From IMG/VR virus record IMGVR_UViG_3300029509_000119, positions 63,909-127,908 of that record: DNA of 64,000 bases. The stretch is one strand, 5' to 3'. The stretch comes from a virus (Duplodnaviria > Heunggongvirae > Uroviricota > Caudoviricetes). The notes below the pieces were generated by a model, which ran no database searches, was not told where the DNA came from, and worked only from the letters and a program-made list of their open reading frames with translations. This document shows positions 1 through 64,000 of this stretch, piece after piece. Both the position numbers and the translations under genes were made by a program. How positions within the stretch are numbered: position 1 is the first letter of the stretch; each line of letters begins with the position of its first letter.

Positions 1-428
1 TGCCGGGGTGGTCATGCACGTCGGTATCCCCGTAGTCCGCCTCCTTGTCCGAAACGGCGGGACTGGCGGAGATTTCGTCATCCGGTTCGGCGAGAATGCC
101 CGAGATTTCGTCCCATGCGAACGGGAACAGTTTCCCCCGATGGCGCAGGTCGTCCAGTTCCCTGACGAGGATTTCACGCAGTCGGGGGCTGTCCGTCCCA
201 AGGTACGCGGATTCGACGGTTCCGGAATCGGCGTTGAGGTCTATATGGTTGGTCAGGAGGGCTTCTTCGGTGTCTTCGTCTATGACGAGGAGTCCTTCGT
301 CCTCAAGCTCCCGTCCTGCTCGCTCAAGCATTTCGGGGGTGTTGTCTCGGGAGTATGCGGAGATTTTCCGGAACGTCCAGTCGCAGACGCCGAGGGCGTT
401 GGTTTTCGGGTGTATTTGGAGTGTCATC
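1..428 (-). CDS. hypothetical protein, partial (C-terminal part lies before window start)
   Basis: Reverse-complement of the listed + ORF 8..445 in the same codon register gives a normal-composition protein (MTLQIHPKTNALGVCDWTFRKISAYSRDNTPEMLERAGRELEDEGLLVIDEDTEEALL...). ATG at 428..426 and no stop before position 1. The + ORF itself is G/V/F-rich and antisense-like. Confidence 0.45.
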
Positions 429-566
429 CAGAGGTGCTGTCCTAGGACGCTCAGATTGGTGAAGCGTCTGTCTAAGAGGATTTTCTGGTCGATGGTCTTT
501 CTCAAATTTTTCCTTTTGGTCTGGCCTGTGCAGTGGTTTCGTTGTTGTGTGTGGACGTTTTTATTT

Positions 567-592
567 TAGTCATACTGGACATACTCACAAAA
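567..592 (+). promoter_or_regulatory. variant copy of conserved promoter/leader motif (tagtCATACTGGAcATactCACAaaa)
   Basis: Matches the 26-nt consensus found more than 20 times in the window. An inverted partial copy (gtgtggacg = rc of cgtccacac) lies at 549..557. A weaker TGtCATACT element lies at 705..715. Sits upstream of the HTH gene at 813. Confidence 0.35.
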
Positions 593-812
593 TTGGGAGT
601 GTGTCCCGGTTCCATGCGTCGGCACGTGAATCGCTTTGCGGAGCCTGCTTGTTGCGGTCGGTCAGGGCTTGTTTCCCATGTCGTTCGGTTTGCATCCCTC
701 TCTCGTTTGTCATACTAAACAAGTGTTTGTATTTACAGACAATAGCATATAAAAATACACAGTCAAATCTAAAACAAAGCGTTTCGCGCCAAAAACCAGC
801 TATCATAAAAAT

Positions 813-1184
813 ATGGGAAAAAGAAAAAACCAAACCAGTGAGTTCAACCGCCGAATCAACCAACGCATCCTAGCGGAAGCCGGAATCCGACGACTCTCCG
901 CACGGGACATCGCACGGCAACTCGGCAAAAGCCCCAGCTACGTCACCACACGATACAACGAAACCGTCGAATGGCTCCCCGCCGACATCGAAGCACTCGC
1001 CCACGCATGGGACATGGAGCCAGAGGAGCTAATCGCTGGACAAAACGGCTACCAGACAAAACCCTCGACCGTGGAACAACAGCTGCAAGACGTACTACGC
1101 AGAATCAACACGGGAGACCTCACCTTGGCCGCGAACCACGACCCGAACAAACAGGCGGAAGCGGAAAGCGAGGACGATTGCTGA
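813..1184 (+). CDS. XRE-family helix-turn-helix transcriptional regulator (ImmR-like)
   Basis: ATG at 813. 'LSARDIARQLGKSPSYVTTRYN' is a typical HTH_XRE motif. Immediately upstream of an ImmA-like peptidase gene in the canonical order. Confidence 0.75.
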   Translation: MGKRKNQTSEFNRRINQRILAEAGIRRLSARDIARQLGKSPSYVTTRYNETVEWLPADIEALAHAWDMEPEELIAGQNGYQTKPSTVEQQLQDVLRRINTGDLTLAANHDPNKQAEAESEDDC

Positions 1185-1228
1185 ACCATCCCCCATTGGA
1201 CGGCAGAAACGTCACACTCGACAGACGT

Positions 1229-1705
1229 ATGAGCTACGAGTGCATGCGACGCGCCGTGGAACTCACCCGACCGGCACCACACATATTCGAAGAGGAACTG
1301 CCCGAAAACATCAACGGCGTATACGACGAGTTGACGCACATCATCATCATCGACCCACGGCTGAACGAACGGCAAAAACGATGCACGCTGGCCCACGAAC
1401 TGCTCCACTGGACGCATGGGGACGCCCGTTGCCAGAGCCAATACGACGACAAGGCCGAAATTCATGTGCGCAAGGAGACCGCGACACTGCTCATCAATCC
1501 GTTCGACTACATACAGTCCGAACGAGTGTACGAGGGTGAAGCGTTCCTCGTGGCCGTCGATTTGAACGTGACGGTCGGAGTGTTGGAGGACTACAGGTCG
1601 ATTCTGGAAGACGCTCCCACATTGGCGGTCGAACCGAAGGGTTGTCCTCAATCCAGTTTTTCAGCGAGTCCGACGCTTTCCGCAGCCTTGCGCCTGCACT
1701 CCTGA
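1229..1705 (+). CDS. ImmA/IrrE-family zinc metallopeptidase
   Basis: ATG at 1229 within ORF 971..1705 (the upstream part of that ORF is R-rich junk). HEXXH motif 'AHELLHWTHGD'. ImmA/IrrE-type domain paired with the upstream HTH. Confidence 0.75.
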   Translation: MSYECMRRAVELTRPAPHIFEEELPENINGVYDELTHIIIIDPRLNERQKRCTLAHELLHWTHGDARCQSQYDDKAEIHVRKETATLLINPFDYIQSERVYEGEAFLVAVDLNVTVGVLEDYRSILEDAPTLAVEPKGCPQSSFSASPTLSAALRLHS

Positions 1706-2370
1706 TAGAGCGGGATGATTGCCGTGACGGTCGCCGTGAACTGCTCCCAGTCGGGAGCGTCCTCCGTCTTTCGTCCGGCTGACCCGTCCAGCCATGCGGT
1801 GATTGAGGTCTCGTACTCGTGCTGGCGTTCCCTCAGCTTGATAAGACCATTGTTTTCGGCGGCGGCGATATAGGCGTCCACGAACGTTTCGACGGTTTCG
1901 TTGTCCTCGTTGCCGTGAATCCTCAAGCCGAGAGTATTGGCCAGTCCATCCACTTCCATGCGGAGCGCTTCGGGGATTCTCTGGCATGTCCGCTGGTTTC
2001 GGCGGCTTTTCGCCAATCGCATCGCACGACATGCTTCATCGGCCTTGCTGTCGGAACCATAGCCCATGACCCAGCGGACGGCTTTGATTTGCGCGTTTTC
2101 GTAGATGTTGTAGGCGCGGGTCTTCCCTACCTGCCGTCCGTCCTCATAGTAGGATGCGTAGGCGCTTTGGCGGGTGTGCCAGTCGGCGGGCTTCCGGCTT
2201 CCCGTCACTTGGATGACTGCTTTTCTGTTTTCGTGGGTGTAGGCGTATTTGTGGTGGAACAGTCCGTCGTTGTCGAATCCGTATTCCGTGACGCAGGTGA
2301 GTCCGAAGCCGGTGGTGTCGATGGTTTTCTTGTATTCCGGTGATTTGGGAGTGGTTTTTTCGCCAGACAT
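1648..2370 (-). CDS. hypothetical protein
   Basis: 240-aa ORF of normal composition. Preceded on the minus strand by a conserved promoter copy and a GGAGAG RBS. Its 3' end overlaps the 3' end of the ImmA-like gene convergently by 58 nt. Confidence 0.55.
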   Translation of the reverse strand: MSGEKTTPKSPEYKKTIDTTGFGLTCVTEYGFDNDGLFHHKYAYTHENRKAVIQVTGSRKPADWHTRQSAYASYYEDGRQVGKTRAYNIYENAQIKAVRWVMGYGSDSKADEACRAMRLAKSRRNQRTCQRIPEALRMEVDGLANTLGLRIHGNEDNETVETFVDAYIAAAENNGLIKLRERQHEYETSITAWLDGSAGRKTEDAPDWEQFTATVTAIIPLYQECRRKAAESVGLAEKLD

Positions 2371-2391
2371 TTTCTCTCCGTGACTTTCATT

Positions 2392-2418
2392 TTTTGTGTG
2401 AACAATCCCATTATAGTT
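2392..2418 (-). promoter_or_regulatory. copy of conserved extended -10 promoter/leader motif (minus strand)
   Basis: Reverse complement reads ggaaCTATAATGGGATTGTTCACACAAAAAatg, directly upstream of CDS 1648..2370. Confidence 0.5.
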
Positions 2419-2487
2419 CCTGACTTAGGAAACCACCGACACAAAAACAAAAAGGGCGGCAAAAAGCCGCCCAAAACCAAGAAAACG

Positions 2488-2700
2488 TCAGATGTCCACA
2501 ACCGCGAGAACCGCGACGACAGTCAGAATGACCACCGCCCATCTCAGGTTCCTGCGACTGCACAACTCCCCTAGTCTCGTATCACTATCCAACAGGTCTT
2601 CCACTGCGGACACGAGGAACATGAGCGCCAATATGATAGCTCCCACAGCCAATGCGATAAGCACATTCTGTTGCGATAATAGCGACAGCATTTTTTCCAA
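2488..2700 (-). CDS. small membrane protein
   Basis: 70 aa with two hydrophobic helices (LIALAVGAIILALMFLVSAV / WAVVILTVVAVLAVV). 4 nt downstream of the MTase gene, same strand. Confidence 0.45.
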   Translation of the reverse strand: MEKMLSLLSQQNVLIALAVGAIILALMFLVSAVEDLLDSDTRLGELCSRRNLRWAVVILTVVAVLAVVDI

Positions 2701-2704
2701 TCTC

Positions 2705-3661
2705 CTATACGAACGCGGGCTGATTCAGACGGTCTCGCAGACTCAATTCCAAATATTGTTCGTTTAAATCGACGCCGACATACCTACATCCCAGCATCGC
2801 AGCCGCCAACCCGGTGGTGCCGGAACCGTTGAACGGGTCGAGCGTCACGCCACCCGGCTTACAACCGGCCTGAATGCATGTGAGGGGAATATCCACCGGG
2901 AAAGCCGCAAAATGCGCTCCCGCATACGGGCGGGTCGGCAGCATCCACACGTCGCGTAGGTTTCGTCTGCCGTCCGATGCCACGTATTCCCTACGGTCTC
3001 TTCCCAAATCCTCGCGGACGCCACCATATGCGCTTTTGTTGCCGAACGTATGCCGGTGGGCTAAATCCTCGATGGTTTTCTCCGACTGCCGTTGTCTTAC
3101 GGACTGGTAGTCGTAATAGTATTTTTCGGTTTTGGAGAATAGGAAAATATGCTCGTAGCTTTTGCTTGGACGGTCTTTCACGCTTTCCGGCATGGGGTTC
3201 GTCTTCCCCCAAATGATATCCGAGCGCAATATCCAACCGTCATCCTGCAAGGCGAACGCCACTCTCCACGGGATGCCGAGCAGGTTCTTCGCCGGACGGT
3301 CTGGACGTTTCCTGCCGTTCGGTTTCTGCACATGTCCGTGCAATCCGATGCTGTTCTCCGACCCGTCGCCGCCGTCCCACAGGTTCGGCGTGGAGTACGT
3401 GTCTCCCAAGTTCAGCCAGAATGTGCCGTCATCGGCTAGGATTCGCCTGCATTCGCGGAATACTTTGCTGAGGTCTTCCACATAGTCGCCGGGTGTGGGT
3501 TCGCGTCCGATTTCCAGTTCGGAATCCGTGTATTGGCGCAACCCGTAGTACGGCGGACTGGTGACGATGCAATCGACTGTCCCGTCGGGCAAATCGGAAA
3601 GCACGGACGACGCGTCGCCCAGATAGAGCGTCAGCGTGTCGTCTTGGAACCAAGGCTTCAC
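2705..3661 (-). CDS. DNA methyltransferase, N6-adenine/N4-cytosine beta-class (orphan, no cognate endonuclease seen)
   Basis: Motif IV 'TSPPYYGLRQY' near the N-terminus and motif I 'DPFNGSGTTG' near the C-terminus, the beta-class order. Start overlaps the upstream gene stop (ATGA). Confidence 0.8.
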   Translation of the reverse strand: MKPWFQDDTLTLYLGDASSVLSDLPDGTVDCIVTSPPYYGLRQYTDSELEIGREPTPGDYVEDLSKVFRECRRILADDGTFWLNLGDTYSTPNLWDGGDGSENSIGLHGHVQKPNGRKRPDRPAKNLLGIPWRVAFALQDDGWILRSDIIWGKTNPMPESVKDRPSKSYEHIFLFSKTEKYYYDYQSVRQRQSEKTIEDLAHRHTFGNKSAYGGVREDLGRDRREYVASDGRRNLRDVWMLPTRPYAGAHFAAFPVDIPLTCIQAGCKPGGVTLDPFNGSGTTGLAAAMLGCRYVGVDLNEQYLELSLRDRLNQPAFV

Positions 3662-4101
3662 GCCGTTTGCTCCAGTCGTTCCAATAGTTCCCGTCCCGCA
3701 GGGAGCGGAGTCAGAGCGCCTGTTGCGATGTCGAGGTGAACCAGCTTGTCGTTCAGCAGTTCGACGGCGGCGTTTTCGAAACCGGCCTTGTATGCGTTGG
3801 CCGTTCCCTGTCCGGCTTGGCGGAGCAATGTTTCGCTGTTGCGCTCGTATAGTCGGATTGGACGGTCTCCCTCGCCTTGGGCGAGCGTGGATACGAGGCG
3901 CATGCCATCCTTGGTGAGGGACGGGGCTGATTGTCCGTTACGTCGGATGAGTCCGGCATCCAGCAGTCGTCTGCCGATGTTGCTTTTGAGGATGTCGGCG
4001 GTCAACCGTCCTTTTTCGACGCCGTACAGGATTCTGGTCTCGCCTTCGCTGATACCGGCCATGAGGACGCGGAAACGTTGGGTGGAGGATTGTTCGTCCA
4101 A
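3658..4101 (-). CDS. hypothetical protein
   Basis: 147-aa ORF, translationally coupled to the MTase gene by a 4-nt overlap. Normal amino-acid composition. Confidence 0.5.
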   Translation of the reverse strand: MDEQSSTQRFRVLMAGISEGETRILYGVEKGRLTADILKSNIGRRLLDAGLIRRNGQSAPSLTKDGMRLVSTLAQGEGDRPIRLYERNSETLLRQAGQGTANAYKAGFENAAVELLNDKLVHLDIATGALTPLPAGRELLERLEQTA

Positions 4102-4138
4102 TGCTGTTCCTTTCGGAGGTTTATGTTTTTTCTAAGTC

Positions 4139-4456
4139 TCAGAGGATGGTGACGGGAGTGTCGTTCAGGCAGTCCCAGTATTCGATTCGAGTGACGGGCG
4201 ATAGTGCCTTGAACGTTTTGACGATGCCTTCATGCATGGTTTTGGCTTGCCAGTATTCCTCACTGGACGATTCTGGATTGTCCATGACCTTGGCGGAGTA
4301 TTCTTCCATTTCCAACAGGTCGAGCCTACGGAGTCGGGCGGAACCGTTCTCGTCCAGTCCGATGTTCTCCGCCAACCACTCGCGGAGCATCCAACAATCG
4401 TTGACGAACAGGAGGATTCGTCCGCTTCTGCCGTCCCATAGCATCTGATAGTTCAC
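4139..4456 (-). CDS. hypothetical protein
   Basis: 105-aa ORF. Its start overlaps the stop of the upstream gene (4453/4456). Confidence 0.5.
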   Translation of the reverse strand: MNYQMLWDGRSGRILLFVNDCWMLREWLAENIGLDENGSARLRRLDLLEMEEYSAKVMDNPESSSEEYWQAKTMHEGIVKTFKALSPVTRIEYWDCLNDTPVTIL

Positions 4457-5184
4457 AGGACTCCGCCATCCTCGTAGCCGACCGTGTATTTTCCTGTAGT
4501 GCCGTGCTGCCCGCAGTTAATCTGCAATCCATCCAAAATGACCATGCGATGCGGGGAAAGTCGCACGTCCTCGCGCATATCCTCCAAACGCATGCCGTCG
4601 TTCAGTTTTCGCAAGGTCTGCCAGTAGGCTTCGTCCAACTGCCGCCAGTATTTCAAATGGGAGTCCTTCATTTGACGGAAAAGCAGGAACGCATGCACGT
4701 ATTGCCCCGTCCAATCCACGTCGTGCATGAGCCGTTCGAGCCGGTTCAACTGCACGGTGACGTCCTCCGGCGCGTGCGATTGGAACAACGTCCAGTATTC
4801 GTTCAACGCGTCCCGCAATTCCTGCTGCCGCATGGCACGAATGGGGGTTCCTCTGAACTGCGGACTGTTGGCAAGCCACACGGCCAAATCCCATGTTTCA
4901 TCCGCGTTCGCGTCGATATTCGGGTACGCGCAGTCGCGGAGGGTTGCCCAACTGTTGCACGCTTTGACGAATCCACGTATTCCCGCAACGGCGTTCAGGC
5001 AGGACAGGAGAAGGAACACGATTCTCCACACTCCGGCGAACGTGTTCGAATACGCGAGGAGCCATCCCGCGACGAACATGACTAAAACGTATACGACGCA
5101 TTGCGGCAGCACTCCCCTGCGGAAGATGGTCTTGAGCACGTCCTGACGGTTCCCGTTGGAGGCCAGAATGCTTCTTTCTGCCAT
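4453..5184 (-). CDS. membrane protein (two N-terminal TM helices, C-terminal soluble domain)
   Basis: ORF 4453..5721 trimmed to the internal ATG 'MAERSILAS...' because the first 179 aa are R/P-rich frame noise. TM segments VVYVLVMFVAGWLLAY and IVFLLLSCLNAVAGI. Confidence 0.5.
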   Translation of the reverse strand: MAERSILASNGNRQDVLKTIFRRGVLPQCVVYVLVMFVAGWLLAYSNTFAGVWRIVFLLLSCLNAVAGIRGFVKACNSWATLRDCAYPNIDANADETWDLAVWLANSPQFRGTPIRAMRQQELRDALNEYWTLFQSHAPEDVTVQLNRLERLMHDVDWTGQYVHAFLLFRQMKDSHLKYWRQLDEAYWQTLRKLNDGMRLEDMREDVRLSPHRMVILDGLQINCGQHGTTGKYTVGYEDGGVL

Positions 5185-5198
5185 ATCGTTCTGGTTGT

Positions 5199-5540
5199 TC
5201 AAGAGGTTAGGGCTTTCGACTCTCTGAGATATTCTTCCGGCTTGAATCGGCTGTTGACTCTGATGACCCAACCGGTGTCGCTGGTTCCGGCTATCTGGTA
5301 GCGTTCGCGCTTGCGTATGAGAAGCGGACGTAGATAGTTGTTGAGTCGGAGCTGTCCTACGGTGGGTGGGTCTCCCAGAAGCGTGGGGACGCGTTGGATG
5401 CCTTCGGCGGTGTCGAAGTAGAGAAGGATTGGCGTCTCGTCCTTGCAGGAGTCGAGGAATCCTCCTATGGTGTCGAGGTCTCGGCGTGGGCGGGAGCGTT
5501 GTTGGGGTTGACTGCCCGCATTGCCTGTTTCGATGGTCAA
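5199..5540 (-). CDS. hypothetical protein
   Basis: 113-aa ORF with a conserved promoter copy just upstream on the minus strand. Confidence 0.45.
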   Translation of the reverse strand: MTIETGNAGSQPQQRSRPRRDLDTIGGFLDSCKDETPILLYFDTAEGIQRVPTLLGDPPTVGQLRLNNYLRPLLIRKRERYQIAGTSDTGWVIRVNSRFKPEEYLRESKALTS

Positions 5541-5557
5541 GAAGAAACCTTCCTTGT

Positions 5558-5583
5558 TTGCGGCTGGTTCCAGTATAACGCAG
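5558..5583 (-). promoter_or_regulatory. copy of conserved promoter/leader motif (minus strand)
   Basis: Reverse complement is tgcGTTATACTGGAACCAGCCGCAAA, upstream of CDS 5199..5540. Confidence 0.4.
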
Positions 5584-5621
5584 TATTTTTAAAACAAGGA
5601 AGGTTTCGGAAAAAATATTCC

Positions 5622-5993
5622 TCAGCCGAGCTTGGATTCGGAATTGTCCATTGGTTGGGTGAGCGGCCTGCCGTCCGCGACCATCTGCTCGATGTCCTCG
5701 TAGTCGTCGCACGCCGCCCACAGCCCGAGGTCAGGGCTGAGGTGGTACATGGTTCCCGTCTTCGCGCCTTCGGCGATGTAGAATCCATGACTGCAAGTGT
5801 CGAGGATGTTGGTCGGCTGGGGGTCTTGCTCGTAATCGTCGAGGTTCCATGGGTCGCCTTCGGGGAGGAGCACGTAGTCCCCGACTCCTTCGCGCACGTC
5901 CCGCAGTCGCCGGTCGTATTCGTCTTGGAGGTCTTGCTCGCGGTCGAGCATGAGGTTGATTTGGTAGTCGATGCTGTTGAAGTAGTCGCTCAT
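5622..5993 (-). CDS. hypothetical acidic protein
   Basis: ORF 5622..6116 trimmed to 'MSDYFNSIDYQ...' because the upstream part is read-through of the promoter motif (MLYWKRS). D/E-rich. Confidence 0.5.
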   Translation of the reverse strand: MSDYFNSIDYQINLMLDREQDLQDEYDRRLRDVREGVGDYVLLPEGDPWNLDDYEQDPQPTNILDTCSHGFYIAEGAKTGTMYHLSPDLGLWAACDDYEDIEQMVADGRPLTQPMDNSESKLG

Positions 5994-6022
5994 TTTCGTC
6001 TCCTTGGTTTTGACTTTTCCTT

Positions 6023-6052
6023 TTTTGCGTGAACGTTTCCAGTATAGCATCA
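6023..6052 (-). promoter_or_regulatory. copy of conserved promoter/leader motif (minus strand)
   Basis: Reverse complement is tgaTGCTATACTGGAAACGTTCACGCAAAA, upstream of CDS 5622..5993. Confidence 0.5.
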
Positions 6053-6339
6053 TCTTCTGTTTTAGAAAACCGGCAACAGAGAAAGAAAAGGTTCCGCCGC
6101 CCCAAAATCCACACACGGGCGACGGAACCGCAAAAACACTCCCGCTAAGGAGTTCCAGCCGAGACCGGGGAAGAAACCAAGATGGCGGAAAACGGCCAAA
6201 AAACCGGTCTCAATCAACACATTAACCGACCTCGAACATTCGTCTGGCGAGGAACCGGAAAAACAGGAAAAAATTTTCTTTACCGTTTTTTTGTCGAGGA
6301 GGCCGCGTGAAGTCCGGCACCTGAGAATTGCCAACAAAA

Positions 6340-7365
6340 TCAGTTTCCGTCCGCAGCGCACTGTGCGAGGAACGATTTCGTCTCCGCCTTCTCCCACCCG
6401 CTCATGGACAGCTTGTACTTGTCTTTGATGTACACGCGTTTCGCCATGTACGAGCATTGGTACGTCTTGTTGGATGGAAGCCACACGCTTGGAGTGCCGT
6501 CCTGCCATTTGGTTTTGGAGCCGTTCAACGCCTCGTCCCTCACGAGGTTCACGCCCTGCTGTTTGACGTTGTTCGCCTCGCCTTCGGACGCGACGAGCAC
6601 TTCCGGGTCGTTCGCGTAGGCGATGCGGTCGCCTTTGCGTGAGTCCTTCCATAGGCCGCTGGCCCAAGCGTCGTTGACGGCGACCACGTGGTCGATTTGG
6701 ACGGCCATGCTGTCTCCGCCGGTCTTCCTTTGCTTGCCGTTGACGGTCTCGTAGGTGTCGCGTTGGAATCTGATGGTCTTGCCGGTGTACGGGTCTTGCA
6801 GGGTTCCGGTGAGTACCTTGCAGTTCTTGTCCATGGTCACGTCGGACATGTCGCGTTTGAGGATGTAGTCTCTCGTGGTGCCGTAGCCGCATAGTTGGCT
6901 GCTGTTCTGCCATGTGCCGAAGTCTTTTTTGCGGTCGTAGCCTTTGGTGTGAGGGGCGGCGGTTTCGATGTTGGAGAGCCTGTCGAGCGCCTGTTGCGTG
7001 GTGATGGGGCTTAAAGCGCCTTCAGGGACTCCTGTAGAGGCTGTTTGTTCCTGACTTGAGGAATTGTCCCCGTTTGGCGTCTGCGTCGATTCTGAGGGCG
7101 TTTCCGTGGCTTCTGGAGTGTTTGTCCGCGTATTGGGGTCGGACGGTTTCGAGGAAGGCTCCTTCAACCCCAGTTTCACATCAGGTTTGACCTTGGAATC
7201 CTCCCCCGGCATCAACTGGGACAAGTCATTGATTTCCGGCAGTCCGAAAATCTGCGACATGGGCTTCCACAATCCCAAGTTCACGATGAGCACCATGGCC
7301 GTCAACACGACCAGAATGCCGCCAATCAACGAACCGGCGGACATCCCGCCCTTCTTCCTAGCCAT
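6340..7365 (-). CDS. membrane-anchored DUF1524-type (His-Me finger/HNH-like) nuclease-like protein, extracytoplasmic
   Basis: Start at 'MARKKGGMSAGSLIGGILVVLTAMVLIVNLG' (N-terminal TM anchor). Low-complexity S/T/P/E linker. C-terminal 'IDHVVAVNDAWASG ... NNVKQQGVNLVRDEALN' resembles the DUF1524/GmrSD C-terminal His-Me motif. Confidence 0.55.
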   Translation of the reverse strand: MARKKGGMSAGSLIGGILVVLTAMVLIVNLGLWKPMSQIFGLPEINDLSQLMPGEDSKVKPDVKLGLKEPSSKPSDPNTRTNTPEATETPSESTQTPNGDNSSSQEQTASTGVPEGALSPITTQQALDRLSNIETAAPHTKGYDRKKDFGTWQNSSQLCGYGTTRDYILKRDMSDVTMDKNCKVLTGTLQDPYTGKTIRFQRDTYETVNGKQRKTGGDSMAVQIDHVVAVNDAWASGLWKDSRKGDRIAYANDPEVLVASEGEANNVKQQGVNLVRDEALNGSKTKWQDGTPSVWLPSNKTYQCSYMAKRVYIKDKYKLSMSGWEKAETKSFLAQCAADGN

Positions 7366-7391
7366 AAGCAACCTCCAAAAAATGTTCCGCT

Positions 7392-7526
7392 TCACAGGTT
7401 CAGGATGACGCTGATGGCAAGGCACACGATGAACGCTATCGCGATAATCGCGCCGGTCAGCGGGCCGTTGCTGTTGATGAACTCGGCGAACTTGTCGCCC
7501 TCATTGGGCTTGTTGCGTCCTGCCAT
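7392..7526 (-). CDS. small single-pass membrane protein
   Basis: 44-aa C-terminal part of ORF 7392..7730 starting at 'MAGRNKPNEGDKFAEF...IIAIAFIVCLAISVILNL'. The upstream part of the ORF is R/P-rich noise. Confidence 0.35.
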   Translation of the reverse strand: MAGRNKPNEGDKFAEFINSNGPLTGAIIAIAFIVCLAISVILNL

Positions 7527-7545
7527 TTTTCTTCTTCCTTTCGGA

Positions 7546-8805
7546 TTAGTCGTTCGGACCCTCATTGGGGTCTCCGGTGACGGAACCATCGTCTGAATTC
7601 TGGGTTGGGCTGTCGCCGTCATCGGATGGCTGGCCGTCGGACGAACCGGAGTCGCCGACACCGTTGGTGGAATCCGACGAACCGGAATCGGACGCCGCAT
7701 CCTCCTCGTCGTCACTGCCGGACGAGCCAATCAGCGAACGGTCGATGGCATTGTTGAACGCCTTCAACGTGGTCAGACTGCCCTCCGCGCCCCAGTCAAC
7801 GATTTTCGCGCTGCCACGGGTCGGATTGTGGATAAGAACCGTGACGCTCGTATCCACGTTGCCCACCGACTTGATGTCCGCGCTTGGATTGTTCGCGGCA
7901 CTCGCGTCAACCTTCTTCTCATAGGGTTTGAACGAGATGCTGACGCTCGCCGCAGCCCATTCGGGATTGTCGGACTTGTTCTTCTTGTCAACGACCTTGC
8001 CGTCCTTGGTGCATTGCACCAGCCATTCGACGGACGAGTTCAGATACGAACCCAAGCTTGCTGGCTGGTACACGTGCTCGCTGTTCGGGTCTCCGACAAG
8101 TACGGTCAACGCGTTGGGGTCTTTGCCGACGTACGCCTTTGCCCACGCGCCGACCACGGTCGTCAGGCTCGTGTTCTGGTCAAGCTGAACGTACCCGTCG
8201 GGACGATACGTGTCGGTGCCGCTGTCCGAAGTGACTGTCTTGGGCAGCACGGTCGGCGTTCCCACCGCAGTAGCCACTCCGTCCGTGACGGCGACAAGCT
8301 GGGTGATGTCCCTCGTGCTTCCGTCCGACTTGTCGGTAAGGGACATCTGATGGCTCCAATATTGGGTGACTTCCCCATCGGAACCGTCCGAAGTGGAAGT
8401 GCCCACTTCAGTGGCACCGTTCCACCACAGGTTCGCATACCCGTATTGGAACGCGCCATTGTCGTCATCCAACCAACCGTATACGGATTGCAACGCGACC
8501 TGCTTGCCGGGCTTGTCGCCGTTAACCTCCTTGAGCTTCGAACTCATATACGAACCCATGTCGGTCAACGTGTTGATTGCACGGACGGAAATCATCGGCG
8601 CGACCAGTCCGGTGCAGACGAACAGGACGATGAGAACCTTCCACTTCCGAGTGTTCTTCAACGCCTTCTTCCAAGCGGTGAGTTCTATTTCGTTCTTGCG
8701 TTCCTTCTCGTCGGCGAACAGGTCGGTCTCATCGTTCGGATTCTGCCACGCCTTCTGCTGTCCTATCGGCTGATTGCCGTTCTTGTCTTTCTTGTTTCCG
8801 AACAC
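7546..8805 (-). CDS. membrane-anchored surface protein with S/D/G-rich acidic tail
   Basis: 419 aa. Cytoplasmic N-terminus, TM 'WKVLIVLFVCTGLVAPMISV', large extracellular domain, low-complexity 'SGSDDEEDAASDSGSSDS...' C-terminus. Confidence 0.55.
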   Translation of the reverse strand: MFGNKKDKNGNQPIGQQKAWQNPNDETDLFADEKERKNEIELTAWKKALKNTRKWKVLIVLFVCTGLVAPMISVRAINTLTDMGSYMSSKLKEVNGDKPGKQVALQSVYGWLDDDNGAFQYGYANLWWNGATEVGTSTSDGSDGEVTQYWSHQMSLTDKSDGSTRDITQLVAVTDGVATAVGTPTVLPKTVTSDSGTDTYRPDGYVQLDQNTSLTTVVGAWAKAYVGKDPNALTVLVGDPNSEHVYQPASLGSYLNSSVEWLVQCTKDGKVVDKKNKSDNPEWAAASVSISFKPYEKKVDASAANNPSADIKSVGNVDTSVTVLIHNPTRGSAKIVDWGAEGSLTTLKAFNNAIDRSLIGSSGSDDEEDAASDSGSSDSTNGVGDSGSSDGQPSDDGDSPTQNSDDGSVTGDPNEGPND

Positions 8806-9039
8806 AGTCCCGCTCCGAATCCGTTTTTCGTCTGACTTGCATCCTCCAGTCTACCGTTCGTCGGAGGTTGCTTTCACCGTCTTCGAGGTTTTCTGAAACG
8901 TGTCTGCCGCCGGTGTCGGCTTCTCTGTTTTTCTTTTTCCGGAACTTTTCTTTTTCTCTCTTCCGTCGAAAGCATTCGGACATGCCTAAACGTTCACGTG
9001 ACCTGATTTTTTCTAAAGCATTGAGGATACCCTTTAAGC

Positions 9040-9200
9040 GGGTTTAGGCCTGCCCAAACGTGGAATCTGAAAAATGGTTTTATTCTGATTTTTTGATTTT
9101 TTGCTTCTTTTTGAAAAACCTGTTTTTTTAAAAAGAAGGGAATACAAGGGTTATTAATATTTTGTAATCTTTTGTATACCTTTTGCAGGTGTCGGAATCC
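9040..9200. other. AT-rich tract, probable DNA-unwinding element of the plasmid origin
   Basis: About 70% A+T in a ~60% G+C background (gattttttgattttttgcttctttttgaaaaacctgtttttttaaaaag). Directly 5' of the iteron array and the rep gene. Confidence 0.4.
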
Positions 9201-9233
9201 CTTATGGGAGTAGGCGTTTCAGGTCGAAAGCGT

Positions 9234-9398
9234 GTCGAAAGTTCCAACTTTCCGTGTCAGAAGTTCCAACTTTCCGTGTCGAAAGTTCCAACTTCTGTGG
9301 CAGAAGTGCCCACTTAGCGTGGCAGAAGTTCCAACTTTCCGTGGCAGAAGTTCCAACTTTTTATGCAGGGCGTGCCAGAATTGCCCACCTATAGCGGC
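9234..9398 (+). repeat. iteron array: six to seven directly abutting 22-bp repeats (AGAAGTTCCAACTTTCCGTGGC)
   Basis: Units at 9234, 9258, 9280, 9302, 9324, 9346 and a degenerate one at 9370. The 22-nt period equals two helical turns. Located between the AT-rich tract and the rep gene. Confidence 0.7.
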
Positions 9399-9539
9399 AC
9401 TTTCTCACGCGTGCCCGAAGAGGTTGACTGCAACAGTGGAGAGGTCGGAAGCTCTAACTAGAATCAGAGAAAAGAAAACCCCGCGCTGCGGAACCAGCCG
9501 GGGTAACGGTAACCATCAACCTTAAGGAACCATGGTCAC

Positions 9540-10409
9540 ATGACCTATGATAGCAAAGACCTCGACAAGTCAAACGCATACCGCTACGCTCCATCCGTGA
9601 TGTCGAAGCTGAGCTTCCTGCCACAGTCGAAACCTGACTCGCCATCCGTAAGGAAGACGAACGGGAACTCGTCAATCACCATTTCGGCCTCCAACGGGGA
9701 ATGGGCTTACGGTGCTGCCCCCAGAATGTTCCTCCTCCACATTCGCTCTCTTATCAAGAACGGGAGCGACTGCGTGGACGCGGAACATCACACCGTCTAC
9801 TTGGATAACACGTACAACTCGTTCTGCAATAGCGTCGGAATTAAATACTCCGGGTCAAACAAGGATAAGGTCATAGAGATGGTCAAGAACCTAGCCACCA
9901 CTTCCATCGTCCTCAAAAACTGGTCAGCGGACAGATTCATAGCCCGCTCGTTTTTCGTCGCAAACACCGTGGCGCTCAACTATGGGACTGACGAAAAAGA
10001 GAAGTCGTTCATAGAGTTCTCTCCTCAAATGTGGGCGCTGCTGACCGAGAACTGCGTGCCACTCAACCCGTCCATCGTCCGCCAGCTGCGCGGCGACGCC
10101 CTCTCGTTGGACGTGTACCAGTGGCTCGCGTTTCGCGCCAACTCCACACGCTATGAGACGCACGTAACATGGGAAGCTCTGTTGATGCAGTTCAAGTATG
10201 ACGGGTATCCGATGCGTGAATTCAAACGCAAGTTCAAGAGGGCGTTGGAGAAGATTCGGCTCGCGTGGCCGGAGCTGAAAGTCGAAATCACGGAAACCGG
10301 CGTCATAGTCCGTCCTAGTCTCCCTTCCATCCAGTCGGCTAACGATGATACCGACACGGACACGGGCGTGGCAGATAATGAAGAGCCGATAAACCCGTTC
10401 ATATCCTGA
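9540..10409 (+). CDS. plasmid replication initiator (iteron-binding Rep)
   Basis: ATG at 9540 with an AAGGAAC RBS. 289 aa with an acidic C-terminal tail. Position immediately downstream of the iterons and the AT-rich element. Family assignment (RepA_N-like) is from memory only. Confidence 0.6.
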   Translation: MTYDSKDLDKSNAYRYAPSVMSKLSFLPQSKPDSPSVRKTNGNSSITISASNGEWAYGAAPRMFLLHIRSLIKNGSDCVDAEHHTVYLDNTYNSFCNSVGIKYSGSNKDKVIEMVKNLATTSIVLKNWSADRFIARSFFVANTVALNYGTDEKEKSFIEFSPQMWALLTENCVPLNPSIVRQLRGDALSLDVYQWLAFRANSTRYETHVTWEALLMQFKYDGYPMREFKRKFKRALEKIRLAWPELKVEITETGVIVRPSLPSIQSANDDTDTDTGVADNEEPINPFIS

Positions 10410-10518
10410 ATGTGTTTAGAGAAACCAATGGGGCGTACGCTCTGTTATGAGTGCCGCCCCATCTGGAAGACTTCGATGAAGTTCTTTTTTGTTCATCCGA
10501 ATGCTAGTATACCGGAAT

Positions 10519-11043
10519 CTAATCCTTCTGCTCGTACTTGTCGATGAGAGACTGGTCGAAGTGTCCCTGCTGGAAGCAGTAGTCCATCGCGGCGTTCAAC
10601 AGGACAGCCTGTTTCGTCCCGTATTCGATGCTTCTCATCTTCCATGCACGCCAGTTCTCGACGGTGACGTTGCTTCCGATTCGTTTCTCTTTCGGCGGCT
10701 GGTGTGTTTCCGGTTGCATGGCGGCGGTTGGTTCCGGTTGGGCTTGGATTACGTTGGCGACGGCTGGCTGCGGTTGTTGTTGAACGGCTTGTGTCGGCTC
10801 CACGTTTTGAGGCATGGATTGTGTGACGACCGGCTGGACGGGCGTCTGCACGGTTGTCGGAATGTTCTGCGATTCCATCGGAGCCTGTGGATGGACCATG
10901 ACCGTCGGCTCCTGCACCGACCGTCCGGACTGTGGTTCCACAATCGGCGCCGATTGTGGAACCTCCGGCGACTCCAATGGACGCATGTCACGCTTGTCCT
11001 GCAAACCCGTGGCGAAAGCGTTGCGTCTGATGTTCTTGACCAT
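10519..11043 (-). CDS. putative centromere-binding partition protein (ParG/ParB-equivalent of a type Ib par locus)
   Basis: Directly downstream of parA on the same strand. Disordered P/Q-rich N-terminus with a folded ~50-aa C-terminus (ENWRAWKMRSIEYGTKQAVLLNAAMDYC). Confidence 0.45.
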   Translation of the reverse strand: MVKNIRRNAFATGLQDKRDMRPLESPEVPQSAPIVEPQSGRSVQEPTVMVHPQAPMESQNIPTTVQTPVQPVVTQSMPQNVEPTQAVQQQPQPAVANVIQAQPEPTAAMQPETHQPPKEKRIGSNVTVENWRAWKMRSIEYGTKQAVLLNAAMDYCFQQGHFDQSLIDKYEQKD

Positions 11044-11071
11044 GATTGTCTACTGCTCCCCTGCTCCCGTT

Positions 11072-11734
11072 TTATTCTTCCACCAGATTGATTGCCGTCA
11101 GATAGTCGATAAGTTCATGCACGACGCTGGAATACTCCTTGTTGTCGATTTCGGTCGTGCCGTACATGTTCTTGACGGCCTCACGTTCCGTGATGACGGT
11201 TTCGAATCGTGCGATGCCTTCCTCGTCGAGTTCGCCGATGCTGTTGCGGGCGAGTTTCGTTCGCGGTTTCACACGGGTCAACAGGACGATGCCGTTTCGT
11301 GCCGCCGCATACGTGCGTCCGGCATGGGTCAAATCGGAGATGGACGGCTGGCATGGGATTATCACCACGTCTCCCGCGTTTATCGCCGCCTGTACGACAC
11401 CGGCGTCGGATGGCGGGGTGTCGATGATGACCCAGCCGGAATATTTTTCACGGATGAGTTCGGGATTGTTGAGGATGGCTTCGTTGGTTTGTATGACGGG
11501 GAAACCCAACTCGTATGGTTCCGCGTCCGGATTGTCCTGCCGACGTCTGCGGTTTTCCTGTTCGACATACATTTCCCACATGGTCGCGCCGCCCGTGTTG
11601 TCGGAATCCAAGACCGTGACTTGTTCGCCGCGCTTGTGCAACAGTTCGGCCAATGCCATTGCCGTAGTGGTTTTGCCTGAACCGCCCTTGATGATGGCGA
11701 CGGTGATGATGACCGTATCGTTTTTGATTCTCAT
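11072..11734 (-). CDS. parA: ParA-family partition ATPase
   Basis: ORF 11072..12061 trimmed to 'MRIKNDTVIITVAIIKGGSGKTTTAMALA' (deviant Walker A KGGSGKTT). 221 aa, small Ib-type ParA. Confidence 0.8.
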   Translation of the reverse strand: MRIKNDTVIITVAIIKGGSGKTTTAMALAELLHKRGEQVTVLDSDNTGGATMWEMYVEQENRRRRQDNPDAEPYELGFPVIQTNEAILNNPELIREKYSGWVIIDTPPSDAGVVQAAINAGDVVIIPCQPSISDLTHAGRTYAAARNGIVLLTRVKPRTKLARNSIGELDEEGIARFETVITEREAVKNMYGTTEIDNKEYSSVVHELIDYLTAINLVEE

Positions 11735-11981
11735 GCCTGTGTTCCTTTTTCGGCTTTCGGTGTGGACGAAACCATAGTGGGGGTATGGATTCGTAATCAA
11801 GGATAACAACGTGGAACAGTCGGCACGCCGAACCATAAAACCATTTCCATCAACGTTCCGACAAAACGGCGAACCGGCATACAGGCTGAACGGCGAAACA
11901 ATGATGGTAAAAGGAAGTAGTAATACGGCAGTCTTCCAATCAGAAAAACGGACACGGCATCCAAAAAAACAGCGACGAAAA

Positions 11982-12335
11982 CTACTCAGTCGCCGTGAAC
12001 ACCAACCGGCGCAAAAACTCCATGAACAGCGAGCCGATATCCGGCAATTGAGCCGCGACATCCTTCATCCACTGACGCACCGGCAATCCCATCACCTCCA
12101 GCACGCCGGTGATAATCCACACGAACAGCAGGAACGCGCAGATGGTCAACGCTGTCATCAACGCGCGAGTGCTTTTCTGCAAGATGGCGAATACGACGCT
12201 GCCAGCGCAAATAATAATCATCAACAGTGTGAGGATTGCGCCAGTCGGCGTGAACACCCATGAGAAGAACACGGTGAGCACGTCGCCCAACGTTCGTCCG
12301 GCGGTGTTGGCGGCTTGGTTTCCTACCTCTTCCAT
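11982..12335 (-). CDS. small polytopic membrane protein (conjugation-associated?)
   Basis: 117 aa with three hydrophobic helices. Lies between the VirB6-like gene and par. Confidence 0.5.
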   Translation of the reverse strand: MEEVGNQAANTAGRTLGDVLTVFFSWVFTPTGAILTLLMIIICAGSVVFAILQKSTRALMTALTICAFLLFVWIITGVLEVMGLPVRQWMKDVAAQLPDIGSLFMEFLRRLVFTATE

Positions 12336-12438
12336 TTTCTAATCTCCTTGACAGTTGGAAGGTTTGCGAAAGGGAAACCGGCGTCGAACGCTGCTGAAGA
12401 TTTTCAAAAAACATTCGACGCCGGATGGTCAAACCGAC

Positions 12439-12545
12439 GTCACTTCATGAACGGCGGCTTGGATGTCGGCTGTCCAAATCCCGTCGATTTCGACGGGATT
12501 AAAAACCAGTCACTTCATGAACGGCGGCTTGGATGTCGGCTGTCC
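12439..12545. repeat. perfect 37-bp direct repeat (12439..12475 and 12509..12545) flanking an 18-nt perfect palindrome (12480..12497)
   Basis: 'gtcacttcatgaacggcggcttggatgtcggctgtcc' occurs twice. The second copy encodes the last 11 codons plus the stop of CDS 12510..16418. 'cccgtcgatttcgacggg' lies between the copies. Confidence 0.6.
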
Positions 12546-15500
12546 TCCGGTTGGCGGTTTCTTCATACGAAGATTGCCTACGACGGGGAAACCTGTCAGG
12601 TTTGACGGGTTGGCGTCCACCGGCGGTTTGACGGTCGAAGACGGTGTGGCTGACGGTTGCATTCGAACCGACGGCTGCTGTCTTACCTGAGCTTGTGGCT
12701 GCGGTTGAGGCTGCTGTTGCGTCTGACCGGAATCAACCGTGAATTCTCTACTCGGCTGAATCCCATTCGGGTTCATGGCACGTTCCGCACTCGCAGGCAT
12801 CATATCGCCCGGAAGACCCGTCGTCCTAGTCCACTCCTCCTGCGCCATACGCAAATGCTCCTCTGGGGACTGCTGTACCGGATTCTCACGCATGTGCGCC
12901 TGTTGCAGCGCATTGTTCACCGATTCAGGCATTGGAGTCGTGTTTCCGGTCGCGTTCTGCCAAGTGGAGGCGGCGGACACGGCGGCGTCCATTGTTCCGG
13001 ACGGCAGAGTCTCACCGACAATCTCGCCCGTCTCGGTGTTGTACACCGGCTGGTTGGCGTCCGCTTCAGGTTGGGCGGTCACATTCTCATTGGAGGATTG
13101 ATTGTTCTGTCGCATGTACGCTTGGACGGAATTATCTACCTCCCCGGAGGAGACGGCCTCTTGGAACGCTTGTTCCGCTTCTTCTTGGGACATGTGCTGA
13201 TTGTTCGTGAAATCCGCCATCATTCCCTCGCGAACCTGATTGAACGCGGACTGTTCGGTCAACACCGGAGCCTGTCCTTGAGCGTCGGCTGGAACCGATT
13301 CAGTTAGAGTGTCCACCGGAATCGTTTCCGTCTGACCGTCAGTCGAGGAAGGCATAGGACTGTCACCATCGGCGGAACCACCGTCACCGGTGCCGGAGAA
13401 CGGAGACGACAACGGAGTGTCACCATTAGCCATGCCCAACACGTCGCGACGCCACTGGTCACGTTTCTTCATACTGCCGGGAGCGGCGTTCCTGATGTCG
13501 CGGATTTTGCCCATCGCGGCTCCCGCACCCACCGCTAGACCATGATGGAGGTTACGGTCGGCGGCCAGCTTCCCGGCGGCGACCAATCCCAACGGTGCGG
13601 TAATCGGATTGGAGAACAAAGCTGCGGTGGCGGCGGCCTTAGCAGCTACCTTCGCACCGCGTGCGGCGACATTACGCAAAGGAGCGTTCTTCGCGGCGCG
13701 TACGGCGAACGCGAGACCGGCTCCGCCCATTGCGGCACCCGCCCCTGCGACTCTGGCCGCACCTTGAAGCGCACGTCCAGCATTGTTCAGATGATTCATC
13801 ATCTCCGCCCTACGCTGAACATTGTCGAGAGACATGCCCGGATGACGTTGCGCGATACGATGCGCGAACGCTTCAGTGTTGTCCGCTCCCCTGAACTTGG
13901 AGGCGGCGGCGTTCAACCGTTGCCGGAACTTGTCGTGGGACTCTTCCATGTGGAGTCGCGCACCGGCAAGACTTCCCCTCACCGTGTTGGCGTCCATTCT
14001 TGCCCACGTCCTGCTCTTGCGTCCATGGGATTGAATCGCTTCGAGTTCGCTCTGACTACGGTTCAGCAGGTTCCTGTCGCCGTTGGACAACGCCTCCTGC
14101 TGTGCGCGGCTCATCTTGCTCAGGACGGTCGCGCTCTGACGTGCTCCGCTATGCGCCATGCCAGCGCCGGTACCGTTCGTGGACAAGCGTCCGGCACTAT
14201 CGCCTCCGTGACGGAAGCCGCCACGCATGGCTTGCATCATACGGTGCTGTCCAATCATGCGCATGCCGGTGCGGATGCCGGAAGCCATGGAGGTTCCTCC
14301 CGCCATGCCCATCAGAGCGTTGATACTGAACGGATTACCGCACTTCAACACCTTTGAACAGAACATGCTTATGGACGCCAGTGCCAACAGTGGACTCACT
14401 CCCGCAATCAGCTGGTAGGTGAACGAGCCGCTACTGGCGGACGTGAACTTCAACGTCAGACCGCAGATGAACGTGGCGAGAGCGCCCAACGCTCCATACA
14501 ATGCGCCGACCATACTCAACTGGCATGTGTATGCGGTCCAATTCTTCAACGCCTTCTTCGGCTTCTCGCCTATAGGGAACGCTTGGATGAGGAACGTGAC
14601 CACGAGGAACAAAGCCATCATTATCAGCATGAGTTTCGTCAGGATGAGGATAAGACTCAACAATCCCCAGACCACAAGATTGACGATGCCGCCAAGGAGA
14701 CTTCCGCAAGCCCCCAACGTGTCAACGTTGTTGTTCCCGTACATGTAGTCGAGGGTTTTCTTCGCACCGCCCGTGACGGTGGAATCATCCTGAGCGTCAC
14801 GAAGATTGGCTTCGCTCCAAGTTCCGGAAACGTTCGGCACGTCGAAACGCCAGCCGACCGTTGCGGAATCACCCCAATTGGTGTTGTTCTGCTGGTCTTT
14901 GTAACCGCCGTCATCATTCTTGTCGATGTCGGAGCTACGGGCGAAGATTGCGGAATCCTGTTTGAGAATCGTCTGGCAGACCGATGTGGTCTGTTGGATG
15001 GTCTCGTTTTCGTTTCCGTTCTGTTTGGCGTCCATCAAACCTGTGCCACCGTTAGTCGGTTTCACATTGTCCAAGTCGTTAATCTTGACACGTACCTTCG
15101 TACTGCCGTTCTTGATGTCTTTGGTTCCCGCGTCGCCAAGATTGTTGATGAGAGTGCCCCAGCCGGAACGTGCGTAGATTTCCTGATTGCGTTTCGTCCC
15201 GCATGTCTCCCAGAACACTCCCGCACGGCTGAGATACGTCGCATTCTCCCTTTCCAACGGCTTGTCGGTGAAGTAAGGGTGACGGGGGTCAACCCAACCG
15301 TCCACGGAGAACAGCCATTTAGCCCTCTGGTCGCTGATGTGCAACGACATGGCCTTGTTGGTCAAATCCTTTTGGATGGTGGTGTTCGTATTGGCTTTCA
15401 TTTCCAACACGTGGCAGTATCCCTGCCGTGCGTTCTCCGCGATTCGGAACGAGGATGTTCCGGTGGCCTGCGGGTTTCCATACTGCATGGTCACCCACGA

Positions 15501-16418
15501 GCGAAGAGACGTCTCCTCCCAAATACGGTTGATGGCCTTGGTGATGTTGCTCGTATCCTGATTGCCATGGGACGCGGCCTGTTCGTCATACGCCTGATGC
15601 ATGTAGTACAGGTAGTCCTGACAGTTGGTTTTGGCTCCGTTTCCGCTATGGTAATAGGCCATCATATTCTTATCGCCGTCGGCCATGCCGTCAAGGTCAA
15701 GATTGACCGACAGTTTGTTGATGGTGTTGTTGATGGTCTGCACGACCCACCATGGGCTTCCGGTCGCAGGTTCCGTGGCGTTTCTCCCTGTCTTCGCGGC
15801 TCCCGCGCCAAGTATCGTGATTGAAGCGAAGCAGAGAACCATGATGATGATTCGTTTGCTCGCTTCTTTGACGGTGCCGATTTGGAATCCGGCCGCGCCA
15901 ACCCAAGCGACGATGCCCAGCACTGCGATGGTGGCGGGAATCCCGCCGTCCATCAGACTCGTTACCAGAGTGGCCACTGCGGAGTCAATGTTCGCGCCAG
16001 CCTGTTTCATCGGTTCGAACGAAGCGGCGAACTGGCTGATGGACAATGCGGATGACCAGCAGACCTGAGTCAACATCATCAGAACATTGGGAAGAACGAC
16101 ATGCATCTGCGAATTGATGGTCTGCTTGACATTGGAGAACCAGCCCGCGACGTCACTACCACTGTACGGTTCGGTACGTGAAGTGATTTCGCCGACATAG
16201 TTTCCCCAACGTCCGGAAGGAAGACAGCTTGCGATGTCCGACGTCGCACCATCCGTCCCACCGTTGGCGCATGTCGCCGTCGTTGTCGAACCGTCGGACG
16301 GCGCGGCGAACACGCTGTCAGGTAATACGAACAATGTCATGACCATGCACAACATCAGAATGACGAGCAGGTTCCTTCCACCAGCCCGTCTCACTGGGTC
16401 TCGATATTTTGTATTCAA
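12510..16418 (-). CDS. large polytopic membrane protein, VirB6/TrbL-like T4SS channel component with A/G-rich and P/Q-rich C-terminal extension
   Basis: 1302 aa. Signal-like N-terminus, two clusters of TM helices separated by a ~400-aa Asn-rich loop, then A/G-rich and P/Q-rich tails. Start overlaps the upstream gene (ATGA). Neighbours are T4SS ATPases. Confidence 0.5.
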   Translation of the reverse strand: MNTKYRDPVRRAGGRNLLVILMLCMVMTLFVLPDSVFAAPSDGSTTTATCANGGTDGATSDIASCLPSGRWGNYVGEITSRTEPYSGSDVAGWFSNVKQTINSQMHVVLPNVLMMLTQVCWSSALSISQFAASFEPMKQAGANIDSAVATLVTSLMDGGIPATIAVLGIVAWVGAAGFQIGTVKEASKRIIIMVLCFASITILGAGAAKTGRNATEPATGSPWWVVQTINNTINKLSVNLDLDGMADGDKNMMAYYHSGNGAKTNCQDYLYYMHQAYDEQAASHGNQDTSNITKAINRIWEETSLRSWVTMQYGNPQATGTSSFRIAENARQGYCHVLEMKANTNTTIQKDLTNKAMSLHISDQRAKWLFSVDGWVDPRHPYFTDKPLERENATYLSRAGVFWETCGTKRNQEIYARSGWGTLINNLGDAGTKDIKNGSTKVRVKINDLDNVKPTNGGTGLMDAKQNGNENETIQQTTSVCQTILKQDSAIFARSSDIDKNDDGGYKDQQNNTNWGDSATVGWRFDVPNVSGTWSEANLRDAQDDSTVTGGAKKTLDYMYGNNNVDTLGACGSLLGGIVNLVVWGLLSLILILTKLMLIMMALFLVVTFLIQAFPIGEKPKKALKNWTAYTCQLSMVGALYGALGALATFICGLTLKFTSASSGSFTYQLIAGVSPLLALASISMFCSKVLKCGNPFSINALMGMAGGTSMASGIRTGMRMIGQHRMMQAMRGGFRHGGDSAGRLSTNGTGAGMAHSGARQSATVLSKMSRAQQEALSNGDRNLLNRSQSELEAIQSHGRKSRTWARMDANTVRGSLAGARLHMEESHDKFRQRLNAAASKFRGADNTEAFAHRIAQRHPGMSLDNVQRRAEMMNHLNNAGRALQGAARVAGAGAAMGGAGLAFAVRAAKNAPLRNVAARGAKVAAKAAATAALFSNPITAPLGLVAAGKLAADRNLHHGLAVGAGAAMGKIRDIRNAAPGSMKKRDQWRRDVLGMANGDTPLSSPFSGTGDGGSADGDSPMPSSTDGQTETIPVDTLTESVPADAQGQAPVLTEQSAFNQVREGMMADFTNNQHMSQEEAEQAFQEAVSSGEVDNSVQAYMRQNNQSSNENVTAQPEADANQPVYNTETGEIVGETLPSGTMDAAVSAASTWQNATGNTTPMPESVNNALQQAHMRENPVQQSPEEHLRMAQEEWTRTTGLPGDMMPASAERAMNPNGIQPSREFTVDSGQTQQQPQPQPQAQVRQQPSVRMQPSATPSSTVKPPVDANPSNLTGFPVVGNLRMKKPPTGGQPTSKPPFMK

Positions 16419-16837
16419 CGGATTTCCATTTCCTGAAGGTCGATGATGTTTTCCGGCTGGGTGGAATTCGGATAGAAGACCTGTCCTTCAATCTTGCGGC
16501 TCTTCATGTCCTGCAAGGTTCTTTTCCACCGTGTCTGCTGGGTGCGGTCTCGAATGGTTCCCACTGCGAAGAACGGGGCCAACGCGCCGCCCAACAGTAC
16601 GAAGAACGAGCTGAACATGTATCCAAGCAGCGGAGCGAACATGAGGCAGAGCGCCAAGCCCGCCAATGCTCCGACGATGACGGAGAACACGGTTTTGGAA
16701 CGCGCTTCGGTGTTCTTCGTTATCTGGAACGTGTTCTTCCGTTCGATTTCCTCCGGGCCGGACACTTCGGTGATGTCGTCCATCGTCAATCTTGGATGCA
16801 ATGGGCCTTTATATCCTTCGTCTTCCTCGTCGCTCAT
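16415..16837 (-). CDS. small membrane protein (T4SS-associated, VirB3-like?)
   Basis: 140 aa. Acidic N-terminus, then two TM helices (VFSVIVGALAGLALCLMFAPLLGYMFSSFFVLLGGALAPFFAV). Confidence 0.5.
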   Translation of the reverse strand: MSDEEDEGYKGPLHPRLTMDDITEVSGPEEIERKNTFQITKNTEARSKTVFSVIVGALAGLALCLMFAPLLGYMFSSFFVLLGGALAPFFAVGTIRDRTQQTRWKRTLQDMKSRKIEGQVFYPNSTQPENIIDLQEMEIR

Positions 16838-16942
16838 GATTCAACCCTTTTCGTATGCAAAGCTTGTAAAAGAAAACCGGAGTGGGGACAGAATAGGAAA
16901 GGTTCTTTTCATGTATCCACTCCGGCATTACTTCTGCGGACG

Positions 16943-17287
16943 TCAGATTCCCAGATAGGACTTTCCACTGCCGCCGAGCGCGTCAACGAACCAGTCGAGC
17001 AATTTCAGGAGTCCCGGAATGGTGAAGGTCGGGCCTGCAAGGATGAAGCCGACTGCGAGAATGACGAGAACACGACCGACGGTCGGACAGAACATCTGGA
17101 CCAGTTTGTTCTGACGTCCCAACGCCTTGCAGATACCACCGGCGATAAGACCGAGAGCGAGAATCACTGCCGCAGCAAGACCAATATTGGTCAGCACGGT
17201 TCCCGCGCTACTGCTCAAAATAGTGTCGAACATCCTATGATAGGTGTTCTCAAGACTGCTTCCAGCCAAGGTGACGGTTCCACCCAT
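16943..17287 (-). CDS. small membrane protein (pilin/VirB2-like?)
   Basis: 114 aa with two hydrophobic helices. First gene after the terminator downstream of the coupling-protein gene. Confidence 0.45.
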   Translation of the reverse strand: MGGTVTLAGSSLENTYHRMFDTILSSSAGTVLTNIGLAAAVILALGLIAGGICKALGRQNKLVQMFCPTVGRVLVILAVGFILAGPTFTIPGLLKLLDWFVDALGGSGKSYLGI

Positions 17288-17385
17288 TTTTGAGTTCCCT
17301 TTCGTTTTTCCAAACGGAACTCTCCTGCGTTCTTCATCCTATCAACCTACACGGCTGTTTCCATCTATAACGGGGTTTTTAGGAT

Positions 17386-17423
17386 AAAAAAATCCGTCCG
17401 GAAGCTAGATGTTCCGAACGGAT
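17386..17423 (-). terminator. rho-independent terminator (minus strand)
   Basis: aatccgtccggaag...cttccgaacggatt hairpin (12 of 13 bp) followed on the minus strand by a T7 run. 30 nt after the stop of CDS 17456..20116. Confidence 0.55.
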
Positions 17424-17455
17424 TCACTTCAACTTGTCAAGCCTGAATCTGACAG

Positions 17456-20116
17456 CTAGTAGTCCTCATCCACGTCGCCATCACGATAGCCGTCGTCGAA
17501 ATCATTCACATGGACAAGGAACGTCGGCTGCAACTGCTCCTGAGTGCGCGTTCGCACAGCCGCCGCATAACGCGGAAGGTTCATGACCGCGCCGGAACGC
17601 CAACCATCCTCGCCATCATTGTTCGTCAGACGTTTCGCCGTCATGTCGGCTATACGGGGAATCGTCGTATTGTATGTGATGAACGTCGAATAGCCGATGA
17701 ACGAATCCAACATCGCGTCGGACAACTGGGTCGGATACTGGGTGGCGAACACGAGAAGAAGGCCGAACGAACGACCCTGCTCACGCAATGCGGGCATGAT
17801 ACCGTCATTGCCGTTAGCCAACAAGCTCAACTCGTCGCATACGAGCATCGTCCACTTGCCAGCCTTGTCCCAATCCTTGCAATGTGCGAACACCGTATTC
17901 CAGAAACGGTACATGAGCCAGCCGCCGAGAATCTTATCCATACGTTCCGGCAACGAATAACCATTATGCGGTGCGAGCACAATGTGATAATCGCCAGCAT
18001 GGTCGAGAATGTTCGTCCAAGTCACCTTGCCACGACGTGCCGTGAACATGTGTTCGATGGGGAGGAACTGGTTCACCTTGTTCAACGAGGCGTTCGTCTT
18101 GGCGAGAATGTCACGGTCGGAACGAACCGTATGACCAGCCGCGTCCGGACGGCCATACAATTGTTCGGCGGCACGGGCGGCATACGTCATCTCATCGAAC
18201 ATGTAGCCGCTTTTCAATTCCATGCTCAACGCGCGGCACACATGCCCCAACGCTTTGGCGGAACCGGCCTGACCGTCGGAACCGCATAATGCGACGACGG
18301 CCCATCCGATTGGACTCAGCTGCATTCGCAACTGTTCCGCACCCGGATAGGATTGTTCGAGCTGATGGCAGCGTTTCACAATCTCGCTTTCCCAATCCTT
18401 GTTCGCGGATTCGGGATTGCGTTTGCGTTCCTCCTGCACGTAACGGTCAACCGCCACGCCGATGGTCAACGCTTGGGTGATGATGTTCTGCGAGTCGTTC
18501 AGAATGTCGCCGTCGTCGAACGAGTAGCGCATGGTCTTGGCAACGCTCGCCGCAGTCTCCATCGCATTGTTCCCGTCCTTCATGCCAAGCATGTCCAAGC
18601 ACACACTGTTCGGGTCGGCCAAATAGACGACGCGCTGCGGACTGGTGAAACCGTGGTGTTTGCGGTAACGTTCCAACACGTTCACTCCCGTATCATCCTT
18701 CATCCAGAAGTGAATGATACGCGAGTCGCGTCCCCAGATTTTCGGACTGGTGGTCTCGCGTGCGCTGATGGCCCACTGGCTGATGCCGTGCGTGAGCACC
18801 GTCTTGCCGGAACCGGCCTCGCCGTTGATTGCGATACCGCCGAACAGTTGCGACGGGTCGAGATAGCAGTCACGTCCGGTATCGTCCTTTCCGAGGAAGA
18901 TGCCATCATGCGACAATACTTCCGGAACCGGATGTAACTCCTGTTTCATCGCCACTCCCTGAGTGACCGGGGTGAACACGGAGCTTACGATAATCGGAGG
19001 AAGAATCAACGTGGTCCTCTGTGCACCGTAAGCGGATACGCGCGACTCCTTCGTTCTGACGCCAAGACGCGTATGGTTGTCGGAATCGTTCGCGCCACGG
19101 TCGTTCGCAATCGCATAATATCTGCGCGGAGTCTGGAAAATATCATCCCACAACGTCCAGTTCCTCCAACGGATGAACGCGAATACGAGAAGAGGGATGA
19201 GAAGAACCGGAACGAACGTGGGGAGAGGAAGCAGCCCCAACAGAAGGTAAAAAGCGAAGGCGACGGACACTCCCGCAATCTGAGGCCGTGGAAGATAGAC
19301 GAACGGAATGCATGACAGCAGCATTAGGAGCAGGAACGCTACCAATGTCACGGCAAGCAGTGGAAGAGCCACGCCGAAACCCCAAGCGGAATGAAACAAC
19401 GGGAACACGCCATCCATCACGTATCCTCTTGCAAGACCGCACACGCTCCAAATCAAAGACAACGCTTCCAACAACATGCCGACGAACAGCAGCCCGAACT
19501 TCGGACGGCTCGTATGACTTGACATGTTGGATATGAGCGGACAGATGGTTTGGCCAATCTTCTGCGCAAGCTGCCGGTTACGGGAAGCCTGTCTACAGCC
19601 GAAACTCACTCGGGCGCACATCGTGTTGGTTGAAGCGAGTTTGCTTGAATCCTCGACGGTATTGTATTCGTCGCTAATCCAATTGCGGACGCGTATCTGT
19701 TCGAAGTATCCCTGATTGCGGAGGGTGACGCTCACGTAACTGTCCGGCGGCATGACCTGCTCGATGCTTGTGCGAATGCCGGAATAGTTCGTCCGCATTT
19801 CTTCCATGTCGTTTTTTCGATTCAACCGGGCACGGAACGGGACGAGAGGATGCGCCGCACTGTTCACACCGTCCGGCAACACCGGCTCATCATCGTCTTC
19901 GACCAGTTTCGCGTCGAATCCAGCCAACTGTCCGGCGTTGATGATTCCCTCGCCGTCGCCGTAAATGTATTCCTTGACCGGCTCCTCGCCTTTCTTGATG
20001 AGGAGCAGTGTGCAACCGTCCAGTTCGGCGGGAATGCTCTCCACTTTCGAACGTTGCTTGTCCGCGTCAAGCTGTTGCAATGTTCTGGTTATCTGATACC
20101 AGTTCTGGCCGCTCAT
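17456..20116 (-). CDS. type IV coupling protein (VirD4/TraG/TcpA-like ATPase)
   Basis: 886 aa. Three to four TM helices around aa 200-330, Walker A 'INGEAGSGKT', Walker B 'MLVCDELSLL'. Confidence 0.7.
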   Translation of the reverse strand: MSGQNWYQITRTLQQLDADKQRSKVESIPAELDGCTLLLIKKGEEPVKEYIYGDGEGIINAGQLAGFDAKLVEDDDEPVLPDGVNSAAHPLVPFRARLNRKNDMEEMRTNYSGIRTSIEQVMPPDSYVSVTLRNQGYFEQIRVRNWISDEYNTVEDSSKLASTNTMCARVSFGCRQASRNRQLAQKIGQTICPLISNMSSHTSRPKFGLLFVGMLLEALSLIWSVCGLARGYVMDGVFPLFHSAWGFGVALPLLAVTLVAFLLLMLLSCIPFVYLPRPQIAGVSVAFAFYLLLGLLPLPTFVPVLLIPLLVFAFIRWRNWTLWDDIFQTPRRYYAIANDRGANDSDNHTRLGVRTKESRVSAYGAQRTTLILPPIIVSSVFTPVTQGVAMKQELHPVPEVLSHDGIFLGKDDTGRDCYLDPSQLFGGIAINGEAGSGKTVLTHGISQWAISARETTSPKIWGRDSRIIHFWMKDDTGVNVLERYRKHHGFTSPQRVVYLADPNSVCLDMLGMKDGNNAMETAASVAKTMRYSFDDGDILNDSQNIITQALTIGVAVDRYVQEERKRNPESANKDWESEIVKRCHQLEQSYPGAEQLRMQLSPIGWAVVALCGSDGQAGSAKALGHVCRALSMELKSGYMFDEMTYAARAAEQLYGRPDAAGHTVRSDRDILAKTNASLNKVNQFLPIEHMFTARRGKVTWTNILDHAGDYHIVLAPHNGYSLPERMDKILGGWLMYRFWNTVFAHCKDWDKAGKWTMLVCDELSLLANGNDGIMPALREQGRSFGLLLVFATQYPTQLSDAMLDSFIGYSTFITYNTTIPRIADMTAKRLTNNDGEDGWRSGAVMNLPRYAAAVRTRTQEQLQPTFLVHVNDFDDGYRDGDVDEDY

Positions 20117-20133
20117 GCGCTACCTTCTTTCTG

Positions 20134-20574
20134 TTAGTCGTCTGTGCTTTGCTGATATAACGGCGCATATGGGAAGCCTTCCGGCTTTTGGAAAGTGGAA
20201 AGCCTCTCACGTAACGACAATTGGAGAAGCCACGTCGTCATCCGGACGGTTTTCTCCTTCGACTCCAACGCCCAGCCCAAAGTCACGTAACCGTCGTTCA
20301 CACTCGAACCATCGTTGATGGTCTCACGCATGATGCGGATGGTTTTGTTCGCAACCCGTCTGGAAGTGTTGAACATTATCGAGTCCAATTGCCAGAGTCG
20401 TATTTTCCGTAATGCGGGAACACGTTGCATGTTCGCCATCAGAAACGGAATGACCAAATGCCTGCGTCCCGTCTCGCATAATGTCTGAACCTGTTGCAAT
20501 GCTCGCGCCCGTTCCAGTCTCGCCGTATCCAACGCTTCTTGTGTCTGTTGAAATGATTCCTCAGTGGAGGCCAT
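20134..20574 (-). CDS. hypothetical protein
   Basis: ORF 20134..20610 with the start moved to 'MASTEES...'. Sits in an operon between the ATPase genes. Confidence 0.45.
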   Translation of the reverse strand: MASTEESFQQTQEALDTARLERARALQQVQTLCETGRRHLVIPFLMANMQRVPALRKIRLWQLDSIMFNTSRRVANKTIRIMRETINDGSSVNDGYVTLGWALESKEKTVRMTTWLLQLSLRERLSTFQKPEGFPYAPLYQQSTDD

Positions 20575-21757
20575 CACAATCCTTTCCGATGAAACCGTAG
20601 AAGCCGCCACGGTATGCTTCCGGCATCGTCCAACCGGAAACGTCCCAACCCCAATCCTTTTTTATGATGTCCCGTGTCACGTCCCAACCCCATTCGCTGA
20701 CTTTGCGAACGTCACGGACATGCGGAGTGTATTGCGTCCACTCGTCGGAGAAAATGTTGCGCCGGATTCCGCTCATGTCCGTATATTCACCGAACCTGTC
20801 GGTCGGAATTCCATGTTCGAACCATTCATCCCAAACCGCGACTCCCATTCGTTGCGACACGGTCGGATTGCCCACGACCATTTCCGTCATGCCTTGCGTG
20901 CGTTGTATCACCGCGTTGAACGATTCGTAACCTTCGTTCGCTTTGGGTATCTGCAACCATACGCAGACGAGGCCGCGACGTTTCATTGGAGAGTAGGCGA
21001 GCATCTTCGCCCAGTTCTGCATCTTTCTGTCCAGTTCGCTGTTCGACGTTTGTATTTCGATACCGGCAAGCACGTTGTTGCGGCACAGTGTGACCACGTC
21101 GGTTGCGCACGCCTTGCCGACTTTCGACTCGGCAACCGCCTGCGGGTCAACGCTACGGAATTTTCCCCAACCGTCGCCGGAAGAAAACCTGACGCGGGAG
21201 TCGCGTGCCAACATCAATCCCGCGTGCGCAGCATAAGTGTTATGCCGAACATGGAAACGATTCCCCGCGTAATAGGAAACCGCCATCGTCTCACGCATCC
21301 ACTTTTCCATCCCGTACAATTTCATCGCACGGTTGATAAGACGTGGACTGTTCGACGGTGAAAGCCAAACATGATTCACGGTCTGACCGTACAATCGTTC
21401 CGCCTGACTGAAACCGACGTTGATGATTCCCAAACGGTTCATCGCACCATACAGGTTCGGTTCGTCACGCTCGAAAGCGGGAGCGCCTTTGATGGAAAGT
21501 CCCGCACGCAGTTGGTCAACCGTGCATGTCTTCCAAGTGAACAATGCTCCGAGGATACTCGAAACGAGTTCGCTGTTCGCTTTCACCATTGTCTCCGCGA
21601 ACAGTTTGTTCGCAACGAACCACGGGTGGGTCTGCGCGAACAATCCGGGATGCTCCATCTCGAACATGTCGTTGCCTTTATACCAGTCGGCAATGCTTCC
21701 GGTCTTCCAAAGATTCTCGTCGTTCGGGTCGAAAAGAAAACGGTCATCGAATGTCAC
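20561..21757 (-). CDS. hypothetical protein (398 aa)
   Basis: Normal composition. No 3-His relaxase motif or P-loop recognised. Translationally coupled to the upstream ParA-like gene (ATGA overlap at 21754..21757). Confidence 0.5.
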   Translation of the reverse strand: MTFDDRFLFDPNDENLWKTGSIADWYKGNDMFEMEHPGLFAQTHPWFVANKLFAETMVKANSELVSSILGALFTWKTCTVDQLRAGLSIKGAPAFERDEPNLYGAMNRLGIINVGFSQAERLYGQTVNHVWLSPSNSPRLINRAMKLYGMEKWMRETMAVSYYAGNRFHVRHNTYAAHAGLMLARDSRVRFSSGDGWGKFRSVDPQAVAESKVGKACATDVVTLCRNNVLAGIEIQTSNSELDRKMQNWAKMLAYSPMKRRGLVCVWLQIPKANEGYESFNAVIQRTQGMTEMVVGNPTVSQRMGVAVWDEWFEHGIPTDRFGEYTDMSGIRRNIFSDEWTQYTPHVRDVRKVSEWGWDVTRDIIKKDWGWDVSGWTMPEAYRGGFYGFIGKDCDGLH

Positions 21758-22968
21758 TTACGCCCACGACCTTTCTTTCCTTCACTGTTCTTAGCGTTCG
21801 GATTGAATCTTCCCGGATTGAAACCACGGTCGGGCAAAGCCCAGTTAAGAATGTTCTCCCTAGCAAAAGCAAGACCGGGGTCATCCCATCTGACATCACC
21901 GTTGGCGATATGGTTGCTTGCCTCGACCGTCTGATATTCGGTTCCGAGAAACGTTCCGTATCTCGTATAGTCGAGTCGCCTGTAACCTTGCAATCCGACC
22001 GGAACAGTGTCCTTGATGCCGATGAGTTCCTTCGGAAGATGATGTTCCGCCAATGCCGTCAGCAGATTCAACGCGTCTATCTGCGTCTGCCTTCCAGCCT
22101 TGACGATAACCAGACAAGGGTCTCCCGATTGAATGTATGGAAGCAGTAAACCGTTGGCGATATTCTCCCTATCATCCAAATCGTCCGCGCTGATTCGGTC
22201 AAGGTCGAGCACGACGAAATCCCACAGTCGGCGTGCCGCTTGGATGTACTGACGGTATATCTGCCAGTCCACTCCGATACCGGCTGGAGGTGCGAAACAG
22301 ATATCGTATGGAACCCCAAGGTCACGTCCTCGATTGGCTCCAACCTGCACCTGCATGCCCGGTCGCCAGTCGGCTATCGTATGCAATGGCTTGTCCTGTC
22401 TCGGGTCAAAAAAACTACGTTGGCTGGACTGCCGGATGTTCCCGTCGATGAGTAGAACACGCAATCCGACTTGCGACGCACGGTCTGCCAACTGTCGGCT
22501 GGACGTGGTCTTCCCCACTCCTCCGGTGTTGGATGTGATGGGTAGGAGAACCGCAGTCTCCTTCACTTTGTTTTGGAGGATATCGACTACGAGACGCTTG
22601 TCCGCAAGCTGGATTCCCCAATAAGTCCGTGCGAAATCAGCCACGCTCATGCGTAACATCTGTTCGCTCATGCCCATGGCTCCGACCGGTATCTGACCGG
22701 TGTTGCACCAGTAGACCATGTATCCGGCGTTGGCTATCGGAAGCCAGTTTCCAGCCCTGTCGGTGAAGATGATTCCTTTGAACCCGGAGGGCACCGGATG
22801 TCTTACCAGATAGTCGGCCTGTGCTTGAATATTGTCTGCGGCGGGCACCTGCCAACGCATGTTTCCGGCTCTCGTAAGGGCCTTTTTGATGGTTGTGAGA
22901 AGCCCTCCGGAGCCGATTATCAGGGAAATCGTTCGTTTTTCCAATAAGACCGCCTCCTGATGGGTCAT
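21754..22968 (-). CDS. ParA/MinD-superfamily ATPase with N-terminal extension (CpaE/TadZ-like)
   Basis: 'ITSNTGGVGKTTSSRQLA' is a deviant Walker A in the C-terminal half. ~150-aa N-terminal domain. First gene of the minus-strand operon. Confidence 0.6.
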   Translation of the reverse strand: MTHQEAVLLEKRTISLIIGSGGLLTTIKKALTRAGNMRWQVPAADNIQAQADYLVRHPVPSGFKGIIFTDRAGNWLPIANAGYMVYWCNTGQIPVGAMGMSEQMLRMSVADFARTYWGIQLADKRLVVDILQNKVKETAVLLPITSNTGGVGKTTSSRQLADRASQVGLRVLLIDGNIRQSSQRSFFDPRQDKPLHTIADWRPGMQVQVGANRGRDLGVPYDICFAPPAGIGVDWQIYRQYIQAARRLWDFVVLDLDRISADDLDDRENIANGLLLPYIQSGDPCLVIVKAGRQTQIDALNLLTALAEHHLPKELIGIKDTVPVGLQGYRRLDYTRYGTFLGTEYQTVEASNHIANGDVRWDDPGLAFARENILNWALPDRGFNPGRFNPNAKNSEGKKGRGRK

Positions 22969-23029
22969 GTTCCGTTGTTTTCATCGGAACGTTTACGGTT
23001 TTGTCCGAGTTCTGGCATTTATAGTTTTT

Positions 23030-23640
23030 GATATTTAGTTTTTTGTTGGTTCTGCTGTTGCTTTTTCATTGCATTGGCTGTTCCTGTATTGATGTTACCT
23101 TGTTTTGATTGTTGTTGACCCTGTTGGTGTGACTATTGACCTTTTTGTTGTCTGGCTGACCGTGTGGGGTGTTGTAGTGATTGTGATGTGGTTGCTGTCG
23201 TACCGGTTCTTTCTTCTTTGGGTTTGACACTGTCTTATGTGGTGCGGCTTCTGCTGTTTGCGTGTTTCTGCTGTCGCGTTTTTTGTAGTCTGTTCTTCTA
23301 TTTTTCTCTGTGTGGGCTTTTGTCTGTTGCGTCCTGTTGTCTTATGGTGGCTGGTTGCTCTGCGTTTGGTTCTTTAGTTACGTTGTGACCTGATTTACGG
23401 CATGGATTATTCTTCTTGTTCTGTCGTTGTTCTCTATTTTCGGTTCTTTCGTACTGGTGTTCTTTCTTGATTGTGTTGCTGTGTCTTCTTTTCTTCTGAT
23501 GTGGTCTCTTCTTTCTGTCTGGTTTTATTCTTTTGTTTCTTCTTTTTCTTGGTTCTTCTTTTTGATGGCATAGGGTTCTTGGATTTTTGTTTTTTGGAGT
23601 GGTTTCTTCTCTCTTTTTTTGAAGTCCGCTGTTCATGCTG
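23030..23640. other. ~600-bp pyrimidine-rich, A-depleted tract on the + strand (T about 55%, A about 3-8%, by hand count)
   Basis: Hand counts of two 60-nt lines gave T 32-35, A 2-5, C 10-12, G 11-13. Low-complexity TTC/TTG-type runs. Lies in the 940-bp divergent intergenic region between CDS 21754..22968 (-) and 23911..24594 (+). Confidence 0.6.
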
Positions 23641-23910
23641 GCCACCGGCGCGGCGGACGGCTTTGGCCTGTTCTTCTTCAGGTGACGCTCTAATCGTCGT
23701 TCCTGTTTTCCTTTCCCGTCATTGGACTCTTTTTTCTTGGTTACGTTTTTCGGATGGAACCTACCGGCTCGGGCGGGAGGGCTGTTTCCTGTTTTCTCTG
23801 TTTTGGAATGGCGGAATCAGTTACACTCGTAAATTGAAAATACAGAACACCTCGTTCTGACTGCTAACAGCCTGTCTGACCGGAGTGTTCGCTGGCTGAC
23901 GAAAGAAGGT

Positions 23911-24594
23911 ATGATGCCAGACTTCACCAATTGGGGTTTCAACAACAACCAACAGTCGGAGCAGGACAACGGTTATGGTTCCGGCAATTATTTCGAACCG
24001 GAACAGCCTGAGTCCGGGCTTGTTCAGGACGGCGTGGATTCCGCCGCTGAGACTCCGACTCCAGCCGACGATGAGTCTGTTGGCACGACTGACGAGCCGA
24101 CCGAAACGGGAGACAAGCCGAAAGGCAAATCCAAGGTTCGTGCAAACCGTAAGCCTCGTGAAAAAACCATGCCGCATATCGAGGAACAGTTCGGAAAGAA
24201 ACTCATTCCTCTCATCAAATCGTTGGATGATGAACGTGTGATTGCTCTCGCCAAGGCGTTGACCGACACGAAGAAAAGCACTCCGGAAGCCGTGTTGGAT
24301 GCGTTGACCGAGCCGAAGAACCAACGTCGAATCTCTGATTTCACGTCCGCCTTAGAGGGTTTGACCACCGCCGAGCCGGGCATGATTGCAGCGGAGGTGA
24401 CGCTTGTGTTCGCACAGGGCAAGGATATGACGAACCTGCTGTTCTCCGTGTTGAACGCGGTCGCTCCGGAGAAGAATTTCGGACGTCCGGTTGACGACCA
24501 GTCTCCTATCGGAATGCGTAAGAACCTGAGCAAGATTGTCGATAACTGGGGTGACGGAGTTGACCTTTCCGTCATTGACGAGCTGAAAATCTAA
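23911..24594 (+). CDS. hypothetical protein with acidic low-complexity N-terminus
   Basis: ATG at 23911 with a GAAAGAAGG RBS. 227 aa. The antisense ORF 23821..24324 is G/V/R-rich. Confidence 0.5.
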   Translation: MMPDFTNWGFNNNQQSEQDNGYGSGNYFEPEQPESGLVQDGVDSAAETPTPADDESVGTTDEPTETGDKPKGKSKVRANRKPREKTMPHIEEQFGKKLIPLIKSLDDERVIALAKALTDTKKSTPEAVLDALTEPKNQRRISDFTSALEGLTTAEPGMIAAEVTLVFAQGKDMTNLLFSVLNAVAPEKNFGRPVDDQSPIGMRKNLSKIVDNWGDGVDLSVIDELKI

Positions 24595-24615
24595 GTTTCC
24601 AACTCCAACATCATT

Positions 24616-24648
24616 GAGGGGAGCCGACCGTGATGGCCGACTCCCCTC
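24616..24648. terminator. bidirectional GC-rich hairpin between convergent genes
   Basis: gaggggagccgacc-gtgat-ggccgactcccctc (12 of 14 bp). Between the stop of 23911..24594 (+) and the stop of 24657..25427 (-). Confidence 0.5.
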
Positions 24649-24656
24649 TCTTGCAT

Positions 24657-25427
24657 TCAAGACCGGTTTTTACGGCGTAAACGTACCGCATCTTCGGACG
24701 AGTACACGCCGAACGGGCTGATGGTCACACTGTATTTCGTCATCCGGTACGTCCACTCGGTCTGACTGTCGTTCAACTCTTTGAACCTCTTCAACAGGCT
24801 TTGCGCGGAAAGGCTCTGGCTGCTCGCCGGAAGCAATGATGGAAGGTCCTCACGTTCGATGATGAGACGATGGTTTTCCGGACAATACAATGCGGACAAC
24901 ACGAGCAAGTCTATACCGATGGCGCTTCCCGCGTTCGGATACAGGCACTTCAGCGGGAGCTGGCGGACGTTTCTTGTCATCATGCGGACGAACTGCTCCG
25001 TGAATGTGATTCTACGATGTTCGACTGTCAGGAAATCCGGGCTGATGTCCGTATGCGACACGGGAATTATCTTATTCCCATCCATGTCGGTGAACTGTAT
25101 TTCGGTGAGCATGAGCAGCCGGTCACGTACCGTGGTTCGTCCGTCGCCGCCACTGTTCAACCCGCATTTGTTCGCCAGATAGAAGAAGTCCTCTCCGATG
25201 GTGAGGGTTCTGGTTTCCGCATTCCATTCACGGCTAGGAGTGTTGACGAGCGTGGTGATGATGATGCTTAACAGACGTGGGGCTCGTCCCGAGAACGTCT
25301 GCTTGTCTTTCGCACGGTATGGGGCGAACAGTGGGTATGATTCCGCTGTGACGTATCCGATGTCGTAGCCGAGTATCGTATGATAATCGACTTTCAGGGT
25401 TTCCAACCCGTAGGTTCCTTCGTTCAT
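24657..25427 (-). CDS. hypothetical protein (256 aa)
   Basis: Normal composition. Last gene of the minus-strand operon that begins at the promoter copy at 28526..28553. Confidence 0.5.
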   Translation of the reverse strand: MNEGTYGLETLKVDYHTILGYDIGYVTAESYPLFAPYRAKDKQTFSGRAPRLLSIIITTLVNTPSREWNAETRTLTIGEDFFYLANKCGLNSGGDGRTTVRDRLLMLTEIQFTDMDGNKIIPVSHTDISPDFLTVEHRRITFTEQFVRMMTRNVRQLPLKCLYPNAGSAIGIDLLVLSALYCPENHRLIIEREDLPSLLPASSQSLSAQSLLKRFKELNDSQTEWTYRMTKYSVTISPFGVYSSEDAVRLRRKNRS

Positions 25428-25571
25428 GGTGTCTCCTTAATGATGTGGACGGAGTGTGGTTTCCGTCGATAAGACAATCATACCCCCACGTTAAGGTTGG
25501 AAGATGAAAAAAGCCGGTGGTCAATATCAACCACCGGACTAAAAATCCTAGATTTTCCTCCTATCCGCCTT

Positions 25572-25850
25572 TTAAGCAGACGTGTCGTCCACGTCAGGTT
25601 TTTTATCCTCCGAAACAGGTCTGCACGAATTTCGACCCGACTTGCCGGACGCCCTGCGTTCCAATCGAAGCTGGTAGCGGATACGCTCCAACGTCTTGGA
25701 CGTGTCCGTTATATTGCCCTTGCGGGCTTCACGAATCCACAACTGGCAGCCACGGTCAAGCATGGCAATGTCCGATAGTTTCGGTTGCCTGTCAGAACGT
25801 TTCAACGACTTCGACGGTATTTGTTTTCGTTGTTGTCCATCGTCTTGCAT
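25572..25850 (-). CDS. possible small basic protein
   Basis: ORF 25572..25901 (GTG start), tentatively trimmed to 'MQDDGQQRKQ...'. S/R/K-rich. Could instead be non-coding intergenic sequence. Confidence 0.25.
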   Translation of the reverse strand: MQDDGQQRKQIPSKSLKRSDRQPKLSDIAMLDRGCQLWIREARKGNITDTSKTLERIRYQLRLERRASGKSGRNSCRPVSEDKKPDVDDTSA

Positions 25851-25905
25851 TCCACCCGCCTTTCCTGTTCGTCGGCGTGGGCGTTTTGACGATTCGCCCA
25901 CTTTT

Positions 25906-26913
25906 TCACAGGTTTGGAATCTCCTTTTTCAAAGAGTCAAAAGCTTTGAGAAGCGTTTCCGTGGGAATGGTCTCCGACCCGGAAATCAAAGCGTTACGAG
26001 CCAAACCGTCTACGGTTTGGACAAGCAGGGATGGGCTGACGCCGGACATGTCGAAATCGGCTGGGACGTCAGATTTGACGTTCAGTTCCTTAAGACGACG
26101 GACGACGATAATCCTTGAGGCGGGCTTGTCCGTCATGTTCAACCGGATTCTCACGTCGAACCGTCGCCATGCGGCACGGTCAATGAGACTGTTCATGTTG
26201 GTCGCGCAGACGAGCACGCAATCGTCGGGCAGTGAGTCGATTCTTTGCAACATGAGATTGGTTGCGCGGCGCATCTCCGCCACATCCTGAACGTTGTCTC
26301 TACGGGCGAGAAGCATGTCGCATTCGTCAATGAAAAGAAGCCGACGTTCCGCGTGGAGCCGGTCGAACACCAATGCGATGTTGTCCAAGGTCTTGCCGAG
26401 CTGACTGCTTATCACACGGTCAGCACGAAGAACGATGCCGGGCAATCCGAGACGTTCGGCGAGTATGGATGCGAACGTGGTCTTGCCCGTGCCGGGCGCT
26501 CCGGTAAGGATGATTTTGTTCCGTGGGGCGAGATTGTGCGAAACCAATACGTCGGAATGGCAGTGCTCCTCCACGAGTCCATCCAGCGTCTCCTCTATGG
26601 TCTTGTCCCATACCGGCTTGTGTGTTCCATCCAATACCGGCAGCGGTTCGGTCAGCCCGTCCACCGGGGTCAGGTTCGGATTGGATGACTGTCCTTTCGC
26701 CTGTTCCAGCTCGGCGAGCCGACGCAGCCTGTCAGCGGAGGCGGATGATTTTCCGTTCTCGTAGGAGTCGGCCAATAATCTGATTTGCCGTGCGAATCTC
26801 AGATGGTCTTCGTCGCATGCGGCTTTGACCAGACGCAGCATCTCTGTTTTGTTCAATATGTTCCACCTTTCGGGAATTGGCTCACATGCCATCGTGGAAA
26901 ACCGTGGGGTCAC
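25906..26913 (-). CDS. classical-clade AAA+ ATPase
   Basis: Walker A 'ILTGAPGTGKTT', Walker B 'LLFIDECD', second region of homology 'CATNMNSLIDRAAWRRFD' with the arginine finger. ~120-aa N-terminal non-ATPase domain. Start overlaps the upstream gene by 4 nt. Confidence 0.75.
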   Translation of the reverse strand: MTPRFSTMACEPIPERWNILNKTEMLRLVKAACDEDHLRFARQIRLLADSYENGKSSASADRLRRLAELEQAKGQSSNPNLTPVDGLTEPLPVLDGTHKPVWDKTIEETLDGLVEEHCHSDVLVSHNLAPRNKIILTGAPGTGKTTFASILAERLGLPGIVLRADRVISSQLGKTLDNIALVFDRLHAERRLLFIDECDMLLARRDNVQDVAEMRRATNLMLQRIDSLPDDCVLVCATNMNSLIDRAAWRRFDVRIRLNMTDKPASRIIVVRRLKELNVKSDVPADFDMSGVSPSLLVQTVDGLARNALISGSETIPTETLLKAFDSLKKEIPNL

Positions 26914-27143
26914 TGGTAGAAAGACTTGTTGTACGCGATAATGGCTACGACCGAGACAGTCAACACCAACAGTGAAATCACGGTCATCAGCCGATAGTTG
27001 AACAGGTCGGAACGGGACTTCTCATCAGGCATACGGCTCATGCGCCCAAGGGAAAGACGAGCGTAATGGACCATTGCGGACAAGCTTAGAATGGACAGCA
27101 GTATGAGAAGCAGTGACACTTGGGAACGCTCGTCGGACAACAC
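26910..27143 (-). CDS. small two-TM membrane protein
   Basis: 77 aa: 'VSLLLILLSILSLSAMV' and 'LMTVISLLVLTVSVVAIIAY'. GTG start. Confidence 0.45.
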   Translation of the reverse strand: MLSDERSQVSLLLILLSILSLSAMVHYARLSLGRMSRMPDEKSRSDLFNYRLMTVISLLVLTVSVVAIIAYNKSFYQ

Positions 27144-27532
27144 TATTCATCCTTGCGAATCCACCGGTCGGGATGGTCTAGATACGGGTAGAGTTCAGGA
27201 ATTCTCTTTACCGCTTCGCTGACCCAACCGTTGCGGCAGATGCGTTCCAAATAGTCCAACGGCTTGCGTTGGAGGTATTTCGATTTTGCCTCTCGGGTCT
27301 TTCCGATGGCTTCCACGGCTTTCGCGTTGGCCTGTTCGGATGTGATTAGTCCACTGTCTTTGCTGGCGGAAATGGCAGTCAACTGTCTTCTGAGCCGACT
27401 GACTGCCTCCATGTCGTTAGCGTACGGTCGTGCTGGAGTGGAAGTCCTGCCCTTATTCTCTTTGTTGGACTCGTTCTCGCTCAACCCTTTTGCTTCCTTT
27501 TCTTCTTGCGATGTCCTCGATGCTTGTTCCAC
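27143..27532 (-). CDS. hypothetical protein, paralogue A of a tandem pair
   Basis: The C-terminal 'LERICRNGWVSEAVKRIPELYPYLD' matches 'LCKLCRNGWIREAADEMKIVYPDLD' in the upstream gene. Homology extends upstream of the internal ATG, so the GTG at 27532 is the probable start (uncertain). It would overlap the upstream gene's end by 52 nt. Confidence 0.45.
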   Translation of the reverse strand: MEQASRTSQEEKEAKGLSENESNKENKGRTSTPARPYANDMEAVSRLRRQLTAISASKDSGLITSEQANAKAVEAIGKTREAKSKYLQRKPLDYLERICRNGWVSEAVKRIPELYPYLDHPDRWIRKDE

Positions 27533-27819
27533 TGTTCAAGAGAATCCAAGTCGGGGTATACGATTTTCATTTCATCCGCCGCTTCACGAATCCAGCCGTT
27601 GCGGCAGAGTTTGCAGAGACGAACCATTGGGCCGCTTGTCGCTTTCGGCATTCCTCCGTTTGCTGTCACCACGGCTTCGACCGCCAGATTGTTGGCTTCG
27701 TCGTAGGGAATTGACCCTTCGTTTTTCCCGTCCGCTATCTCGCAAAGCCGTTCTCGTAGTTGGAAAAGCTTCCTTGTTTTTTCCAATGTTGGATGGTATG
27801 TCTGTATCGGCTCCGGCAT
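27481..27819 (-). CDS. hypothetical protein, paralogue B of a tandem pair (basic K/R C-terminal tail)
   Basis: ORF 27481..27906 trimmed to 'MPEPIQTYHP...', which has a GGGAGAACA RBS. Paralogous to 27143..27532. Confidence 0.45.
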   Translation of the reverse strand: MPEPIQTYHPTLEKTRKLFQLRERLCEIADGKNEGSIPYDEANNLAVEAVVTANGGMPKATSGPMVRLCKLCRNGWIREAADEMKIVYPDLDSLEQWNKHRGHRKKKRKQKG

Positions 27820-27850
27820 TGTTCTCCCGTGGGTCTCCTCTTGGTTGCGC

Positions 27851-28231
27851 TCACAGTCCGGCTTGCTGAATACGTCCCAGCCAGTACTTGCGGTCGGCGG
27901 ACGCATACGTTTCGTTGATGGTGGAGGCGAGTTCCTGATAGCGGATGGTCAAATCTGGCTGGTATCGTGCCGTCGCCGGTGGAACGACCGTGGTCATCGA
28001 ACCATGGTTGAACAGCAGGACGTCACGGTCTGCGCTTTCGTGTTCGAGCTTGCTGTCGATTCCTTCGAGCCACTGTCGGGTTTCGTCGTCGTTAGGCAGT
28101 CTGCCCTCGCCAATCATTCGGCTTATCGTGTCTTTGAGGTCGAGCAGCGCGTCCTGCATGCGCTCGTTTTTTTCTAGGAGTCGGTCGAGTTCGGTTTTCG
28201 GTTTCTGTTCCGTTTTGGTTTCGGTTTCCAT
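27851..28231 (-). CDS. hypothetical protein (charged, coiled-coil-like)
   Basis: ORF 27851..28261 with the start at 'METETKTEQK...'. E/K/L-rich. Confidence 0.45.
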   Translation of the reverse strand: METETKTEQKPKTELDRLLEKNERMQDALLDLKDTISRMIGEGRLPNDDETRQWLEGIDSKLEHESADRDVLLFNHGSMTTVVPPATARYQPDLTIRYQELASTINETYASADRKYWLGRIQQAGL

Positions 28232-28303
28232 GCGTGTTGCCTTTTTTCTGTGTGATGACATGCCTGTGCCCCAGTCTTTTTCAGGCTGGGGTATTCTGTT
28301 TTG

Positions 28304-28480
28304 TTAGGCGTCCAATCCGTTGAGGAAGTGGGCGAGCAGGGCGGCTGAGCTGAGTAGGAATGTGATGCTGGTGATTGCCATGACCACGTGTCCGTAATCC
28401 TGTCTCCACATGAGGAATGCGCTGACGATTGTGATGAGTGTCAATGTCAGGTTGATGTTGTTTTCCGTCTGCTTGCTCAT
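28304..28480 (-). CDS. small membrane protein (59 aa)
   Basis: 'MSKQTENNINLTLTLITIVSAFLMW...ITSITFLLSSAALLAHFL'. RBS AAGAAGAAACC. First gene after the promoter copy. Confidence 0.4.
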   Translation of the reverse strand: MSKQTENNINLTLTLITIVSAFLMWRQDYGHVVMAITSITFLLSSAALLAHFLNGLDA

Positions 28481-28525
28481 GGTTTCTTCTTTTTTCCCGG
28501 CGTGGCTGGGAGTGTGTGGCTCCCT

Positions 28526-28553
28526 TTTTTTGTGGACGATTCCAGTATAACAA
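28526..28553 (-). promoter_or_regulatory. copy of conserved promoter/leader motif (minus strand)
   Basis: Reverse complement is TTGTTATACTGGAATCGTCCACAAAAAA. Upstream of the 8-gene minus-strand operon 28480..24657. Confidence 0.5.
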
Positions 28554-28680
28554 AGAGTATTGCCATACGCAAGCCCGGAACCTCGCGACCTTCCGCCGTT
28601 TGCATACCCCCACATAATGTGTTAAGCTGGACGCGCCCACATACAAACCAGTCAACAGGACAAGGAAAAAGACGCAGACA

Positions 28681-28905
28681 ATGAGCGTAAGTGAATACTG
28701 CAACGGCAATACAAACACCCTGCAAGCCATCGACAACGAGTCCGACAACAAGCTCACCATCATCCAATCCACCGCCTTCGGCAAGGAACTCATGTTCACT
28801 ACCGTCGGAGACGGAACCGCGTCCAGCGTCATCGTCAACAACGCGGAAGACCTCCGGAAAATCAGAGACTACATGGACGAAAGCCTTCGCTGGATGGAAG
28901 ACTGA
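28681..28905 (+). CDS. hypothetical protein
   Basis: 74-aa ORF with an ATG start. The antisense ORFs in this region are G/V/R-rich. Confidence 0.45.
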   Translation: MSVSEYCNGNTNTLQAIDNESDNKLTIIQSTAFGKELMFTTVGDGTASSVIVNNAEDLRKIRDYMDESLRWMED

Positions 28906-28908
28906 ACA

Positions 28909-29451
28909 TTGGACGAAGACACCTGCACCATCCGCATCTACGACGACGGGCAACCCACGGTATTCGTCAACGGCCACCTCATACACGGGCGGATGCCCGA
29001 CAAAGACGAACGTCCCCTATACGTTCTGACAGTCCCGAAGACAAGACTCGTCACCGGTCTCGCGCCAACGATTCCGGACTTGGATTGCACGACAGTCCTC
29101 CCCTTGGAATCCTTCGCGGAATGGCTCGCCAACGGAGACGTGGGATTCAGCTCCCTCGCCATCGTCCAACGACTTACCGGCATCACCATGACTGCGAACG
29201 GCGTACGGAAAAACGGATGTGAGGATACGCCGAAAGACCCCGGCGACATACGCCGGATACTGAGAATGTTCGACATGGTGCCCGCCGCCCGAGCGTATCT
29301 GAGCCTCATGAGCGACGTGTCAGCCGACTGGGAAACCATCGTCAGACATTGGGGTGAAATCGAAGAACAGTATCGGCAGGAGGAACACAATCCCTCCGGT
29401 TGCGCTCCGAAAACCTACCGGATGCTGAAACACTTGAAAGAAATTGGATGA
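28909..29451 (+). CDS. hypothetical protein
   Basis: 180-aa ORF starting 4 nt after the previous stop. Normal composition. Confidence 0.5.
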   Translation: MDEDTCTIRIYDDGQPTVFVNGHLIHGRMPDKDERPLYVLTVPKTRLVTGLAPTIPDLDCTTVLPLESFAEWLANGDVGFSSLAIVQRLTGITMTANGVRKNGCEDTPKDPGDIRRILRMFDMVPAARAYLSLMSDVSADWETIVRHWGEIEEQYRQEEHNPSGCAPKTYRMLKHLKEIG

Positions 29452-29584
29452 CTGCCGTATTTATATTTCCTTCTACTCATCAAGGCATAGGACAAATGGC
29501 GTGAGGGAACGACGGTGAAACTCCTCAGATTCCCGCCAACCGAACAATTCCCCGACGCAATCTAAAAGAAAGGAACCGTCAGAA

Positions 29585-29953
29585 ATGGCCGAAAAGACCA
29601 AACCAAGCCTATCGAAAAAACTCTCCTCCAAGGAAGCATTGGAGTTGGCGAAACGACCGGAAGTCGAAGAAGTGCTCAACACCCGTCGCGGCTGGTGGAT
29701 TATCTTCACCACCGAATTCCAAGACGAAGTGACCCTCCGATACCTGCGGGGAGAGAAACCTTCCATCATTTTCCGCAGCCACAATCTCGGACCGGAAATC
29801 CTCGGATACAAACGCATCGAACGTTGCATCTACCATTGGGCTAGCCACCCATGCGACAGTCGGGCAAGCCGATTGGAGGAGGAACACCGATGCTACGCGG
29901 AGTTGAGAAAACATCGGAAGCATATCGCGGATAAGGGGAATTCCGACAAGTGA
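29585..29953 (+). CDS. hypothetical protein
   Basis: 122 aa. RBS AAAGAAAGGAAC. Its stop overlaps the dnaB GTG start. Confidence 0.45.
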   Translation: MAEKTKPSLSKKLSSKEALELAKRPEVEEVLNTRRGWWIIFTTEFQDEVTLRYLRGEKPSIIFRSHNLGPEILGYKRIERCIYHWASHPCDSRASRLEEEHRCYAELRKHRKHIADKGNSDK

Positions 29954-31290
29954 GCGACACCACTCCAATCCATAAGGACATGCCCGAACAGGTCGTGCTC
30001 GGAGCCATGCTCCAAGACCCTGAGACCTTGGACAAGGTCATCGGACAGTTGTCCGAACATGATTTCTACCAGCCGAACCATCAGGAAATCTTCTGCAACA
30101 TCAAGGAACTGGCAGCCGAAAACAATCGTGTGGACGCGCAAATGCTGTCCTCGCACATGATGGACAACGGCAAGTTGGAACAGGTCGGCGGCATCGACTA
30201 CATAGCCCAGCTTGTGAGCGCCGCACCATCCACAAGCAACAGCGGCTATTTCGTCAAACAGGTCAGGGACGCGGCAATCCTACGCCGTATCAACATCGTC
30301 GGACAACAATTGCAGCAGATGAGCGGCGTAACCGACGCTTCAGCCGAAGACGTGCTCCGCAAATCCTTGGAGGCCGCGTTCGCCTTGGAGGACGCAAGCC
30401 GGAACGAAGACGACGAACTGAAGACCGCATACCGGTTGTCCGACGAAATGCTCCAACAGTTGGACGACATGCAACGGCATCCGAACGACTTCGGAACACC
30501 CACCGGCTTCCGCAATATCGACGCTTTGACGCATGGGCTGCAAGCCGGACAGATGGTCATTGTCGCCGGACGTCCGGGCATGGGCAAAAGCACGCTCGGC
30601 ATGGACTTCGCCCGCAACGCCGCACTGCACAACAACCTACCCACCGTGATATTCAGTCTGGAAATGGGCGGACACGAACTCATGCAACGCATGTTCGCCG
30701 CAGAAACAGGCATCCGGCTCGCATCCTTCCAACACCCCGAACACTTGAACCGGAACGATTGGGACAAGCTCAACAACCTCTGCCATCACGTCGAACACGC
30801 ACCATTGTGGATTGACGATTCCGCCATCATCAACATGAGCACCATCCGAGCGAAATGCCGCGCCCTGAACCGCAAGGTCAACGGGCTGAAACTCGTCGTC
30901 ATCGACTACCTGCAACTCATGACTTCAGGCAAAAACGTCGAGAACCGCCAGCAGGAAGTGTCGAACTTCTCCCGCCAATGCAAGATGCTCGCCAAGGAAC
31001 TGCAATGCCCCGTGGTCGTGCTCTCCCAGTTGAACCGCAACTCGGAACAACGCGCCGACAAAAGACCGGAACTGTCCGACCTGCGCGAATCCGGCTCCAT
31101 CGAACAGGACGCGGACATGGTGTTCCTCGTGCATCGTCCCGAATACTACGACCGTGAGGAACGTCCGGGCGAGGCCGACGTGATTCTCGCCAAGCATCGC
31201 AACGGTCCGACCGACACGTTCAACCTCGCATTCATGGGCGAATGCTCCAAGTTCGCGGACATGGCCGCAGACTTCGGAGCTGAAATCTGA
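29950..31290 (+). CDS. dnaB: replicative DNA helicase DnaB
   Basis: 446 aa. N-terminal DnaB domain. Walker A 'GRPGMGKSTLGMD', 'LVVIDYLQLM', 'LSQLNR', 'DLRESGSIEQDADMV', all canonical DnaB motifs. Confidence 0.9.
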   Translation: MSDTTPIHKDMPEQVVLGAMLQDPETLDKVIGQLSEHDFYQPNHQEIFCNIKELAAENNRVDAQMLSSHMMDNGKLEQVGGIDYIAQLVSAAPSTSNSGYFVKQVRDAAILRRINIVGQQLQQMSGVTDASAEDVLRKSLEAAFALEDASRNEDDELKTAYRLSDEMLQQLDDMQRHPNDFGTPTGFRNIDALTHGLQAGQMVIVAGRPGMGKSTLGMDFARNAALHNNLPTVIFSLEMGGHELMQRMFAAETGIRLASFQHPEHLNRNDWDKLNNLCHHVEHAPLWIDDSAIINMSTIRAKCRALNRKVNGLKLVVIDYLQLMTSGKNVENRQQEVSNFSRQCKMLAKELQCPVVVLSQLNRNSEQRADKRPELSDLRESGSIEQDADMVFLVHRPEYYDREERPGEADVILAKHRNGPTDTFNLAFMGECSKFADMAADFGAEI

Positions 31291-31340
31291 AAACAAGTTT
31301 TGTTATAGTGGGTTCGCCCACAAAAAGAGAAAGGAAAAAC

Positions 31341-32720
31341 ATGCCGACAGCACTCATCATCGGCGCGGTAGTGGCAGTACTTGTCGTACTTCTCGCAACC
31401 GCAAGCTACAAGGTCTGCCCCGCCAACAAGGTCATGGTCATCACCGGTCCCGGCGGAAGACGCTTCGTCTCAGGCGGAAGCGCGTTCATCATCCCGTTTA
31501 TCATGCGCGTGGACTGGCTGAGCTTGGGCGCGGTGCAATCCCTGCTGTCAACCGATACGGCGATTCCCACCAAGGACGCCATCCTCATCGACGTGAACGC
31601 CGTGGCGAACTTCCAGATAGCGTCGGAAACCACGACCGTGGACGAGAACGGCAAACAAGTCAAAGCATTGGAGAACGCCGCCAAGAACTATCTCAACCAG
31701 TCCAAGGAGCGCATGGAGAAGGACGTCACTCAGGTGCTCCTCGGCAAGCTTCGCGAGGTCATCGGCAAGACCGAGCTGAAGGAACTGATGGAGAACAGGG
31801 ACACATTCGCCGAAACCGTGGCCGAATCCGCGCGTGTGGACATGGAACGGCTCGGACTGCAATTGACCACGTTCAACATTCAGGACTTCACCGACCGGCA
31901 AAGCGTCATCGCCAACATGGGCGCGGAGATGGCGGCGGAAATCAGCCGAAACGCGAAACTCGCGTCCATCAACGCGGAACAGGATGTGGCCGTCCGCCAG
32001 AACCAGCTTGACCTGAAGCGTGCGGAACTCCAGTCCATCGCCGACAAGGCTCAGGCCGAGGCAGACGCGGTGAAGGGCATCACCAGCGCCGAACAGTCCA
32101 AGACCCTCAAGGTCAAGGAGCAGGAGGCTGAAATCGCCGCCGCCGAGAAGAGGGCCGTGCTCGAACAGAAGAACGCTGAAATCGAAGAGCAAAAACTGAA
32201 CGCGACCATCCGCAAGAAGGCCGACGCCGACCGTTACGCCGCCGAACAGCAGGCCGACGCGCAAATGTATACAACCCAAAAACACGCCGACGCGGAACTG
32301 TACCTACGCCAGCAGGAGGCTCAGGCCATCCAATCCACAGCCGACGCGGACGCGCACGCGACCGAGGTCAAAGGCAAGGCCGAGGGTTCCGCCGCACAGG
32401 CGAAGGGTGTTGGCGAAGCCGAGGCAATCCGCGCTCAAGGACAAGCCTACAATGCGATGAACAACACGTACATCCTCGCCCAACAGTACATTCAGGTTCT
32501 CCCCGACATGGTTCGAGCCGCTGCCGAACCGCTCACCAAGGTTGACCACATCACCATGTACGGCGACGGAAACAGCACGAAGCTTGTGGGCGACACGGTG
32601 AACAGTGTGAGCCAGTTGAGCGAAGGCTTGTCGCAATCCTTGGGCATTGACCTGAAAGCGTTGCTGAACGGCGTCGTCGCCGGACATGCCGCCGGAAAGT
32701 CCATGCGGGACGCCGAGTAG
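31341..32720 (+). CDS. flotillin-like SPFH/band-7 protein (YqiK/FloA-like)
   Basis: ATG at 31341 with an AAAGGAAAAAC RBS. N-terminal TM 'ALIIGAVVAVLVVLLATAS', SPFH domain, long A/E/Q-rich coiled-coil (EAEIAAAEKRAVLEQKNAEIEEQKL). Confidence 0.8.
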   Translation: MPTALIIGAVVAVLVVLLATASYKVCPANKVMVITGPGGRRFVSGGSAFIIPFIMRVDWLSLGAVQSLLSTDTAIPTKDAILIDVNAVANFQIASETTTVDENGKQVKALENAAKNYLNQSKERMEKDVTQVLLGKLREVIGKTELKELMENRDTFAETVAESARVDMERLGLQLTTFNIQDFTDRQSVIANMGAEMAAEISRNAKLASINAEQDVAVRQNQLDLKRAELQSIADKAQAEADAVKGITSAEQSKTLKVKEQEAEIAAAEKRAVLEQKNAEIEEQKLNATIRKKADADRYAAEQQADAQMYTTQKHADAELYLRQQEAQAIQSTADADAHATEVKGKAEGSAAQAKGVGEAEAIRAQGQAYNAMNNTYILAQQYIQVLPDMVRAAAEPLTKVDHITMYGDGNSTKLVGDTVNSVSQLSEGLSQSLGIDLKALLNGVVAGHAAGKSMRDAE

Positions 32721-33055
32721 CCCGTTCGTCTGTTTTCGTATCGGAAGAAGTGAACCATGGGCTTGGGTTTTCTGTCGGGTCGCCGTCTGGTCAGGGCTTA
32801 TGACGGTAGGCTCACGTTCAGACAGGCCGCCGACCAAACCTTGAGGCGCGTCGAGGAACACTCGAAGGCATTGAGCAAAGGCTTCAGCGCGTTCCGCGAC
32901 GTATGACAGGCGGATGTGAGCGGACCGAACCTTGAATCCATACGCGCCGCCCGTCTGAACGCGGGTCTGAGTCAACGCGCCGCCGCGTGCGCGTCAAACG
33001 TGTCCGCCTGTACGGGGAGGCTGTGGAACATGCGATTCCACGGCCTCCCCTCTTG

Positions 33056-34222
33056 TCAATTCTTGGCAGTATTCCAATCTTCGACTATGTTGTCCCGCAT
33101 CTGCAAGTATGCACCATGCTCCCGCAGATAGTCGCGCAAGTATGGCATCTTGAACGCGACCTCGCCATAGCCGACCGGTTCAATCAAATCGTTCTCAATC
33201 AGCTTCGTCCGATACACGTTGGCGAACTGCGGGGAACGGTTCAACCGTCTGGCAATCTCACCCGTGTTGGACACCGTATCGTCAACCGACATGGCGAGCA
33301 GATAGTTGACCGCATGCGAAGGCAGACCATGCAACGCCGGAGCGTGCACCATGTCACCCAGTTTCGCTTGGGCTTTTTCGATTCCCTGAACCGCATCCTC
33401 CTCCGTCACTCGGCTTTCATGACCGTTGATGTCGGAGACGCGCCAAACCCAATAACCGACCAGTTGAATCATGAACGGATATCCGTGGGTGGCGTTCGTC
33501 AACCGTATCAGGGTTTCCATTCCCGTTTTCTTCTCGCCGCCGAAGGATTCCTCGAACGCCTGCAACACCTTTTCCTTGGGGACGGAACCCAAATGGTATC
33601 GTTCCGCCCGTTGGAGGAACGTGATGGCGTTGTCCGACAGTACGTCGTTCACGGCGGACGGCAGTCCGGCGAATACGAAGGCGATGTTCCGTCCTTCGCG
33701 GATGAGGTGTTGCACGGCGGTAGACAATGCCCTGATTTCGTCTATGGAACCGGACTGCACTTCGTCTAATGTGATGAGGATTCCCTGCTTGGATTCGTTC
33801 ATCTTGTCGAGACGATTACCGACCGCTTGGCGTAGTGTCAAGGAACGTTCCTCGTTGCGTTCGAGTTCGATTCTCCCCAAGCTCAGTTCGAGGTTTCCGA
33901 CGCTTCCCGTTAATCCGACTTTGGGCATGTCGTAGGCGGATATGCGGGTGGTGTCCTTGCCGGTGAGCGCGTCCACGAGTCTTCGGGTGAAGCCTTTGTC
34001 GGCGCTTTCGTTGTAGACCAGCCAACCATGTTCACGGGCGTGTGCTCCCAACGTGTCCAGCATGACGGTTTTCCCGACCCCTCTTGCTCCGGTGAGGAAT
34101 GTCAGCCGTCCGGGGCTTCCCACGCCGTCCTTCAGTGCGTAGTCGAAGTCCTCGATGATTTCCTCCCGTCCGACGAGGACAGGTGGGATGCGTCCTGCCG
34201 TGGGTTTGAATGGGTTGGTCAT
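33056..34222 (-). CDS. ATP-binding protein, Arch_ATPase/AAA+ (ORC/Cdc6-like P-loop with C-terminal winged-helix-like domain)
   Basis: 'LVGREEIIEDFDYAL...LTFLTGARGVGKTVMLDTL' P-loop and 'ILITLDEVQ' Walker B. 388 aa. Divergent from the + strand array. Confidence 0.65.
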   Translation of the reverse strand: MTNPFKPTAGRIPPVLVGREEIIEDFDYALKDGVGSPGRLTFLTGARGVGKTVMLDTLGAHAREHGWLVYNESADKGFTRRLVDALTGKDTTRISAYDMPKVGLTGSVGNLELSLGRIELERNEERSLTLRQAVGNRLDKMNESKQGILITLDEVQSGSIDEIRALSTAVQHLIREGRNIAFVFAGLPSAVNDVLSDNAITFLQRAERYHLGSVPKEKVLQAFEESFGGEKKTGMETLIRLTNATHGYPFMIQLVGYWVWRVSDINGHESRVTEEDAVQGIEKAQAKLGDMVHAPALHGLPSHAVNYLLAMSVDDTVSNTGEIARRLNRSPQFANVYRTKLIENDLIEPVGYGEVAFKMPYLRDYLREHGAYLQMRDNIVEDWNTAKN

Positions 34223-34299
34223 GCCGGTCGGCTCCTTCTCGTTTTACAATAATTAAAATAATTATAATGCTTTAAAATCTCGCTTGGTGGGAAGCTGAT

Positions 34300-34345
34300 T
34301 TGATGTTCTCCTACATTCTAGTTATACTGGAATCGTTCACACAAA
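34300..34345 (+). promoter_or_regulatory. conserved promoter/leader motif copy with recognisable -35 (TTGATG-17nt-TATACT)
   Basis: TTGATG at 34300..34305, TATACT at 34323..34328, then GGAATCGTTCACACAAAA. First promoter of the + strand gene array. Confidence 0.55.
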
Positions 34346-34373
34346 ACATGCTTGGAAAACAAAGGGAACAAAA

Positions 34374-34862
34374 ATGATTAAGACCATCACCAACCTCAAA
34401 ATCACCACATCCCACAACCTCTTCGACCAAAACGACACAATCGAATACCTCACCATCGACTACTTGGACGAAGACGGCAACCAGAAACAAATCAAAAACC
34501 TCCCCCATGAAGAGGATGCCGGAATCTACGACGTCAAAACCGACTCTTGGGAAGACATACTCGAAGACTGGCGTCTCACAAAACCCGCCTACATATCATC
34601 CTCAGACAAAGGCTGGGAACTGCTCGAAAGCTATCTCCAACACCTCACCAACACCCAATCTCAAGAATTGGAGGACCGCCAGAACAAACTGTACGAAGCG
34701 GACAAGGTGGCGGATATTCTGCGCAACATCAGCCGTCTCAGCGACGTCGGCAAAGCCGCTTTCGAGGAAATGCTGAACGTTGATTCCGAAAACGTGCGGG
34801 ACGTGTACGCAAAACAGTGGAACCGCATTACGTCGCATCGTTCAGGCAACGGGGAAGACTGA
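34374..34862 (+). CDS. acidic hypothetical protein (162 aa, about 22% D+E)
   Basis: ATG at 34374 with an AAAGGGAACAAAA RBS. First gene downstream of the strongest promoter copy. Confidence 0.55.
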   Translation: MIKTITNLKITTSHNLFDQNDTIEYLTIDYLDEDGNQKQIKNLPHEEDAGIYDVKTDSWEDILEDWRLTKPAYISSSDKGWELLESYLQHLTNTQSQELEDRQNKLYEADKVADILRNISRLSDVGKAAFEEMLNVDSENVRDVYAKQWNRITSHRSGNGED

Positions 34863-34877
34863 GAAAAAGGAGGAAGC

Positions 34878-35093
34878 ATGAGCGTCAAGTTCAACGGATT
34901 CGACTACATCAGCGACAACGACGGCATGGGCATTCATGTCGTCGCGGGAGCCGACGACATCTGGTTGCCGGTCGATGACCGTGAGCGCGTGAGGTTCGCA
35001 CTCGCCGTGCTGGACGGGTTGGAACCCAAGGAGCTGGACGAGGTCGCCTGTCAGTTCGCCTTGGAGAGGAGACGCGGACATGGTTCGCTGTGA
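34878..35093 (+). CDS. hypothetical protein
   Basis: 71 aa. RBS AAGGAGGAAGC 5 nt upstream. Confidence 0.4.
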   Translation: MSVKFNGFDYISDNDGMGIHVVAGADDIWLPVDDRERVRFALAVLDGLEPKELDEVACQFALERRRGHGSL

Positions 35094-35183
35094 CGCCAAA
35101 GGGGCCGTGCTGCGAAGCGACGGCGAACACGAGTTTGTGGATTCCGGTTGCGAATACCGGTATTAACGAAAGAAAGCACGACG

Positions 35184-35363
35184 ATGAGAACCAAAGCCAA
35201 GGAACTGCCAGCCATCCTCACCATCGCAGACACGATGGCCTACCTCTCCTGCTCACGACAGCACATATACGACCTGCTGAAGGCCGGTCGCATCCGCACC
35301 TACAAAATCGGACGACGCCGGTACATCGACGCCGATTCGCTCGCCCACCTGTTCTGGAGTTGA
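35184..35363 (+). CDS. excisionase/AlpA-like HTH_17 DNA-binding protein
   Basis: 'LTIADTMAYLSCSRQHIYDLLKAGRIRTYKIGRRRYIDADSL' matches the MerR-type HTH_17/Xis family. ATG at 35184. Confidence 0.6.
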   Translation: MRTKAKELPAILTIADTMAYLSCSRQHIYDLLKAGRIRTYKIGRRRYIDADSLAHLFWS

Positions 35364-35367
35364 CGCG

Positions 35368-35517
35368 ATGCCGAACGTGAACCGTGTGGTCATGTTGCCC
35401 GCCGAACTGTACCGGCAGACCATGCAGTATGCCGAGCGACATGAAGTCTCGTGGAACGATGCAGTCCGATTGTTGGTCGAACAGGCGCTCGGAGAAGATG
35501 GGGGTGAAGACTTGTAG
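35368..35517 (+). CDS. possible ribbon-helix-helix (CopG/antitoxin-like) protein, 49 aa
   Basis: Not in the ORF track (shorter than 60 aa). MPNVNRVVMLPAELYRQTMQYAERHEVSWNDAVRLLVEQALGEDGGEDL has an RHH-like beta-strand plus two helices. Starts 5 nt after the HTH gene stop. Confidence 0.4.
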   Translation: MPNVNRVVMLPAELYRQTMQYAERHEVSWNDAVRLLVEQALGEDGGEDL

Positions 35518-35558
35518 CCAGTATGTTCCGTGCTTGTTGTGGAGTTGGAACTTTATGT

Positions 35559-35585
35559 ATGCTATACTGGAAATGTCCACATAAA
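35559..35585 (+). promoter_or_regulatory. copy of conserved promoter/leader motif
   Basis: aTGCTATACTGGAAATGTCCACATAAAA. Confidence 0.5.
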
Positions 35586-35612
35586 ACAGGCGGAGCCAAC
35601 CAAGGAGAACGA

Positions 35613-35921
35613 ATGAACGACACCAAAACCTACTACCAGCCAATCTTCCACGATAACGGCACCATCAGCGTGGTCGCCGGAGACAACACCTACGACCACG
35701 CCTACGCAGACAGGCCCATGAACGAAACTATCGTGGAAACCTCCCACAGCAAGCCCAATCCAATCAACTGGAAGCACGTCGTATCCAACTGCGACGAACG
35801 TTGGAACCTCATCAAGGGCGACGCATGCTTGGCGGTTCTGAGCGGCAATTGGGACGTTTTCGAAAGCCGTCACGAAAACAGAATCATGCTCGTCACCCGC
35901 AAGGGAACCCGAATCCTCTGA
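35613..35921 (+). CDS. hypothetical protein
   Basis: ORF 35523..35921 trimmed to 'MNDTKTYYQP...'. RBS AAGGAGAA. The upstream part is promoter read-through. Confidence 0.5.
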   Translation: MNDTKTYYQPIFHDNGTISVVAGDNTYDHAYADRPMNETIVETSHSKPNPINWKHVVSNCDERWNLIKGDACLAVLSGNWDVFESRHENRIMLVTRKGTRIL

Positions 35922-36003
35922 CCCACACCAAAAAGCTCGGGGAGAAGTGGCATCCAGACCACTTCTCCCCTCTCTCATATCCGAAAAAAGAAAGAAAATA
36001 AAT

Positions 36004-36723
36004 ATGAAGGAACGGAATATCTTACTGGAAAACGACCTCATGATGTTAGGTCAGAAACCAATGGACGAACCCGACTCGTCCACCACCATCGAACTGCAAG
36101 AAATCGTAAAGAAAACGGAACGAAAAATGCTGAACCCACCGGCACCACCATTGAAATTCGAACCGAAAACAGCAGACAAGTCCACCGAAAACACCGACGA
36201 AACCGCCAGCAAGACGAGCAAGAAACCCGCTCCAACGGTAAACGAAACCGCTCCGAAAGCCTACAAGCCCGCCACACGAAAAACCAACAAAACCGCACCT
36301 CCGACACCAGTCCCCGCCAATCCGTACGCGCCCGTCGAATACGACTGCAACGGCAAATGGCGTCAACTGTTGACGGGAGTCGCCGTCATCGGAATTCTCG
36401 TGGCGGCAATCGCATTGCTGGTGGGAGCCAAAACATGTTGGCGGTTCATCGCCGTAGGCGCATTGACCGCATTCGCCATGCTCCCGCTCTACGGCTGGTT
36501 CGACGAACTCGAACGGGACATGGCGGTCAAGGCAGTCGAAAAGGATTACGGGATTCGTATTCTGCAAACAAACGGAGGCAATGGACTCGCGGAAGTGCAT
36601 TACATGTTCCAGCAGAATCCAACCGTCGAAGCCGGTATGGTCTCCTATGGTCATGGCTTGGCATGGTTGCGGAGCGCGGGCGGCAAGAAGATTGTCGGAC
36701 GAAAGCAGCAGGTGGAAAGGTGA
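36004..36723 (+). CDS. membrane protein with low-complexity P/T/K-rich N-terminal region
   Basis: ORF 35947..36723 trimmed to 'MKERNIL...'. Two TM helices (LLTGVAVIGILVAAIALLVGA; FIAVGALTAFAMLPLYGWF). Confidence 0.5.
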   Translation: MKERNILLENDLMMLGQKPMDEPDSSTTIELQEIVKKTERKMLNPPAPPLKFEPKTADKSTENTDETASKTSKKPAPTVNETAPKAYKPATRKTNKTAPPTPVPANPYAPVEYDCNGKWRQLLTGVAVIGILVAAIALLVGAKTCWRFIAVGALTAFAMLPLYGWFDELERDMAVKAVEKDYGIRILQTNGGNGLAEVHYMFQQNPTVEAGMVSYGHGLAWLRSAGGKKIVGRKQQVER

Positions 36724-37097
36724 TGTCCAGCACGGTCAAGGCCGCACGTTTTCCCGCGTTCTTTTTCAACGGCGTGCGGCAAGGGCTTAAAACCGCGCTT
36801 ATGCCGCACGCTTGCATATCCGACCCGTTGCCTCCCATGCCGACCGTACGCGATTGGCTTCAAGCCCACGGCGGCACCGGCATGGACACGGACGCATTCG
36901 ACCGGTGCGAGAGCGAATGGTATGAACTGCTGGAGCTGCGCGAACGGCAGATGAACGTGTTTTTGGCTGGCTTGTTCGTGGGCACGCTGGTGTATGCGAT
37001 TGCGGCGCTTGCATTGCTGGCGCTTATTGGCTGGTTGTTGTATTCGTTGGTTCCGTTTGATGGTTTCGGACGTTTTGTCGATTGGGTTCGGGGTTGA
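36723..37097 (+). CDS. membrane protein
   Basis: ATG at 36723 overlapping the previous stop (TGATG). C-terminal TM helices 'FLAGLFVGTLVYAIAALALLALIGWLLYSL'. Confidence 0.45.
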   Translation: MSSTVKAARFPAFFFNGVRQGLKTALMPHACISDPLPPMPTVRDWLQAHGGTGMDTDAFDRCESEWYELLELRERQMNVFLAGLFVGTLVYAIAALALLALIGWLLYSLVPFDGFGRFVDWVRG

Positions 37098-37112
37098 GCG
37101 TTTCTCTATTCT

Positions 37113-37140
37113 GTGCTATATTGGAATTGTTCACACAAAA
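37113..37140 (+). promoter_or_regulatory. copy of conserved promoter/leader motif
   Basis: cTGTGCTATATTGGAATTGTTCACACAAAA. Confidence 0.5.
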
Positions 37141-37167
37141 GAGTCGTTCTCACACACAGGAGAAAAA

Positions 37168-37632
37168 ATGCATAACACCTACAAGGAAACCCTCACAGTC
37201 TGGCCTGTCAACGACGCAACCGGACTGCACCTCTTCAGCACTCCGGAAGCCGCCGAAACCTACGCGGACGAACATCAAGGCGACATGTTGGAGCCAATGC
37301 CCGTCATGTCAGCCCGAACCGTCTGGCATTGCGTGGGATTGAGGTTCATTGGTCGAACCTTCGACTGGAACACCTACACCGTCGAGGAACTCGGATACTC
37401 CACAAAGGAACGTCCGGCCACCGCCACTCGTCCTTCTGTTCGGGTCTTTCCTCTAAATGGCGAGGACTTCGTGTTGGAAGTGTGCGCCGAAACCGAAGAA
37501 AAAGCTCACGAATTGGCTGCGTTCCTTGGTGATTCGGTGGTTCGTTGGGTTGCTAAGGAGGGGAAGCAGAAGCCATCCTTGAGCCATCGTCTTGAGCTTG
37601 CCTTAAAGAATTACGTTGAGGGTCGTGTCTGA
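37168..37632 (+). CDS. hypothetical protein
   Basis: ATG at 37168 with an AGGAGAAAAA RBS. 155 aa. Confidence 0.5.
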   Translation: MHNTYKETLTVWPVNDATGLHLFSTPEAAETYADEHQGDMLEPMPVMSARTVWHCVGLRFIGRTFDWNTYTVEELGYSTKERPATATRPSVRVFPLNGEDFVLEVCAETEEKAHELAAFLGDSVVRWVAKEGKQKPSLSHRLELALKNYVEGRV

Positions 37633-37652
37633 TTTCCTTTTCTCTGCATTTT

Positions 37653-37682
37653 TGTGCTATACTGGAATTGTTCACACAAAAA
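37653..37682 (+). promoter_or_regulatory. copy of conserved promoter/leader motif
   Basis: TGTGCTATACTGGAATTGTTCACACAAAAA. Confidence 0.55.
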
Positions 37683-37704
37683 CAGAAAACCAAAAGGAAT
37701 GAAA

Positions 37705-38631
37705 ATGAGCGACAACATCAACTGGAACGAAACCGCAATCTGCGACTTCCTCCGCTTCGAACACAAACCAGAACTCCAAGCGGCATACGATGACAGGAAC
37801 CTCACCAAACTCGCCAACGCCGGACTGGTACAACGCAACGAAGAAAGACACATGTGGACGCTCACCCAAAAAGGAGAAAAGAAACTAGCCGACATCAGAC
37901 AGCATTTCAACTCCGGCAAACTCTCCGAACTCCCGCTCACGCTCCGAAACTACTACTTCGACTGGGGCGAATACGAGATTCACAACCTGCCGGTCAACGC
38001 ACTTTACCAAGTGGCCCTGCAAGACAAGAGCGCGGAGATTCGCAGAAAAACCGCGGAACTGCTCGACAAGTACGACAAGCTCGACAAGGAAACATCGAAC
38101 GCCCTATCCCACGACAAGGATTGGGAGGTTCGTTATATCGCGGCAAAGAAAGCCGACGTCCACAACTTCTTCAAGGAGGATGACGTGCGCGTGGTCAAAA
38201 ACGTCATCCGCAACCATGACATCGATAAGGAATGCTTGTCCCACTGGCTGGAAAGCCCCTACAGTGGGATTCGCGTACAAGCGGCCCTCTTGTCCGATGA
38301 CAGCGAGGTGGACGAAGTGTTCGAACGACTCGAACCGCCAGACGTGGCCCATGTGCTGGACGTTAAACCTCGGTGGGCGACCCGTGAAATCATTATGAAA
38401 GCGTGGGAGGCGGCCGACGAGTCGGAGCGTTGCGAACTGGTTGAGAATATGAGAGACATGCCGGATTCTTTCATCAATCAGGCGTTTAAGGGCGAAGCTC
38501 GATGGACTCTTCGTCTGCGTATGGAGGATTATCGCAAGGCAGTTCGTCAAGTGTTGGAGTTGGGTGCGATGTTCTCCGAGGACAGTGAGATTCGCCGGAA
38601 GATTTGGGAGCGTGCCAAGCGCGAGATTTAG
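37705..38631 (+). CDS. HEAT/leucine-rich-repeat-variant (LRV) repeat protein
   Basis: ATG at 37705 (RBS AAAAGGA). Repeated '..D.DWEVRYIAAKKAD..' and 'SPYSGIRVQAALLSDD' units are typical of LRV/PBS-lyase HEAT repeats. Confidence 0.55.
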   Translation: MSDNINWNETAICDFLRFEHKPELQAAYDDRNLTKLANAGLVQRNEERHMWTLTQKGEKKLADIRQHFNSGKLSELPLTLRNYYFDWGEYEIHNLPVNALYQVALQDKSAEIRRKTAELLDKYDKLDKETSNALSHDKDWEVRYIAAKKADVHNFFKEDDVRVVKNVIRNHDIDKECLSHWLESPYSGIRVQAALLSDDSEVDEVFERLEPPDVAHVLDVKPRWATREIIMKAWEAADESERCELVENMRDMPDSFINQAFKGEARWTLRLRMEDYRKAVRQVLELGAMFSEDSEIRRKIWERAKREI

Positions 38632-38670
38632 CTAAGTGGAGTGTGTGCCGTTTTGGGATGTCTTCATTCA

Positions 38671-38700
38671 TGTGGTATACTGGAATTGTTCACACAAAAA
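38671..38700 (+). promoter_or_regulatory. copy of conserved promoter/leader motif
   Basis: TGTGGTATACTGGAATTGTTCACACAAAAA. Confidence 0.55.
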
Positions 38701-38723
38701 CATAAGAAAAGGACAAAACCGAA

Positions 38724-39014
38724 ATGTTCACCGCAACCGAATTCACCACCGGCGCGAAGGTCATCGTCAACCCAATCGCCATCCACCGCCCGAACGCCGC
38801 ACATGAGATGCTTCTTATCGCTGACAGCAACACCGGCAATGGTCTGTGGTTCGACCCCAACGACTGCGAATGGTACATTAACCTGCAAGGCGACAGCAAC
38901 CTCATGTATGACGCTGAAGTAATCGAGGGCGTGTACGGTGCGGACGAAAACCGAATGGGAAGCCGCGGCAAACGCGAGGCTTGCCGCATATGGTTTCCAG
39001 TTAGGCGAATTTGA
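38724..39014 (+). CDS. hypothetical protein
   Basis: 96 aa. RBS AAAAGGACAAAACC. Confidence 0.5.
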   Translation: MFTATEFTTGAKVIVNPIAIHRPNAAHEMLLIADSNTGNGLWFDPNDCEWYINLQGDSNLMYDAEVIEGVYGADENRMGSRGKREACRIWFPVRRI

Positions 39015-39060
39015 CGAAGCGGCTGGAGACCGATGGGAGCTGGTAGAAGCGTGATATTCT

Positions 39061-39084
39061 CCCCCGCCTCATGAGAGGCGGGGG
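39061..39084 (+). terminator. GC-rich stem-loop (I-shaped terminator-like, no U-tract)
   Basis: cccccgcctc-atga-gaggcggggg, a perfect 10-bp stem, 47 nt after the stop at 39014. Confidence 0.4.
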
Positions 39085-39110
39085 CTTCCTGCTCAAGAAA
39101 AGGGGTAACA

Positions 39111-39410
39111 ATGCGAAAAGCGACATTCGTTAGAAAATACCACGGGCACGGATACGACACCCATATGGTCTATCTTGTCTACAGCTATCGCGGGCACGAA
39201 TACACGGTGTATGAGAACCTAGCCCAAGGCAACGAGCCCCTCGCGTGGCAACACCGCAATGAGCAAAGCCAAATAGACCAGTTGATAGAGCAGGAAGAGG
39301 AAGAAAAGAACGCGAAGCAGAAGCCAAGCCGTTATGAGGACACCGCGCAATATGCCTTCGACCAGTTTTATAACTTTCTCGATGGTGAACCGTCGGACTT
39401 TGACCAATAG
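39111..39410 (+). CDS. hypothetical protein
   Basis: 99 aa. RBS AAAAGGGGTAACA. Confidence 0.5.
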   Translation: MRKATFVRKYHGHGYDTHMVYLVYSYRGHEYTVYENLAQGNEPLAWQHRNEQSQIDQLIEQEEEEKNAKQKPSRYEDTAQYAFDQFYNFLDGEPSDFDQ

Positions 39411-39498
39411 TGGGGAAAATTTCCAAGTCGTGTGGATGCTTTTTGCATTTGCGCGGCTTTTTGTTTTTTTTTTGCGCTTTTGCGCTTTCTTTCAAATA

Positions 39499-39526
39499 TG
39501 ATATACTGGAATCGTTCACACAAATA
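39499..39526 (+). promoter_or_regulatory. copy of conserved promoter/leader motif
   Basis: aTGATATACTGGAATCGTTCACACAAATA. Confidence 0.5.
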
Positions 39527-39543
39527 TGAGAGAAAGAGCCAAA

Positions 39544-39852
39544 ATGAACGAGTATTTCGCACGATTCGGCGCAGCAGACTACAACATCTTCCACAATGGC
39601 AATGCCTCCTATGTCATGTTGCGTGTCGTGGACGAGGACATGACCTACTTCGCCTTGTTCGAGCACATCGAGGGGCATGACGGCGTTGGCTGTAGGATGT
39701 TCAATTCTCCGACTGAGGTGGTTTTGGATGACGCCGTTGACGAGACGTGCTCCGACGAGCAGCTTGCCGACTTTGTTGGACAGTCTGACACCGCTTTCGT
39801 CCACAACATCAATATCCGTAGGATTCTGTATCGCTCCGGCTTTCTGAACTAA
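39544..39852 (+). CDS. hypothetical protein
   Basis: ORF 39526..39852 with the start moved to 'MNEYFARF...'. The first ATG lies inside the conserved leader. Confidence 0.45.
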   Translation: MNEYFARFGAADYNIFHNGNASYVMLRVVDEDMTYFALFEHIEGHDGVGCRMFNSPTEVVLDDAVDETCSDEQLADFVGQSDTAFVHNINIRRILYRSGFLN

Positions 39853-39960
39853 AAGCATGGGAATACGCCCGCAGGAAAACCGTGTGGGTGTATTCCTTTT
39901 TTCTTATGGGCGGGGATTGCGTCTTCTTTTTTGGTTTGCGTTGTGCTTTACCCCAACTTG

Positions 39961-39987
39961 TGTTATATTGGAATTGTTCACACAAAC
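39961..39987 (+). promoter_or_regulatory. copy of conserved promoter/leader motif
   Basis: gTGTTATATTGGAATTGTTCACACAAAC. Confidence 0.5.
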
Positions 39988-40016
39988 AAGGTCGAGAAAA
40001 CCAAGGAGCACACAAC

Positions 40017-40274
40017 ATGTACGTAATCCACTACATCGGCGGCGCAATAAACGTCAAGAAAATGCCCAAAGCCCAAGCAGTCGAATACGCAAAACAAATC
40101 AACGACAACCCCACAGGCGTATTCCCCGAAAGAGTGAAACTCGCACAAAGCGCCGAAGCCCGCGACATCATGCAAAAAAGGCTCTTCGCCCAAAGCATCT
40201 TCCACCGCCACAGCGACGTGTACGGCATGAGCATGAGCGAACTGGTCAACACAGTCAACGAATACTGCTGCTGA
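40017..40274 (+). CDS. hypothetical protein
   Basis: ATG at 40017 with an AAGGAGCA RBS. 85 aa. Confidence 0.5.
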   Translation: MYVIHYIGGAINVKKMPKAQAVEYAKQINDNPTGVFPERVKLAQSAEARDIMQKRLFAQSIFHRHSDVYGMSMSELVNTVNEYCC

Positions 40275-40316
40275 CCGCGCTGGCACCTCCCGTATGCGAC
40301 CGAAAGAAACAATGAA

Positions 40317-41171
40317 ATGGCAGACAAGCAACACAGGGAACGAATCGAAGAACTGCGCAAGGAAATCGAAACCGGCGTAAAGGAGCTGCGAAACTCCGGT
40401 ACTTGGCAGCGCTACCTCGACTTCATGGGACGTTTCCACCAATACAGCTGGAACAACATCCTGCTAATGCTAATGCAATCGAACGGCAACTCGTCGCTGG
40501 TCGCCGGATTCCGCCAATGGCAGACACGCGGGCGCGTCGTGCGCAAAGGCGAACACGGCATGAAAATCTTCGGCTTCAGCACCAGAACCGTCAAAGACGA
40601 AGACGGCAACCCACAGCTAGACGAGAACGGCGACCCTATCCAAAAAGTCTGGTATCCCATCTTGACGGTGTTCGACGTATCCCAGACCGACCCCATCGAT
40701 AAGGAGACCGACCCCATCGAACAGATGAAGCCGTCCGAACTTGAAGGCGCAGACGCACTCGGCCTCGTCGGGCACATGATCGCTTGGCTCGAATCCAAAC
40801 ATTGGCGGGTGGGACACGAGCCGATGGGAAGGGACGTCAAAGGCTATACCACGATGGACGGAAGCAGACGAATCATGCTCAACGAGAAGAATAGTCCGAG
40901 GCAGGACGCCAAGACCATCCTGCATGAAACGGCACACATGCTTCTCCATCAGGGTTTGCCGGAAGGCGAATATGGTCGGCATCGCGGCATCTATGAGACC
41001 GAGGCGGAAAGCGTCGCGTACGTGGTGGCCAAATACATGGGAATGGACACCGGCGAGTATTCCATCCGATATGTGGCGGGTTGGAGCGATGCTGACCCCA
41101 AGCTTGTACGTTCCACTGCCGAGCATGTCCGTAAGGCCGCTGATGAAATCATCAACGCGTTGCATGGCTGA
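40317..41171 (+). CDS. ardC: ArdC-like anti-restriction protein (N-terminal ssDNA-binding domain plus C-terminal zincin-like HExxH metalloprotease domain)
   Basis: 'RFHQYSWNNILLMLMQSNGNSSLVAGFRQWQTRGRVVRKGEHGMKIF' matches the ArdC N-terminal (DUF1738) signature. 'ILHETAHMLLHQ' is the HExxH motif. Confidence 0.75.
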   Translation: MADKQHRERIEELRKEIETGVKELRNSGTWQRYLDFMGRFHQYSWNNILLMLMQSNGNSSLVAGFRQWQTRGRVVRKGEHGMKIFGFSTRTVKDEDGNPQLDENGDPIQKVWYPILTVFDVSQTDPIDKETDPIEQMKPSELEGADALGLVGHMIAWLESKHWRVGHEPMGRDVKGYTTMDGSRRIMLNEKNSPRQDAKTILHETAHMLLHQGLPEGEYGRHRGIYETEAESVAYVVAKYMGMDTGEYSIRYVAGWSDADPKLVRSTAEHVRKAADEIINALHG

Positions 41172-41304
41172 AACCGTCCACCGGCGTCTCACGGGTTCTC
41201 CAAGGGGCTGTCCTTTGGCGGACGCTGCCACGAAGTGTCCGCCAGCAAAAATTCTCGGCTGGGGTCAAGTAGGGCGTGTGCTGTTTTTAGGTTTGTCATT
41301 TATA

Positions 41305-41333
41305 TGATATACTGGGATTGTCCACACAAACAA
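41305..41333 (+). promoter_or_regulatory. copy of conserved promoter/leader motif
   Basis: aTGATATACTGGGATTGTCCACACAAACAA. Confidence 0.5.
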
Positions 41334-41364
41334 GGGTTCGCCCCATACAGAACAAGGAAAAAGA

Positions 41365-41727
41365 ATGTACTTGAAAATCAACGAAGACACCTACCGGAAA
41401 CTCATCGACAAGCTCTCCGAAATCCCATACGTGACCGGAGCGCACGCCACTCACGCCATCTTCGGAGATGGAATCGAAGTCGCATTCCAATGCCCATACA
41501 TGGGCAAGATGTTCGAATACTACCTTGTGGCAGACTCGCAACGCAACGGCAAACGTTCCTACCGTTGGAGTGGAGGAGTATACACGGTTTCGGTCGAGCA
41601 TTGGATTTTCGACGACGGGGAATACACTCCCGTGGATTTGCCGTCGCATAAGCTGGAATCGTTGGACGTTGACGGACTGTATGACGCGATTGTCGAAGAC
41701 TTGAACAAGGCGCGAAAAGAATTGTAG
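41365..41727 (+). CDS. hypothetical protein
   Basis: 120 aa. RBS AAGGAAAAAG. Confidence 0.5.
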   Translation: MYLKINEDTYRKLIDKLSEIPYVTGAHATHAIFGDGIEVAFQCPYMGKMFEYYLVADSQRNGKRSYRWSGGVYTVSVEHWIFDDGEYTPVDLPSHKLESLDVDGLYDAIVEDLNKARKEL

Positions 41728-41748
41728 GAGCTTGTAAGCTCTAAACAC

Positions 41749-41982
41749 ATGTCGGCGGACTTTCCCTGTTGGAGAGTCTGCCGACCAAACGTCGAAAGTG
41801 GAACCTTGCACATTCATACCGTCTCCGAACAGGAGATTGAAAAGAACCTACCGGAACTGCCCCCTCATATGGAGGATGGTTTCAGCCTAAAACAGTTGGA
41901 AATCCTGCATGACTATGCGGTGGAAGCATTCACAGCCGGAATCGCATACGCAAACAAGCACTCCAAAGGAGCCAATCGATGA
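41749..41982 (+). CDS. hypothetical protein
   Basis: 77 aa with a weak RBS. Its stop overlaps the next gene's start. Confidence 0.35.
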   Translation: MSADFPCWRVCRPNVESGTLHIHTVSEQEIEKNLPELPPHMEDGFSLKQLEILHDYAVEAFTAGIAYANKHSKGANR

Positions 41983-43010
41983 ATGGGAAACCGTGGGTCA
42001 TTTCCATCCCACCGTTCAAATGTCCGGACAATTTGACCGGAATCCCCGACTATTACATTCAAGCGTGGGAAAAATACGTGGGCAAAGTCCAACCGGAAGG
42101 AGGGAACCGAGAGGATTGGATTGAACTCTGCGCCCGTCTTTACTGGGGCACCCGCAATCTAGGAGATGACGCCATCGTCCGTATTTGCGACAGGGATGAC
42201 GTCAACCCCCGCGACCTGATTGGACTCCCCCACTTCGGTCCGGTGTTGAGAATGCCAAGCATCGACCAGATTGGCGACCCTTCCAAAGCGGACATGTACG
42301 CCATCAATCCGAACGTGCGTATGCTCATGCACCGTAAGACACGACTCAGTTCGGTTCACGAGGATGATGTCAGTCAAGCGTTCAATTCCCTTATCGGCGA
42401 AGGGGTATCCGACTTCTTCGTCAAATACACGCACCGGAGCAAACGACTGCCGAACCTGAAACTGTCCGGCACCGACGTTGACCAGCTCGCCCAGCAGGTA
42501 CATGACTGGGGCGAATGGGCGTTCATCATGGCGGACGACGACCCGAACGCACTGCTTATCCAACAGTATGCGGACATCCGATACGAATACCGCATGTTCA
42601 TGGTAGGCGACCAGCCCGTATGCGGCGCTGGCAATATTGGCATGAAAACCCCTATCGACAACATGCATACAAGATTCGACCCTCAAGTACAGGAGCATCG
42701 TGATGACGGTACGGTGGATAATGTCGTAGTCAAACCTGAATTGGTTGAACGGTATCGCGAGTTCGCGGTAAGAGCCGGACGCATGCTCTCACACTGCGGC
42801 TACGCCGCGTATGTCCTCGACCTGTGTCTTATTGATGATGAGGTTTCCATTGTCGAATTGAACGGCATGATGAACGCCGGACTGTTCGCATTGAACATGA
42901 ACGACTTGACCATCGCTTTAAGGCTTAACTGGGAGCAATGCGTTCCGCCCGTTCTGGCTTCCCCCACCGACTCCATTCGTAGGAGGAAGCCAAGGGAAGA
43001 AAGGAGATGA
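41979..43010 (+). CDS. ATP-grasp domain protein
   Basis: The C-terminal half carries 'EYRMFMVGDQPV' and 'VSIVELNGMMNAGLFALN', characteristic of the ATP-grasp fold. 343 aa. Confidence 0.6.
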   Translation: MNGKPWVISIPPFKCPDNLTGIPDYYIQAWEKYVGKVQPEGGNREDWIELCARLYWGTRNLGDDAIVRICDRDDVNPRDLIGLPHFGPVLRMPSIDQIGDPSKADMYAINPNVRMLMHRKTRLSSVHEDDVSQAFNSLIGEGVSDFFVKYTHRSKRLPNLKLSGTDVDQLAQQVHDWGEWAFIMADDDPNALLIQQYADIRYEYRMFMVGDQPVCGAGNIGMKTPIDNMHTRFDPQVQEHRDDGTVDNVVVKPELVERYREFAVRAGRMLSHCGYAAYVLDLCLIDDEVSIVELNGMMNAGLFALNMNDLTIALRLNWEQCVPPVLASPTDSIRRRKPREERR

Positions 43011-43014
43011 TAGT

Positions 43015-43380
43015 TTGCTTGGCGGACGAATACGATTCGACGACCACCCGACTCGCGCTGTGTTCGACACCGTGGAACTTCCCACGAACGGTTCCTACGC
43101 GCTCTACCGCGTGTACCTGCGTTCTTGGCAACGACACTCCTGCCGACCGGAAGCGGAGAATGCTCCCATGTTCGACGCGATATGTCCGAAGGGATGGTGC
43201 CGGTGGATGGTGCACATGAGCATCCTGAACTATCTGGATGGGATAGGCCGGTTGGGGTGGCCTAAAACAGGCGGAGTCGTTTGGCAACATAGGACAATCG
43301 ACCCCTATGCTTGCCAACTTTCCGCTGGCTCCCGTATCCCGATGGTTGATTTTCGCGCGGACGCATCGAGTTTCAGGTGA
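43015..43380 (+). CDS. hypothetical protein
   Basis: 121 aa. TTG start 8 nt after an AAGGAG RBS. Confidence 0.4.
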   Translation: MLGGRIRFDDHPTRAVFDTVELPTNGSYALYRVYLRSWQRHSCRPEAENAPMFDAICPKGWCRWMVHMSILNYLDGIGRLGWPKTGGVVWQHRTIDPYACQLSAGSRIPMVDFRADASSFR

Positions 43381-43433
43381 GCAAACGTCAAATCCATCTG
43401 GAAACAAGCAGGAATCAACGAAAAGAAAACAAA

Positions 43434-43754
43434 ATGAAACTCACATACCCCATCATCATCATCCCCGACCATGAAAACCTCGGCACTTACGCCGTTGAAA
43501 TCCCCGACCTCCCCGGATGTACTACCGGAGGCAACAGCCTAGCCGAAGCGTTATCCATGGCCGAAGACGCGGCCAGCGGATGGGTTCTTACCGAACTAGA
43601 GGCGGGCAATCCGGCACCCAAAGCCAGCGACATGCGTTCCATCAAAACTGATGAACCAGATGCAATGGTCAGTATCATCATGCTTGACGTCAACGACCGC
43701 AATGATGAGCATTGCGGCTTGTCCCCGTCCGGCAGTGCCAGTGAACGGCTGTAA
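43434..43754 (+). CDS. HicB-family antitoxin-like protein (UPF0150/YcfA fold)
   Basis: ORF 43377..43754 trimmed to 'MKLTYPIIIIPDHENLGTYAVEIPDLPGCTTGGNSLAEALSMAEDAASGWV'. This is the canonical HicB N-terminal motif. No hicA seen. Confidence 0.6.
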   Translation: MKLTYPIIIIPDHENLGTYAVEIPDLPGCTTGGNSLAEALSMAEDAASGWVLTELEAGNPAPKASDMRSIKTDEPDAMVSIIMLDVNDRNDEHCGLSPSGSASERL

Positions 43755-43756
43755 CC

Positions 43757-45075
43757 GTTCTCCTACCTTTAATTGACGGAACATCATAGGGTGGTTGACT
43801 ACACCCTTACGCCGTCAGTCATGCTGGCGGCGTACTGCGAGTTCAAAAGGTCGTAGCCTTTGTGTCGCAGGTTCATCGCGGCTATCCGGTCGTCGTTGGA
43901 CCGGTATCCGCAGTTGCGGCAGACATACAGGTGGCGTTTCTTGTCACGGTTGGCTTTGCAGATTTTCCCGCATTTCGGGCAGGTCTGGCTTGTGTAGGCC
44001 GGGTCAACGAACACGACTTTCTGACCGTTGCGTTTCGCCTTGTATTCGACCATCTGCCGGAATTGGTGGAAACTCCAACTGACCTGAACATACCTGTCCT
44101 TGACCTTGACCTGTTCGGTCGCATTGCGGATTCCCGTAAGGTCTTCGAGAACGAACATCGTATCCCTGTCGTAATGGTTGACGAGTGCCTTAGACGCCTG
44201 ATGGTTCACATCGGTCATCCAACGGTTTTCTCTGTCGCCTATGGTTTTGAGTCGTCTGCGGGCGCTTCGGGTGCCGCGTTTCTGCAACTGTTGACGGAGC
44301 CGCTTGTATTTGCCGCGCTTGCTTTTCACCTCCCCTCCATGTTGGAAGACGGTGGTTTCGCCGTCATAACTGGTGGCGAGCATTCGGATGCCCAAGTCCA
44401 CGCCCACTATGTTTTTGGGGCTTGGGGTTGGGTCGGGAACCGGTAGGATGATGGGAATATGCAGGTACCATTTGCCTCGTTTCGATATCAGTCGGGCGGT
44501 ACCGAAACGTGCCGTACGGTATTCGTCTGGTATTCCCTTCCATTGGGCTTTGACCTTGATTCTCCCGTCCATGACGGGAAGGCTGAACATTCCGGTCTTG
44601 GACGAATAGGAGTAGTCACGGTTCCACAACAGGTCAACACCAGCGGACGAGTATTCGGGTTTGACGGAATAGCACGCCGTCCCTCTTCCTTTGGGCTTGC
44701 CTTCGTTTCGGCGTTCCATGCGCGAGTGAATTGCCTTGTAGGACGCGATGACCCGCCGTATCGAAGATTGGGTCATCTGGGCCAACAGTCCGTATTTGTC
44801 GCGTAGCGGGTGATAGACAGCCTCGTTGATTTTCCTCTGGCTGAGGGTGTGGTGTTCTCCAATCCAATCGGATACTTCGTTGCAGCAGGAGGTGTAATTG
44901 TCACATAGGCGGTTGAGGGCTTCGGACTCGTGTTTGTTGGTCGTGAGCTTGACTTTCATGGTCAATGCGAGTTCCACCATATGCTTCACCTCCAATAAAA
45001 AACATTGTATCATAATGTTAGTGGAAAGGAAAGGCATTCACCCACGACCACAAGGGTCGTGGTACCCTGCCCAAA
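43757..45075 (-). mobile_element. IS200/IS605-family insertion carrying only tnpB (IS1341-like); ends approximate
   Basis: tnpB ORF plus subterminal hairpins: 'agggtggttgactacaccct' at the 3' side (43779..43798) and 'ccacgaccacaagggtcgtgg' at the 5' side (about 45047..45068). Interrupts an otherwise uniform + strand gene array. Confidence 0.5.
43799..44983 (-). CDS. tnpB: TnpB (OrfB) RNA-guided endonuclease-type transposase accessory protein
   Basis: ORF 43799..45037 started at 'MVELALTMKV...'. OrfB_IS605 core. C-terminal zinc ribbon 'CPKCG...CRNCG' and RuvC-like 'DVNHQASKAL...VVFVDPAYTSQTC'. Confidence 0.8.
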   Translation of the reverse strand, partial: HMVELALTMKVKLTTNKHESEALNRLCDNYTSCCNEVSDWIGEHHTLSQRKINEAVYHPLRDKYGLLAQMTQSSIRRVIASYKAIHSRMERRNEGKPKGRGTACYSVKPEYSSAGVDLLWNRDYSYSSKTGMFSLPVMDGRIKVKAQWKGIPDEYRTARFGTARLISKRGKWYLHIPIILPVPDPTPSPKNIVGVDLGIRMLATSYDGETTVFQHGGEVKSKRGKYKRLRQQLQKRGTRSARRRLKTIGDRENRWMTDVNHQASKALVNHYDRDTMFVLEDLTGIRNATEQVKVKDRYVQVSWSFHQFRQMVEYKAKRNGQKVVFVDPAYTSQTCPKCGKICKANRDKKRHLYVCRNCGYRSNDDRIAAMNLRHKGYDLLNSQYAASMTDGVRV

Positions 45076-45158
45076 AAATCATGGACGCCTACGCCGCCAA
45101 ATATGGTAAAAAAGCCGTGCGTAAGAACGTCAAGCATAGAACAAAATAGGAAAAACGT

Positions 45159-45554
45159 ATGTCCAGCAAACAGAATATTCCGCGATTCTCAATCGAAGGC
45201 GTCACCTATACGAAACACCACAACAATGCGGCATTATCCATGCGTCCATTGGACGATGCGACCATGAGAGAACTGGGGTTCACCGACCGTCGGAAAGGAT
45301 ACTGGTATCTCTGCCGACGCGTATCAATCGACTCCGACGTAACCCTGAATGTGCGAATCGCCAAGGATGGGCACGACTGGCAGATAGACGTGTTGGACGA
45401 ATGTTTCTGCCAACCCTACGACTACCAGTATTTGCTTAGTGTCAATCCGACCTTGGATTATGCGAACAACGTGGCCGACGAATGTGAGAAATGGTATCGC
45501 AGACTGTCCGAATGGGGACTGCTGTCCGGCTGGCATGAAGGCATGTACGTCTAA
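45159..45554 (+). CDS. hypothetical protein
   Basis: 131 aa. RBS AATAGGAAAAAC. Confidence 0.5.
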   Translation: MSSKQNIPRFSIEGVTYTKHHNNAALSMRPLDDATMRELGFTDRRKGYWYLCRRVSIDSDVTLNVRIAKDGHDWQIDVLDECFCQPYDYQYLLSVNPTLDYANNVADECEKWYRRLSEWGLLSGWHEGMYV

Positions 45555-45588
45555 GACGTAGAGAAAAACAGAAAGGAAGACAAGAAAA

Positions 45589-45858
45589 GTGAGCATTCTC
45601 ACCGAGGAACTGGAAGAACGCTATCCCATCGAGGAAGGCGAATGCATCACGCTCACGCGCGAACAGCTCGCCTTGCAGTTGCGCCGAGCATACAAGGCTG
45701 GTGCGACCCGCGATTTCAGGCGTACGGCGCACGGGAATTCGGAACTGTTGAAGGTGTGCAGTATTTTGCAGGAGTCCCGCTTGCTGTCCGATGGAACGGA
45801 TGTCGAGGACGTGGTGAGAACCGTGTTGGACGGTCGGCTCGAAACCATCACGGCTTAA
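45589..45858 (+). CDS. hypothetical protein
   Basis: GTG start with a GAAAGGAAGACAAG RBS. 89 aa. Confidence 0.4.
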   Translation: MSILTEELEERYPIEEGECITLTREQLALQLRRAYKAGATRDFRRTAHGNSELLKVCSILQESRLLSDGTDVEDVVRTVLDGRLETITA

Positions 45859-45859
45859 G

Positions 45860-45884
45860 TGTTATAATGGAGGTGTCCACACAT
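45860..45884 (+). promoter_or_regulatory. copy of conserved promoter/leader motif (TATAAT variant)
   Basis: TGTTATAATGGAGGTGTCCACACATC. Confidence 0.45.
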
Positions 45885-45908
45885 CTTTCCTTGCAGAGGA
45901 GACCGCCG

Positions 45909-46493
45909 TTGAGTTGGGATAAACGCCAAAGCCGAGACCCCAGAAGAATCGACCCACTGGAAACACCGCTCTACGATTACGTGGTCGTGGACACCGAAAC
46001 CACCGGATTCAAACCATCGGACGGTGCCAAACTCATTGAAATCGGAGCCGTGAAAATCCACGGAGGAAAACTCGTGGACAGGTACGAACAATTAATCGAC
46101 CCGCACCAGCATATCCCCGAACGCATCACCTCCCTCACCGGAATCAACGACAACATGGTTTACGGTCAGCCCGACGTAAGTCAGGCGATATGCGAATTCG
46201 ACCGTTGGCTTGGTCCGAGAACCATCATCATGGCCCACAACGCGACCTTCGACCTGAGTTTCTTGGACGCGGCCATGAAAACCGTGAACGGTGGCATGTT
46301 CTTCTTCCCCCACCGGTTCGTGGACACGTTGGAAATGAGCCGGAAAATCCATCCTGAAAAACCGAGCCACAAGGTGTCCGTGCTTATACGCGATTACGGT
46401 ATAGGCGACGTGGAGGAGCATCGCGCCTTGTCTGACGCGACTCAGGAGAACATGCTGTACGAGGCCATGCGCAGAGAGGAATTTGGCCGCTAA
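45909..46493 (+). CDS. DnaQ-like 3'-5' exonuclease (DEDDh, DNA pol III epsilon family)
   Basis: Exo I 'YVVVDTETTG', Exo II 'AHNATFDLSFL', Exo III 'HRALSDA'. Probable TTG start at 45909, 7 nt after GAGGAG. The in-frame ATG at 45867 lies inside the promoter. Confidence 0.7.
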   Translation: MSWDKRQSRDPRRIDPLETPLYDYVVVDTETTGFKPSDGAKLIEIGAVKIHGGKLVDRYEQLIDPHQHIPERITSLTGINDNMVYGQPDVSQAICEFDRWLGPRTIIMAHNATFDLSFLDAAMKTVNGGMFFFPHRFVDTLEMSRKIHPEKPSHKVSVLIRDYGIGDVEEHRALSDATQENMLYEAMRREEFGR

Positions 46494-46751
46494 ATGGGAT
46501 ACGAGGACATGTTCAGTCCCGAATGCAGGGACTATCTGAAATCACGCAAGCCGTCGCAACGGGAGCGGGAAATAGTGAAGCTTGAGAAACAGGCCGACAA
46601 CAAGCACGACATGTATGGCGACAAAAGCCTCTATGAGGTTTCCGGAGAGGTTGCTGCCATCTACGAAAGCCAGAAGGCGTTGCGGTTGCGGCTGGACAGC
46701 ATCGAGGAAAAACTGGACAGACTGTTGGGAACCAGAGAGGAACAGCTGTGA
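46494..46751 (+). CDS. hypothetical protein
   Basis: 85 aa. ATG immediately after the DnaQ-like stop. Confidence 0.45.
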   Translation: MGYEDMFSPECRDYLKSRKPSQREREIVKLEKQADNKHDMYGDKSLYEVSGEVAAIYESQKALRLRLDSIEEKLDRLLGTREEQL

Positions 46752-47326
46752 AAAATCTGCTCACCTGCCCCTGTTGCGGTGGAACCCCGAAATTCAGATA
46801 TCAGGCCAAAACCGAAATACACGGAATGTGGGACGGGTCTCCGGTCTACCGGCCTAAAGGCTGGGAATACTCCCATCTATGTCCGGCTGAACGCGATTTG
46901 CAGACGGCTGGAGGAAACGGATTCGCAACACTGCACGAGGCGGAACGCGACTGGCAGTACAAGGTGGGAAGCTTCCTGCGGAACCCGATGAACAGTTTCC
47001 ACCCATTCATCGAAACCGGCGCTGAACTACTGACCGAATTGGATGATTGTCTCGTCGGAGAACGATTGCACCTTGGAGACAAAGTAACATTAAGTCGGCG
47101 TTCCATGACTGTTCGTGGTGTTGTGCAGTTCATCCAACGGACTTCCGTCGGACAAATCAGTATCATTCTCCGCGACACGGATACCATCAAGTTCGTGATT
47201 TACACACCGGTCAGAGAGCGCCGAAAGTACATGTTCTCTTATCATGTCGAAAGGCGGTTTCATTGGATAAAAAGCCGAAAGGCTCCTCTGCGACGCATAC
47301 CATCGTGGACGACTAGCGGAGGTTAA
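46748..47326 (+). CDS. hypothetical protein with N-terminal CxxC pair
   Basis: GTG start overlapping the previous stop. 'LLTCPCCGGTPKF'. Confidence 0.45.
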   Translation: MKNLLTCPCCGGTPKFRYQAKTEIHGMWDGSPVYRPKGWEYSHLCPAERDLQTAGGNGFATLHEAERDWQYKVGSFLRNPMNSFHPFIETGAELLTELDDCLVGERLHLGDKVTLSRRSMTVRGVVQFIQRTSVGQISIILRDTDTIKFVIYTPVRERRKYMFSYHVERRFHWIKSRKAPLRRIPSWTTSGG

Positions 47327-47491
47327 CGAACATAATCAGGACGCGGCTATGTCCCTTATCGATAACGGGTATGCCGACTATTGGCGTACTCTGTTGGGAC
47401 ACGAGGCCATCAGGCTGACCGACCATGGGCTTGGTGCCGCACGGAGGTTGGAGTCGGATTACTGAGTTCTTAGCGTTTTCCAAATCTCTAT

Positions 47492-47517
47492 TGTTATAGT
47501 GGAACAGTGGGCACAAT
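47492..47517 (+). promoter_or_regulatory. degenerate copy of conserved promoter/leader motif
   Basis: TTGTTATAGTGGAACAGTGGGCACAATA. Confidence 0.35.
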
Positions 47518-47555
47518 ACCGTGCTCGCTGTTTTTCTTTTTTAGGAGAAGTCGGA

Positions 47556-47816
47556 ATGCCCCAGCACGACGATAAGCACCACAAGAACAAGAAAATCGTG
47601 GTCATCGAGAAGGTGCGCGACAAATATGGTTCCGTCATCGCTTTGAAGGTCGTTCTGTATCGTCGGCATGATACTGAGAATGGGAAGGTTTGGGATATGA
47701 AGCGTTCTCATACGTTCAGTGCGGCTTTCAGTCGTCGTGCTTGTAGGGAACAGGCGAAGACGTTGGCTCGTCAGTGGGCTGATAAGTATGGTGCGAAGGT
47801 TGTGAAGAGGGGGTAG
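47556..47816 (+). CDS. hypothetical basic protein
   Basis: ATG at 47556 with a TTAGGAGAAG RBS. 86 aa. Confidence 0.5.
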   Translation: MPQHDDKHHKNKKIVVIEKVRDKYGSVIALKVVLYRRHDTENGKVWDMKRSHTFSAAFSRRACREQAKTLARQWADKYGAKVVKRG

Positions 47817-47836
47817 TTGTCCTCTTTGAGAGTTTA

Positions 47837-47862
47837 TGTTATACTGGGGGCGTTCACATAAG
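47837..47862 (+). promoter_or_regulatory. copy of conserved promoter/leader motif
   Basis: aTGTTATACTGGGGGCGTTCACATAAGG. Confidence 0.5.
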
Positions 47863-47888
47863 GCCCAGTTGAAAAAAAGGAGAACACC

Positions 47889-48179
47889 ATGCAGAACATC
47901 AACCTCTACAGACTGATGTCAAAACTGTCCGCCCGACCCGAAGTCAGGACCGCTGACATCGTGAGCTGGGAAGGCACCATCAAAACGGTCATGCGCAACG
48001 GCACGGTCGTCGCCATCGGCGTGCAGGACGAATATCCGGCGGTCGCACTGTACACCATATACGCCTCCGACGAGGACTACCGAAACAAGGAGCCTCTGAC
48101 CGAAGGCTTGCACTACGACTTCGAAGAAGACCACGACTACAAGGACGGCGTGGAAGCCATCATCAAAGAGGCGTACTGA
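47889..48179 (+). CDS. hypothetical protein
   Basis: 96 aa. RBS AAAAAGGAGAACACC. Confidence 0.5.
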   Translation: MQNINLYRLMSKLSARPEVRTADIVSWEGTIKTVMRNGTVVAIGVQDEYPAVALYTIYASDEDYRNKEPLTEGLHYDFEEDHDYKDGVEAIIKEAY

Positions 48180-48182
48180 CCC

Positions 48183-48572
48183 ATGGATACCATCATCTTC
48201 GTTAAAGACCGCAACTGGCCCGGCGCAAACAGCCGCATCTATGAGATTCCCTCAGCTGATTTAGGCTTGAAGGCGATGACCAGCTGGAGCAGGATAGAGG
48301 ATATGCAGGCCGCCGGATATTCGCTTCCCGGCGAAGCATTGCAAAACCGGTATTTCGCACTGTCCAACCGTGACGACGCCACTCAAGCCGAATGGGATGA
48401 ATTCATAGACGCCCTTTGGAATGTCGTGCATTCCATGACCCCGGAAGCGCTGGCCGACTGGTTCATCCAACTGAACGACCCCGTGACCGTCAAAGCGCAC
48501 TACTGGGTTCACGACGGCGTCGAATACTTGGATGCCGCGCACACCCTGCCAAGAGACGAGGCGTCGCGATGA
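48183..48572 (+). CDS. hypothetical protein
   Basis: 129 aa. Starts 3 nt after the previous stop. Confidence 0.5.
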   Translation: MDTIIFVKDRNWPGANSRIYEIPSADLGLKAMTSWSRIEDMQAAGYSLPGEALQNRYFALSNRDDATQAEWDEFIDALWNVVHSMTPEALADWFIQLNDPVTVKAHYWVHDGVEYLDAAHTLPRDEASR

Positions 48573-49057
48573 TTGACCTGACGAACTGGGCGGCGGGTCA
48601 TAAGGGAGGCATCGACGGCATTCTGGCATTTCTGGTATTGGCCATGGGAAGCATGTGTGCAGTCGCCGTGGTAATGCGGTTGTGCTCTCGCCTCTGGCGT
48701 CTCATGCGACACCGTTCGGGAGAGGCCCTCAAACCCCTGCTTGAGGACGAGAGCTTCGTCTTCGAGCTGTGGGGCGCAATATTCCTCTGCACGGTCGCCA
48801 CGTTGACACCGAATGTCTTCGCCCCGTTCACCACCCCGCAGACCACGTTCACCGGACAGGTCGCGAAACAGGCTGGATTGAGGGCGCTGTCATGCCCGAC
48901 GTTGGACGATTCCGACCGTATGCCCCGTCAGGACAGGTACGAGTGCGAATACGTGGACGACAAAGGGCGTGCACACGACATGAGCCTGCTCGTCGCATCC
49001 GGCGGCAAGGTATGGCTCTACGACCATCAAGGCAAACCGTTGAAGGTGGAGAAATGA
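48569..49057 (+). CDS. membrane protein
   Basis: ATG at 48569 overlapping the previous stop. TM helices 'GILAFLVLAMGSMCAVAVVM' and 'LWGAIFLCTVATLTP'. Confidence 0.45.
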   Translation: MIDLTNWAAGHKGGIDGILAFLVLAMGSMCAVAVVMRLCSRLWRLMRHRSGEALKPLLEDESFVFELWGAIFLCTVATLTPNVFAPFTTPQTTFTGQVAKQAGLRALSCPTLDDSDRMPRQDRYECEYVDDKGRAHDMSLLVASGGKVWLYDHQGKPLKVEK

Positions 49058-49464
49058 CCGGTTTTATTGCCGTCGATATGCTGGCTGAAATCAGCAAGGC
49101 CCTCGAATGTGAAAACGACTGGACTCAACTGAAGGACGGCGTGCTGGAATGCCGACTGCGAGACCAGTATGACGGTGAGCACACCGGACTCGCCCGCGTC
49201 ACCGTGAATAAGGCGGGCAAGGTGTCCGTTATGGCATGGTCGGACAATCCGTATGAATACGCGACCATGCCCGACCCCGACTGGATGCATGACTACGATT
49301 CAGCCGACCCGGAGGCCATCGCAGAAGACATTTGGAACCGTTGCCCGTACTGCGGGCGGGAATCCGACAGGTGCGTGTGCGAACGTTGCGCGGGCTGCGG
49401 TGCTCTTCTGGACTGGGGCAACAGGGCGGGCGGCGGCTACGGCTACTGCGAATACTGCCATTAG
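49054..49464 (+). CDS. hypothetical protein with C-terminal Cys-rich zinc-ribbon-like tail
   Basis: ATG at 49054 (ATGA overlap). 'CPYCGRESDRCVCERCAGCG...CEYCH'. Confidence 0.45.
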   Translation: MTGFIAVDMLAEISKALECENDWTQLKDGVLECRLRDQYDGEHTGLARVTVNKAGKVSVMAWSDNPYEYATMPDPDWMHDYDSADPEAIAEDIWNRCPYCGRESDRCVCERCAGCGALLDWGNRAGGGYGYCEYCH

Positions 49465-49483
49465 AGAAAAAGGAGAAACGAAA

Positions 49484-50104
49484 ATGTTGAAAATCGAGAA
49501 GACGCTGAAAGAACTGCGTGACCTCCAAAACACCTTGCTTGACCTCGGAATCGAAATGTCTATCAAGGATGCGGATGACGAAACGAAAAACGATTACGAG
49601 GATGCGGCGATGACCATTGACATATTTGAGCCGTGTCGTTGTTTCGCATGGGTCGGCATGGACGGCGTGATTCATATGAGGTGGAATTCGTATCCCGATG
49701 CCTTCGCGTGGTTTCGGATGAACCTGCTTTTGGACCTCGCTCGCGGCTACATGCTGAAAGCGGACAACATCACGAAATCCTGGACGCACCTTCGCAGGAA
49801 TCTCGACGGTCAGGATGCCGAGATGCCTCTCCCCGACAAGCTGGCCGGAAGGAAAGCAGAATACGAGAATGCGGCAAACCGACTGCGCGACCTCATCAAA
49901 GCCGACCCGATTGCAATGGATTTATCCCCTTACGAATGCGAACGCCTTGAAAGGTTCCTCCGCGACCCGCAGAAGGAACGTCTTCTGGAGTATGACCCGG
50001 ACGACCCGTTTTACAGGAACATGTTCAACAGGAGCTTGATTGACCGCGACGGGCTGACCGAACTGGGACGGAAGGCCATGGAACATTACATTGAGTCGGT
50101 CTGA
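49484..50104 (+). CDS. hypothetical protein
   Basis: ATG at 49484 with an AAAGGAGAAACG RBS. 206 aa. Confidence 0.5.
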   Translation: MLKIEKTLKELRDLQNTLLDLGIEMSIKDADDETKNDYEDAAMTIDIFEPCRCFAWVGMDGVIHMRWNSYPDAFAWFRMNLLLDLARGYMLKADNITKSWTHLRRNLDGQDAEMPLPDKLAGRKAEYENAANRLRDLIKADPIAMDLSPYECERLERFLRDPQKERLLEYDPDDPFYRNMFNRSLIDRDGLTELGRKAMEHYIESV

Positions 50105-50403
50105 CCGTCACGTCCATAGTCGGACAATCCGCGCGAATACGCGGCCTCCCGTTCGCTGAGGGCCTGTTCTCGTTCACGCGCGGGGCTGGACTGGACGTGG
50201 CCTTCACTGTCGAATCGGCTGTGGATTCGGGGACGCATGGCTCCAACAAGAACCTCAAGGAGCAGGAGCCGACCATGAACATTCCCCGCAAGTCCACGGA
50301 AGAGAAAGCCGATGAGCGCCAAACCACGCCGCAACCACGGAATCAAGCTTGACGAACACGGCAACGAAATCATTCACGATGACAGAACACAGGAAGAGGA
50401 ATC

Positions 50404-52158
50404 ATGAGGATAAGCGATGGCACGGAGACAATGGAGGTCTCCGTAAAGGAATACGGAGACCACTCCGACAAGGAAATCACCGACCGGGCTCTGCCTCAAC
50501 TGGTCGATTGGGCGGAAACCCCCGGTATCGTAAGAAATGTGCGACGAACATCGCATCGCCTGATGGAACTCTTTGCGAACGATGGGGCGGACGCCCGCAC
50601 GATTCTCGGACACACCCCTTATGGAATGAAGCTGGGACTCAGTATCCGCCTGCACGCACCCGACATTCAGGACGACGAACGCGGCCTGCCGGACGACATC
50701 GGGCTGACGCGATACATGCGCGTCGGCAAGCCAAGCCCGGGCGTCATCGTGGAGACCGAGCTTTATCGCTTGGGAAACGTCCTTCGAGGCCGCAATCTGA
50801 GTGGACTCGACCTGCGATACCTCGACTTTTCCGGAGTGGACCTTTGCGACGTGAACATGTCAGGAGCCGATTTGAGAGGTTCTTTGATCGACTCGGGCAC
50901 ACCTCTCGGCCGCACCGTATTCAACAACGCAGACATGCGTCGCATGAGGTTCGTCGGAAGGCTGGATCCACGCCGTCCCGTCTATCTGGAGGACGCCGAC
51001 CTGCGAGAAGCCGATTTCAGCCGTGCCAACGTAAGCTGGTTCCAGTTCAACGGTTCCGACATGTCGGGCGCGATACTGCGAAACGCCGTCTTCGAATGCA
51101 CGAACATGGAGGGCGTGAACCTTGCCGGGGCCGATGCGACCGGAGCCAGTCTGGGCGACATTGACCTGCGGGAGGCGAATCTGACCGGCGCGGCGATGGA
51201 CAGGGCTTTCTTGGACAGGACGGTGATGGCCGATGCGACCGTAGGCAGGACGAGCGTTCACGGGCTTCGCATCCGCAGGGGCAATGTCCGTCGAGTGGAC
51301 TTCGGACAAGCCCACGGGGCGGGGAGCATGTTCTTCGAGAACACGAAGACAAAGGGGAGCATGCTTCCCGGAAGGTTCGTCAACCATTATTATGACGCCA
51401 GTCTCATAGCCCGGGGGAACGGCTGGAGGCTGAACTACCGCAACAACGGCCTCGACTGTGTGCTTACCTTCGACTGGCGCAACGGATGCCCCGACCCCCG
51501 CACGCTTGGCCACACGCCGGAATGGGCGGACATGGACTACCGCGACAGGGTTGAGGAAATCCGCTTCGTGCCGGGTTCCAAGGCACCGGAGGACATGAGT
51601 GCCTTCTTCGAGGACATGTTCGCCCTGCGCCGGGTGGACTTCACGAATCTGGACATGTCGAAGACCGTCAGTCTGGCATGGATGTTCAACAATTCGGGCT
51701 TCAGGGACGTTGAAATCGTCAACCTGAAGGCCCCGAACGCAAAGGACTGCGAGCGTCTGTTCCGACTTGGCCCCGACGTGACGAGCCTGAAGGTGCCCGG
51801 ATTGGACGTGAGCGGCGCGGAGGTCGCCCGCGAGATGTTCGCCTCGTGGAATCGGATTGCCGAACTGGACCTATCGGAACTGCGGCTGCCGCAGGCCAGG
51901 GACATCAACCGCATGTTCATGTGCTGCGAGCGGCTTCGCAGACTGGACATCTCCAATCTGGAGCTTCCCCCCGACGTGGAGATGGACAACAGGGGGCCGG
52001 CCATGTTCTCCGACTGCGTCTCCCTTGAGCACGTGGACATGCCAACGAAGGGTGCGCTGGCCGACCGGTACGGGGAGACGATGAAACGGTTCAACGCGGG
52101 CGACCGCGGCGTGTTGGAGGCACGGCCGTATCCGCGTGTCACCGTACTCGCCCTGTAA
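50404..52158 (+). CDS. pentapeptide-repeat protein fused to a BspA-type leucine-rich repeat domain
   Basis: The middle region is tandem A(D/N)LxG-type pentapeptides (LSGLDLRYLDFSGVDLCDVNMSGADLRGSLIDSG...). The C-terminus has 'AWMFNNSGFRDVEI', 'REMFASWNRIAELDL', 'NRMFMCCERLRRLDI' and 'AMFSDCVSLEHVDM' LRR_5/BspA-like units. Confidence 0.65.
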   Translation: MRISDGTETMEVSVKEYGDHSDKEITDRALPQLVDWAETPGIVRNVRRTSHRLMELFANDGADARTILGHTPYGMKLGLSIRLHAPDIQDDERGLPDDIGLTRYMRVGKPSPGVIVETELYRLGNVLRGRNLSGLDLRYLDFSGVDLCDVNMSGADLRGSLIDSGTPLGRTVFNNADMRRMRFVGRLDPRRPVYLEDADLREADFSRANVSWFQFNGSDMSGAILRNAVFECTNMEGVNLAGADATGASLGDIDLREANLTGAAMDRAFLDRTVMADATVGRTSVHGLRIRRGNVRRVDFGQAHGAGSMFFENTKTKGSMLPGRFVNHYYDASLIARGNGWRLNYRNNGLDCVLTFDWRNGCPDPRTLGHTPEWADMDYRDRVEEIRFVPGSKAPEDMSAFFEDMFALRRVDFTNLDMSKTVSLAWMFNNSGFRDVEIVNLKAPNAKDCERLFRLGPDVTSLKVPGLDVSGAEVAREMFASWNRIAELDLSELRLPQARDINRMFMCCERLRRLDISNLELPPDVEMDNRGPAMFSDCVSLEHVDMPTKGALADRYGETMKRFNAGDRGVLEARPYPRVTVLAL

Positions 52159-52231
52159 AAGCGCTCGGACGCACGCCGATATGACAATTGACCACGGGGA
52201 CGCATCTGACGAACGGAAAGGAGAATAAGGA

Positions 52232-52909
52232 ATGACTGAAAGACCGTTCATCGTCATCGACTTGGACAACACCTTCGTCGACTACACGACCGCGTTCAAG
52301 GAATGCCTGACCCAAATGGGCTACGACGGCTACGCTGACGCGCCCGACCCGTCGGACTATTCCTTCGCATGTGACGACTGGTTCGAAGACGAGGACACGT
52401 TCTTCCCATTGCACCAGCGTGCCGTGGAACTCGGCCTGTATCTGCGCGAACGCCCCTACGCGGGCGCGTTGGACGTGGTATCCGATGTGGCGCGGCGATA
52501 CTCCGTCCTGTTCGCCACCAGCCGCGAGCGGGATGAGACGGACAGTCTGCGGTGGCTGCACGCCTACGGGTTGGACGCGACCCCGAACTGGAATCTCGAC
52601 CTTTGGCGCGACACGTATCCCGAAACGTTCGAGTGGACCATAAGGGATTCCTGCCGCCGTGATGGAAGCGGAATCCGCTTCTGCCACATCTGGGATAAGA
52701 CGTTTCTGGACGCCGACCTGACCGTCGAGGACAATCCGCATACGCTCGACTGGCTTATGGACAAAGGGTTGCGCGTGCTGGTCAAACGGCACGCCTACAA
52801 CCTGCCCCAATGCGAACGCGCCGAACAATCCGGCTTGGGGTTGTCATTCGACGATTGGACGCAGGTGCCCGCATTGGCGAAACGACTAGTGGAGGAGAAC
52901 GCGAAGTGA
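52232..52909 (+). CDS. HAD-superfamily phosphatase-like protein (possible nucleotidase or polynucleotide 3'-phosphatase)
   Basis: N-terminal 'FIVIDLDNTFVDYT' is the HAD motif I (DxDxT). No P-loop. 225 aa. Confidence 0.5.
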   Translation: MTERPFIVIDLDNTFVDYTTAFKECLTQMGYDGYADAPDPSDYSFACDDWFEDEDTFFPLHQRAVELGLYLRERPYAGALDVVSDVARRYSVLFATSRERDETDSLRWLHAYGLDATPNWNLDLWRDTYPETFEWTIRDSCRRDGSGIRFCHIWDKTFLDADLTVEDNPHTLDWLMDKGLRVLVKRHAYNLPQCERAEQSGLGLSFDDWTQVPALAKRLVEENAK

Positions 52910-53169
52910 ATCTTGCACCATGCCCGTTCTGCGACGGCACCGTGCATCTCGTGTTCGACCGCGATTTCCGGCGCGGCGTCCGCTATGGAATCGTCCACGA
53001 ACGGCCTTGCTCGCTTTTGCCGACCTTATGGGCGGCGTACGGGGTTGAATCCGATACGCTCGCCCGCTGTTGGAACCAACGGTATGGGGTGGCGAACCGG
53101 CTGCGAGCATTGGGTGAGGATGGGCTGGCTGACAAGCTGGCTTACGAGGGGGTTGGTTTACCTTCGTGA
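52906..53169 (+). CDS. Lar-family restriction-alleviation protein-like
   Basis: GTG start overlapping the upstream stop. 'LAPCPFCDGTVHL ... ARCWNQRYG' resembles the Lar N-terminal zinc-ribbon signature (CPFCG). Confidence 0.5.
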   Translation: MNLAPCPFCDGTVHLVFDRDFRRGVRYGIVHERPCSLLPTLWAAYGVESDTLARCWNQRYGVANRLRALGEDGLADKLAYEGVGLPS

Positions 53170-53176
53170 CCGAATG

Positions 53177-53204
53177 TGTTATACTGGGGGTGTTCACATA
53201 AAAA
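53177..53204 (+). promoter_or_regulatory. copy of conserved promoter/leader motif
   Basis: gTGTTATACTGGGGGTGTTCACATAAAA. Confidence 0.5.
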
Positions 53205-53247
53205 CCAGTCAGAAAAGAGACCACCATCCCGATTTGGAGCAGCAACA

Positions 53248-53874
53248 ATGCATAGCCTATACAAGACCGCAGGTAAATGCACTCTCAATCGAAACAAAGT
53301 GCGTTACCCCAACCAAAAGGAAGCCCAACTCGCCTTGGCTGTCATCAAAGGACGAGGCAATCCGAAACACACGGAGAAACGCGCATACCATTGCCCCGTC
53401 TGCCACGGATGGCATCTGACCAGCGCCGAAACCGTGAACGACACCATCCTGTCCGGAAGCGTACTCCAGCATACAAATCCAAACGCGTTCAACACCGGCA
53501 TGGAAGCGTTCAAATCCGGTTCCAGACAAGGCAGATACTCCATCAGCAAGGCAAGCCTGACCCGGCGTGTGCGACACCTGCTCCACCTGTTCGCAGCCAA
53601 CGACATTCCGGAGGATTCGTGGGACAACCCATGGTTGTGGGCCACCCTCCGATTCCAAATCATGTGGCATGGCGGCGATGAAAAAGCGGAACAACTGCTG
53701 TCCACTTCGAAAAAGACCGTCAAAATCGCGGGAGACATGCTCGCAGAAGACAAGACGCCGTTCCTTCGCGTGGCTGAAAACCGGAAGGAAGCAAGACGAT
53801 TGCATGATACGCCACTGCCCGCATGGTTGGCCGTGGCATTATTGGCGGATAAAGGAAAGGAACAGGAAAGGTGA
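53248..53874 (+). CDS. hypothetical protein with 'YHCPVCHGWHLTS' zinc-ribbon-like motif
   Basis: ORF 53176..53874 started at 'MHSLYKT...'. 208 aa. Confidence 0.5.
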   Translation: MHSLYKTAGKCTLNRNKVRYPNQKEAQLALAVIKGRGNPKHTEKRAYHCPVCHGWHLTSAETVNDTILSGSVLQHTNPNAFNTGMEAFKSGSRQGRYSISKASLTRRVRHLLHLFAANDIPEDSWDNPWLWATLRFQIMWHGGDEKAEQLLSTSKKTVKIAGDMLAEDKTPFLRVAENRKEARRLHDTPLPAWLAVALLADKGKEQER

Positions 53875-54044
53875 ATGAAGAAGAGCTGAAAGAGAGGGCT
53901 ATCCGTTCCCTTCTCCAATCGAGCCTCGGCAAAGTCTCCCCGGCGGAAGCGTTCGTCATCGGATGGCGCAAAGGCTGGGATGAGGCGTTAGACGTGGCTT
54001 TGGAAATCGTTCGCAAGGAACTCGACGGCGAGGAAGAGTGCTGA
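53871..54044 (+). CDS. possible small protein (57 aa)
   Basis: GTG at 53871 overlapping the previous stop, with an AAGGAAAGG RBS. VNEEELKERAIRSLLQSSLGKVSPAEAFVIGWRKGWDEALDVALEIVRKELDGEEEC. Not in the ORF track. Confidence 0.3.
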   Translation: MNEEELKERAIRSLLQSSLGKVSPAEAFVIGWRKGWDEALDVALEIVRKELDGEEEC

Positions 54045-54086
54045 ATCACCTATCCAGCAGCAACAATTAGAAAGGAACTAAAACAT

Positions 54087-55142
54087 ATGGTTCGAAAAAT
54101 GGTGAGCGTGCAAGCCATCGAAGGCGTGTACCCAATCAAGGATGCAGACCGTATCGAGAAAGCGAAAATCGGAGGATGGATTGTCGTAGTCGCCAAGGAC
54201 ATGGGATTGAAACCCGGCGACCATGTGGCCTATTACGAAATCGACTCCATGCTGCCCGCCGACGACCCACGGTATGCGGAATTGCAGAAACGTGGACAGC
54301 GCACCGTGCCAGTGTCCAACACGATTACCGGCGAAGAACGCGAAATCACCGGACACGTGTTGAAGACCGCAAGACTGCGAGGCGTATACAGTCAGGGTTT
54401 GGTCATGCCGCTCTCGACTATTGGCGTGCCGGAGGATACTCCGGTCGGCACCGACGTCACCTTGCAGGCGAACGTGTGGAAATTCGAGGAACTACCGCCT
54501 TTGAAAGGCGGGGATATGGTTGGCGTGTTCAACGCGCCATGCTCCAAGTCGGACGCTACGCGAGTGCAGAATCTCACCGCGTATTGGGATGAAATCAAAC
54601 GGATTGCGTGGACGCCAACCGTGAAAGTGGATGGCACCAGCACCACAATCTACCGTGACATGGATGATATGGTTCACGTCTATTCTCGAAATTGGGAGTT
54701 GAAGCCGGAATGCACGAACATGCAAGTGGCGGTGAAAACCGGATTGGTTGACGCGTTGGAGAAAGGCATGGTCTGCCAGTTCGAGCTGTGCGGACCAAGT
54801 GTCAACAGCAACAGGTTGAAGCTCGCCTCCTATCGTCCATTCGTGTTCGCCGTATGGCGGGACGGCATGAAACTCGACCGCGAGGATTGGCCGAAAGCCA
54901 TGCTCGACAATGCCGCTCCCCTGTTGGACGAGGACGAATGGAAGCCGACCGGCGATGTGATGGACATGATTGCCAAAGTGGACGGTCTGCGCGGCAACGT
55001 GACCCGCGACTTGTTGGATGAAGGTATCGTCTGGCATGCGAAAGCGGGCGAACGGTTGAGCGACGACCTATATGACGAGCTTGGCGGCAACCGTTGCTTC
55101 AAAATCATCAATAATAAGTATCTGACCAAGCACGGTCTGTGA
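54087..55142 (+). CDS. ATP-dependent RNA ligase (DRB0094/Rnl-like, KxDG adenylyltransferase)
   Basis: Nucleotidyltransferase motif I 'TPTVKVDGTS' (lysine in KxDG). N-terminal 'IEGVYPIKDADRIEKAKIGGWIVVVAKD' resembles the DRB0094-family N-domain. 351 aa. Confidence 0.6.
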   Translation: MVRKMVSVQAIEGVYPIKDADRIEKAKIGGWIVVVAKDMGLKPGDHVAYYEIDSMLPADDPRYAELQKRGQRTVPVSNTITGEEREITGHVLKTARLRGVYSQGLVMPLSTIGVPEDTPVGTDVTLQANVWKFEELPPLKGGDMVGVFNAPCSKSDATRVQNLTAYWDEIKRIAWTPTVKVDGTSTTIYRDMDDMVHVYSRNWELKPECTNMQVAVKTGLVDALEKGMVCQFELCGPSVNSNRLKLASYRPFVFAVWRDGMKLDREDWPKAMLDNAAPLLDEDEWKPTGDVMDMIAKVDGLRGNVTRDLLDEGIVWHAKAGERLSDDLYDELGGNRCFKIINNKYLTKHGL

Positions 55143-55149
55143 TGCGGAA

Positions 55150-55179
55150 CAGGGCTATGGGGTTTTCCCTCAAGCCCTG
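55150..55179 (+). terminator. stem-loop immediately after the RNA ligase stop
   Basis: cagggct...agccctg, 7-bp stem with a 16-nt loop. Followed directly by a promoter copy. Confidence 0.3.
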
Positions 55180-55182
55180 TTC

Positions 55183-55206
55183 TGTTATATTGGGAGTATT
55201 CGCACC
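55183..55206 (+). promoter_or_regulatory. degenerate copy of conserved promoter/leader motif
   Basis: cTGTTATATTGGGAGTATTCGCACC. Confidence 0.35.
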
Positions 55207-55229
55207 GTCAGATGGATTAGAGGTCGGTC

Positions 55230-55628
55230 TTGCCAATGCAACCAGAAAACACCGGAGAACTCACCACTGTTATCGACCCCACGTCCATCACACGCATGGC
55301 GTCCAGCCGTCCGGACAATAGGGAAACCACTATGTATGGCAGACACGGCAAACATGATGGCAAGCCAGTAAGAATCAGAAAGACACGCGTTAAACCCGAT
55401 AGACCAAAACGTCCCGTGGAGCAAATCATGCCGTTTATCATGCTCACAATCAGCATCGTATATATGGCTGGAATGGTGCCACTTCTTTGGCTTATGCCGG
55501 TTTCAGAACCGGAGAATATGATTGTTCGTCCTATCCTGACCGGTTTGGTCGGTATGGCGGCGGTTTCCGCCGACGTTCCGGCTTGGGTATATTTCGCTGG
55601 TTGGCGTCGGAATTCGCGGAAAAGCTGA
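55230..55628 (+). CDS. membrane protein
   Basis: 132 aa with C-terminal TM helices 'IMPFIMLTISIVYMAGMVPLLWLM' and 'PILTGLVGMAAVSA'. Confidence 0.45.
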   Translation: MPMQPENTGELTTVIDPTSITRMASSRPDNRETTMYGRHGKHDGKPVRIRKTRVKPDRPKRPVEQIMPFIMLTISIVYMAGMVPLLWLMPVSEPENMIVRPILTGLVGMAAVSADVPAWVYFAGWRRNSRKS

Positions 55629-55643
55629 ACCTGAACTTTTTCT

Positions 55644-55668
55644 TGTTATACTGGAATCAGCCACATTT
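55644..55668 (+). promoter_or_regulatory. copy of conserved promoter/leader motif
   Basis: tTGTTATACTGGAATCAGCCACATTT. Confidence 0.5.
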
Positions 55669-55689
55669 TAGTAAAAGCAAGGAAAACAC

Positions 55690-55959
55690 ATGCCTAGAAC
55701 CACATTGGCCGATGTCGCGTCCGACTATGTGCGCAAACATCAGCACGAACGACAATGCCGACAACTCGACTCCAACAGCCGCGTCACGCTCACAGTAATC
55801 CAAAACCAGTGGGCGAAACTCGCCGGACAGGAACCCATGACCATTTTCGACGCGCCGGAAGTCGTAATCAGAAGCATCGAAAACACGCAACGCGGACACG
55901 AACTGTTCGACCGGACGAAAGAATCAAACGGCGTCGTCTACTACGGGCTGAAGAAATGA
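55690..55959 (+). CDS. hypothetical protein
   Basis: 89 aa. RBS AGCAAGGAAAACAC. Confidence 0.5.
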   Translation: MPRTTLADVASDYVRKHQHERQCRQLDSNSRVTLTVIQNQWAKLAGQEPMTIFDAPEVVIRSIENTQRGHELFDRTKESNGVVYYGLKK

Positions 55960-56357
55960 AAGGGAAAATGTCGGGCACCATTGAAACCTTCGTGCAAGTC
56001 AAGCTCATATTGGCGGACAATCCAGAGGATGGCGGATATTGGCGTACCTGTTGGGACTTATCCGACAATGGGTACGCCATGGACGAATTGCTGAAATCGG
56101 GAAAACTGGAATCAGGTGAAACCGTCCTTCTGTCCACCGGACTATTGCGCAACATGCTTGTCAAAGCGCAAAAAGACGCTCGCGGATTCCAGAACACTCC
56201 TCTAAGCGAATGCTCGCACGGCAGTGAGGCGGAACGGAAAAAGCAGGCTTACAGGTTCGCGGAAATCCTGAACCATGCCCTCTGCGAGGGTTCTCCGGCT
56301 TATTGTTCGGCAGTCGAGCCGAACTTGGATTTGTCGTTCCCGGATTTCGAGGATTGA
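55956..56357 (+). CDS. hypothetical protein
   Basis: ATG at 55956 (ATGA overlap). 133 aa. Confidence 0.5.
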   Translation: MKGKMSGTIETFVQVKLILADNPEDGGYWRTCWDLSDNGYAMDELLKSGKLESGETVLLSTGLLRNMLVKAQKDARGFQNTPLSECSHGSEAERKKQAYRFAEILNHALCEGSPAYCSAVEPNLDLSFPDFED

Positions 56358-56363
56358 GTCGCA

Positions 56364-56873
56364 TTGGGTAGACATTCTAAAAAGAAACCCCGTACGGTTC
56401 CCGCCTCCACCGAGGAGCAGTCGTTCTATGGCATCATCGCCGCCGGTGTGCGGGATGGTGAACTCTGGGTTAGAAAACGTGTGAGACGGTTTGTCGCTAC
56501 CGTTTTGTCTCTGCTTGTATCCATCGCCCTCTGCTGTTGCGGGACGTTCCTTTGGTGGGATACTCAAGGCAAGGTGAAACGCGCACGTATGGAAGCGGAG
56601 AACTCCTGTATCCAGCAGGTCGGCAGCATGACGGAATCATACAATGAAGCGTTCCGCCTGTACGGTCAGGTTGCTTCCAAGTTCGGTGAATTGGACGAAT
56701 CGTATGATTTGGACGCTTTGGCCGCTTTGCAGGACAAGAAGCCGGAGGGATATAAGCTGCTGCATTGCGATACGGATGTGGATGGGGATGTGAGGGAGGC
56801 CAAGGCTTTGAAGCGTTCCTTCGACCGGTTGGCTGTTGAGTATCGCAAGGCTTTGACCCCCGTCGGAAAATAG
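56364..56873 (+). CDS. membrane-anchored hypothetical protein
   Basis: Non-ATG start (uncertain). TM 'FVATVLSLLVSIALCCCGTFLWW'. 169 aa. Confidence 0.4.
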   Translation: MGRHSKKKPRTVPASTEEQSFYGIIAAGVRDGELWVRKRVRRFVATVLSLLVSIALCCCGTFLWWDTQGKVKRARMEAENSCIQQVGSMTESYNEAFRLYGQVASKFGELDESYDLDALAALQDKKPEGYKLLHCDTDVDGDVREAKALKRSFDRLAVEYRKALTPVGK

Positions 56874-56921
56874 TTGCCATAGCGCTGGGGTTGATTCCCC
56901 GCCTACCTTTAAACACTCTCG

Positions 56922-56948
56922 CGTTATATTGGGTTTGTCCACATATGG
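56922..56948 (+). promoter_or_regulatory. copy of conserved promoter/leader motif
   Basis: gCGTTATATTGGGTTTGTCCACATATGG. Confidence 0.45.
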
Positions 56949-56960
56949 TAATATGAGGTC

Positions 56961-57494
56961 ATGACTGGCATAACCCATGAAAAAGAAATCCTGATGATTA
57001 GAATCGGATACGCACCCCGACGAGGCCGCGTATACTTCCAACCGCGAACCGTAATGCAGGAATACCTCCGATTCAGCGAACAGCACGACGACCACATCCT
57101 CTGGAAATGCGGCATCATCGGAGTCATGCGAAACGTGGAGCAGGTCATCCTGTACGCGCACGACGAAGACCTCATGCTCATAGGCGAAGTCGCCGGTTTC
57201 GGAAGCCCCTACAATCCACGGACATGGGACGAGGGAAGCTTCTACCAATGTCCTAAACCTTGGTCGATGGAACCCGCGAAATACTGGATAGCGTTGGATA
57301 ATTTGAGACCGTTGGAGGACTTCGACCCCGACATGTACGAACTCGCAGCCGGTAAGGACGAAGGCAAGCCGCTGTCTCTCGTGTTCGAACGGAAGGTGCC
57401 CATGCTCACCATGGCGGATTCCGAAGGCAATCGCAGGAAGGTGACGACTTCCCGTCGTTCCGTCCTTACGCGCGTCCGACTCCGAGAAGTGTGA
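56961..57494 (+). CDS. hypothetical protein
   Basis: 177 aa with an ATG start. The antisense ORF 56637..57515 is antisense-like in composition. Confidence 0.5.
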   Translation: MTGITHEKEILMIRIGYAPRRGRVYFQPRTVMQEYLRFSEQHDDHILWKCGIIGVMRNVEQVILYAHDEDLMLIGEVAGFGSPYNPRTWDEGSFYQCPKPWSMEPAKYWIALDNLRPLEDFDPDMYELAAGKDEGKPLSLVFERKVPMLTMADSEGNRRKVTTSRRSVLTRVRLREV

Positions 57495-57527
57495 ATGATT
57501 CCAGTATTTGGACATATTTTACGCAAA

Positions 57528-57554
57528 CCACTATACTGGAATCAGTCACATAAG
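57528..57554 (+). promoter_or_regulatory. copy of conserved promoter/leader motif, preceded by an inverted copy of its core at 57489..57520
   Basis: ccaCTATACTGGAATCAGTCACATAAG. Upstream 'gtgtgaatgattccagtat' is the reverse complement of the core (17 of 18 identical to the + copy), giving an ~18-bp inverted repeat with a ~25-bp spacer. Confidence 0.5.
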
Positions 57555-57568
57555 AGTAAGGATATACC

Positions 57569-58096
57569 ATGACGGAAACAACACTCATGGACAGACGAGC
57601 GGTATTCATGCGAATCAGCACGGAATCCGACCTCATCGGCAAAGCGAGCGTCAAACCCGACAAGAACACCATCATCCGCTACAACTGGCGCGAAGCGGAC
57701 AGCATGCTGGACGAAATCGTCAAACATGCGGAACAGAACGACGGCAAGGTCATCATCCCGTTCGACAGCATCGTCTCCGTCCGTTCATTGGACATCTGCT
57801 CCCGATTCATCCTCTGGCGCACCGATGGAAAATATCTGGTCGGAAAACTGTTCGAATCCGGAGAGAACTACAAGCACGGGATGGACGATAGGGACGGCTA
57901 TACGACCCCGAAAGCGTTGCGGGCCAAAGCGGCGTCCCGCTGGGTGAAGCTCAGCGAAGTCCAGAATGGAGAGGACTTCCCGTTCGAGGATTGGTATATC
58001 GAAGCGTACCGTCACCGCTCCCACAGCAAAACCCCTTTGGGAGAGGCTTTGCAGCACAGCCATATGAACGTCATGTTCGCATACGAGGAGGATTGA
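57569..58096 (+). CDS. hypothetical protein
   Basis: 175 aa. RBS AGTAAGGATATACC. Confidence 0.5.
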   Translation: MTETTLMDRRAVFMRISTESDLIGKASVKPDKNTIIRYNWREADSMLDEIVKHAEQNDGKVIIPFDSIVSVRSLDICSRFILWRTDGKYLVGKLFESGENYKHGMDDRDGYTTPKALRAKAASRWVKLSEVQNGEDFPFEDWYIEAYRHRSHSKTPLGEALQHSHMNVMFAYEED

Positions 58097-58097
58097 G

Positions 58098-58415
58098 ATG
58101 CCGAAAATCATCATACCGGGCAAACGCCTCACAGCCGACGTCACCCATAAGATTCAACCAATGATTAAAGTCACCGACACGGAAGGGAAGGAATGGTTCG
58201 CACGGGCCATGTTCCTCAATCTGAACCGTGGTACGGGAGACAAGTGGGAGGTTGAAGACCTGAGCCTGTCCATTGCGGCGAAACCAAATTACGCGTTCTA
58301 CAAGAATCCGAAGCTTGGCGTGGACATCAGTCTGGAACAGAATCCGGAACTCAAGGAACTGGTTGACGAATACATGCTCGTAGTCAAAAGGGACACCGCT
58401 CAGGCAGGAGCCTAA
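58098..58415 (+). CDS. hypothetical protein
   Basis: 105 aa. RBS GAGGAGGATTGAG. Confidence 0.5.
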   Translation: MPKIIIPGKRLTADVTHKIQPMIKVTDTEGKEWFARAMFLNLNRGTGDKWEVEDLSLSIAAKPNYAFYKNPKLGVDISLEQNPELKELVDEYMLVVKRDTAQAGA

Positions 58416-58439
58416 CCCCTTATAACAGCAAGGACGGCA

Positions 58440-58486
58440 CCTCCGTTTCGTGTAAGGTTGTTTACAGCGAAACGGAGGTTTTTCTT
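58440..58486 (+). terminator. rho-independent terminator
   Basis: cctccgtttcg...cgaaacggagg, an 11-bp stem, followed by TTTTTCTTTC. Confidence 0.6.
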
Positions 58487-58488
58487 TC

Positions 58489-59673
58489 ATGGTGTACAAT
58501 CCGTCAGAACCGCGCGACCCGCTGGGCAAATGGGTCAAAGAGCATGGTGGCGCTTCGATTGAGGATGTCGTCTCCAAAACCAGTACGGTCGATTTGGAGA
58601 ACATGGCCTTGGACGATAGGACTCCGACAGCCGTGCTGAACAATCTCGCCACGACCGAATACGGGTTCAACCATCCATTCGACGAGGACATGACCTATCC
58701 GAATGCGAACGGCGAACCGCCAAAAGACAAGCGGGAGAACCGGTACAATTACGAGCAACAATCGGTCAGATACGACACTAAGGTTCGCTGCACGGCAATC
58801 GAACGCGGTGCCGACGATACCGCGTTGAGCGTATGCCGGTTCGACGACAATCCGCAAATCCGCAATGCGGTGGCCCGTAACACCGAGGACGCGCACACGC
58901 TGGACGTTCTCTCGTCCGACGAGTCGTGGAAGGTTCGCGGTGCCGTGGCGGGCAATCCCCATACTCCGAAAAACGTGACGGAAAGACTGTTGAACGACAA
59001 TGAGGCCATCGTCCGTGCGGAAACGTTGAAACGTTCGGATTTGAGTTCCGAACAGATTCGAAAAGCCGTGAATGACGCTTTGGAGCCAACCTCCCATAAG
59101 TCGGGTGCCGTGACTGATGACATGACGAAAATCATCCGTGCCGCGTCCGGCAATTGGCAGGCCGACGCCGATACGCTTCACGAATGTCTTCGTTTGAATG
59201 ATTATGAGACTCAGCGGAATGTCGCGGAGCATGAGCATACGTCTCAGGAGGATTTGCACCGGCTGGCTTCCAGCGAGGATAGCGCTGTCCGCGAGCAGGT
59301 GGCGTTCAATCCCCATGCGTCATCGGCTACGTTGAGCTTTTTGTCCTACGATGATTGGACTCAGACCCGTGTCAACGTGGCGGGCAATCCTAACACGACT
59401 CCCGATACGTTGGAGTACATGTCGAACCAGTGGAGTCCGCATGTGAAGCGTGCCATCGCCGTGAACTCAAACGCCCCCGTAGATACGTTGAGAAAGCTGT
59501 CCCACGATTCAGACAAGACCGTGAGACGATTGGCTTATTCCGGACTGAAGCAAAAAGGTGAGAAACCCATCGACAAGCCGTTCAAACCGGACAAGCCGGT
59601 CGAAGACGACAATCCCGGAAAATACATGAGCGCCGATTTCGACCCCTTGGAGTTCTTCGGTTTGGATAACTGA
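58489..59673 (+). CDS. leucine-rich-repeat-variant (LRV)/HEAT-like repeat protein
   Basis: Tandem ~24-aa units of the form '..D.NPQIRNAVARNTEDAHTLDVLSSDESWKVRGAVAGNPHTP..'. 394 aa. Confidence 0.6.
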   Translation: MVYNPSEPRDPLGKWVKEHGGASIEDVVSKTSTVDLENMALDDRTPTAVLNNLATTEYGFNHPFDEDMTYPNANGEPPKDKRENRYNYEQQSVRYDTKVRCTAIERGADDTALSVCRFDDNPQIRNAVARNTEDAHTLDVLSSDESWKVRGAVAGNPHTPKNVTERLLNDNEAIVRAETLKRSDLSSEQIRKAVNDALEPTSHKSGAVTDDMTKIIRAASGNWQADADTLHECLRLNDYETQRNVAEHEHTSQEDLHRLASSEDSAVREQVAFNPHASSATLSFLSYDDWTQTRVNVAGNPNTTPDTLEYMSNQWSPHVKRAIAVNSNAPVDTLRKLSHDSDKTVRRLAYSGLKQKGEKPIDKPFKPDKPVEDDNPGKYMSADFDPLEFFGLDN

Positions 59674-59687
59674 AAACACGTTCCAAA

Positions 59688-59735
59688 AATCCCTCCTCAA
59701 ACATCCATCCCAGAGGAGGGATTTTTCCGTTTTTA
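59688..59735 (+). terminator. rho-independent terminator
   Basis: aaatccctcctc...gaggagggattt, a perfect 12-bp stem, then TTTTCCGTTTTT. Confidence 0.55.
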
Positions 59736-59818
59736 GAAGGTTTATAACATTTGGAGCCGTTAGAGTCGAAACCAGCAATGTAGAAAAATTCCACAAAATC
59801 GAAAGCGATTGACCCGAA

Positions 59819-62479
59819 ATGGCAAGAGACGGCTTCTATCGTCCGGAAAGCTTCATTAGTCCCGGCAGTGAATACGGTCTGCTTCGAGCGGCCACGCCGG
59901 ACAGGACCGTATGGCTGTATGCGAAGATTCCTTGGACGAGCGCACTGTTGGACGGTGCCGGTGATTCGAAACGCAAGGAAGCCGAACAGGGTTTCATGGC
60001 GTTCTTCGACGGATTGGCCGGTGAGGTCAGCGTGGCTGGCATGCGCTACCGTGACATTCTGAAAAGCGAATACAGGGAATTCCACCTGCTGACCGGTTCC
60101 ATGCCCATCCCCTACCGTCCGCCGGTCATGCAGCAGGATGATTTGAAAAGCTATCAGGCGTACTATTACCGTAATCTGAACGTGTGCAAGCAGTTCGCCG
60201 TAATCGGGGTTCCGTTGAAACTGGGTGGCGAGGGCGGAAGGAAGGGACGCAAACAGTCCCTCCTACGCAGAGCCACCACGAAATTCAATCAGCTTAGCTT
60301 CTCCATGGCGAACGGTTACGCCATGTTCGAGGAATACCTGCCCGACGCGCACCGTATCGAACGCATCATGCTGAACGCCGGTCTCATACCTTTCACCGTC
60401 ATGGAGGAAAGCGAACGGGAACAGCTGGTCGCGATGATGGAGACATGGTGGGTGAGCCGCGCGTCCGCATCAGCCCTTCCCATCATAGCCGAGAACGACC
60501 ATCTGCATTTCTTCCCCAACAGCAAGGTCTGCCAGAACGCGAAACGCCTGTACGATGAGGGAATCGACTGCGACCAGTGGAACATCGACAGTGAGTATCC
60601 GGCGTCAATCTGCTTCGCCAGAACCACCCAATTCGCCCAATCGGACATCACCGACCCGTCGAATCTTTGGATTGCGAAATTGATGGAGGTCGCCACTGCC
60701 GGTGGGGCGAACGCGGTCGGAACGTCAATTCGAGGAAAGGTCGAACCCGGCAAGGTGACCGCCGACACGATTCGCCGTAACGCCCGCACGATTGACGAGA
60801 ACATCAAGGAGCGTTACCAGCATGGGCGTGAGGCGTCCGCCGACATGACCGATTTGAAATATCGGTTGGACTATAAGAAAGCCATCTACAATTCGCCTGA
60901 AATGCCGCCGAGCATCATTGATTTGAGCGTGGCCGCCTGTGTGGCCGGTAACGCGCAGATGGCCGTTGACTCGTTGCAGAACATCCAGAACTTCGAGTTC
61001 ACGAATCTGACCACCGCCAACGAACAGTTGATGGCGTTCAAAAGCATGCAGGCGTGTTCGCCTGTCCGTATGACACCTTATGAGATTCACTGGTCGGCGA
61101 CCTGCGTGGCCGGTGGCGGCGTAAGCAGTTTCGCCAAGGCCGGTGACGATACGGGCGCGTTGGTCGGATTGACGGAAGCGAACCGGCAGCCCGTGTATGT
61201 GGGCACCACGACGGTGCAGGACAAGGACACGCGACCGGGCATTCTGGTCATCGGCGAGACCGGTTCCGGCAAGTCCATGCTGCTGGTGAGCCTGTTTTTG
61301 CAGTGGATGCTGATTGACTCGCGTAGCGGCAAAGGTAAGACGCCCTGCATTCTCGTCAATCCGAAGGAAGGCAACGATTTCGAGGACGCGGTACTGTCCC
61401 GCAACGGAACCGTGCTCAGAATGGACTCCGACATCGCCGATGGCACATTCGACCCGTACAACGTGCTCCGCAGCGAGGAGGAGGCCAAGGATATGGCCGC
61501 CATCATGATTTCCGACATCCTCAAACCCGACGGCGACACCTCCTACGAGCTGACCGTCAAGGCGATGCTGGACTACGGGTACAAGAAAGGCGGTCGTTGC
61601 TGCGGAACGATTCTCTACAAGGCCGCGACGGACTTCCGCGCCCTCCAACAGGCGGGCGAGGACCCTTCCAAATACAATCTGTATCCGGACACGTTGGAAG
61701 TGTTCAAAATGGTTACGATGAGCGTCAACACCAACCAATCATTGAGGCTCATCTTCGGCACCAACGACAACGTGACCCCGTTGCGGGTCAGCCAGAACTT
61801 GACCCTCATCAACGCGGGCGACCGTTCCATGATTCCAGAACGAGGTGCCGAGAACACCGTCACCGGACGTATCCAACGTTGGGTTCTCCGCATGATTGTG
61901 TTCGGAGCCGGTGCGGCGGTGAGTGAACGAGACGGCATGGTCGGAATCGACGAGGCTTGGGCGATTCTGGGCGAGGACAAGGGTGCCGCCAAGGTGAACG
62001 AGTGGATGCGTACCGCGCGTTCCCGCCGTTTCACTCCGGTGTTCGCCTCGCAGAAGGTCAAGGAGTTCATCAACGCGGGCATGACGGGCGGTATCGGCCG
62101 AGCGTTTCTGCTGGCATTGGACGACCCGATTCAGGATTCCCCGGCGCGAGACGCATTGCGGCTGTTGCAGATTGAGGATTCCGGCAATCGTATCCGCTCC
62201 CGCATGAGCATGGGCGACACGAAGGAGAATGACGACCCGAACTGGTCTGGCATGAGGCGTCTGCGCGTCAAAGACAAGGAGACCGGCAAAGACAAGACCA
62301 TTCGCGGTGCCATCGCCTATTTCAAGGATTCCAGCAAACAGCCCGTACCCGTCGAGGTCATCATCCCGACTGACCTGTTGAAGGAAATCTCCACGACGGC
62401 GACCGACAAGATTCGTCGCGAGGAGGAGAAGAAGAAAGCAATGCAAGCGTTTGAAACGCAGGAAGGACAAGAACAGTGA
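59819..62479 (+). CDS. VirB4-like type IV secretion ATPase (TrbE/CagE/PrgJ family)
   Basis: 886 aa. Walker A 'VIGETGSGKSMLL'. Walker B 'MVGIDEAWAIL' (DEAW is typical of VirB4). Confidence 0.75.
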   Translation: MARDGFYRPESFISPGSEYGLLRAATPDRTVWLYAKIPWTSALLDGAGDSKRKEAEQGFMAFFDGLAGEVSVAGMRYRDILKSEYREFHLLTGSMPIPYRPPVMQQDDLKSYQAYYYRNLNVCKQFAVIGVPLKLGGEGGRKGRKQSLLRRATTKFNQLSFSMANGYAMFEEYLPDAHRIERIMLNAGLIPFTVMEESEREQLVAMMETWWVSRASASALPIIAENDHLHFFPNSKVCQNAKRLYDEGIDCDQWNIDSEYPASICFARTTQFAQSDITDPSNLWIAKLMEVATAGGANAVGTSIRGKVEPGKVTADTIRRNARTIDENIKERYQHGREASADMTDLKYRLDYKKAIYNSPEMPPSIIDLSVAACVAGNAQMAVDSLQNIQNFEFTNLTTANEQLMAFKSMQACSPVRMTPYEIHWSATCVAGGGVSSFAKAGDDTGALVGLTEANRQPVYVGTTTVQDKDTRPGILVIGETGSGKSMLLVSLFLQWMLIDSRSGKGKTPCILVNPKEGNDFEDAVLSRNGTVLRMDSDIADGTFDPYNVLRSEEEAKDMAAIMISDILKPDGDTSYELTVKAMLDYGYKKGGRCCGTILYKAATDFRALQQAGEDPSKYNLYPDTLEVFKMVTMSVNTNQSLRLIFGTNDNVTPLRVSQNLTLINAGDRSMIPERGAENTVTGRIQRWVLRMIVFGAGAAVSERDGMVGIDEAWAILGEDKGAAKVNEWMRTARSRRFTPVFASQKVKEFINAGMTGGIGRAFLLALDDPIQDSPARDALRLLQIEDSGNRIRSRMSMGDTKENDDPNWSGMRRLRVKDKETGKDKTIRGAIAYFKDSSKQPVPVEVIIPTDLLKEISTTATDKIRREEEKKKAMQAFETQEGQEQ

Positions 62480-63246
62480 GCTATAAGGATTTCTTCGGCG
62501 AGAACCGTCCGACCCCCAGCAAAAAGCGGGACGAGCCGAACATGACCCCATTGTCCCCACCGAAGTTCGATACCACGCCAGTGGTGGAGAAATATGACGT
62601 CATGGCTTTCCAAGGTTTCTCCAGCGGCAGACCGTTGCTGTTGGAGAAACCCACCAAGTATGTGAACCGTATCGTCAATTCGATGAAGCAGATTATCGCC
62701 GTTCCGGAGAACGACCAGCATGGCGGCGTCGAGGGAAGAGTATACCTGTCCCCTATTTTCACGCTTCCCGTGGCATTGCTCCATGAGGGAGACAAAATCG
62801 GCGACGAGACCGTGAACCGATACCCCTACCTGCATTTCCCGTCGAACCATGTTTGGGACGCCGACGAAATCAGTCTGGATGAATACCTGCTCGCCATCGA
62901 ATACATGTTCGTCATTCACGACGTCGCGCAGGAGGACACCGCTGGAAACCTGCTCACCTATGGCGTGGACGGCGATTACACGATGGACGACGACGCGTGG
63001 AAGACCGCTTGCGAATGGTCTAGGGAAATCAGCAAACCATTGTCCGACCTCAACCGTGGCCGACTGTTGGGATTCGCAATCAACAGTCAAAGCGAACGGG
63101 AGGTGGATACGGTTGCCGACCTGTTCGACCTTTGGGGAGAGGAAAGGGAGCCGCAGCAGATTCTCTCCGACGCGCAAACCGCTGCGGGCGATGTGGAAGA
63201 CCTTTACGATATGGTGTTCAGCATTCCCTTCGAACCATTCCACTGA
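62476..63246 (+). CDS. hypothetical protein (T4SS operon member)
   Basis: Start overlaps the VirB4-like stop. 256 aa, acidic. The antisense ORF 62317..63243 has antisense-like composition. Confidence 0.5.
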   Translation: MSYKDFFGENRPTPSKKRDEPNMTPLSPPKFDTTPVVEKYDVMAFQGFSSGRPLLLEKPTKYVNRIVNSMKQIIAVPENDQHGGVEGRVYLSPIFTLPVALLHEGDKIGDETVNRYPYLHFPSNHVWDADEISLDEYLLAIEYMFVIHDVAQEDTAGNLLTYGVDGDYTMDDDAWKTACEWSREISKPLSDLNRGRLLGFAINSQSEREVDTVADLFDLWGEEREPQQILSDAQTAAGDVEDLYDMVFSIPFEPFH

Positions 63247-63278
63247 TTTTCCTCCACCTATGGGAAAAATTCTGTTAA

Positions 63279-63315
63279 CTTGGAAGAGACGGCAAAATTC
63301 TCTTCCAAGTTTTTT
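63279..63315 (+). terminator. rho-independent terminator
   Basis: cttggaagag-acggcaaaatt-ctcttccaag, a perfect 10-bp stem, then TTTTTT. Confidence 0.5.
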
Positions 63316-63347
63316 GTAAGGCGGGCACGGTGCGAAGTTTCGGAAAA

Positions 63348-64000
63348 ATGGCGGCTATGGGAATGGCCGGACTGCTGCTCTTCGACCTGACGTTGGCTGT
63401 CGGCGTGGCCAGCATGAGCACGGTTTCCAATACGGCCATGATGTCGATACGTTCAAACGGATGCACTCCGACCTCCGTTAAAGACGATTCGGACTCCGAG
63501 GGTGCCGGTTCCTCTTCCGACTTCAAATCCAACGATGTCGCCACCAGAATAGCCGAAGCGTTCGCTTCGGCGGGATTCTCCAAAGCGGCAACGGCTGGTG
63601 TACTGGGCAACGTGTATGCCGAATCCGGTTTCGTGGCAGACAGAAGCAGCGGCGACAATGGCTATGGTCTTGGACAATGGACTCCCCGAAGCAAAATCCG
63701 CGCTTGGATGGACGCTAACGGGATGGGGGATACTCCCGATTCCGATGAGGCCGGGCAGATAAAAATGCTTGTCGCAACAGCCAAAAGTTCCTTCAACAAC
63801 CATTACCTGTCAAATGCGAAATCGGAGATAACCGTCAAAAACGACAGCCTGTATGATACGTGGCATGATGCCAGCGACCCGGAAGTGGCCGCAGTCGCGT
63901 GGATGGCCGGATGGGAAAGGCCGAATTGGGCGTCCCGGAATGAGGACGTTCGCAAACAGGTTGCCAAGGATTACTACGACAAAGGATTGAACGGCGTCTC
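63348..64000 (+). CDS. conjugation-associated peptidoglycan hydrolase, phage-tail-lysozyme-like domain (partial, continues past window end)
   Basis: ATG at 63348. N-terminal TM/signal 'MAAMGMAGLLLFDLTLAVGVASM'. 'AATAGVLGNVYAESGF...GYGLGQWT' resembles the phage tail lysozyme / CwlT-type motif. No stop before 64000. Confidence 0.55.
   Translation, partial: MAAMGMAGLLLFDLTLAVGVASMSTVSNTAMMSIRSNGCTPTSVKDDSDSEGAGSSSDFKSNDVATRIAEAFASAGFSKAATAGVLGNVYAESGFVADRSSGDNGYGLGQWTPRSKIRAWMDANGMGDTPDSDEAGQIKMLVATAKSSFNNHYLSNAKSEITVKNDSLYDTWHDASDPEVAAVAWMAGWERPNWASRNEDVRKQVAKDYYDKGLNGV

What the first reader, a model, noticed from the sequence alone, without database searches (positions are those of the whole stretch)
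545..592. Inverted partial copies of the motif core beside full copies at two sites suggest a dimeric operator
At 57489..57554 the core ACTGGAATCaTTCACAC occurs inverted (gtgtgaatgattccagtat), 25 bp upstream of the full + copy. The two arms match 17 of 18, making a long inverted repeat across the 3' end of CDS 56961..57494. At 545..592 an inverted partial core (gtgtggacg = rc of cgtccacac) lies 10 bp upstream of the variant copy at 567..592, itself upstream of the ImmR-like HTH gene. The inverted copies lack a usable -10. What is conserved there is therefore the GGAAT..TTCACAC half, pointing to a protein-binding site rather than promoter function alone.
Basis: seen in the sequence. Interest (0 to 1): 0.6.

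Follow-up and report, generated by a model that had tools for sequence, protein, structure and literature searches.

The report
Back-to-back copies of a plasmid promoter motif
The two "inverted partial copies" are real and conserved, but they look like oppositely oriented copies of an already published Bifidobacterium megaplasmid promoter motif placed back to back, not the two halves of one dimeric operator.

Summary
The sequence observations hold. At 57490-57507 and 57533-57550 there is an 18-nt inverted repeat, 17 of 18 complementary, with 25 nt between the arms. At 549-557, gtgtggacg is the reverse complement of the motif box.

The motif is TGnTAnnnT-GG-N4-purine-TYCACAY-AAAA. It has 25 copies in the window and is the same family as the 34-bp motif over the -10 published for pMP7017 (PMC10832533). 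It is directional: 23 of 25 copies lie 4-50 nt upstream of a start codon on their own strand.

At 545-592 the inverted copy does have a -10. It reads TAAAAT-N5-CGTCCACAC in the canonical register, with a TTGTGA -35, 48 nt upstream of a leftward replication-initiator-like gene. It is conserved in six lineages. This site is therefore a pair of overlapping divergent promoters.

At site 2 the inverted copy faces no gene. Its -10 is weakened (AATACT, a hexamer seen only there). It is kept in at least 10 lineages but is absent from four, including pMP7017.

The gaps between opposed copies are 3, 22, 23-25, 55, 75 and 144 bp, and most copies stand alone. A fixed dimeric operator is not supported. A trans-acting factor that binds the box remains plausible but untested. 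Interest is low to moderate.

The parts
549..568 (-). Leftward motif copy: -10 TAAAAT (568-563), five A, then box CGTCCACAC (557-549). Predicted start near 556.
   Evidence: Exact match to TANNNT-N5-YGTYCACAY. PWM score 8.2 bits. Conserved in six lineages.
585..590 (-). -35-like TTGTGA of the leftward promoter. On the + strand this is the TCACAA box of the rightward copy.
   Evidence: The sigma-70 scan gives TTGTGA-16-TAAAAT, 9 of 12. TTG is kept at this position in L018 and L025.
565..594 (+). Rightward variant motif copy: -10 CATACT (571-576), GG, predicted start A583, box CTCACAA. No ORF start within 60 nt. The ImmR-like gene lies about 230 nt downstream.
   Evidence: PWM 18.4 bits. Kept in all six lineages, as TATACT in L018 and L025. 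CATACT is also used at gene-proximal copies elsewhere.
2..508 (-). 5' part of the leftward gene (TTG start 508-506), a phage-type replication-initiator-like protein.
   Evidence: The ORF runs off the window. The full-length homologue L012:1143-2720 hits PHROG 3171 at E 7.5e-12. N-termini are 82% identical.
727..742 (.). Unique 16-bp palindrome TTGTATTTACAGACAA, the probable operator of the ImmR-like protein.
   Evidence: One match in the window against 0.01 expected. The outer TTGT/ACAA are invariant in five lineages.
739..766 (-). Second leftward sigma-70-like promoter, TTGACT-16-TGcTATTGT. It overlaps the palindrome.
813..1184 (+). ImmR-like HTH gene.
   Evidence: Weak HTH_24 hit at 19.8 bits, below the cut-off. 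PHROG 2967, transcriptional regulator. Homologous to pMP7017 24932..25486. Followed by an ImmA-like gene.
1229..1705 (+). ImmA/IrrE-like metallopeptidase gene.
   Evidence: Peptidase_M78 at 30.3 bits, above the cut-off of 22. 46% identical to the pMP7017 ImmA/IrrE protein.
57489..57507 (-). Site 2 left arm: a leftward full core ATACTGGAATCATTCACAC with the hexamer AATACT (57508-57503). It overlaps the stop codon of CDS 56961..57494, and no gene follows it.
   Evidence: (16.7 bits).
57509..57537 (+). Full sigma-70-type promoter of the downstream gene: TGGACA-17-TATACT.
   Evidence: 10 of 12 in the scan. TTG is kept 17-18 nt from TATACT in relatives.
57526..57555 (+). Site 2 right arm: the rightward motif copy, predicted start A57544, then SD AAGGA and ATG 57569.
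   Evidence: PWM 31.3 bits. ORF start 17 nt after the core.
56919..56948 (+). The upstream gene's own motif copy, so CDS 56961..57494 has a separate promoter.
   Evidence: PWM 17.9 bits, ATG 16 nt downstream.
28526..28646 (.). Third divergent pair: 28526-28555 (-) at 44.0 bits and 28617-28646 (+) at 13.5 bits, 75 bp between the cores. Each faces a gene.
   Evidence: The homologous pair is seen in L131.

Best explanation
Both loci hold two independent, oppositely oriented copies of one directional promoter module that is specific to pMP7017-type Bifidobacterium megaplasmids.

The module is an extended -10 (TGnTAnnnT), an invariant GG, a purine at the predicted +1, an invariant CACA at +4 to +7, and an A-tract leader.

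At 545-592 the two copies sit back to back with their -10 hexamers 2 bp apart. The leftward one (TTGTGA-16-TAAAAT-N5-CGTCCACAC) starts the replication-initiator-like gene at 508. The rightward one points toward the ImmR/ImmA-like genes. Each box lies in the other promoter's -35 region, so RNA polymerase, or any factor bound to one box, should exclude use of the other (inferred).

At 57489-57551 the rightward copy is the promoter of gene 57569. The leftward copy is an extra module with a weakened -10 (AATACT) lying at about -38 to -56 of that promoter. It most likely still binds whatever reads the module, either polymerase giving a weak antisense start near 57496 or the unknown box-binding factor. 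In that way it would tune the neighbouring promoter (inferred).

Shown: sequence, register, orientation, conservation. Inferred: transcription starts, binding, mutual exclusion.
For: - Same family as the published motif AWAYATGYTATACTGAATATGTCCACATAAAAWA, which overlaps the -10 of 19 pMP7017 promoters mapped by RNA-seq. My PWM finds 31 copies in pMP7017.
- There are 25 copies in the window against about 0.3 expected. 23 of 25 are followed within 4-50 nt by an ORF start on the same strand.
- Position 19 is a purine in 19 of 19 copies. T7, A8, T9, A10, T12, G13, G14, C22 and C24 are invariant.
- The site 1 minus-strand copy fits the strict composite pattern, and the scan calls its -35/-10. It is followed after 43-48 nt by the TTG start of a conserved rep-like gene.
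- The 47-bp site 1 block is 83% identical across six lineages, against 46% in the flank.
- All opposed pairs in relatives are divergent, with variable gaps.
- The site 2 left arm matches the family consensus at 17-19 of 19, at least as well as it matches its partner at 15-18 of 19.
- There is no covariation between the site 2 arms.
Against: - There are no transcription-start data for this plasmid.
- The site 1 minus-strand copy scores only 8.2 bits, and its GGAAT is replaced by AAAAA. In five of six lineages its box is shifted by 1 nt.
- The + copy at site 1 has no gene within 200 nt.
- The site 2 left arm has no TGn, no -35 and an A at the otherwise invariant first -10 position. AATACT is never used at a gene-proximal copy. 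It may therefore not fire at all, which fits a pure binding site better.
- The 23-25 bp gap at site 2 is conserved, as an operator geometry would be. The conserved -35 TTG explains part of this.
Confidence: 0.55

Rival explanations
1. One reading: the opposed cores are the two halves of a composite operator. A plasmid-encoded regulator binds them cooperatively, by dimerisation or short looping, and represses the promoter between or beside them.
For: - The arms are conserved at both sites.
- The site 2 arm keeps the core but not the promoter-specific extras, and its hexamer AATACT is unique to it.
- The site 2 gap is held at 23-25 bp, so the centres are about 42-44 bp, or 4 helical turns, apart.
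- The consensus of the box differs in concert between pMP7017 (GAATATGTCCACAT) and this plasmid (GGAATYGTTCACAC). That argues for a plasmid-encoded reader.
- The authors of PMC10832533 also propose a transcription-factor site.
Against: - 22 of 25 copies have no partner.
- The gaps are 3, 22, 23-25, 55, 75 and 144 bp.
- The site 1 arms are not complementary to each other, and the left one is a complete promoter with a gene.
- The site 2 arm is absent in four lineages that keep the downstream promoter.
- The box almost never occurs away from a -10 in fixed register. That is unusual for a free-standing operator.
Confidence: 0.2
2. The site 2 inverted repeat acts through structure. In read-through RNA from gene 56961..57494, or in transferred single-stranded DNA, the arms form a 19-bp hairpin that stabilises or ends the upstream transcript, or forms a single-strand promoter.
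For: - The predicted hairpin is -27.5 kcal/mol, z = -5.2.
- 91% of cells pair across 10 lineages.
- An A-to-C change that improves pairing appears in both L037 and L047.
Against: - Pairing is no better than in shuffles (419 of 500 reach it), and the covariation score is below the shuffle mean.
- The left arm follows the family consensus, not its partner.
- There is no T-run after the stem, and no terminator-like site is called there on the + strand.
- There is no Rfam family, only a sub-threshold miRNA hairpin hit.
- Site 1 has no complementary arms.
Confidence: 0.1
3. The inverted elements have no function of their own. The site 2 arm would be a relic of a rearranged gene cassette, and the site 1 box a chance resemblance or a Rep-binding iteron.
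For: - The site 2 arm was lost in several lineages without loss of the downstream promoter.
- CGTCCACAC alone is not rare, with 3 matches against 0.88 expected.
- L051 duplicates the GTGTGGACGG box in tandem, as iterons are.
Against: - The composite pattern at site 1 has 0.02 expected matches per window.
- Both elements are more conserved than the adjoining non-coding DNA.
- The site 2 arm is at 19 of 19 consensus in three lineages whose proteins are only 74-98% identical to the window's.
- There is no local array of the box in the window.
Confidence: 0.1

Closest known systems
[quoted passage not shown] 2024, PMC10832533)
   Same: - The same architecture and largely the same sequence: TGY-TATACT-G(A/G)A..GT(C/T)CACA(T/C)-AAAA.
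- Tens of copies per plasmid, upstream of start codons.
- Restricted to this megaplasmid family.
   Different: - The consensus here is GGAATYGTTCACAC, against GAATATGTCCACAT in pMP7017.
- The paper does not describe opposed pairs, and the site 2 arm is absent from the orthologous pMP7017 locus.
- The pMP7017 immR-like upstream region has no motif copy.
Overlapping divergent promoter pairs in repressor/target control regions, such as tetR-tetA of Tn10 and immR-xis of ICEBs1 (from my own knowledge, not tested here)
   Same: - Site 1 lies between a repressor-type gene with an ImmA-like partner and a divergently transcribed gene.
- Two promoters are so close that their polymerase footprints must overlap.
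   Different: - The opposed elements here are copies of a plasmid-wide module, not a locus-specific palindromic operator.
- A separate palindrome at 727-742 is the better candidate for the local repressor's site.
Global plasmid regulons with an operator fixed at the -10, such as KorA/KorB of IncP plasmids (own knowledge)
   Same: Many promoters of one plasmid share a conserved element at or over the -10. This suggests one plasmid-encoded regulator for a large share of the genes.
   Different: The KorA and KorB operators are palindromes bound by dimers. This motif is asymmetric and strictly oriented with transcription.
Stoperators of cluster A mycobacteriophages: asymmetric 13-bp repressor sites, many per genome, oriented with transcription (own knowledge)
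   Same: An actinobacterial mobile element with an asymmetric site, tens of copies in short intergenic gaps, and orientation tied to the direction of transcription.
   Different: - Stoperators are not fused to a -10.
- No binding protein is known here.
- The ImmR-like protein has a different candidate operator.

Membership tests
pMP7017-type megaplasmid promoter motif (PMC10832533) | A conserved block that overlaps a TATACT-type -10 and continues into GTYCACAY plus an A-tract, in a fixed register. | tested here: met
   - 14 exact matches to TANNNT-N5-YGTYCACAY against 0.02 expected, including 549-568 (-).
- 25 PWM hits.
- The site 2 left arm fits except for the first T of the hexamer.
pMP7017-type megaplasmid promoter motif (PMC10832533) | Lies within about 60 bp upstream of a translation start on the same strand. 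| tested here: inconclusive
   Met for 23 of 25 copies and for the site 1 leftward copy (43-48 nt to TTG 508). Not met for 565-594 (+) or for 57485-57514 (-).
pMP7017-type megaplasmid promoter motif (PMC10832533) | Confined to pMP7017-related megaplasmids. | tested here: met
   - The window's proteins match pMP7017 and B. longum megaplasmids at 31-46%.
- The exact motif has one stray hit in 185,579 species genomes.
- It occurs in 80+ listed stretches (110 matched in all), nearly all from contigs of 100-217 kb in IMG/VR.
- Exception: L001 is a chromosome-like contig with 2 copies.
pMP7017-type megaplasmid promoter motif (PMC10832533) | Drives transcription, with the start just downstream of the -10. 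| not testable with these tools
   RNA-seq evidence exists only for pMP7017.
Palindromic operator bound by a dimeric regulator | Two inverted half-sites at one fixed, short spacing. | tested here: not met
   - The gaps are 3, 22, 23-25, 55, 75 and 144-145 bp.
- The site 1 arms are not complementary.
Palindromic operator bound by a dimeric regulator | The paired arrangement is present at most regulated promoters. | tested here: not met
   - 3 pairs among 25 copies in the window.
- 2 pairs among 31 copies in pMP7017.
Palindromic operator bound by a dimeric regulator | A protein that protects both arms. | not testable with these tools
   No binding data exist. Candidates are only inferred.
Intrinsic terminator or structured RNA element | A stem supported by covariation. 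| tested here: not met
   The covariation score is 0.055 against a shuffle mean of 0.078. One pair has a change on both sides, as in the shuffles.
Intrinsic terminator or structured RNA element | A T-run after the stem, or a match to a curated RNA family. | tested here: not met
   - No terminator-like site on the + strand at 57551 or beyond.
- No Rfam match at gathering score.
Back-to-back divergent promoters | A -10 (and a -35 or TGn) on each strand, each facing a gene. | tested here: inconclusive
   - Site 1: leftward yes. The rightward copy has a -10, but its gene is about 230 nt away.
- The 28.5-kb pair: yes.
- Site 2 leftward copy: weak hexamer, no gene.

The most novel reading that the evidence does not exclude
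The box at +1 to +8 is the operator of a still unidentified megaplasmid-encoded factor that co-evolves with it, and the opposed copies are functional control points.

At site 1 they would form a toggle in which the replication-initiator promoter and the rightward promoter exclude each other. At site 2 a promoter-dead copy at -38 to -56 would act as an auxiliary site, for cooperative repression or activation, or as an antisense insulator at the end of the upstream gene.

That would make this a plasmid-wide, orientation-dependent regulon of about 25 promoters with two kinds of specialised paired sites.
Probability: 0.2. Interest if true: 0.55.

Novelty: new member of a known kind. Interest (0 to 1): 0.3.

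Why it matters
These megaplasmids of 160-220 kb are common in human gut Bifidobacterium. About a quarter of their genes sit behind this motif, and its reader is unknown.

The site 2 left arm is a natural core-only probe, because it carries the box without a normal promoter. Site 1 links the motif to the replication-initiator gene and the ImmR/ImmA-type switch.

The arrangement itself, divergent promoters sharing a family motif, is ordinary.

Tried and rejected
- Near-identity DNA search of both regions against PLSDB found no match. Only distant protein-level relatives turned up: pMP7017 and B. longum megaplasmids.
- The scan of species genomes for the ImmR-like protein found nothing. The scan for the exact motif gave one stray hit.
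- The hairpin or terminator reading of site 2 was rejected for lack of covariation and of a T-run.
- Rfam gave nothing.
- The small ORFs between 585 and 720 on either strand were rejected as genes, because that stretch is only about 46% conserved and is rearranged in relatives.
- An iteron reading of GTGTGGACG was rejected because there is no local array in the window. L051 does have a tandem duplication.
- The ImmR-like protein as reader of the motif was not rejected but weakened. It has its own unique conserved palindrome, and its pMP7017 orthologue's upstream region has no motif copy.
- An internal dyad within each copy (TGTnnACA, or ATGTCCACAT in pMP7017) was noted. It covers only 8-10 of about 26 conserved positions, so it cannot explain the asymmetric motif.
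- The supplement of PMC10832533 holds no start-site coordinates.
- I did not use structure prediction or the large protein searches beyond two homologue searches. They would not decide the question.

Full report
**What is in the sequence**

The region 541-600 reads gttgttgtgtGTGTGGACGtttttATTTTAgtCATACTggacatACTCACAAaattgggagt. The region 57480-57568 reads ...gaagTGTGAATGATTCCAGTATtTGGACAtattttacgcaaaccacTATACTGGAATCAGTCACAtaagagtaaggatatacc, followed by ATG.

The arms are 57490-57507 and 57533-57550, 17 of 18 complementary, with 25 nt between them. It finds no inverted repeat at 480-680. At site 1, therefore, the left element is inverted with respect to the family consensus and not with respect to its neighbour.

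**The motif family**

The 17-mer core has 11 matches at up to 3 mismatches, against 0.24 expected. A 30-column weight matrix gives 25 hits of at least 8 bits, against about 0.3 in shuffles.

The aligned copies read TGnTAnnnT-GG-(A/G)(A)(T)(Y)-purine-T-Y-CACA-Y-AAAA. T7, A8, T9, A10, T12, G13, G14, C22 and C24 are invariant in 19 of 19 copies. Position 19 is a purine in 19 of 19 and lies seven bases after the -10, which is where a start site is expected.

Twenty-three of the 25 copies are followed within 4-50 nt by an ORF start on their own strand, usually with a Shine-Dalgarno sequence. Minus-strand copies lie in the part of the window where genes run leftward, and plus-strand copies lie where genes run rightward. 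The two exceptions are the two elements of the finding's sites that face no nearby gene: 565-594 (+) and 57485-57514 (-).

**It is a known motif**

The window encodes DnaB, a ParA-like ATPase, a VirB4-like ATPase and an N6/N4 methylase. Its proteins match the Bifidobacterium breve megaplasmid pMP7017 and B. longum megaplasmids at 31-46% identity. There is no near-identical DNA in PLSDB.

The pMP7017 transcriptome paper (PMC10832533) reports a conserved 34-bp motif, AWAYATGY-TATACT-GAATATGTCCACATAAAAWA. It overlaps the -10 of six highly expressed genes and 13 further sites. The authors propose it as a transcription-factor site and state that it is absent from bifidobacterial chromosomes. My matrix finds 31 copies in pMP7017 with that consensus.

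The window's version (GGAATYGTTCACAC) differs from the pMP7017 version (GAATATGTCCACAT) at the same positions in nearly all copies of each plasmid. This concerted drift argues, by inference, for a plasmid-encoded reader and not host polymerase alone.

**Site 1 (545-592)**

On the minus strand the sequence is TTGTGA-16 nt-TAAAAT-AAAAA-CGTCCACAC.

- The simple sigma-70 scan calls TTGTGA(590-585)/TAAAAT(568-563) on its own.
- The stretch 549-568 is an exact match to TANNNT-N5-YGTYCACAY. That pattern has 14 matches in the window against 0.02 expected, and the other 13 are canonical copies.
- Forty-three to 48 nt further on, after AAAAGGAAAAA, is the TTG at 508. Gene callers use this TTG as the start of the homologous gene in relatives.
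- That gene is a phage-type replication-initiator homologue (PHROG 3171, E 7.5e-12).

The statement that the inverted copy lacks a usable -10 is therefore wrong here.

The rightward copy has the hexamer CATACT, which is used at gene-proximal copies elsewhere. In L018 and L025 it is TATACT.

The 47-bp block GTGTGGAC(G)GnTTTTATTyTAGTyATACTGG...TYCRCAA is kept in six lineages: the window, L012, L026, L051-53, L018 and L025. Mean pairwise identity is 0.83, while the adjoining 100-120 bp toward the HTH gene is 0.46 and is rearranged.

The two -10 hexamers are 2 bp apart, and each box lies in the other's -35 region. This is a pair of overlapping, divergent promoters.

The gene to the right is ImmR-like by context. 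It has a weak HTH hit, a PHROG transcriptional-regulator hit and a pMP7017 homologue. It is followed by a Peptidase_M78/ImmA gene. Just upstream it has its own conserved, unique palindrome, TTGTATTTACAGACAA, at 727-742. That palindrome overlaps a second leftward promoter. This makes the ImmR-like protein a weaker candidate reader of the 25-copy motif.

**Site 2 (57489-57551)**

The rightward copy lacks TGn but has a good -35: TGGACA-17-TATACT, 10 of 12. It is followed by AAGGA and ATG 57569. The upstream gene, 56961..57494, has its own motif copy at 56919-56948.

The leftward copy keeps the whole 19-mer, but its hexamer is AATACT. It has no TGn, no -35 and no A-tract, and no ORF follows it.

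I collected the orthologous intergenic region from assemblies and metagenomes. The left arm is present in at least 10 distinct sequences whose proteins are 74-99% identical to the window's. It is degenerate in L007. It is absent in L001, L004/5, L006 and pMP7017, all of which keep the rightward promoter.

- Among four deep lineages the left arm is 0.83 identical, the spacer 0.67 and the right arm 0.86.
- The arm matches the family consensus at 17-19 of 19 (19 of 19 in L027, L010 and L009). It matches its own partner at 15-18 of 19.
- Its variable positions are the same as those that vary among forward copies.
- Among 177 distinct strong copies gathered from relatives, AATACT occurs nine times. 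All nine are this arm.

The arm is therefore a conserved copy of the motif core, but it is not a normal promoter.

**Is it an RNA or DNA hairpin?**

A transcript spanning both arms could fold (-27.5 kcal/mol, z -5.2). On ten lineages, however, pairing (91%) is no higher than when partners are shuffled (419 of 500 shuffles reach it). The covariation score (0.055) is below the shuffle mean (0.078). No T-run follows the stem, and Rfam has nothing. The complementarity follows from both arms matching one consensus.

One hint the other way is that an identical A-to-C change just after the stop codon, in the L037 group and in L047, makes the arms more alike. This could be gene conversion.

**Is it a dimeric operator?**

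The window has three opposed pairs among 25 copies. The third is 28526-28555 (-) with 28617-28646 (+), and each of its copies faces a gene. pMP7017 has two pairs among 31 copies, both between divergent genes.

In 728 kb of related plasmid DNA fetched through the motif there are 426 hits. All 18 distinct opposed pairs within 150 bp are divergent, and none is convergent. Their gaps are 22, 55, 75 and 144-145 bp. With site 1 (3 bp) and site 2 (23-25 bp), there is no common geometry. Most copies work alone.

The downstream half of the motif almost never occurs away from a -10 in fixed register. The motif is a single oriented unit. It is not a half-site that can be combined freely.

**Mechanism I commit to**

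The opposed elements are separate copies of the published promoter module.

Site 1 is a bidirectional control region for the replication-initiator-like gene and for a rightward transcript toward the immR/immA-like genes. The two promoters overlap too closely to be used at once.

Site 2 is a promoter plus an extra copy with a defective -10 at about -38 to -56. That extra copy still binds the module's reader. Either way the copy would modulate the adjacent promoter.

The steps that are shown are sequence, register, orientation, gene context and conservation. The steps that are inferred are the start sites, the binding and the mutual exclusion.

My confidence in the overall reading is 0.55. The composite-operator model keeps about 0.2, mainly because of site 2.

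**Novelty and interest**

The motif is published. This is a diverged member in an uncultured relative from the human gut, on contigs of 160-223 kb. The paired arrangements have not been described, but they are what divergent genes sharing a promoter family would give. The only unusual item is the conserved core-only copy at site 2, which would be a useful probe for the unknown reader. Interest is 0.3.

Noticed in passing
window 727-742 (and 739-766, minus strand): A unique 16-bp palindrome, TTGTATTTACAGACAA, lies upstream of the ImmR-like gene. Its outer TTGT/ACAA are invariant in five lineages. It overlaps the -10 of a second leftward promoter, TTGACT-16-TGcTATTGT. It is probably the ImmR-like protein's own operator.
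   Followed up: partly
window 2-508 (-); L012:1143-2720: The leftward gene next to the finding is a phage-type replication-initiator homologue (PHROG 3171/8064/345). It has no Pfam hit and no tblastn homologue in pMP7017.
   Followed up: partly
L051 about 7735-7790 (minus strand of the locus): One relative carries a 24-bp tandem duplication of the GTGTGGACGG box (TTATGTTGTGTGGACGGGTTTTA, two copies) at the site 1 position. This looks iteron-like.
   Followed up: no
window 597-606: A further conserved box, G(A/G)G(T/C)GTGTCC, lies just downstream of the + copy in four lineages and is degenerate in two. It sits at about -45 to -55 of the leftward promoter.
   Followed up: no
pMP7017 (NZ_KM406416.1) 24813-24932: The region upstream of the orthologous immR-like gene has no motif copy. 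It has a perfect 18-bp inverted repeat, TGCGTGTTCCTCGTCGCA / TGCGACGAGGAACACGCA, flanking TGTTATAAC. The divergent 95-aa gene 24526..24813 is a paralogue of the HTH protein.
   Followed up: partly
pMP7017 173702-173731 (-): A strong motif copy (28.3 bits) points leftward into the 3' end of a + strand gene (172584..173600) and has no annotated minus-strand gene after it. This is a possible second example of a site 2-type orphan antisense copy. The PLSDB annotation is incomplete, so a gene may be missing.
   Followed up: no
L001 9926-10543 (GCA_963597015.1, 324-kb contig): The two-gene cassette homologous to 56961..58096, with two motif copies, sits on a chromosome-like contig beside gyrA, relA and dUTPase genes. 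This is at odds with the published statement that the motif is absent from chromosomes. It may be an integrated fragment or a misassembly.
   Followed up: no
L037/L039/L044 and L047, the position equivalent to window 57496: The same A-to-C change one base after the stop codon appears in two separate clades. It makes the left arm identical to the right arm at that position. It could be gene conversion between the arms or parallel selection.
   Followed up: partly
window 52987-53000: An orphan downstream half-box, GGAATCGTCCACGA (16.1 bits), lies inside a coding region without a -10 and is also present in L010. It is probably coding-constrained or a relic.
   Followed up: no
L055-L134 (IMG/VR contigs of 100-217 kb): Relatives of this megaplasmid are filed as viral contigs in IMG/VR. 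The co-directional gene array at window 34.3-41.4 kb has a motif copy before almost every gene (8 copies in 7 kb), an unusually dense set of promoters.
   Followed up: no
L003 3155-4741; L006 3460-3906; L025 1-293 and 5269-6372: IS200/IS605 TnpA/TnpB (Cas12f-like) insertions interrupt the conserved gene order in several relatives.
   Followed up: no

What the first reader, a model, noticed from the sequence alone, without database searches (positions are those of the whole stretch)
813..1705. ImmR/ImmA-like HTH-metallopeptidase pair, a candidate master switch for the promoter family
An XRE-family HTH gene is followed 45 nt later by an ImmA/IrrE-type HExxH peptidase gene. This is the arrangement that controls ICEBs1 and many prophages by signal-triggered cleavage of the repressor. 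The pair is preceded by variant copies of the conserved promoter motif (567..592 and a weaker 705..715). Its 3' end overlaps convergently, by 58 nt, a promoter-motif-driven gene (1648..2370). If the HTH protein binds GGAAT-N-GTTCACAC, one proteolytic event could de-repress every cargo gene at once.
Basis: partly seen in the sequence, partly recalled or inferred. Interest (0 to 1): 0.6.

Follow-up and report, generated by a model that had tools for sequence, protein, structure and literature searches.

The report
Phage-type repressor–protease switch on Bifidobacterium megaplasmid
This is a real and conserved repressor plus zinc-protease gene pair of the ImmR/ImmA kind, on a relative of the Bifidobacterium megaplasmid pMP7017, but it most likely controls only the neighbouring phage-like replication operon through its own palindromic operator, not the plasmid-wide promoter family.

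Summary
The gene pair is real. ORF 813..1184 encodes a 123-aa Cro/C1-type HTH protein. The next ORF encodes an ImmA/IrrE (M78) HExxH peptidase. Both are under purifying selection and are adjacent in more than 80 related loci.

Corrections to the finding:
- The peptidase starts at TTG 1178 and overlaps the HTH stop codon. There is no 45-nt gap.
- The 58-nt convergent overlap is a recombination scar from a swapped cargo cassette (1607..3681).
- The site at 565..596 is a genuine weak member of the promoter family. The site at 705..715 is not.

The window is collinear with pMP7017 (25–89 kb). The promoter family was already published for pMP7017 (Dineen 2024), with no regulator identified.

The master-switch idea is not supported:
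- The best operator candidate is a unique 18-bp dyad (724..741). It covers the −10/+1 of a conserved leftward σ70 promoter that faces a phage replication-initiator (O-like) operon.
- The same GTAATTAC-core palindrome lies upstream of homologous HTH genes in prophage lysogeny modules.
- pMP7017 has no motif copy upstream of its pair, and its motif promoters are highly transcribed while the pair is present.

The most likely role is a local phage-type immunity switch. This is a new member of a known kind.

The parts
2..505 (-). 5' part (TTG start at 505) of the divergent gene, cut off by the window edge. It is a phage-type replication-initiator (O-like) protein, 525 aa in relative L003.
   Evidence: blastn of window 91..1606 against L003 9306..10800 gives 81% identity. 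The L003 protein matches phrog_3171, phrog_8064 and phrog_345, replication initiation/O-like (E=9e-12 to 3e-5). The start was mapped through alignment A3.
543..574 (-). Weak promoter-family variant facing the divergent gene: TAAAAT (568→563), 6 nt, then GTCCACAC (556→549).
   Evidence: PWM score is 7.4 bits here and 9.7 bits in L003. The GTCCACAC box is conserved in L003, L007 and the IMG/VR relatives. Function is inferred.
565..596 (+). Weak promoter-family variant pointing towards the HTH gene: CATACT (571..576) followed by GGACATACTCACAAAA.
   Evidence: It scores 13.2 bits, against 0.035 sites of at least 13 bits expected per window. It is conserved 196–231 nt upstream of the ATG in relatives at 11–19 bits, and degenerate in L007. 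No conserved ORF follows it.
724..741 (.). 18-bp dyad TGTTTGTATTTACAGACA, the candidate operator of the HTH protein.
   Evidence: It is the only match in the window at up to 3 mismatches. It occurs in 33 related loci in 9 sequence variants, with 5–9 of 9 symmetric pairs, and is a perfect palindrome TGTTCGTAATTACGAACA in L017, L028 and L029. The same core is present twice upstream of homologous HTH genes in prophage-type contigs.
739..766 (-). Conserved leftward σ70 promoter: −35 TTGACT (766→761), 16-nt spacer, extended −10 TGcTATTGT (747→739).
   Evidence: Found by the promoter scan. The −10 is invariant and the spacer length is fixed in 7 lineages. The −35 is the perfect TTGACA in four of them.
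801..806 (+). −10 element TATCAT placed 6 nt before the ATG. There is no Shine-Dalgarno sequence, so a leaderless HTH mRNA is predicted.
   Evidence: The geometry TAnnnT-N6/7-ATG recurs in L003, L007, pMP7017 (TACAAT) and the prophage members L063 (TATAAT) and L059 (TATCAT). Inferred; no transcription start data.
813..1184 (+). HTH repressor gene (123 aa): an N-terminal Cro/C1-type domain (about residues 7–74), helix 86–99, and a disordered tail.
   Evidence: dN/dS is 0.14–0.24.
1113..1151 (+). Codons 101–113 (GDLTLAANHDPNK), the invariant tail motif G-D-x-x-L-A-A-x5-K. It is the candidate site for ImmA docking or cleavage.
   Evidence: G101, A106, A107 and K113 are invariant across plasmid and prophage homologues whose HTH domains are only 17–39% identical (A7). 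The small Cro-like paralogue in pMP7017 lacks the motif.
1178..1705 (+). ImmA-type zinc metallopeptidase gene (175 aa from TTG 1178). It is a single domain with no GAF domain.
   Evidence: dN/dS is 0.27–0.36.
1394..1408 (+). HELLH zinc-binding/catalytic motif (H73, E74, H77).
   Evidence: Read directly from the sequence. These residues are invariant in alignments A1 and A5, as are E94 and D82.
1607..3681 (.). Lineage-specific cargo cassette. It supplies the peptidase's last ~33 codons, the convergent 240-aa gene (1648..2370 −) with its canonical motif promoter (2390..2421 −), a small membrane ORF, and an N6/N4 DNA methyltransferase (2705..3661 −).
   Evidence: Homology breakpoints against L003 and L007. 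Pfam N6_N4_Mtase at E=1e-50. Motif score 41.9 bits.

Best explanation
The pair is a phage-derived immunity module on a diverged pMP7017-family Bifidobacterium-type megaplasmid.

- The HTH protein is made from a predicted leaderless mRNA.
- It is proposed to bind, as a dimer, the single 18-bp dyad at 724..741. That dyad covers the −10/+1 of a conserved leftward σ70 promoter.
- Binding would shut off transcription towards the divergent phage-type replication-initiator (O-like) operon.
- The ImmA-type peptidase is translationally coupled to the HTH gene (TTGCTGA overlap).
- On an unknown signal, by analogy DNA damage, ssDNA or RecA, the peptidase would cleave the repressor in or next to its invariant C-terminal GDxxLAA-x5-K region and relieve repression.

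Shown here: gene identities, the conserved pairing, purifying selection, the conserved promoter and dyad, and the recurrence of the dyad core with homologous HTH genes in prophages. Inferred: DNA binding, cleavage, the signal, and the leaderless start.
For: - The pair is conserved in every megaplasmid-lineage locus and under purifying selection.
- The peptidase is in the M78/ImmA family and has HExxH.
- The HTH is Cro/C1-like.
- The dyad at 724..741 is unique in the window and keeps or improves its symmetry across 9 variants.
- The dyad overlaps a promoter whose −10, spacer length and −35 are conserved in 7 lineages.
- Prophage-type contigs carry a homologous ImmA (about 45% identity) and a homologous HTH (hhalign 92.5%) in a Cro | HTH–ImmA … integrase module, with two GTAATTAC-core palindromes upstream of the HTH gene.
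- The recognition-helix residues T46, R47 and N49 are shared by the two lineages that have this core. They differ in pMP7017 and L059, whose upstream repeats also differ.
- The divergent gene is a phage replication-initiator homologue.
- The invariant tail motif is absent from the Cro-like paralogue.
Against: - No binding, cleavage or transcript data exist for this element.
- The structure models are of low confidence (pLDDT 56 and 46), and all fold matches have E>0.06.
- Only one dyad copy is present here, whereas prophage relatives have two.
- The dyad could in principle be bound by another protein, for example the initiator.
- The intergenic region also holds two family-like promoters, so wider control is not excluded.
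- Known cleavage sites (ImmR F95/M96, CapH F82/R83, DdrO L106/R107) lie after a hydrophobic residue inside a helix, not in an LAA tail. The cleavage position is therefore open; L95/R96 is an alternative.
Confidence: 0.6

Rival explanations
1. Master switch. The HTH binds the TSS-proximal box GGAATYGTTCACAC at about 20 promoters. One ImmA cleavage event would then de-repress all motif-driven cargo and establishment genes.
For: - The motif lies at −10 to about +14, a typical operator position, and Dineen et al. propose an unidentified transcription factor for it.
- The HTH is the only regulator identified in the window that also has a pMP7017 orthologue. Not all window ORFs were screened for DNA-binding domains.
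- Two weak family-like promoters lie back to back in the pair's control region and are conserved in this lineage.
- Both the pair and the motif family persist in both megaplasmid lineages.
Against: - The motif has only weak dyad symmetry and does not resemble the conserved dyad. TGTTCACAC differs from the half-site TGTTCGTAA at 3 of 9 positions.
- No motif lies upstream of the pair in pMP7017 or B. longum plasmids; the best match has 12 of 27 mismatches.
- The box upstream of the HTH gene is degenerate in L007 (−2.6 bits).
- The motif promoters are among the most highly transcribed pMP7017 genes in log phase while the pair is present.
- Homologous pairs in prophages have no such promoter family.
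- The window covers only about a third of the plasmid, so other regulators (WhiB, DtxR-like and others in pMP7017) remain candidates.
Confidence: 0.12
2. The pair is regulated by the promoter family rather than regulating it. The weak family promoter at 565..596 transcribes HTH–ImmA through a ~230-nt leader and runs convergently against the leftward promoter. The local switch would then be tuned by whatever factor controls the family, partly through transcriptional interference.
For: - The 565..596 site is conserved and points towards the HTH gene.
- It faces the conserved leftward promoter about 150 bp away.
- No conserved ORF lies between them.
Against: - The site is weak: CATACT as −10 and 8 of 14 matches in the box.
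- It is degenerate in L007 and absent from the pMP7017 lineage.
- A conserved leaderless promoter directly upstream of the ATG is sufficient on its own.
Confidence: 0.15
3. The pair is a stress-sensing regulator of an adjacent defence or cargo gene (CapH/CapP-like), or a toxin–antitoxin-like Xre–COG2856 module, and not a replication or immunity switch.
For: - There is a weak PADLOC capP hit (E=5e-4).
- CapH/CapP-type pairs regulate many defence operons (bioRxiv 10.1101/2022.04.27.489752).
- Methyltransferase and other cargo genes lie next to the pair.
Against: - The peptidase is 175 aa and lacks the linker and GAF domains of CapP and IrrE.
- The downstream neighbours differ between lineages: a cassette here, a zinc-ribbon protein in pMP7017. 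The divergent replication-initiator operon is the constant partner.
- No toxin activity is known for this clade.
Confidence: 0.08

Closest known systems
ImmR/ImmA of Bacillus subtilis ICEBs1 (and the φ105 repressor with its ImmA)
   Same: - The gene order is HTH repressor then a short single-domain HExxH metallopeptidase, in one operon.
- The operon is divergent from the genes it controls.
- The element is mobile.
- The peptidase is about 170 aa with no sensor domain.
   Different: - This element is an actinobacterial megaplasmid, not an integrated ICE.
- The divergent operon starts with a phage O-like replication initiator rather than xis.
- No integrase follows the pair.
- The HTH carries a distinct invariant tail (GDxxLAA-x5-K).
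- Sequence similarity is limited to the Pfam family level.
- Cleavage and the triggering signal are untested.
ImmA/IrrE gene and its upstream hypothetical gene in pMP7017 (B7017_RS00140/RS00145) and in B. longum megaplasmids
   Same: - They are orthologous (HTH 31–40% identity, peptidase about 47%) and lie at the syntenic position of a collinear plasmid backbone.
- The HTH has the same C-terminal tail motif.
- The start geometry is leaderless in the same way.
   Different: - The pMP7017 HTH is 184 aa, with a 55-aa linker insert.
- A separate small Cro-like paralogue lies on the divergent side.
- A 120-nt spacer with its own ribosome-binding site precedes the peptidase gene.
- A zinc-ribbon gene lies downstream.
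- The upstream repeats are different (two TGCG-N11-CGCA sites).
- Neither gene is discussed in the pMP7017 papers.
DdrO/IrrE (PprI) of Deinococcus and CapH/CapP of CBASS operons
   Same: - An XRE-type repressor with a C-terminal oligomerisation region is inactivated by an M78 metallopeptidase.
   Different: - IrrE and CapP are three-domain proteins with a GAF domain and are stimulated by ssDNA. This peptidase is single-domain.
- The candidate operator here is unique in the window.
- The genes are adjacent here, unlike irrE and ddrO.
The 34-bp promoter motif of pMP7017 (Dineen et al. 2024, PMC10832533)
   Same: The window's family, TGnTATACT-GGAATYGTTCACAC-AAAA, is the homologue of AWAYATGY-TATACT-GAATATGTCCACATAAAAWA. 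Both are an extended −10 plus a TSS-proximal box, followed by a short leader and a ribosome-binding site.
   Different: The box sequence has diverged. The regulator is unknown in both plasmids. The motif is a feature of the plasmid, not of this gene pair.

Membership tests
ImmA/IrrE metallopeptidase (Pfam PF06114, Peptidase_M78) | Profile match above the curated threshold | tested here: met
   The score is 30.3 bits against a gathering score of 22. phrog_87 metallo-protease matches at E=1e-15. The family profile hits IrrE structures 8slm and 3dte at E=3e-4 and 7e-4.
ImmA/IrrE metallopeptidase (Pfam PF06114, Peptidase_M78) | HExxH zinc motif plus a downstream glutamate ligand | tested here: inconclusive
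   HELLH (H73, E74, H77) is invariant, and the invariant E94 and nearly invariant E100 are candidates for the third ligand. The model is too poor (pLDDT 46) to assign the ligand.
ImmA/IrrE metallopeptidase (Pfam PF06114, Peptidase_M78) | Site-specific cleavage of the partner HTH repressor | not testable with these tools
   This needs co-expression or in-vitro cleavage. The only indirect evidence is the invariant tail motif in all partner HTH proteins.
ImmR / cI-like XRE repressor | Cro/C1-type HTH domain by curated Pfam models | tested here: not met
   HTH_26 scores 15.2 bits against a cut-off of 22, HTH_31 13.9 against 27, and HTH_24 19.8 against 21.9.
ImmR / cI-like XRE repressor | Cro/C1-type fold by profile and structure-level comparison | tested here: met
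   The family profile matches the XRE protein 3bs3 at E=0.004 and hhalign 90.8%. The model has five helices in the right order. The top Foldseek hits are all XRE, cI or DdrO, though E>0.06.
ImmR / cI-like XRE repressor | Repeated or palindromic operator in its own divergent control region | tested here: met
   The conserved 18-bp dyad at 724..741 lies on a conserved promoter, and the same core occurs upstream of homologous prophage HTH genes. Binding itself is not tested.
ICEBs1-type immR–immA module | immR then immA co-transcribed, divergent from the controlled operon, on a mobile element | tested here: met
   The genes overlap by 7 nt. The divergent O-like operon is conserved. The megaplasmid context is shown.
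IrrE/CapP three-domain sensors | Central HTH-like linker and C-terminal GAF domain (about 240–300 aa) | tested here: not met
   The protein is 175 aa with a single M78 domain.
Regulator of the pMP7017-type promoter motif (hypothetical family) | A motif copy at its own promoter in all lineages that carry both the pair and the motif | tested here: not met
   A weak copy is present in the window lineage (11–19 bits). It is degenerate in L007 (−2.6 bits) and absent in pMP7017 and B. longum (12–13 of 27 mismatches).
Regulator of the pMP7017-type promoter motif (hypothetical family) | Direct binding of the HTH to GGAATYGTTCACAC | not testable with these tools
   This needs EMSA, footprinting or ChIP.

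The most novel reading that the evidence does not exclude
The HTH could be the missing transcription factor for the published but orphan promoter motif that drives about a quarter of the genes in pMP7017-family megaplasmids. It would bind the asymmetric TSS-proximal box as well as its palindrome, much as the mycobacteriophage L5 repressor binds its 'stoperators' (comparison from my own knowledge, not checked here). ImmA cleavage would then give a plasmid-wide, damage- or transfer-triggered burst of anti-restriction and establishment genes, including ArdC, methyltransferases and SSB.
Probability: 0.12. Interest if true: 0.7.

Novelty: new member of a known kind. Interest (0 to 1): 0.35.

Why it matters
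pMP7017-family megaplasmids are reported in about 10% of sampled gut microbiomes, mostly from infants and mothers (PMC10832533). Their regulation is essentially unknown. This analysis gives a concrete and testable control circuit for one conserved module: an operator, a promoter, a repressor, a protease and a candidate cleavage or degron motif. It links that module to prophage lysogeny switches. It also narrows the search for the regulator of the plasmid-wide promoter family by showing that this HTH is a weak candidate. If the HTH did control the family, it would explain how a quarter of the plasmid's genes are co-regulated.

Tried and rejected
- Near-identical DNA searches of 500..2500 in the plasmid and phage collections found nothing.
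- A single-protein scan of genome contigs found nothing.
- NCBIfam gave no meaningful hit for any gene.
- Rfam found nothing credible in 1..4000.
- The AF2 models were of low confidence and the Foldseek matches were not significant. They are used only as weak, consistent support.
- An HMM search found no HTH paralogue in the window, so this lineage has no Cro-like partner in the 64 kb.
- The direct repeat TTAGTCATACTGGACA / TTTGTCATACTAAACA was rejected as an operator because the second copy is not conserved.
- The small ORFs after the 565 site (601..873 and 614..718) were rejected because that region is variable, with indels, in relatives.
- Pfam scans of 20 motif-driven or neighbouring ORFs found no alternative DNA-binding regulator in the window. 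Most of those ORFs have no annotation at all.
- The pMP7017 paper and its supplement do not mention the pair.
Full report
**What is there**

ORF 813..1184 (+) encodes a 123-aa protein. Its Pfam HTH hits fall below the curated cut-offs: HTH_24 at E=6e-4, HTH_26 at 0.026 and HTH_31 at 0.07. Other evidence supports a Cro/C1 (XRE) fold.
- A profile of the protein family matches the XRE-type structure 3bs3 over residues 6–77 (E=0.004; hhalign probability 90.8%).
- PHROG transcriptional regulator and repressor families match at E=1.5e-4 and 1.9e-3.
- A low-confidence AF2 model (pLDDT 56) shows the five helices of a Cro/C1 domain, one further helix at 86–99 and a disordered tail.
- The top Foldseek hits are all XRE, λ cI or DdrO, but none is significant.

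The next ORF is a Peptidase_M78 (ImmA/IrrE) protein. It scores 30.3 bits against a gathering score of 22. It matches phrog_87 at E=1e-15, and its family profile hits IrrE structures. HELLH lies at 1394..1408, and H73, E74, H77, D82 and E94 are invariant. At 175 aa it is the short ImmA type. It lacks the linker and GAF domains of IrrE and CapP (architecture from bioRxiv 10.1101/2022.04.27.489752).

**Corrections to the observation**

The peptidase does not start at ATG 1229. The 17 codons upstream are open and conserved at the protein level (LNHPP..R.V.IDR.M) in homologues down to 44% identity. The start codon is TTG in the window and in L003. It is ATG at exactly the same position in L007, and GTG behind a GGAGG site in pMP7017. 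The genes therefore overlap by 7 nt (TTGCTGA), which implies translational coupling, and there is no 45-nt gap.

The 58-nt convergent overlap with 1648..2370 (−) is real as an ORF overlap. However, homology to relatives L003 and L007 stops at 1606 and resumes at 3682, and the peptidase's last ~20 residues occur only in this sub-lineage. Positions 1607..3681 are a swapped-in cassette. It holds the motif promoter at 2390..2421, the 240-aa gene, a small membrane ORF and an N6/N4 methyltransferase. The overlap is a recombination scar.

**Context**

The window is collinear with pMP7017 of Bifidobacterium breve from about 25 to 89 kb, at 30–67% protein identity. pMP7017 and the B. longum megaplasmids carry the orthologous pair at the syntenic position. 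In RefSeq these are annotated 'hypothetical protein' and 'ImmA/IrrE family metallo-endopeptidase'. IMG/VR holds many 110–217 kb contigs of the window lineage and of a lineage with 70% peptidase identity. In every one, the HTH gene immediately precedes the peptidase gene. Both genes are under purifying selection: dN/dS is 0.14–0.24 for the HTH and 0.27–0.36 for the peptidase.

The constant divergent neighbour is cut off by the window edge at 2..505 (−). It is 489–525 aa in relatives and matches phage replication-initiation/O-like PHROGs at E=9e-12 to 3e-5.

**The promoter family**

The motif is real. A PWM built from 11 canonical copies finds 19 sites of at least 13 bits, against 0.035 expected. 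Its anatomy is an extended −10 (TGnTATACT), then GGAATY, then GTTCACAC and an A-run. A ribosome-binding site and start codon follow 15–45 nt later.

The motif is homologous to the 34-bp motif AWAYATGY-TATACT-GAATATGTCCACATAAAAWA that Dineen et al. (PMC10832533) described at 19 pMP7017 promoters. Those promoters are predicted to drive 56 genes. The motif was discovered among the most highly transcribed genes, and its transcription factor is unknown. That paper and its supplement never mention the HTH/ImmA genes.

It scores 13.2 bits and is conserved 196–231 nt upstream of the ATG in relatives at 11–19 bits. A second weak variant, TAAAAT-N6-GTCCACAC at 543..574, faces the divergent gene. The '705..715' copy scores −17 bits and is not conserved.

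**What the HTH more likely binds**

Phylogenetic footprinting of the 300-bp control region shows a second conserved block at 724..812. This block stays conserved even in L007, where flanking coding DNA is only 69–75% identical. It contains three elements.
- A leftward σ70 promoter. Its extended −10 is invariant (TGcTATTGT, 747→739) and its spacer is fixed at 16 nt. Its −35 is TTGACT here and the perfect TTGACA in four lineages.
- An 18-bp dyad, TGTTTGTATTTACAGACA (724..741), covering that promoter's −10/+1. It is the only such site in the 64 kb. It occurs in 33 related loci in nine variants that keep 5–9 of 9 symmetric pairs. In L017, L028 and L029 it is the perfect palindrome TGTTCGTAATTACGAACA.
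- A −10-like TATCAT 6 nt before the ATG, with no Shine-Dalgarno sequence. This geometry recurs in L003, L007 and pMP7017 and predicts a leaderless mRNA.

**The prophage connection**

Viral contigs of 20–50 kb carry a peptidase about 45% identical to this one. It sits in a textbook lysogeny module: a Cro-like 82-aa HTH on the opposite strand, then a 120-aa HTH, then ImmA, and further on a tyrosine integrase. Their HTH is homologous to the window's over its whole length (hhalign 92.5%). It has the same leaderless geometry.

Immediately upstream lie two palindromes, TAYWCGTAATTACGWAG, 24 bp apart. These have the same GTAATTAC core as the megaplasmid dyad.

The recognition-helix residues T46, R47 and N49 are shared by these two groups. 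They differ in pMP7017 and in L059, whose upstream repeats are also different: two TGCG-N11-CGCA sites and AGTAC repeats respectively. This co-occurrence of HTH clade and palindrome across otherwise unrelated elements is the best available evidence for the operator. It points to a local site, not to the promoter-family motif.

**Substrate motif**

The HTH domains diverge to 17–39% identity. In contrast, the tail G-D-x-x-L-A-A-x5-K (residues 101–113, nt 1113..1151) has G101, A106, A107 and K113 invariant in all plasmid and prophage partners of this ImmA clade. The Cro-like paralogue of pMP7017 lacks the tail. I infer that it is the protease docking or cleavage determinant.

Two cleavage positions are plausible.
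- L95/R96 in the C-terminal helix. This is by analogy with CapH F82/R83 and, from my own knowledge, DdrO L106/R107.
- After LAA107. This would leave a C-terminus like the ssrA tag. The pMP7017 tmRNA tag ends in FTLAA. Cryptic ClpXP degrons exposed by cleavage are known for LexA and RseA (my own knowledge). This is speculation.

**Verdict on the master-switch idea**

For:
- The motif is in an operator-like position.
- Two weak family-like promoters lie in the pair's control region.
- Both the pair and the family persist in both megaplasmid lineages.
- No other regulator with a pMP7017 orthologue was recognised in the window.

Against:
- The conserved, unique dyad is a better operator and does not resemble the motif.
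- pMP7017 and B. longum plasmids have no motif copy upstream of the pair. The best match has 12–13 mismatches of 27.
- L007 has lost most of the box.
- Motif promoters are highly active in pMP7017 while the pair is present.
- Homologous pairs in prophages work without any such family.
- Two thirds of the plasmid, with other regulators, lie outside the window.

I put the master-switch reading at about 0.12 and the local phage-type immunity switch at about 0.6.

**Novelty**

The pair is a new member of a known kind (ImmR/ImmA, DdrO/IrrE, CapH/CapP). The orthologous peptidase in pMP7017 is already annotated as ImmA/IrrE. The following appear not to have been described for these plasmids:
- the operator and promoter architecture;
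- the leaderless and translationally coupled gene organisation;
- the invariant tail motif;
- the prophage ancestry next to an O-like replication operon.

Noticed in passing
window 40317..41171 (+): This ORF is an ArdC-type anti-restriction protein, with an ArdC N-terminal domain (E=8e-13) and a second Peptidase_M78 domain (E=9e-9). It lies in the motif-driven array, directly after the motif promoter at 39958..39989 and its 85-aa ORF. The array looks like a set of establishment/anti-defence genes.
   Followed up: partly
window 1607..3681: This is a cargo cassette absent from relatives L003 and L007. It holds a motif promoter with a 240-aa unknown gene, a small membrane ORF and an N6/N4 DNA methyltransferase. 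The 'motif promoter plus gene' units appear to be exchanged as modules. L007 keeps a fragment of the 240-aa gene, with a motif copy, at L007 11247..11588.
   Followed up: partly
window, whole (e.g. 5552, 31298, 35557, 45857, 47834, 53174, 55180, 55641, 56919, 57526): The promoter family is graded. Besides 11 near-canonical copies there are about 10 weaker ones (9–35 bits) that keep TGnTATAYTGG…CACA. One sits in front of the SPFH/Band_7 gene (31341..32720) and one in front of an RNase_T exonuclease (45891..46493).
   Followed up: partly
window 1..64000 vs pMP7017 25–89 kb: The whole window is collinear with pMP7017: RepA_C, ParA-like, a 1302-aa protein, an 886-aa AAA ATPase, DnaB and a VirB4-like 886-aa ATPase, at 30–67% identity. 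The array genes at 34–42 kb have no pMP7017 homologues. IMG/VR files these 110–217 kb plasmids as viral contigs.
   Followed up: yes
L021 7397..7430 (70% lineage): In this lineage the family-like promoter upstream of the HTH gene is followed directly by a 12-bp-arm inverted repeat (CAAAATTGGGGG / CCTCCAATTTTG). This may be a hairpin or attenuator in the leader. The window itself has a different 10-bp inverted repeat, GGACATACTC…GAGTGTGTCC, at 577..606.
   Followed up: no
L001 5194..5250 (pMP7017) and L002 5190..5250 (B. longum): The control region of the pMP7017-lineage pair carries two 19–20-bp sites with TGCG…CGCA ends. In pMP7017 they form an 18-bp perfect inverted repeat. They flank a −10-like TGTTATAAC/GGTTATAC. 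This operator type differs from the window's dyad.
   Followed up: partly
window 1427..1435 (peptidase residues 84–86): A cysteine 7–8 residues after the second His of HExxH is conserved in the window-type lineages (HGDxC / HGDxxC). In pMP7017 it is replaced (HADDSH). C69, four residues before H73, is invariant. Whether either cysteine acts like the CapP 'cysteine switch' is unknown.
   Followed up: no
L007 4457..4986 (−): In the 76% lineage the divergent operon includes an SSB gene directly behind a motif copy (24.4 bits). This links the promoter family to replication and establishment functions next to the pair.
   Followed up: no
window 50404..52158 (+): A 584-aa pentapeptide-repeat protein (Pfam E=3e-23) is encoded in the distal part of the window. 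Its function here is unknown.
   Followed up: no

What the first reader, a model, noticed from the sequence alone, without database searches (positions are those of the whole stretch)
2392..28553. The same promoter element in minus orientation heads four minus-strand operons elsewhere in the window
Reverse-complement copies occur at 2392..2418 (before CDS 1648..2370), 5558..5583 (before 5199..5540), 6023..6052 (before 5622..5993) and 28526..28553 (before the 8-gene AAA+ operon). Each is correctly oriented and spaced relative to its downstream gene. The regulon therefore includes the MTase-proximal genes and the AAA+ operon, on both sides of the rep/par/T4SS backbone. Orientation always follows the gene, not the replicon. 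This argues for function, a promoter, rather than a passively duplicated repeat.
Basis: seen in the sequence. Interest (0 to 1): 0.55.

Follow-up and report, generated by a model that had tools for sequence, protein, structure and literature searches.

The report
Shared promoter cassette of Bifidobacterium megaplasmids
The four reverse-strand repeats are real copies of a roughly 30-base promoter cassette that heads about two dozen gene units on this Bifidobacterium conjugative megaplasmid; the same motif was already published for the related plasmid pMP7017, so this is a sound but largely known result.

Summary
All four minus-strand copies exist at the stated coordinates. They belong to a family of at least 24 copies in the window, against 0-2 weak hits in shuffled sequence. 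The consensus is TRTGnTATACT-GGAAty-GTYCACAYAAAA. Every copy is intergenic. In 22 of 24, a co-oriented start codon lies 12-57 nt after the predicted start site.

The upstream half reads as an extended -10 promoter for the housekeeping sigma factor, with little or no -35. The downstream half is a box always placed 6 nt after the -10. Its core (C+6, A+7) is as invariant as the -10.

The window is a divergent relative of the pMP7017 family of conjugative megaplasmids. Dineen et al. 2024 (PMC10832533) described the homologous 34-bp motif, with 19 copies, about 56 genes and RNA-seq support, and proposed a transcription-factor site.

All four copies are kept upstream of orthologous genes in every syntenic relative examined (4/4, 26/26, 26/26, 25/25), while the flanks diverge.

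- The MTase itself lies in the 5568(-) operon.
- The "8-gene" AAA+ operon probably ends at a terminator after 6-7 genes.
- The "T4SS" label is unverified.
- One weak minus copy (57499) has no minus-strand gene downstream.

What reads the +1 box is still unknown. A plasmid repressor is my best guess.

The parts
2390..2419 (-). Motif copy. -10 TATAAT at 2415..2410, GGGA discriminator, box GTTCACACAAAA, predicted +1 at 2403. Heads the single gene 1648..2370(-).
   Evidence: (36.8 bits). Kept in 4/4 syntenic relatives. Preceded by terminator 2472..2454(-).
5552..5581 (-). Motif copy with a weaker box (AGCCGCAAAC). -10 TATACT at 5577..5572, predicted +1 at 5565. Heads the operon 5540 to 2488.
   Evidence: (26.0 bits). 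Kept in 26/26 relatives, and the downstream TTG-start ORF is conserved as a protein.
2488..5540 (-). Six-gene operon driven by the 5568(-) copy: 5199..5540, 4453..5271, 4139..4456, 3658..4101, the N6/N4 DNA methyltransferase 2705..3661, and 2488..2691. It ends at terminator 2472..2454.
   Evidence: Gene calls. Pfam N6_N4_Mtase E=1.4e-50. No minus-strand terminator between 5540 and 2472.
6021..6050 (-). Motif copy. TGc extended -10, TATACT at 6046..6041, box GTTCACGCAAAA, predicted +1 at 6034. Heads 5622..5993(-).
   Evidence: (39.1 bits). Kept in 26/26 relatives whose protein is 75-98% identical and whose upstream flank has diverged.
28524..28553 (-). Motif copy. TGt extended -10, TATACT at 28549..28544, box GTCCACAAAAAA, predicted +1 at 28537. 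Heads the AAA+ operon.
   Evidence: (42.7 bits). Kept in 25/25 relatives.
25514..28480 (-). AAA+ operon: 28304..28480, 27851..28231, 27481..27819, 27143..27484, 26910..27143, the AAA ATPase 25906..26856, and possibly 25572..25850. It ends at intrinsic terminator 25537..25514. Gene 24657..25427 lies beyond the terminator.
   Evidence: (PF00004 AAA).
28619..28648 (+). Weak copy, back-to-back with 28524..28553(-). Heads 28681..28905(+).
   Evidence: 16.6 bits. Also present in L118, L120 and L121.
567..596 (+). Copy (CATACT) 230 nt upstream of the Xre-type HTH gene 813..1184(+). A degenerate minus copy (TAAAAT-N6-GTCCACACACAA, about 575..540) lies back-to-back with it.
11754..11779 (-). Degenerate copy in the parA promoter (CACTAT-ggtttc-GTCCACACC). 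The orthologous parA promoter of a pMP7017-type plasmid is a clear motif copy.
   Evidence: Membership of the window copy is uncertain.
31300..31329 (+). Copy between dnaB (29950..31290) and the Band_7 gene (31341..32720).
   Evidence: (23.3 bits).
34319..41333 (+). Dense plus-strand array of 8 copies at 34319, 35559, 37113, 37654, 38672, 39498, 39960 and 41304 (30 nt each). Each heads a short unit of mostly orphan genes. The units include an HTH_17 gene (35184..35363) and ArdC (40317..41171).
   Evidence: (39.5-45.5 bits).
45859..57557 (+). Further plus-strand copies at 45859 (before the RNase_T exonuclease gene), 47491, 47836, 53176 (unit containing the RNA ligase gene), 55182, 55643, 56921 and 57528.
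57483..57512 (-). Weak minus copy (AATACT), back-to-back with 57528..57557(+). No minus-strand gene lies downstream, so it would transcribe antisense to 56961..57494(+).
   Evidence: (21.7 bits).

Best explanation
Each copy is a self-contained promoter cassette used throughout a family of Bifidobacterium conjugative megaplasmids. This window is a divergent relative of pMP7017.

Upstream half (-17 to -3), TRTGnTATACT followed by GGRA. This is read by the host housekeeping sigma-A RNA polymerase as an extended -10 promoter that needs little or no -35. Transcription should start at the conserved G, 7 nt after the -10.

Downstream half (+1 to about +12), GTYCACAYAAAA. It always sits in the same register and is as conserved as the -10. 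It is not something RNA polymerase is known to read. I infer that it is the binding site of a plasmid-encoded regulator. A site overlapping the start point of an intrinsically strong promoter most likely serves a repressor.

Proposed biology. The regulator ties roughly two dozen units into one regulon. These include the orphan methyltransferase operon, ArdC, an exonuclease, an RNA ligase, the AAA+ operon, the Band_7 gene unit and perhaps par. Such a regulon could fire on entry into a new cell and then be damped.

Status of each step:
- Shown here: the copies, their statistics, their orientation and spacing, their conservation at orthologous sites, and their homology to the published pMP7017 motif.
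- Shown in the literature, for pMP7017 only: association with highly transcribed genes.
- Inferred: sigma-A dependence, the exact start site, that the box is a protein operator, repression, and the zygotic-induction logic.
For: Statistics and position:
- 24 copies against 0-2 in shuffles; all intergenic.
- 22 of 24 are co-oriented with a start codon 12-57 nt after the predicted +1.

Logo from 231 unique relatives' copies that did not match the search pattern:
- T-17 70%, T-15 67%, G-14 82%.
- T-12 95%, A-11 100%, T-10 92%, A-9 96%, C-8 71%, T-7 100%.
- G-6 94%, G-5 91%.
- G+1 93%, T+2 95%, C+4 94%, A+5 90%, C+6 100%, A+7 100%, A+9 88%.
- Only weak T-richness at -36..-34.

Other evidence:
- The box is never found free-standing above chance. 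It is always 6 nt after a -10-like hexamer.
- All four minus copies are conserved at orthologous positions while their flanks diverge.
- The window is syntenic with B. longum plasmid NZ_CP146883.1. Backbone proteins are 44-67% identical.
- That plasmid carries about 21 copies of tgtTATACTgaataYGTCCACATAAAA on both strands, each before a co-oriented gene. The genes include ssb-MTase, the 3'-5' exonuclease, the RNA ligase unit and parA.
- Dineen et al. 2024 report this 34-bp motif overlapping the -10 of highly expressed pMP7017 genes, with 19 copies, 56 genes and absence from bifidobacterial chromosomes.
- A strict-pattern scan of 185,579 species-representative genomes gave only two single chance hits, neither bifidobacterial. 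More than 115 stretches in 100-217 kb gut contigs carry it.
- No sigma factor or RNA polymerase is annotated on the complete relative.
Against: - No transcription data exist for this plasmid. The start site and sigma-A dependence are read from sequence alone.
- No regulator has been identified.
- The box is asymmetric, with only a 3+3 TGT-NN-ACA dyad. That is unusual for a dimeric repressor.
- On pMP7017 the motif was discovered among the most highly expressed genes in established plasmid-bearing cells. A tight repressor is therefore excluded. Partial damping, activation, or no DNA-level regulation at all remain possible.
- The -6..-1 segment differs between lineages: GGAATT here and GAATAT in the pMP7017 type.
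Confidence: 0.75

Rival explanations
1. The box acts in the RNA, not the DNA. All regulon transcripts would begin with the same 5'-terminal tag, GUYCACAYAAAA, followed by an A-rich, U-poor leader. The tag would be read by a plasmid-specific RNA-binding protein or riboregulator, or it would set mRNA stability or translation efficiency.
For: - The box lies entirely downstream of the predicted +1 and is strictly strand-specific and 5'-terminal.
- Leaders are about 45-50% A and only 4-13% T from +9 to +34.
- In the pMP7017-type plasmid the conservation often continues through the ribosome-binding site to the ATG, as GTCCACATAAAAAnGAAAGAGGAAACCAATG.
- High steady-state expression of motif genes fits a stabilising or translation-enhancing leader.
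Against: - There is no complementary partner sequence elsewhere in the window. Every box match on either strand lies in promoter context.
- No Rfam family matches.
- The distance to the start codon varies (12-57 nt), so the box is positioned by the promoter and not by the ribosome site.
- No conserved secondary structure involving the box was seen.
Confidence: 0.15
2. There is no dedicated factor. The whole 30 bp is simply an optimised, portable expression cassette that has spread with gene cassettes by recombination between copies, like the mobile early-promoter cassettes of T4-type phages. On this view the box is conserved through homogenisation and common descent, not through regulation.
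For: - One relative (L118) lacks window 37141..38667, which is two transcription units. The crossover lies exactly inside a motif copy.
- Homology-block boundaries between relatives and the window fall within a motif +/-10 nt in 37 of 189 cases, against 3.4% of sequence.
- Gene content between copies differs among close relatives.
Against: - Orthologous copies keep the box while the adjacent intergenic DNA, and proteins down to 71-77% identity, diverge. This argues for selection on the box itself.
- C+6 and A+7 are invariant across two lineages whose backbone proteins are only about 50-65% identical.
- If breakpoints are simply intergenic, about 28% would hit a motif by chance, so the enrichment does not prove recombination at the motif.
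- Two other indels have junctions outside motifs.
Confidence: 0.07
3. The element is the promoter of a plasmid-encoded polymerase or alternative sigma or specificity factor, in the way phage T7-type promoters are long and invariant. It would not be a host sigma-A promoter.
For: - About 27 contiguous conserved bases spanning the start site resemble single-subunit phage polymerase promoters in length.
- The family is catalogued as viral in IMG/VR.
- Many large proteins have no known function.
Against: - The upstream half matches the Gram-positive housekeeping pattern TRTGnTATAAT position by position, with the invariant A-11 and T-7.
- No sigma factor or RNA polymerase is annotated on the complete 193-kb relative.
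- No such domain appears in the precomputed Pfam hits for the window.
Confidence: 0.03

Closest known systems
The conserved 34-bp motif and 'presumed pMP7017-specific regulon' of Bifidobacterium breve megaplasmid pMP7017 (Dineen et al. 2024, Microb Biotechnol 17:e14405, PMC10832533)
   Same: - Same plasmid family, with a syntenic backbone.
- Same architecture: TGY-TATACT, 6 nt, then GTYCACAYAAAA, within 60 bp of start codons.
- Copies on both strands, with orientation following the gene.
- Overlapping cargo: an orphan DNA methyltransferase, a 3'-5' exonuclease and an RNA ligase unit.
- Absent from chromosomes.
   Different: - The -6..-1 segment is GGAATy here and GAATAT there.
- The commonest box is GTTCACAC here and GTCCACAT there.
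- Density is far higher here: 24 copies in 64 kb, against 19-21 in about 190 kb.
- Backbone proteins are only about 44-67% identical, so this is a separate lineage.
- No transcript data exist for this lineage.
Extended -10 (TGn, or 'TRTG' in Gram-positives) sigma-70-family promoters with a G-rich discriminator contacted by sigma region 1.2 (from my own knowledge: Voskuil and Chambliss 1998; Feklistov 2006; Haugen 2006)
   Same: T-17, R-16, T-15, G-14, n, then TATAMT with invariant A-11 and T-7. GG at -6/-5; copy 2406 is exactly TATAATGGGA. The -35 is weak or absent.
   Different: Ordinary promoters of this class have no conserved sequence from +1 to +12. The pMP7017-type lineage lacks the GG.
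CUP (conserved upstream repeat) promoter elements with ArdK control in the leading region of IncN plasmids, and the KorA/KorB operators of IncP RK2 (from my own knowledge)
   Same: A repeated promoter-plus-operator module places many plasmid establishment and anti-restriction genes under one plasmid-encoded regulator. This is the functional logic I propose here.
   Different: There is no sequence or protein homology. The regulator here is unidentified. CUPs are hundreds of bp long. KorB sites are palindromic and variably placed relative to promoters.
'Stoperators' of mycobacteriophage L5 and other cluster A phages (from my own knowledge: Brown et al. 1997)
   Same: An actinobacterial mobile element carries dozens of asymmetric 13-bp sites. 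They are confined to intergenic gaps, and their orientation tracks the direction of transcription.
   Different: Stoperators are not fused to promoters and block elongation. Here every box sits exactly 6 nt after a -10 hexamer.
PeSL mobile early-promoter cassettes of T4-type phages (from my own knowledge: Arbiol et al. 2010)
   Same: Repeated promoter cassettes separate small orphan genes in a plastic region. At least one cassette indel here has its junction inside the repeat.
   Different: Only 7 of 24 copies have a terminator-like hairpin upstream. The role of recombination is not shown to be general.

Membership tests
pMP7017 34-bp promoter motif / plasmid-specific regulon | Sequence consensus AWAYATGYTATACTGAATATGTCCACATAAAAWA | tested here: met
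   The window consensus is TGtTATACTGGAAttGTtCACAcAAaa. It shares TGY, TATACT, the 6-nt spacer and GTYCACAYAAAA with the published motif and with the copies in NZ_CP146883.1. It differs at -5..-2, +3 and +8.
pMP7017 34-bp promoter motif / plasmid-specific regulon | Overlaps a -10 hexamer and lies within about 60 bp upstream of a translation start | tested here: met
   In 22 of 24 copies the start codon lies 12-57 nt after the predicted +1.
pMP7017 34-bp promoter motif / plasmid-specific regulon | Carried on a pMP7017-family megaplasmid | tested here: met
   - dnaB is 76% identical at nucleotide level to B. longum megaplasmids.
- The block from DUF1524 through ParA and the large backbone genes to dnaB is syntenic.
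- 35 window proteins have homologues on NZ_CP146883.1.
- The source contig is about 180 kb.
pMP7017 34-bp promoter motif / plasmid-specific regulon | Absent from bacterial chromosomes | tested here: met
   The strict pattern gave 2 single hits in 185,579 species-representative genomes, neither in Bifidobacterium. Only one stringent pattern was scanned.
pMP7017 34-bp promoter motif / plasmid-specific regulon | Drives high transcript levels | not testable with these tools
   RNA-seq exists only for pMP7017 in B. breve UCC2003.
Sigma-70-family extended -10 promoter | -10 hexamer with A-11 and T-7, and TG at -15/-14 | tested here: met
   A-11 100%, T-7 100%, G-14 82%, T-15 67% in 231 copies. Among the four minus copies, 6037 and 28540 have TGn, 5568 has only G-14, and 2406 has neither but carries a perfect TATAAT+GGGA.
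Sigma-70-family extended -10 promoter | Functions without a -35 consensus | tested here: inconclusive
   Only T-richness is seen at -36..-34 (58-70% T). It may partly reflect upstream terminator T-tracts. A generic TTGACA-N17-TATAAT scan does not pick these sites up. Function cannot be tested here.
Sigma-70-family extended -10 promoter | Transcription starts 6-8 nt after the -10 | not testable with these tools
   A conserved G preceded by a pyrimidine sits 7 nt after T-7. No 5'-end data are available.
Operator of a global plasmid repressor (KorB, ArdK or omega type) | A cognate DNA-binding protein encoded on the element | tested here: inconclusive
   There are candidates only.
- The ParG/omega-like protein 10519..11043(-). 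Its conserved C-terminus is predicted as an extended segment, a helix, a G-T turn and a second helix, with pLDDT 62-77. It has no PDB or Pfam match.
- The Xre-type HTH 813..1184(+), which is conserved in pDS1566 next to an ImmA/IrrE gene.
- The HTH_17 protein 35184..35363, which gave no hit in PLSDB.
Operator of a global plasmid repressor (KorB, ArdK or omega type) | Dyad symmetry or tandem repeats typical of dimeric repressors | tested here: not met
   Only a 3+3 TGT-NN-ACA dyad is shared by both lineages. Conservation is asymmetric: T-1 is 64% but A+7 is 100%.
Phage L5-type stoperators | Asymmetric site acting independently of promoters | tested here: not met
   No free-standing boxes were found above chance. 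Every box lies 6 nt after a -10-like hexamer.
Single-subunit (T7-like) or element-encoded polymerase promoter | Element encodes its own RNA polymerase or sigma factor | tested here: not met
   None is annotated on the complete relative. None appears among the Pfam hits in the window. This rests on annotation only, and many proteins are of unknown function.

The most novel reading that the evidence does not exclude
The +1 box may not be a classical operator. It could be a private 'address label' that gives the plasmid its own expression channel. One form would be a shared 5'-terminal RNA tag read by a plasmid factor. Another would be a site read by a small ribbon-helix-helix partition protein doubling as a global regulator, as omega does in pSM19035. 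At the same time the 30-bp cassettes may serve as recombination joints that let the plasmid swap orphan-gene cassettes, a promoter-cassette shuffling system so far described for T4-type phages rather than for conjugative plasmids.
Probability: 0.15. Interest if true: 0.6.

Novelty: new member of a known kind. Interest (0 to 1): 0.3.

Why it matters
pMP7017-type megaplasmids occur in roughly a tenth of human gut microbiome samples, mostly from infants and mothers (PMC10832533). They are among the few conjugative vehicles known in Bifidobacterium.

This work shows that a divergent lineage uses the same promoter cassette even more intensively: 24 copies in 64 kb, heading methyltransferase, ArdC, nuclease, ligase and AAA+ units. 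The copies are kept at orthologous sites. This strengthens the case that the motif is a selected, family-wide control element.

It also narrows what must be explained. The -10 and the +1 box are constant across lineages, while the 6-nt spacer sequence is not.

In practical terms, the cassette is a compact, probably strong, -35-independent promoter for Bifidobacterium engineering.

The unknown reader of the box is a well-defined and experimentally tractable question. It is not a long-standing one, and the core observation is already in the literature.

Tried and rejected
- Megablast of window 28-48 kb against phages: no match. Against plasmids: only a TnpB gene and dnaB matched, which gave the taxonomic lead.
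- pMP7017 itself (KM406416) is not in the plasmid collection. I used B. longum pDS1566 p1 instead.
- PHROGs on 10 regulon proteins: no families. Pfam on about 24 proteins: few hits.
- Rfam at gathering thresholds and tRNA/tmRNA scans of the window: nothing.
- Search for free-standing boxes that might mark a regulator's own promoter or an antisense partner: none above chance.
- tblastn of the HTH_17 protein against plasmids: no match. It is not supported as a family-wide regulator, although a 59-aa query is insensitive.
- ParG-like candidate. The AlphaFold model is mostly disordered (mean pLDDT 53.6). Foldseek against PDB gave no match, and the profile against PDB sequences gave only noise. A ribbon-helix-helix fold is suggested only by the secondary-structure pattern and the G-T turn.
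- The idea that every copy is insulated by an upstream terminator: only 7 of 24 copies, against 6% at random positions.
- An ECF-sigma reading with GGAAT as the -35: rejected, because nothing is conserved 16-17 nt further downstream.
- A LexA or Cheo-box reading of GAAT..GTTC: rejected, because the spacing is wrong and there is no palindrome.
- Enrichment of homology breakpoints at motifs: not accepted as proof of recombination, because an intergenic-only null predicts a similar fraction.

Full report
**1. Observation**

Reading the minus strand at the four stated sites gives:
- 2419..2390: gaacTATAATGGGATTGTTCACACAAAAAA
- 5581..5552: gcgtTATACTGGAACCAGCCGCAAACAAGG
- 6050..6021: atgcTATACTGGAAACGTTCACGCAAAAAA
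- 28553..28524: ttgtTATACTGGAATCGTCCACAAAAAAAG

The 10-mer TATACTGGAA with at most 1 mismatch occurs 16 times, against 1.1 expected. A 30-nt weight matrix built from 21 copies finds 24 sites at 8 bits or more. Mononucleotide shuffles give 0-2.

All 24 sites are intergenic. Intergenic DNA makes up 11.8% of the window by my gene calls, so the chance of this is about 5e-23.

Twenty-two sites have a co-oriented start codon 12-57 nt after the predicted start site. The exceptions are 571(+), which has a 230-nt leader, and 57499(-), which has no minus-strand gene downstream.

**2. Anatomy**

I used 231 unique copies from relatives that did not match the pattern I had used to fetch them. The profile is:
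- T-17 (70%), R-16, T-15 (67%), G-14 (82%), n.
- T-12 (95%), A-11 (100%), T-10 (92%), A-9 (96%), C-8 (71%), T-7 (100%).
- G-6 (94%), G-5 (91%), R-4, A-3 (77%), t-2, y-1.
- G+1 (93%), T+2 (95%), Y+3, C+4 (94%), A+5 (90%), C+6 (100%), A+7 (100%), c+8 (70%), A+9 (88%), then AAA.

Conservation stops sharply at about -17 and +13. Upstream there is only T-richness at -36..-34. Downstream, the leader is A-rich and T-poor up to the ribosome-binding site.

From established knowledge, which I did not test here:
- TRTGnTATAAT is the Gram-positive extended -10 consensus.
- GGGA just after the -10 is the discriminator sequence contacted by sigma region 1.2.
- A purine 7 nt after the -10 is the usual start site.

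The stretch from +1 to +12 has no counterpart in ordinary promoters. The box GTYCACA is not found free-standing above chance in the window. It always lies 6 nt after a -10-like hexamer.

A generic -35/-10 scan does not detect these sites, which is consistent with -35 independence.

**3. What the replicon is**

Megablast links the window to Bifidobacterium longum plasmids. A TnpB gene is 96-97% identical and dnaB is 76% identical.

Exact-protein look-ups place the window on a gut-metagenome contig of about 180 kb (ENA ERZ1303581 NODE_14). Near-identical contigs occur in other samples.

Recognisable genes:
- An N6/N4 DNA methyltransferase (2705..3661-).
- A GmrSD_C-like protein (6340..7365-).
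- RepA (9540..10409+), with 22-bp iterons at 9239..9360.
- A type Ib ParA (11072..11734-).
- An AAA ATPase (25906..26856-).
- DnaB and a Band_7 protein.
- ArdC (40317..41171+).
- An RNase_T exonuclease.
- A pentapeptide-repeat protein.
- An RNA ligase.
- A weak AAA_10 (VirB4-like) hit at 59819..62479.

The block from about 6 to 31 kb is syntenic with B. longum DS1566 plasmid p1 (NZ_CP146883.1, 193 kb). Backbone proteins are 44-67% identical.

**4. It is already published for the sister lineage**

Dineen et al. [quoted passage not shown] It has 19 copies and is predicted to drive 56 genes, about 24% of coding capacity.

They suggested that it is a transcription-factor binding site. They noted that it precedes comparable genes in pMP7017 homologues and is absent from bifidobacterial chromosomes.

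Their regulon table includes an adenine methyltransferase (COG0863), SSB, a DNA polymerase III epsilon-type exonuclease and type I-E cas genes.

I found the same motif, tgtTATACTgaataYGTCCACATAAAA, about 21 times on pDS1566 p1. It is on both strands, each time before a co-oriented gene. The genes include ssb-MTase, the 3'-5' exonuclease, the RNA ligase unit and parA. There are three back-to-back divergent pairs.

The window's motif has the same TGY, TATACT, 6-nt spacing and GTYCACAYAAAA. It differs in the spacer (GGAATy against GAATAT) and in the commonest Y choices.

My strict pattern hit more than 115 stretches in 100-217 kb IMG/VR contigs. Among 185,579 species-representative genomes it gave only two isolated chance hits.

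A full-text search found no follow-up paper that identifies the factor.

**5.

I fetched relatives through the downstream proteins rather than through the motif. The copy is present upstream of:
- the orthologue of 1648..2370 in 4/4 loci;
- the orthologue of 5622..5993 in 26/26 loci, with protein identity 75-98% and a diverged upstream flank;
- the orthologue of 5199..5540 in 26/26 loci; this TTG-start ORF is conserved as a protein, so it is a real gene;
- the AAA+ operon in 25/25 loci, with the second-gene protein 71-94% identical.

The copies are therefore under purifying selection at orthologous positions.

**6.

- The 5568(-) copy heads a tight six-gene operon that contains the methyltransferase. 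The operon ends at the strong terminator 2472..2454, which lies immediately upstream of the 2406(-) copy.
- The AAA+ operon meets a strong intrinsic terminator at 25537..25514(-), before gene 24657..25427. It therefore has 6-7 genes rather than 8.
- No T4SS domain was detected in the 12.5-23 kb block.
- That backbone block and the 6340..8805 unit have no motif copy. The regulon covers accessory and establishment-type units rather than everything.
- There are additional minus-strand copies. A weak one lies at 57512..57483, antisense to 56961..57494. Degenerate ones lie at about 575..540 and in the parA promoter at 11779..11754.

**7. Mechanism**

Shown: a conserved, oriented, promoter-shaped cassette that is homologous to one associated with high transcription on pMP7017.

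Inferred: host sigma-A polymerase reads positions -17 to -3 and starts at G+1.

The box at +1..+12 is as constrained as the -10. It lies mostly in the downstream duplex, which polymerase does not read base-specifically. Something else must therefore select it.

A site overlapping the start point of an intrinsically strong promoter is the classical position for a repressor. The cargo also fits the zygotic-induction logic known from the IncN CUP/ArdK and IncP KorA/KorB systems. That cargo includes ArdC, an orphan methyltransferase, nucleases, a ligase and, in pMP7017, SSB.

Against tight repression, pMP7017 motif genes are among the most highly expressed in established cells. In addition, the box is asymmetric.

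Candidate readers, all speculative:
- The ParG/omega-like protein after parA (10519..11043-). It has a conserved N-terminal tail, a hypervariable linker and a conserved C-terminus. The C-terminus is predicted as an extended segment, helix 127-140, a G-T turn and helix 143-157, with pLDDT 62-77. It has no PDB or Pfam match.
- The Xre-type HTH protein 813..1184(+). Its homologue on pDS1566 sits next to an ImmA/IrrE protease gene.
- The HTH_17 protein 35184..35363(+).

No sigma factor or polymerase is annotated on the complete relative.

**8. Rivals**

- An RNA-level 5' tag.
- A portable cassette spread by recombination, with no dedicated factor.
- An element-specific polymerase or sigma factor.

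On the second rival, one relative (L118) lacks window 37141..38667, and the crossover lies exactly inside a motif copy. Homology-block boundaries are enriched at motifs: 37 of 189, against 3.4% of sequence. An intergenic-only null would give about 28%, so this is not proof. Two other indels have junctions outside motifs.

**9. Verdict**

The phenomenon is a divergent-lineage instance of a motif published in 2024. I rate it a new member of a known kind, of modest interest. The identity of the box reader is the one real open point.

Noticed in passing
window 9239..9360: 5.6 tandem copies of a 22-bp unit (AAGTTCCAACTTTCCGTGGCAG) lie just upstream of the RepA_C gene 9540..10409(+). They are probably replication iterons.
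   Followed up: no
window 22950..23900 (minus strand): About 950 nt upstream of the first gene of the conserved backbone block (21754..22944-) contain no convincing gene. The stretch is extremely A-rich and T-poor on the minus strand: AT skew -0.36 and GC 0.49, the lowest in the window. Its function is unknown.
   Followed up: no
window 57483..57557: Two motif copies lie back-to-back, with their -10 hexamers 23 bp apart. The minus one (AATACT) has no minus-strand gene and would make an RNA antisense to 56961..57494(+). Similar divergent pairs occur at about 540..596 and 28524..28648, and three times on pDS1566 p1.
   Followed up: partly
L118 15771..15800 versus window 37113..37142 and 38672..38701: A relative lacks 1.56 kb (two transcription units). 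The junction lies exactly inside a hybrid motif copy, so recombination between copies adds or removes gene cassettes.
   Followed up: partly
L120 18887..18903 versus window 40229..40245 and 45260..45276; L118 versus window 40293..41187: A near-identical relative carries a 5-kb deletion at a 17-nt microhomology inside genes. Another relative lacks precisely the ArdC ORF. The accessory array is highly plastic.
   Followed up: no
window 11754..11779 (-), and NZ_CP146883.1 near 137684 (-): The parA promoter of the pMP7017-type plasmid is a clear motif copy (TACACTgaatgtGGCCACATAAAAAA). The window's parA promoter retains only a degenerate version (CACTATggtttcGTCCACACC). Partition may belong to the same regulon.
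   Followed up: partly
window 10519..11043 (-): The protein encoded after parA has an invariant 26-aa N-terminal tail, a hypervariable Pro/Gln-rich linker whose length varies by more than 60 aa among relatives, and an invariant C-terminal domain of about 55 aa with a ribbon-helix-helix-like pattern.
   Followed up: partly
IMG/VR contigs in loci L003-L117: This plasmid family is catalogued as viral genomes (UViGs of 100-217 kb) in IMG/VR. This is probably a misclassification of conjugative megaplasmids. No phage match was found for 20 kb of the window.
   Followed up: no
window 28508..28524: The leader of the AAA+ operon carries a GGGAG...CTCCC hairpin right after the box. It is retained in all 25 relatives. 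Read on the plus strand, it looks like a terminator followed by a T-run.
   Followed up: no
window 43799..44980 (-): A TnpB (OrfB_IS605/Cas12f-like) gene, 96-97% identical at nucleotide level to copies on B. longum plasmids, interrupts the plus-strand array. A relative carries a TnpB at a different site.
   Followed up: no
window 813..1184 (+); NZ_CP146883.1 124093..125201: This Xre-type HTH protein is conserved between lineages. On pDS1566 it is followed by an ImmA/IrrE metallopeptidase gene and preceded by two 19-bp direct repeats (TGCGTCnATGTnGGCGCAA). This could be an ImmR/ImmA-like switch.
   Followed up: no
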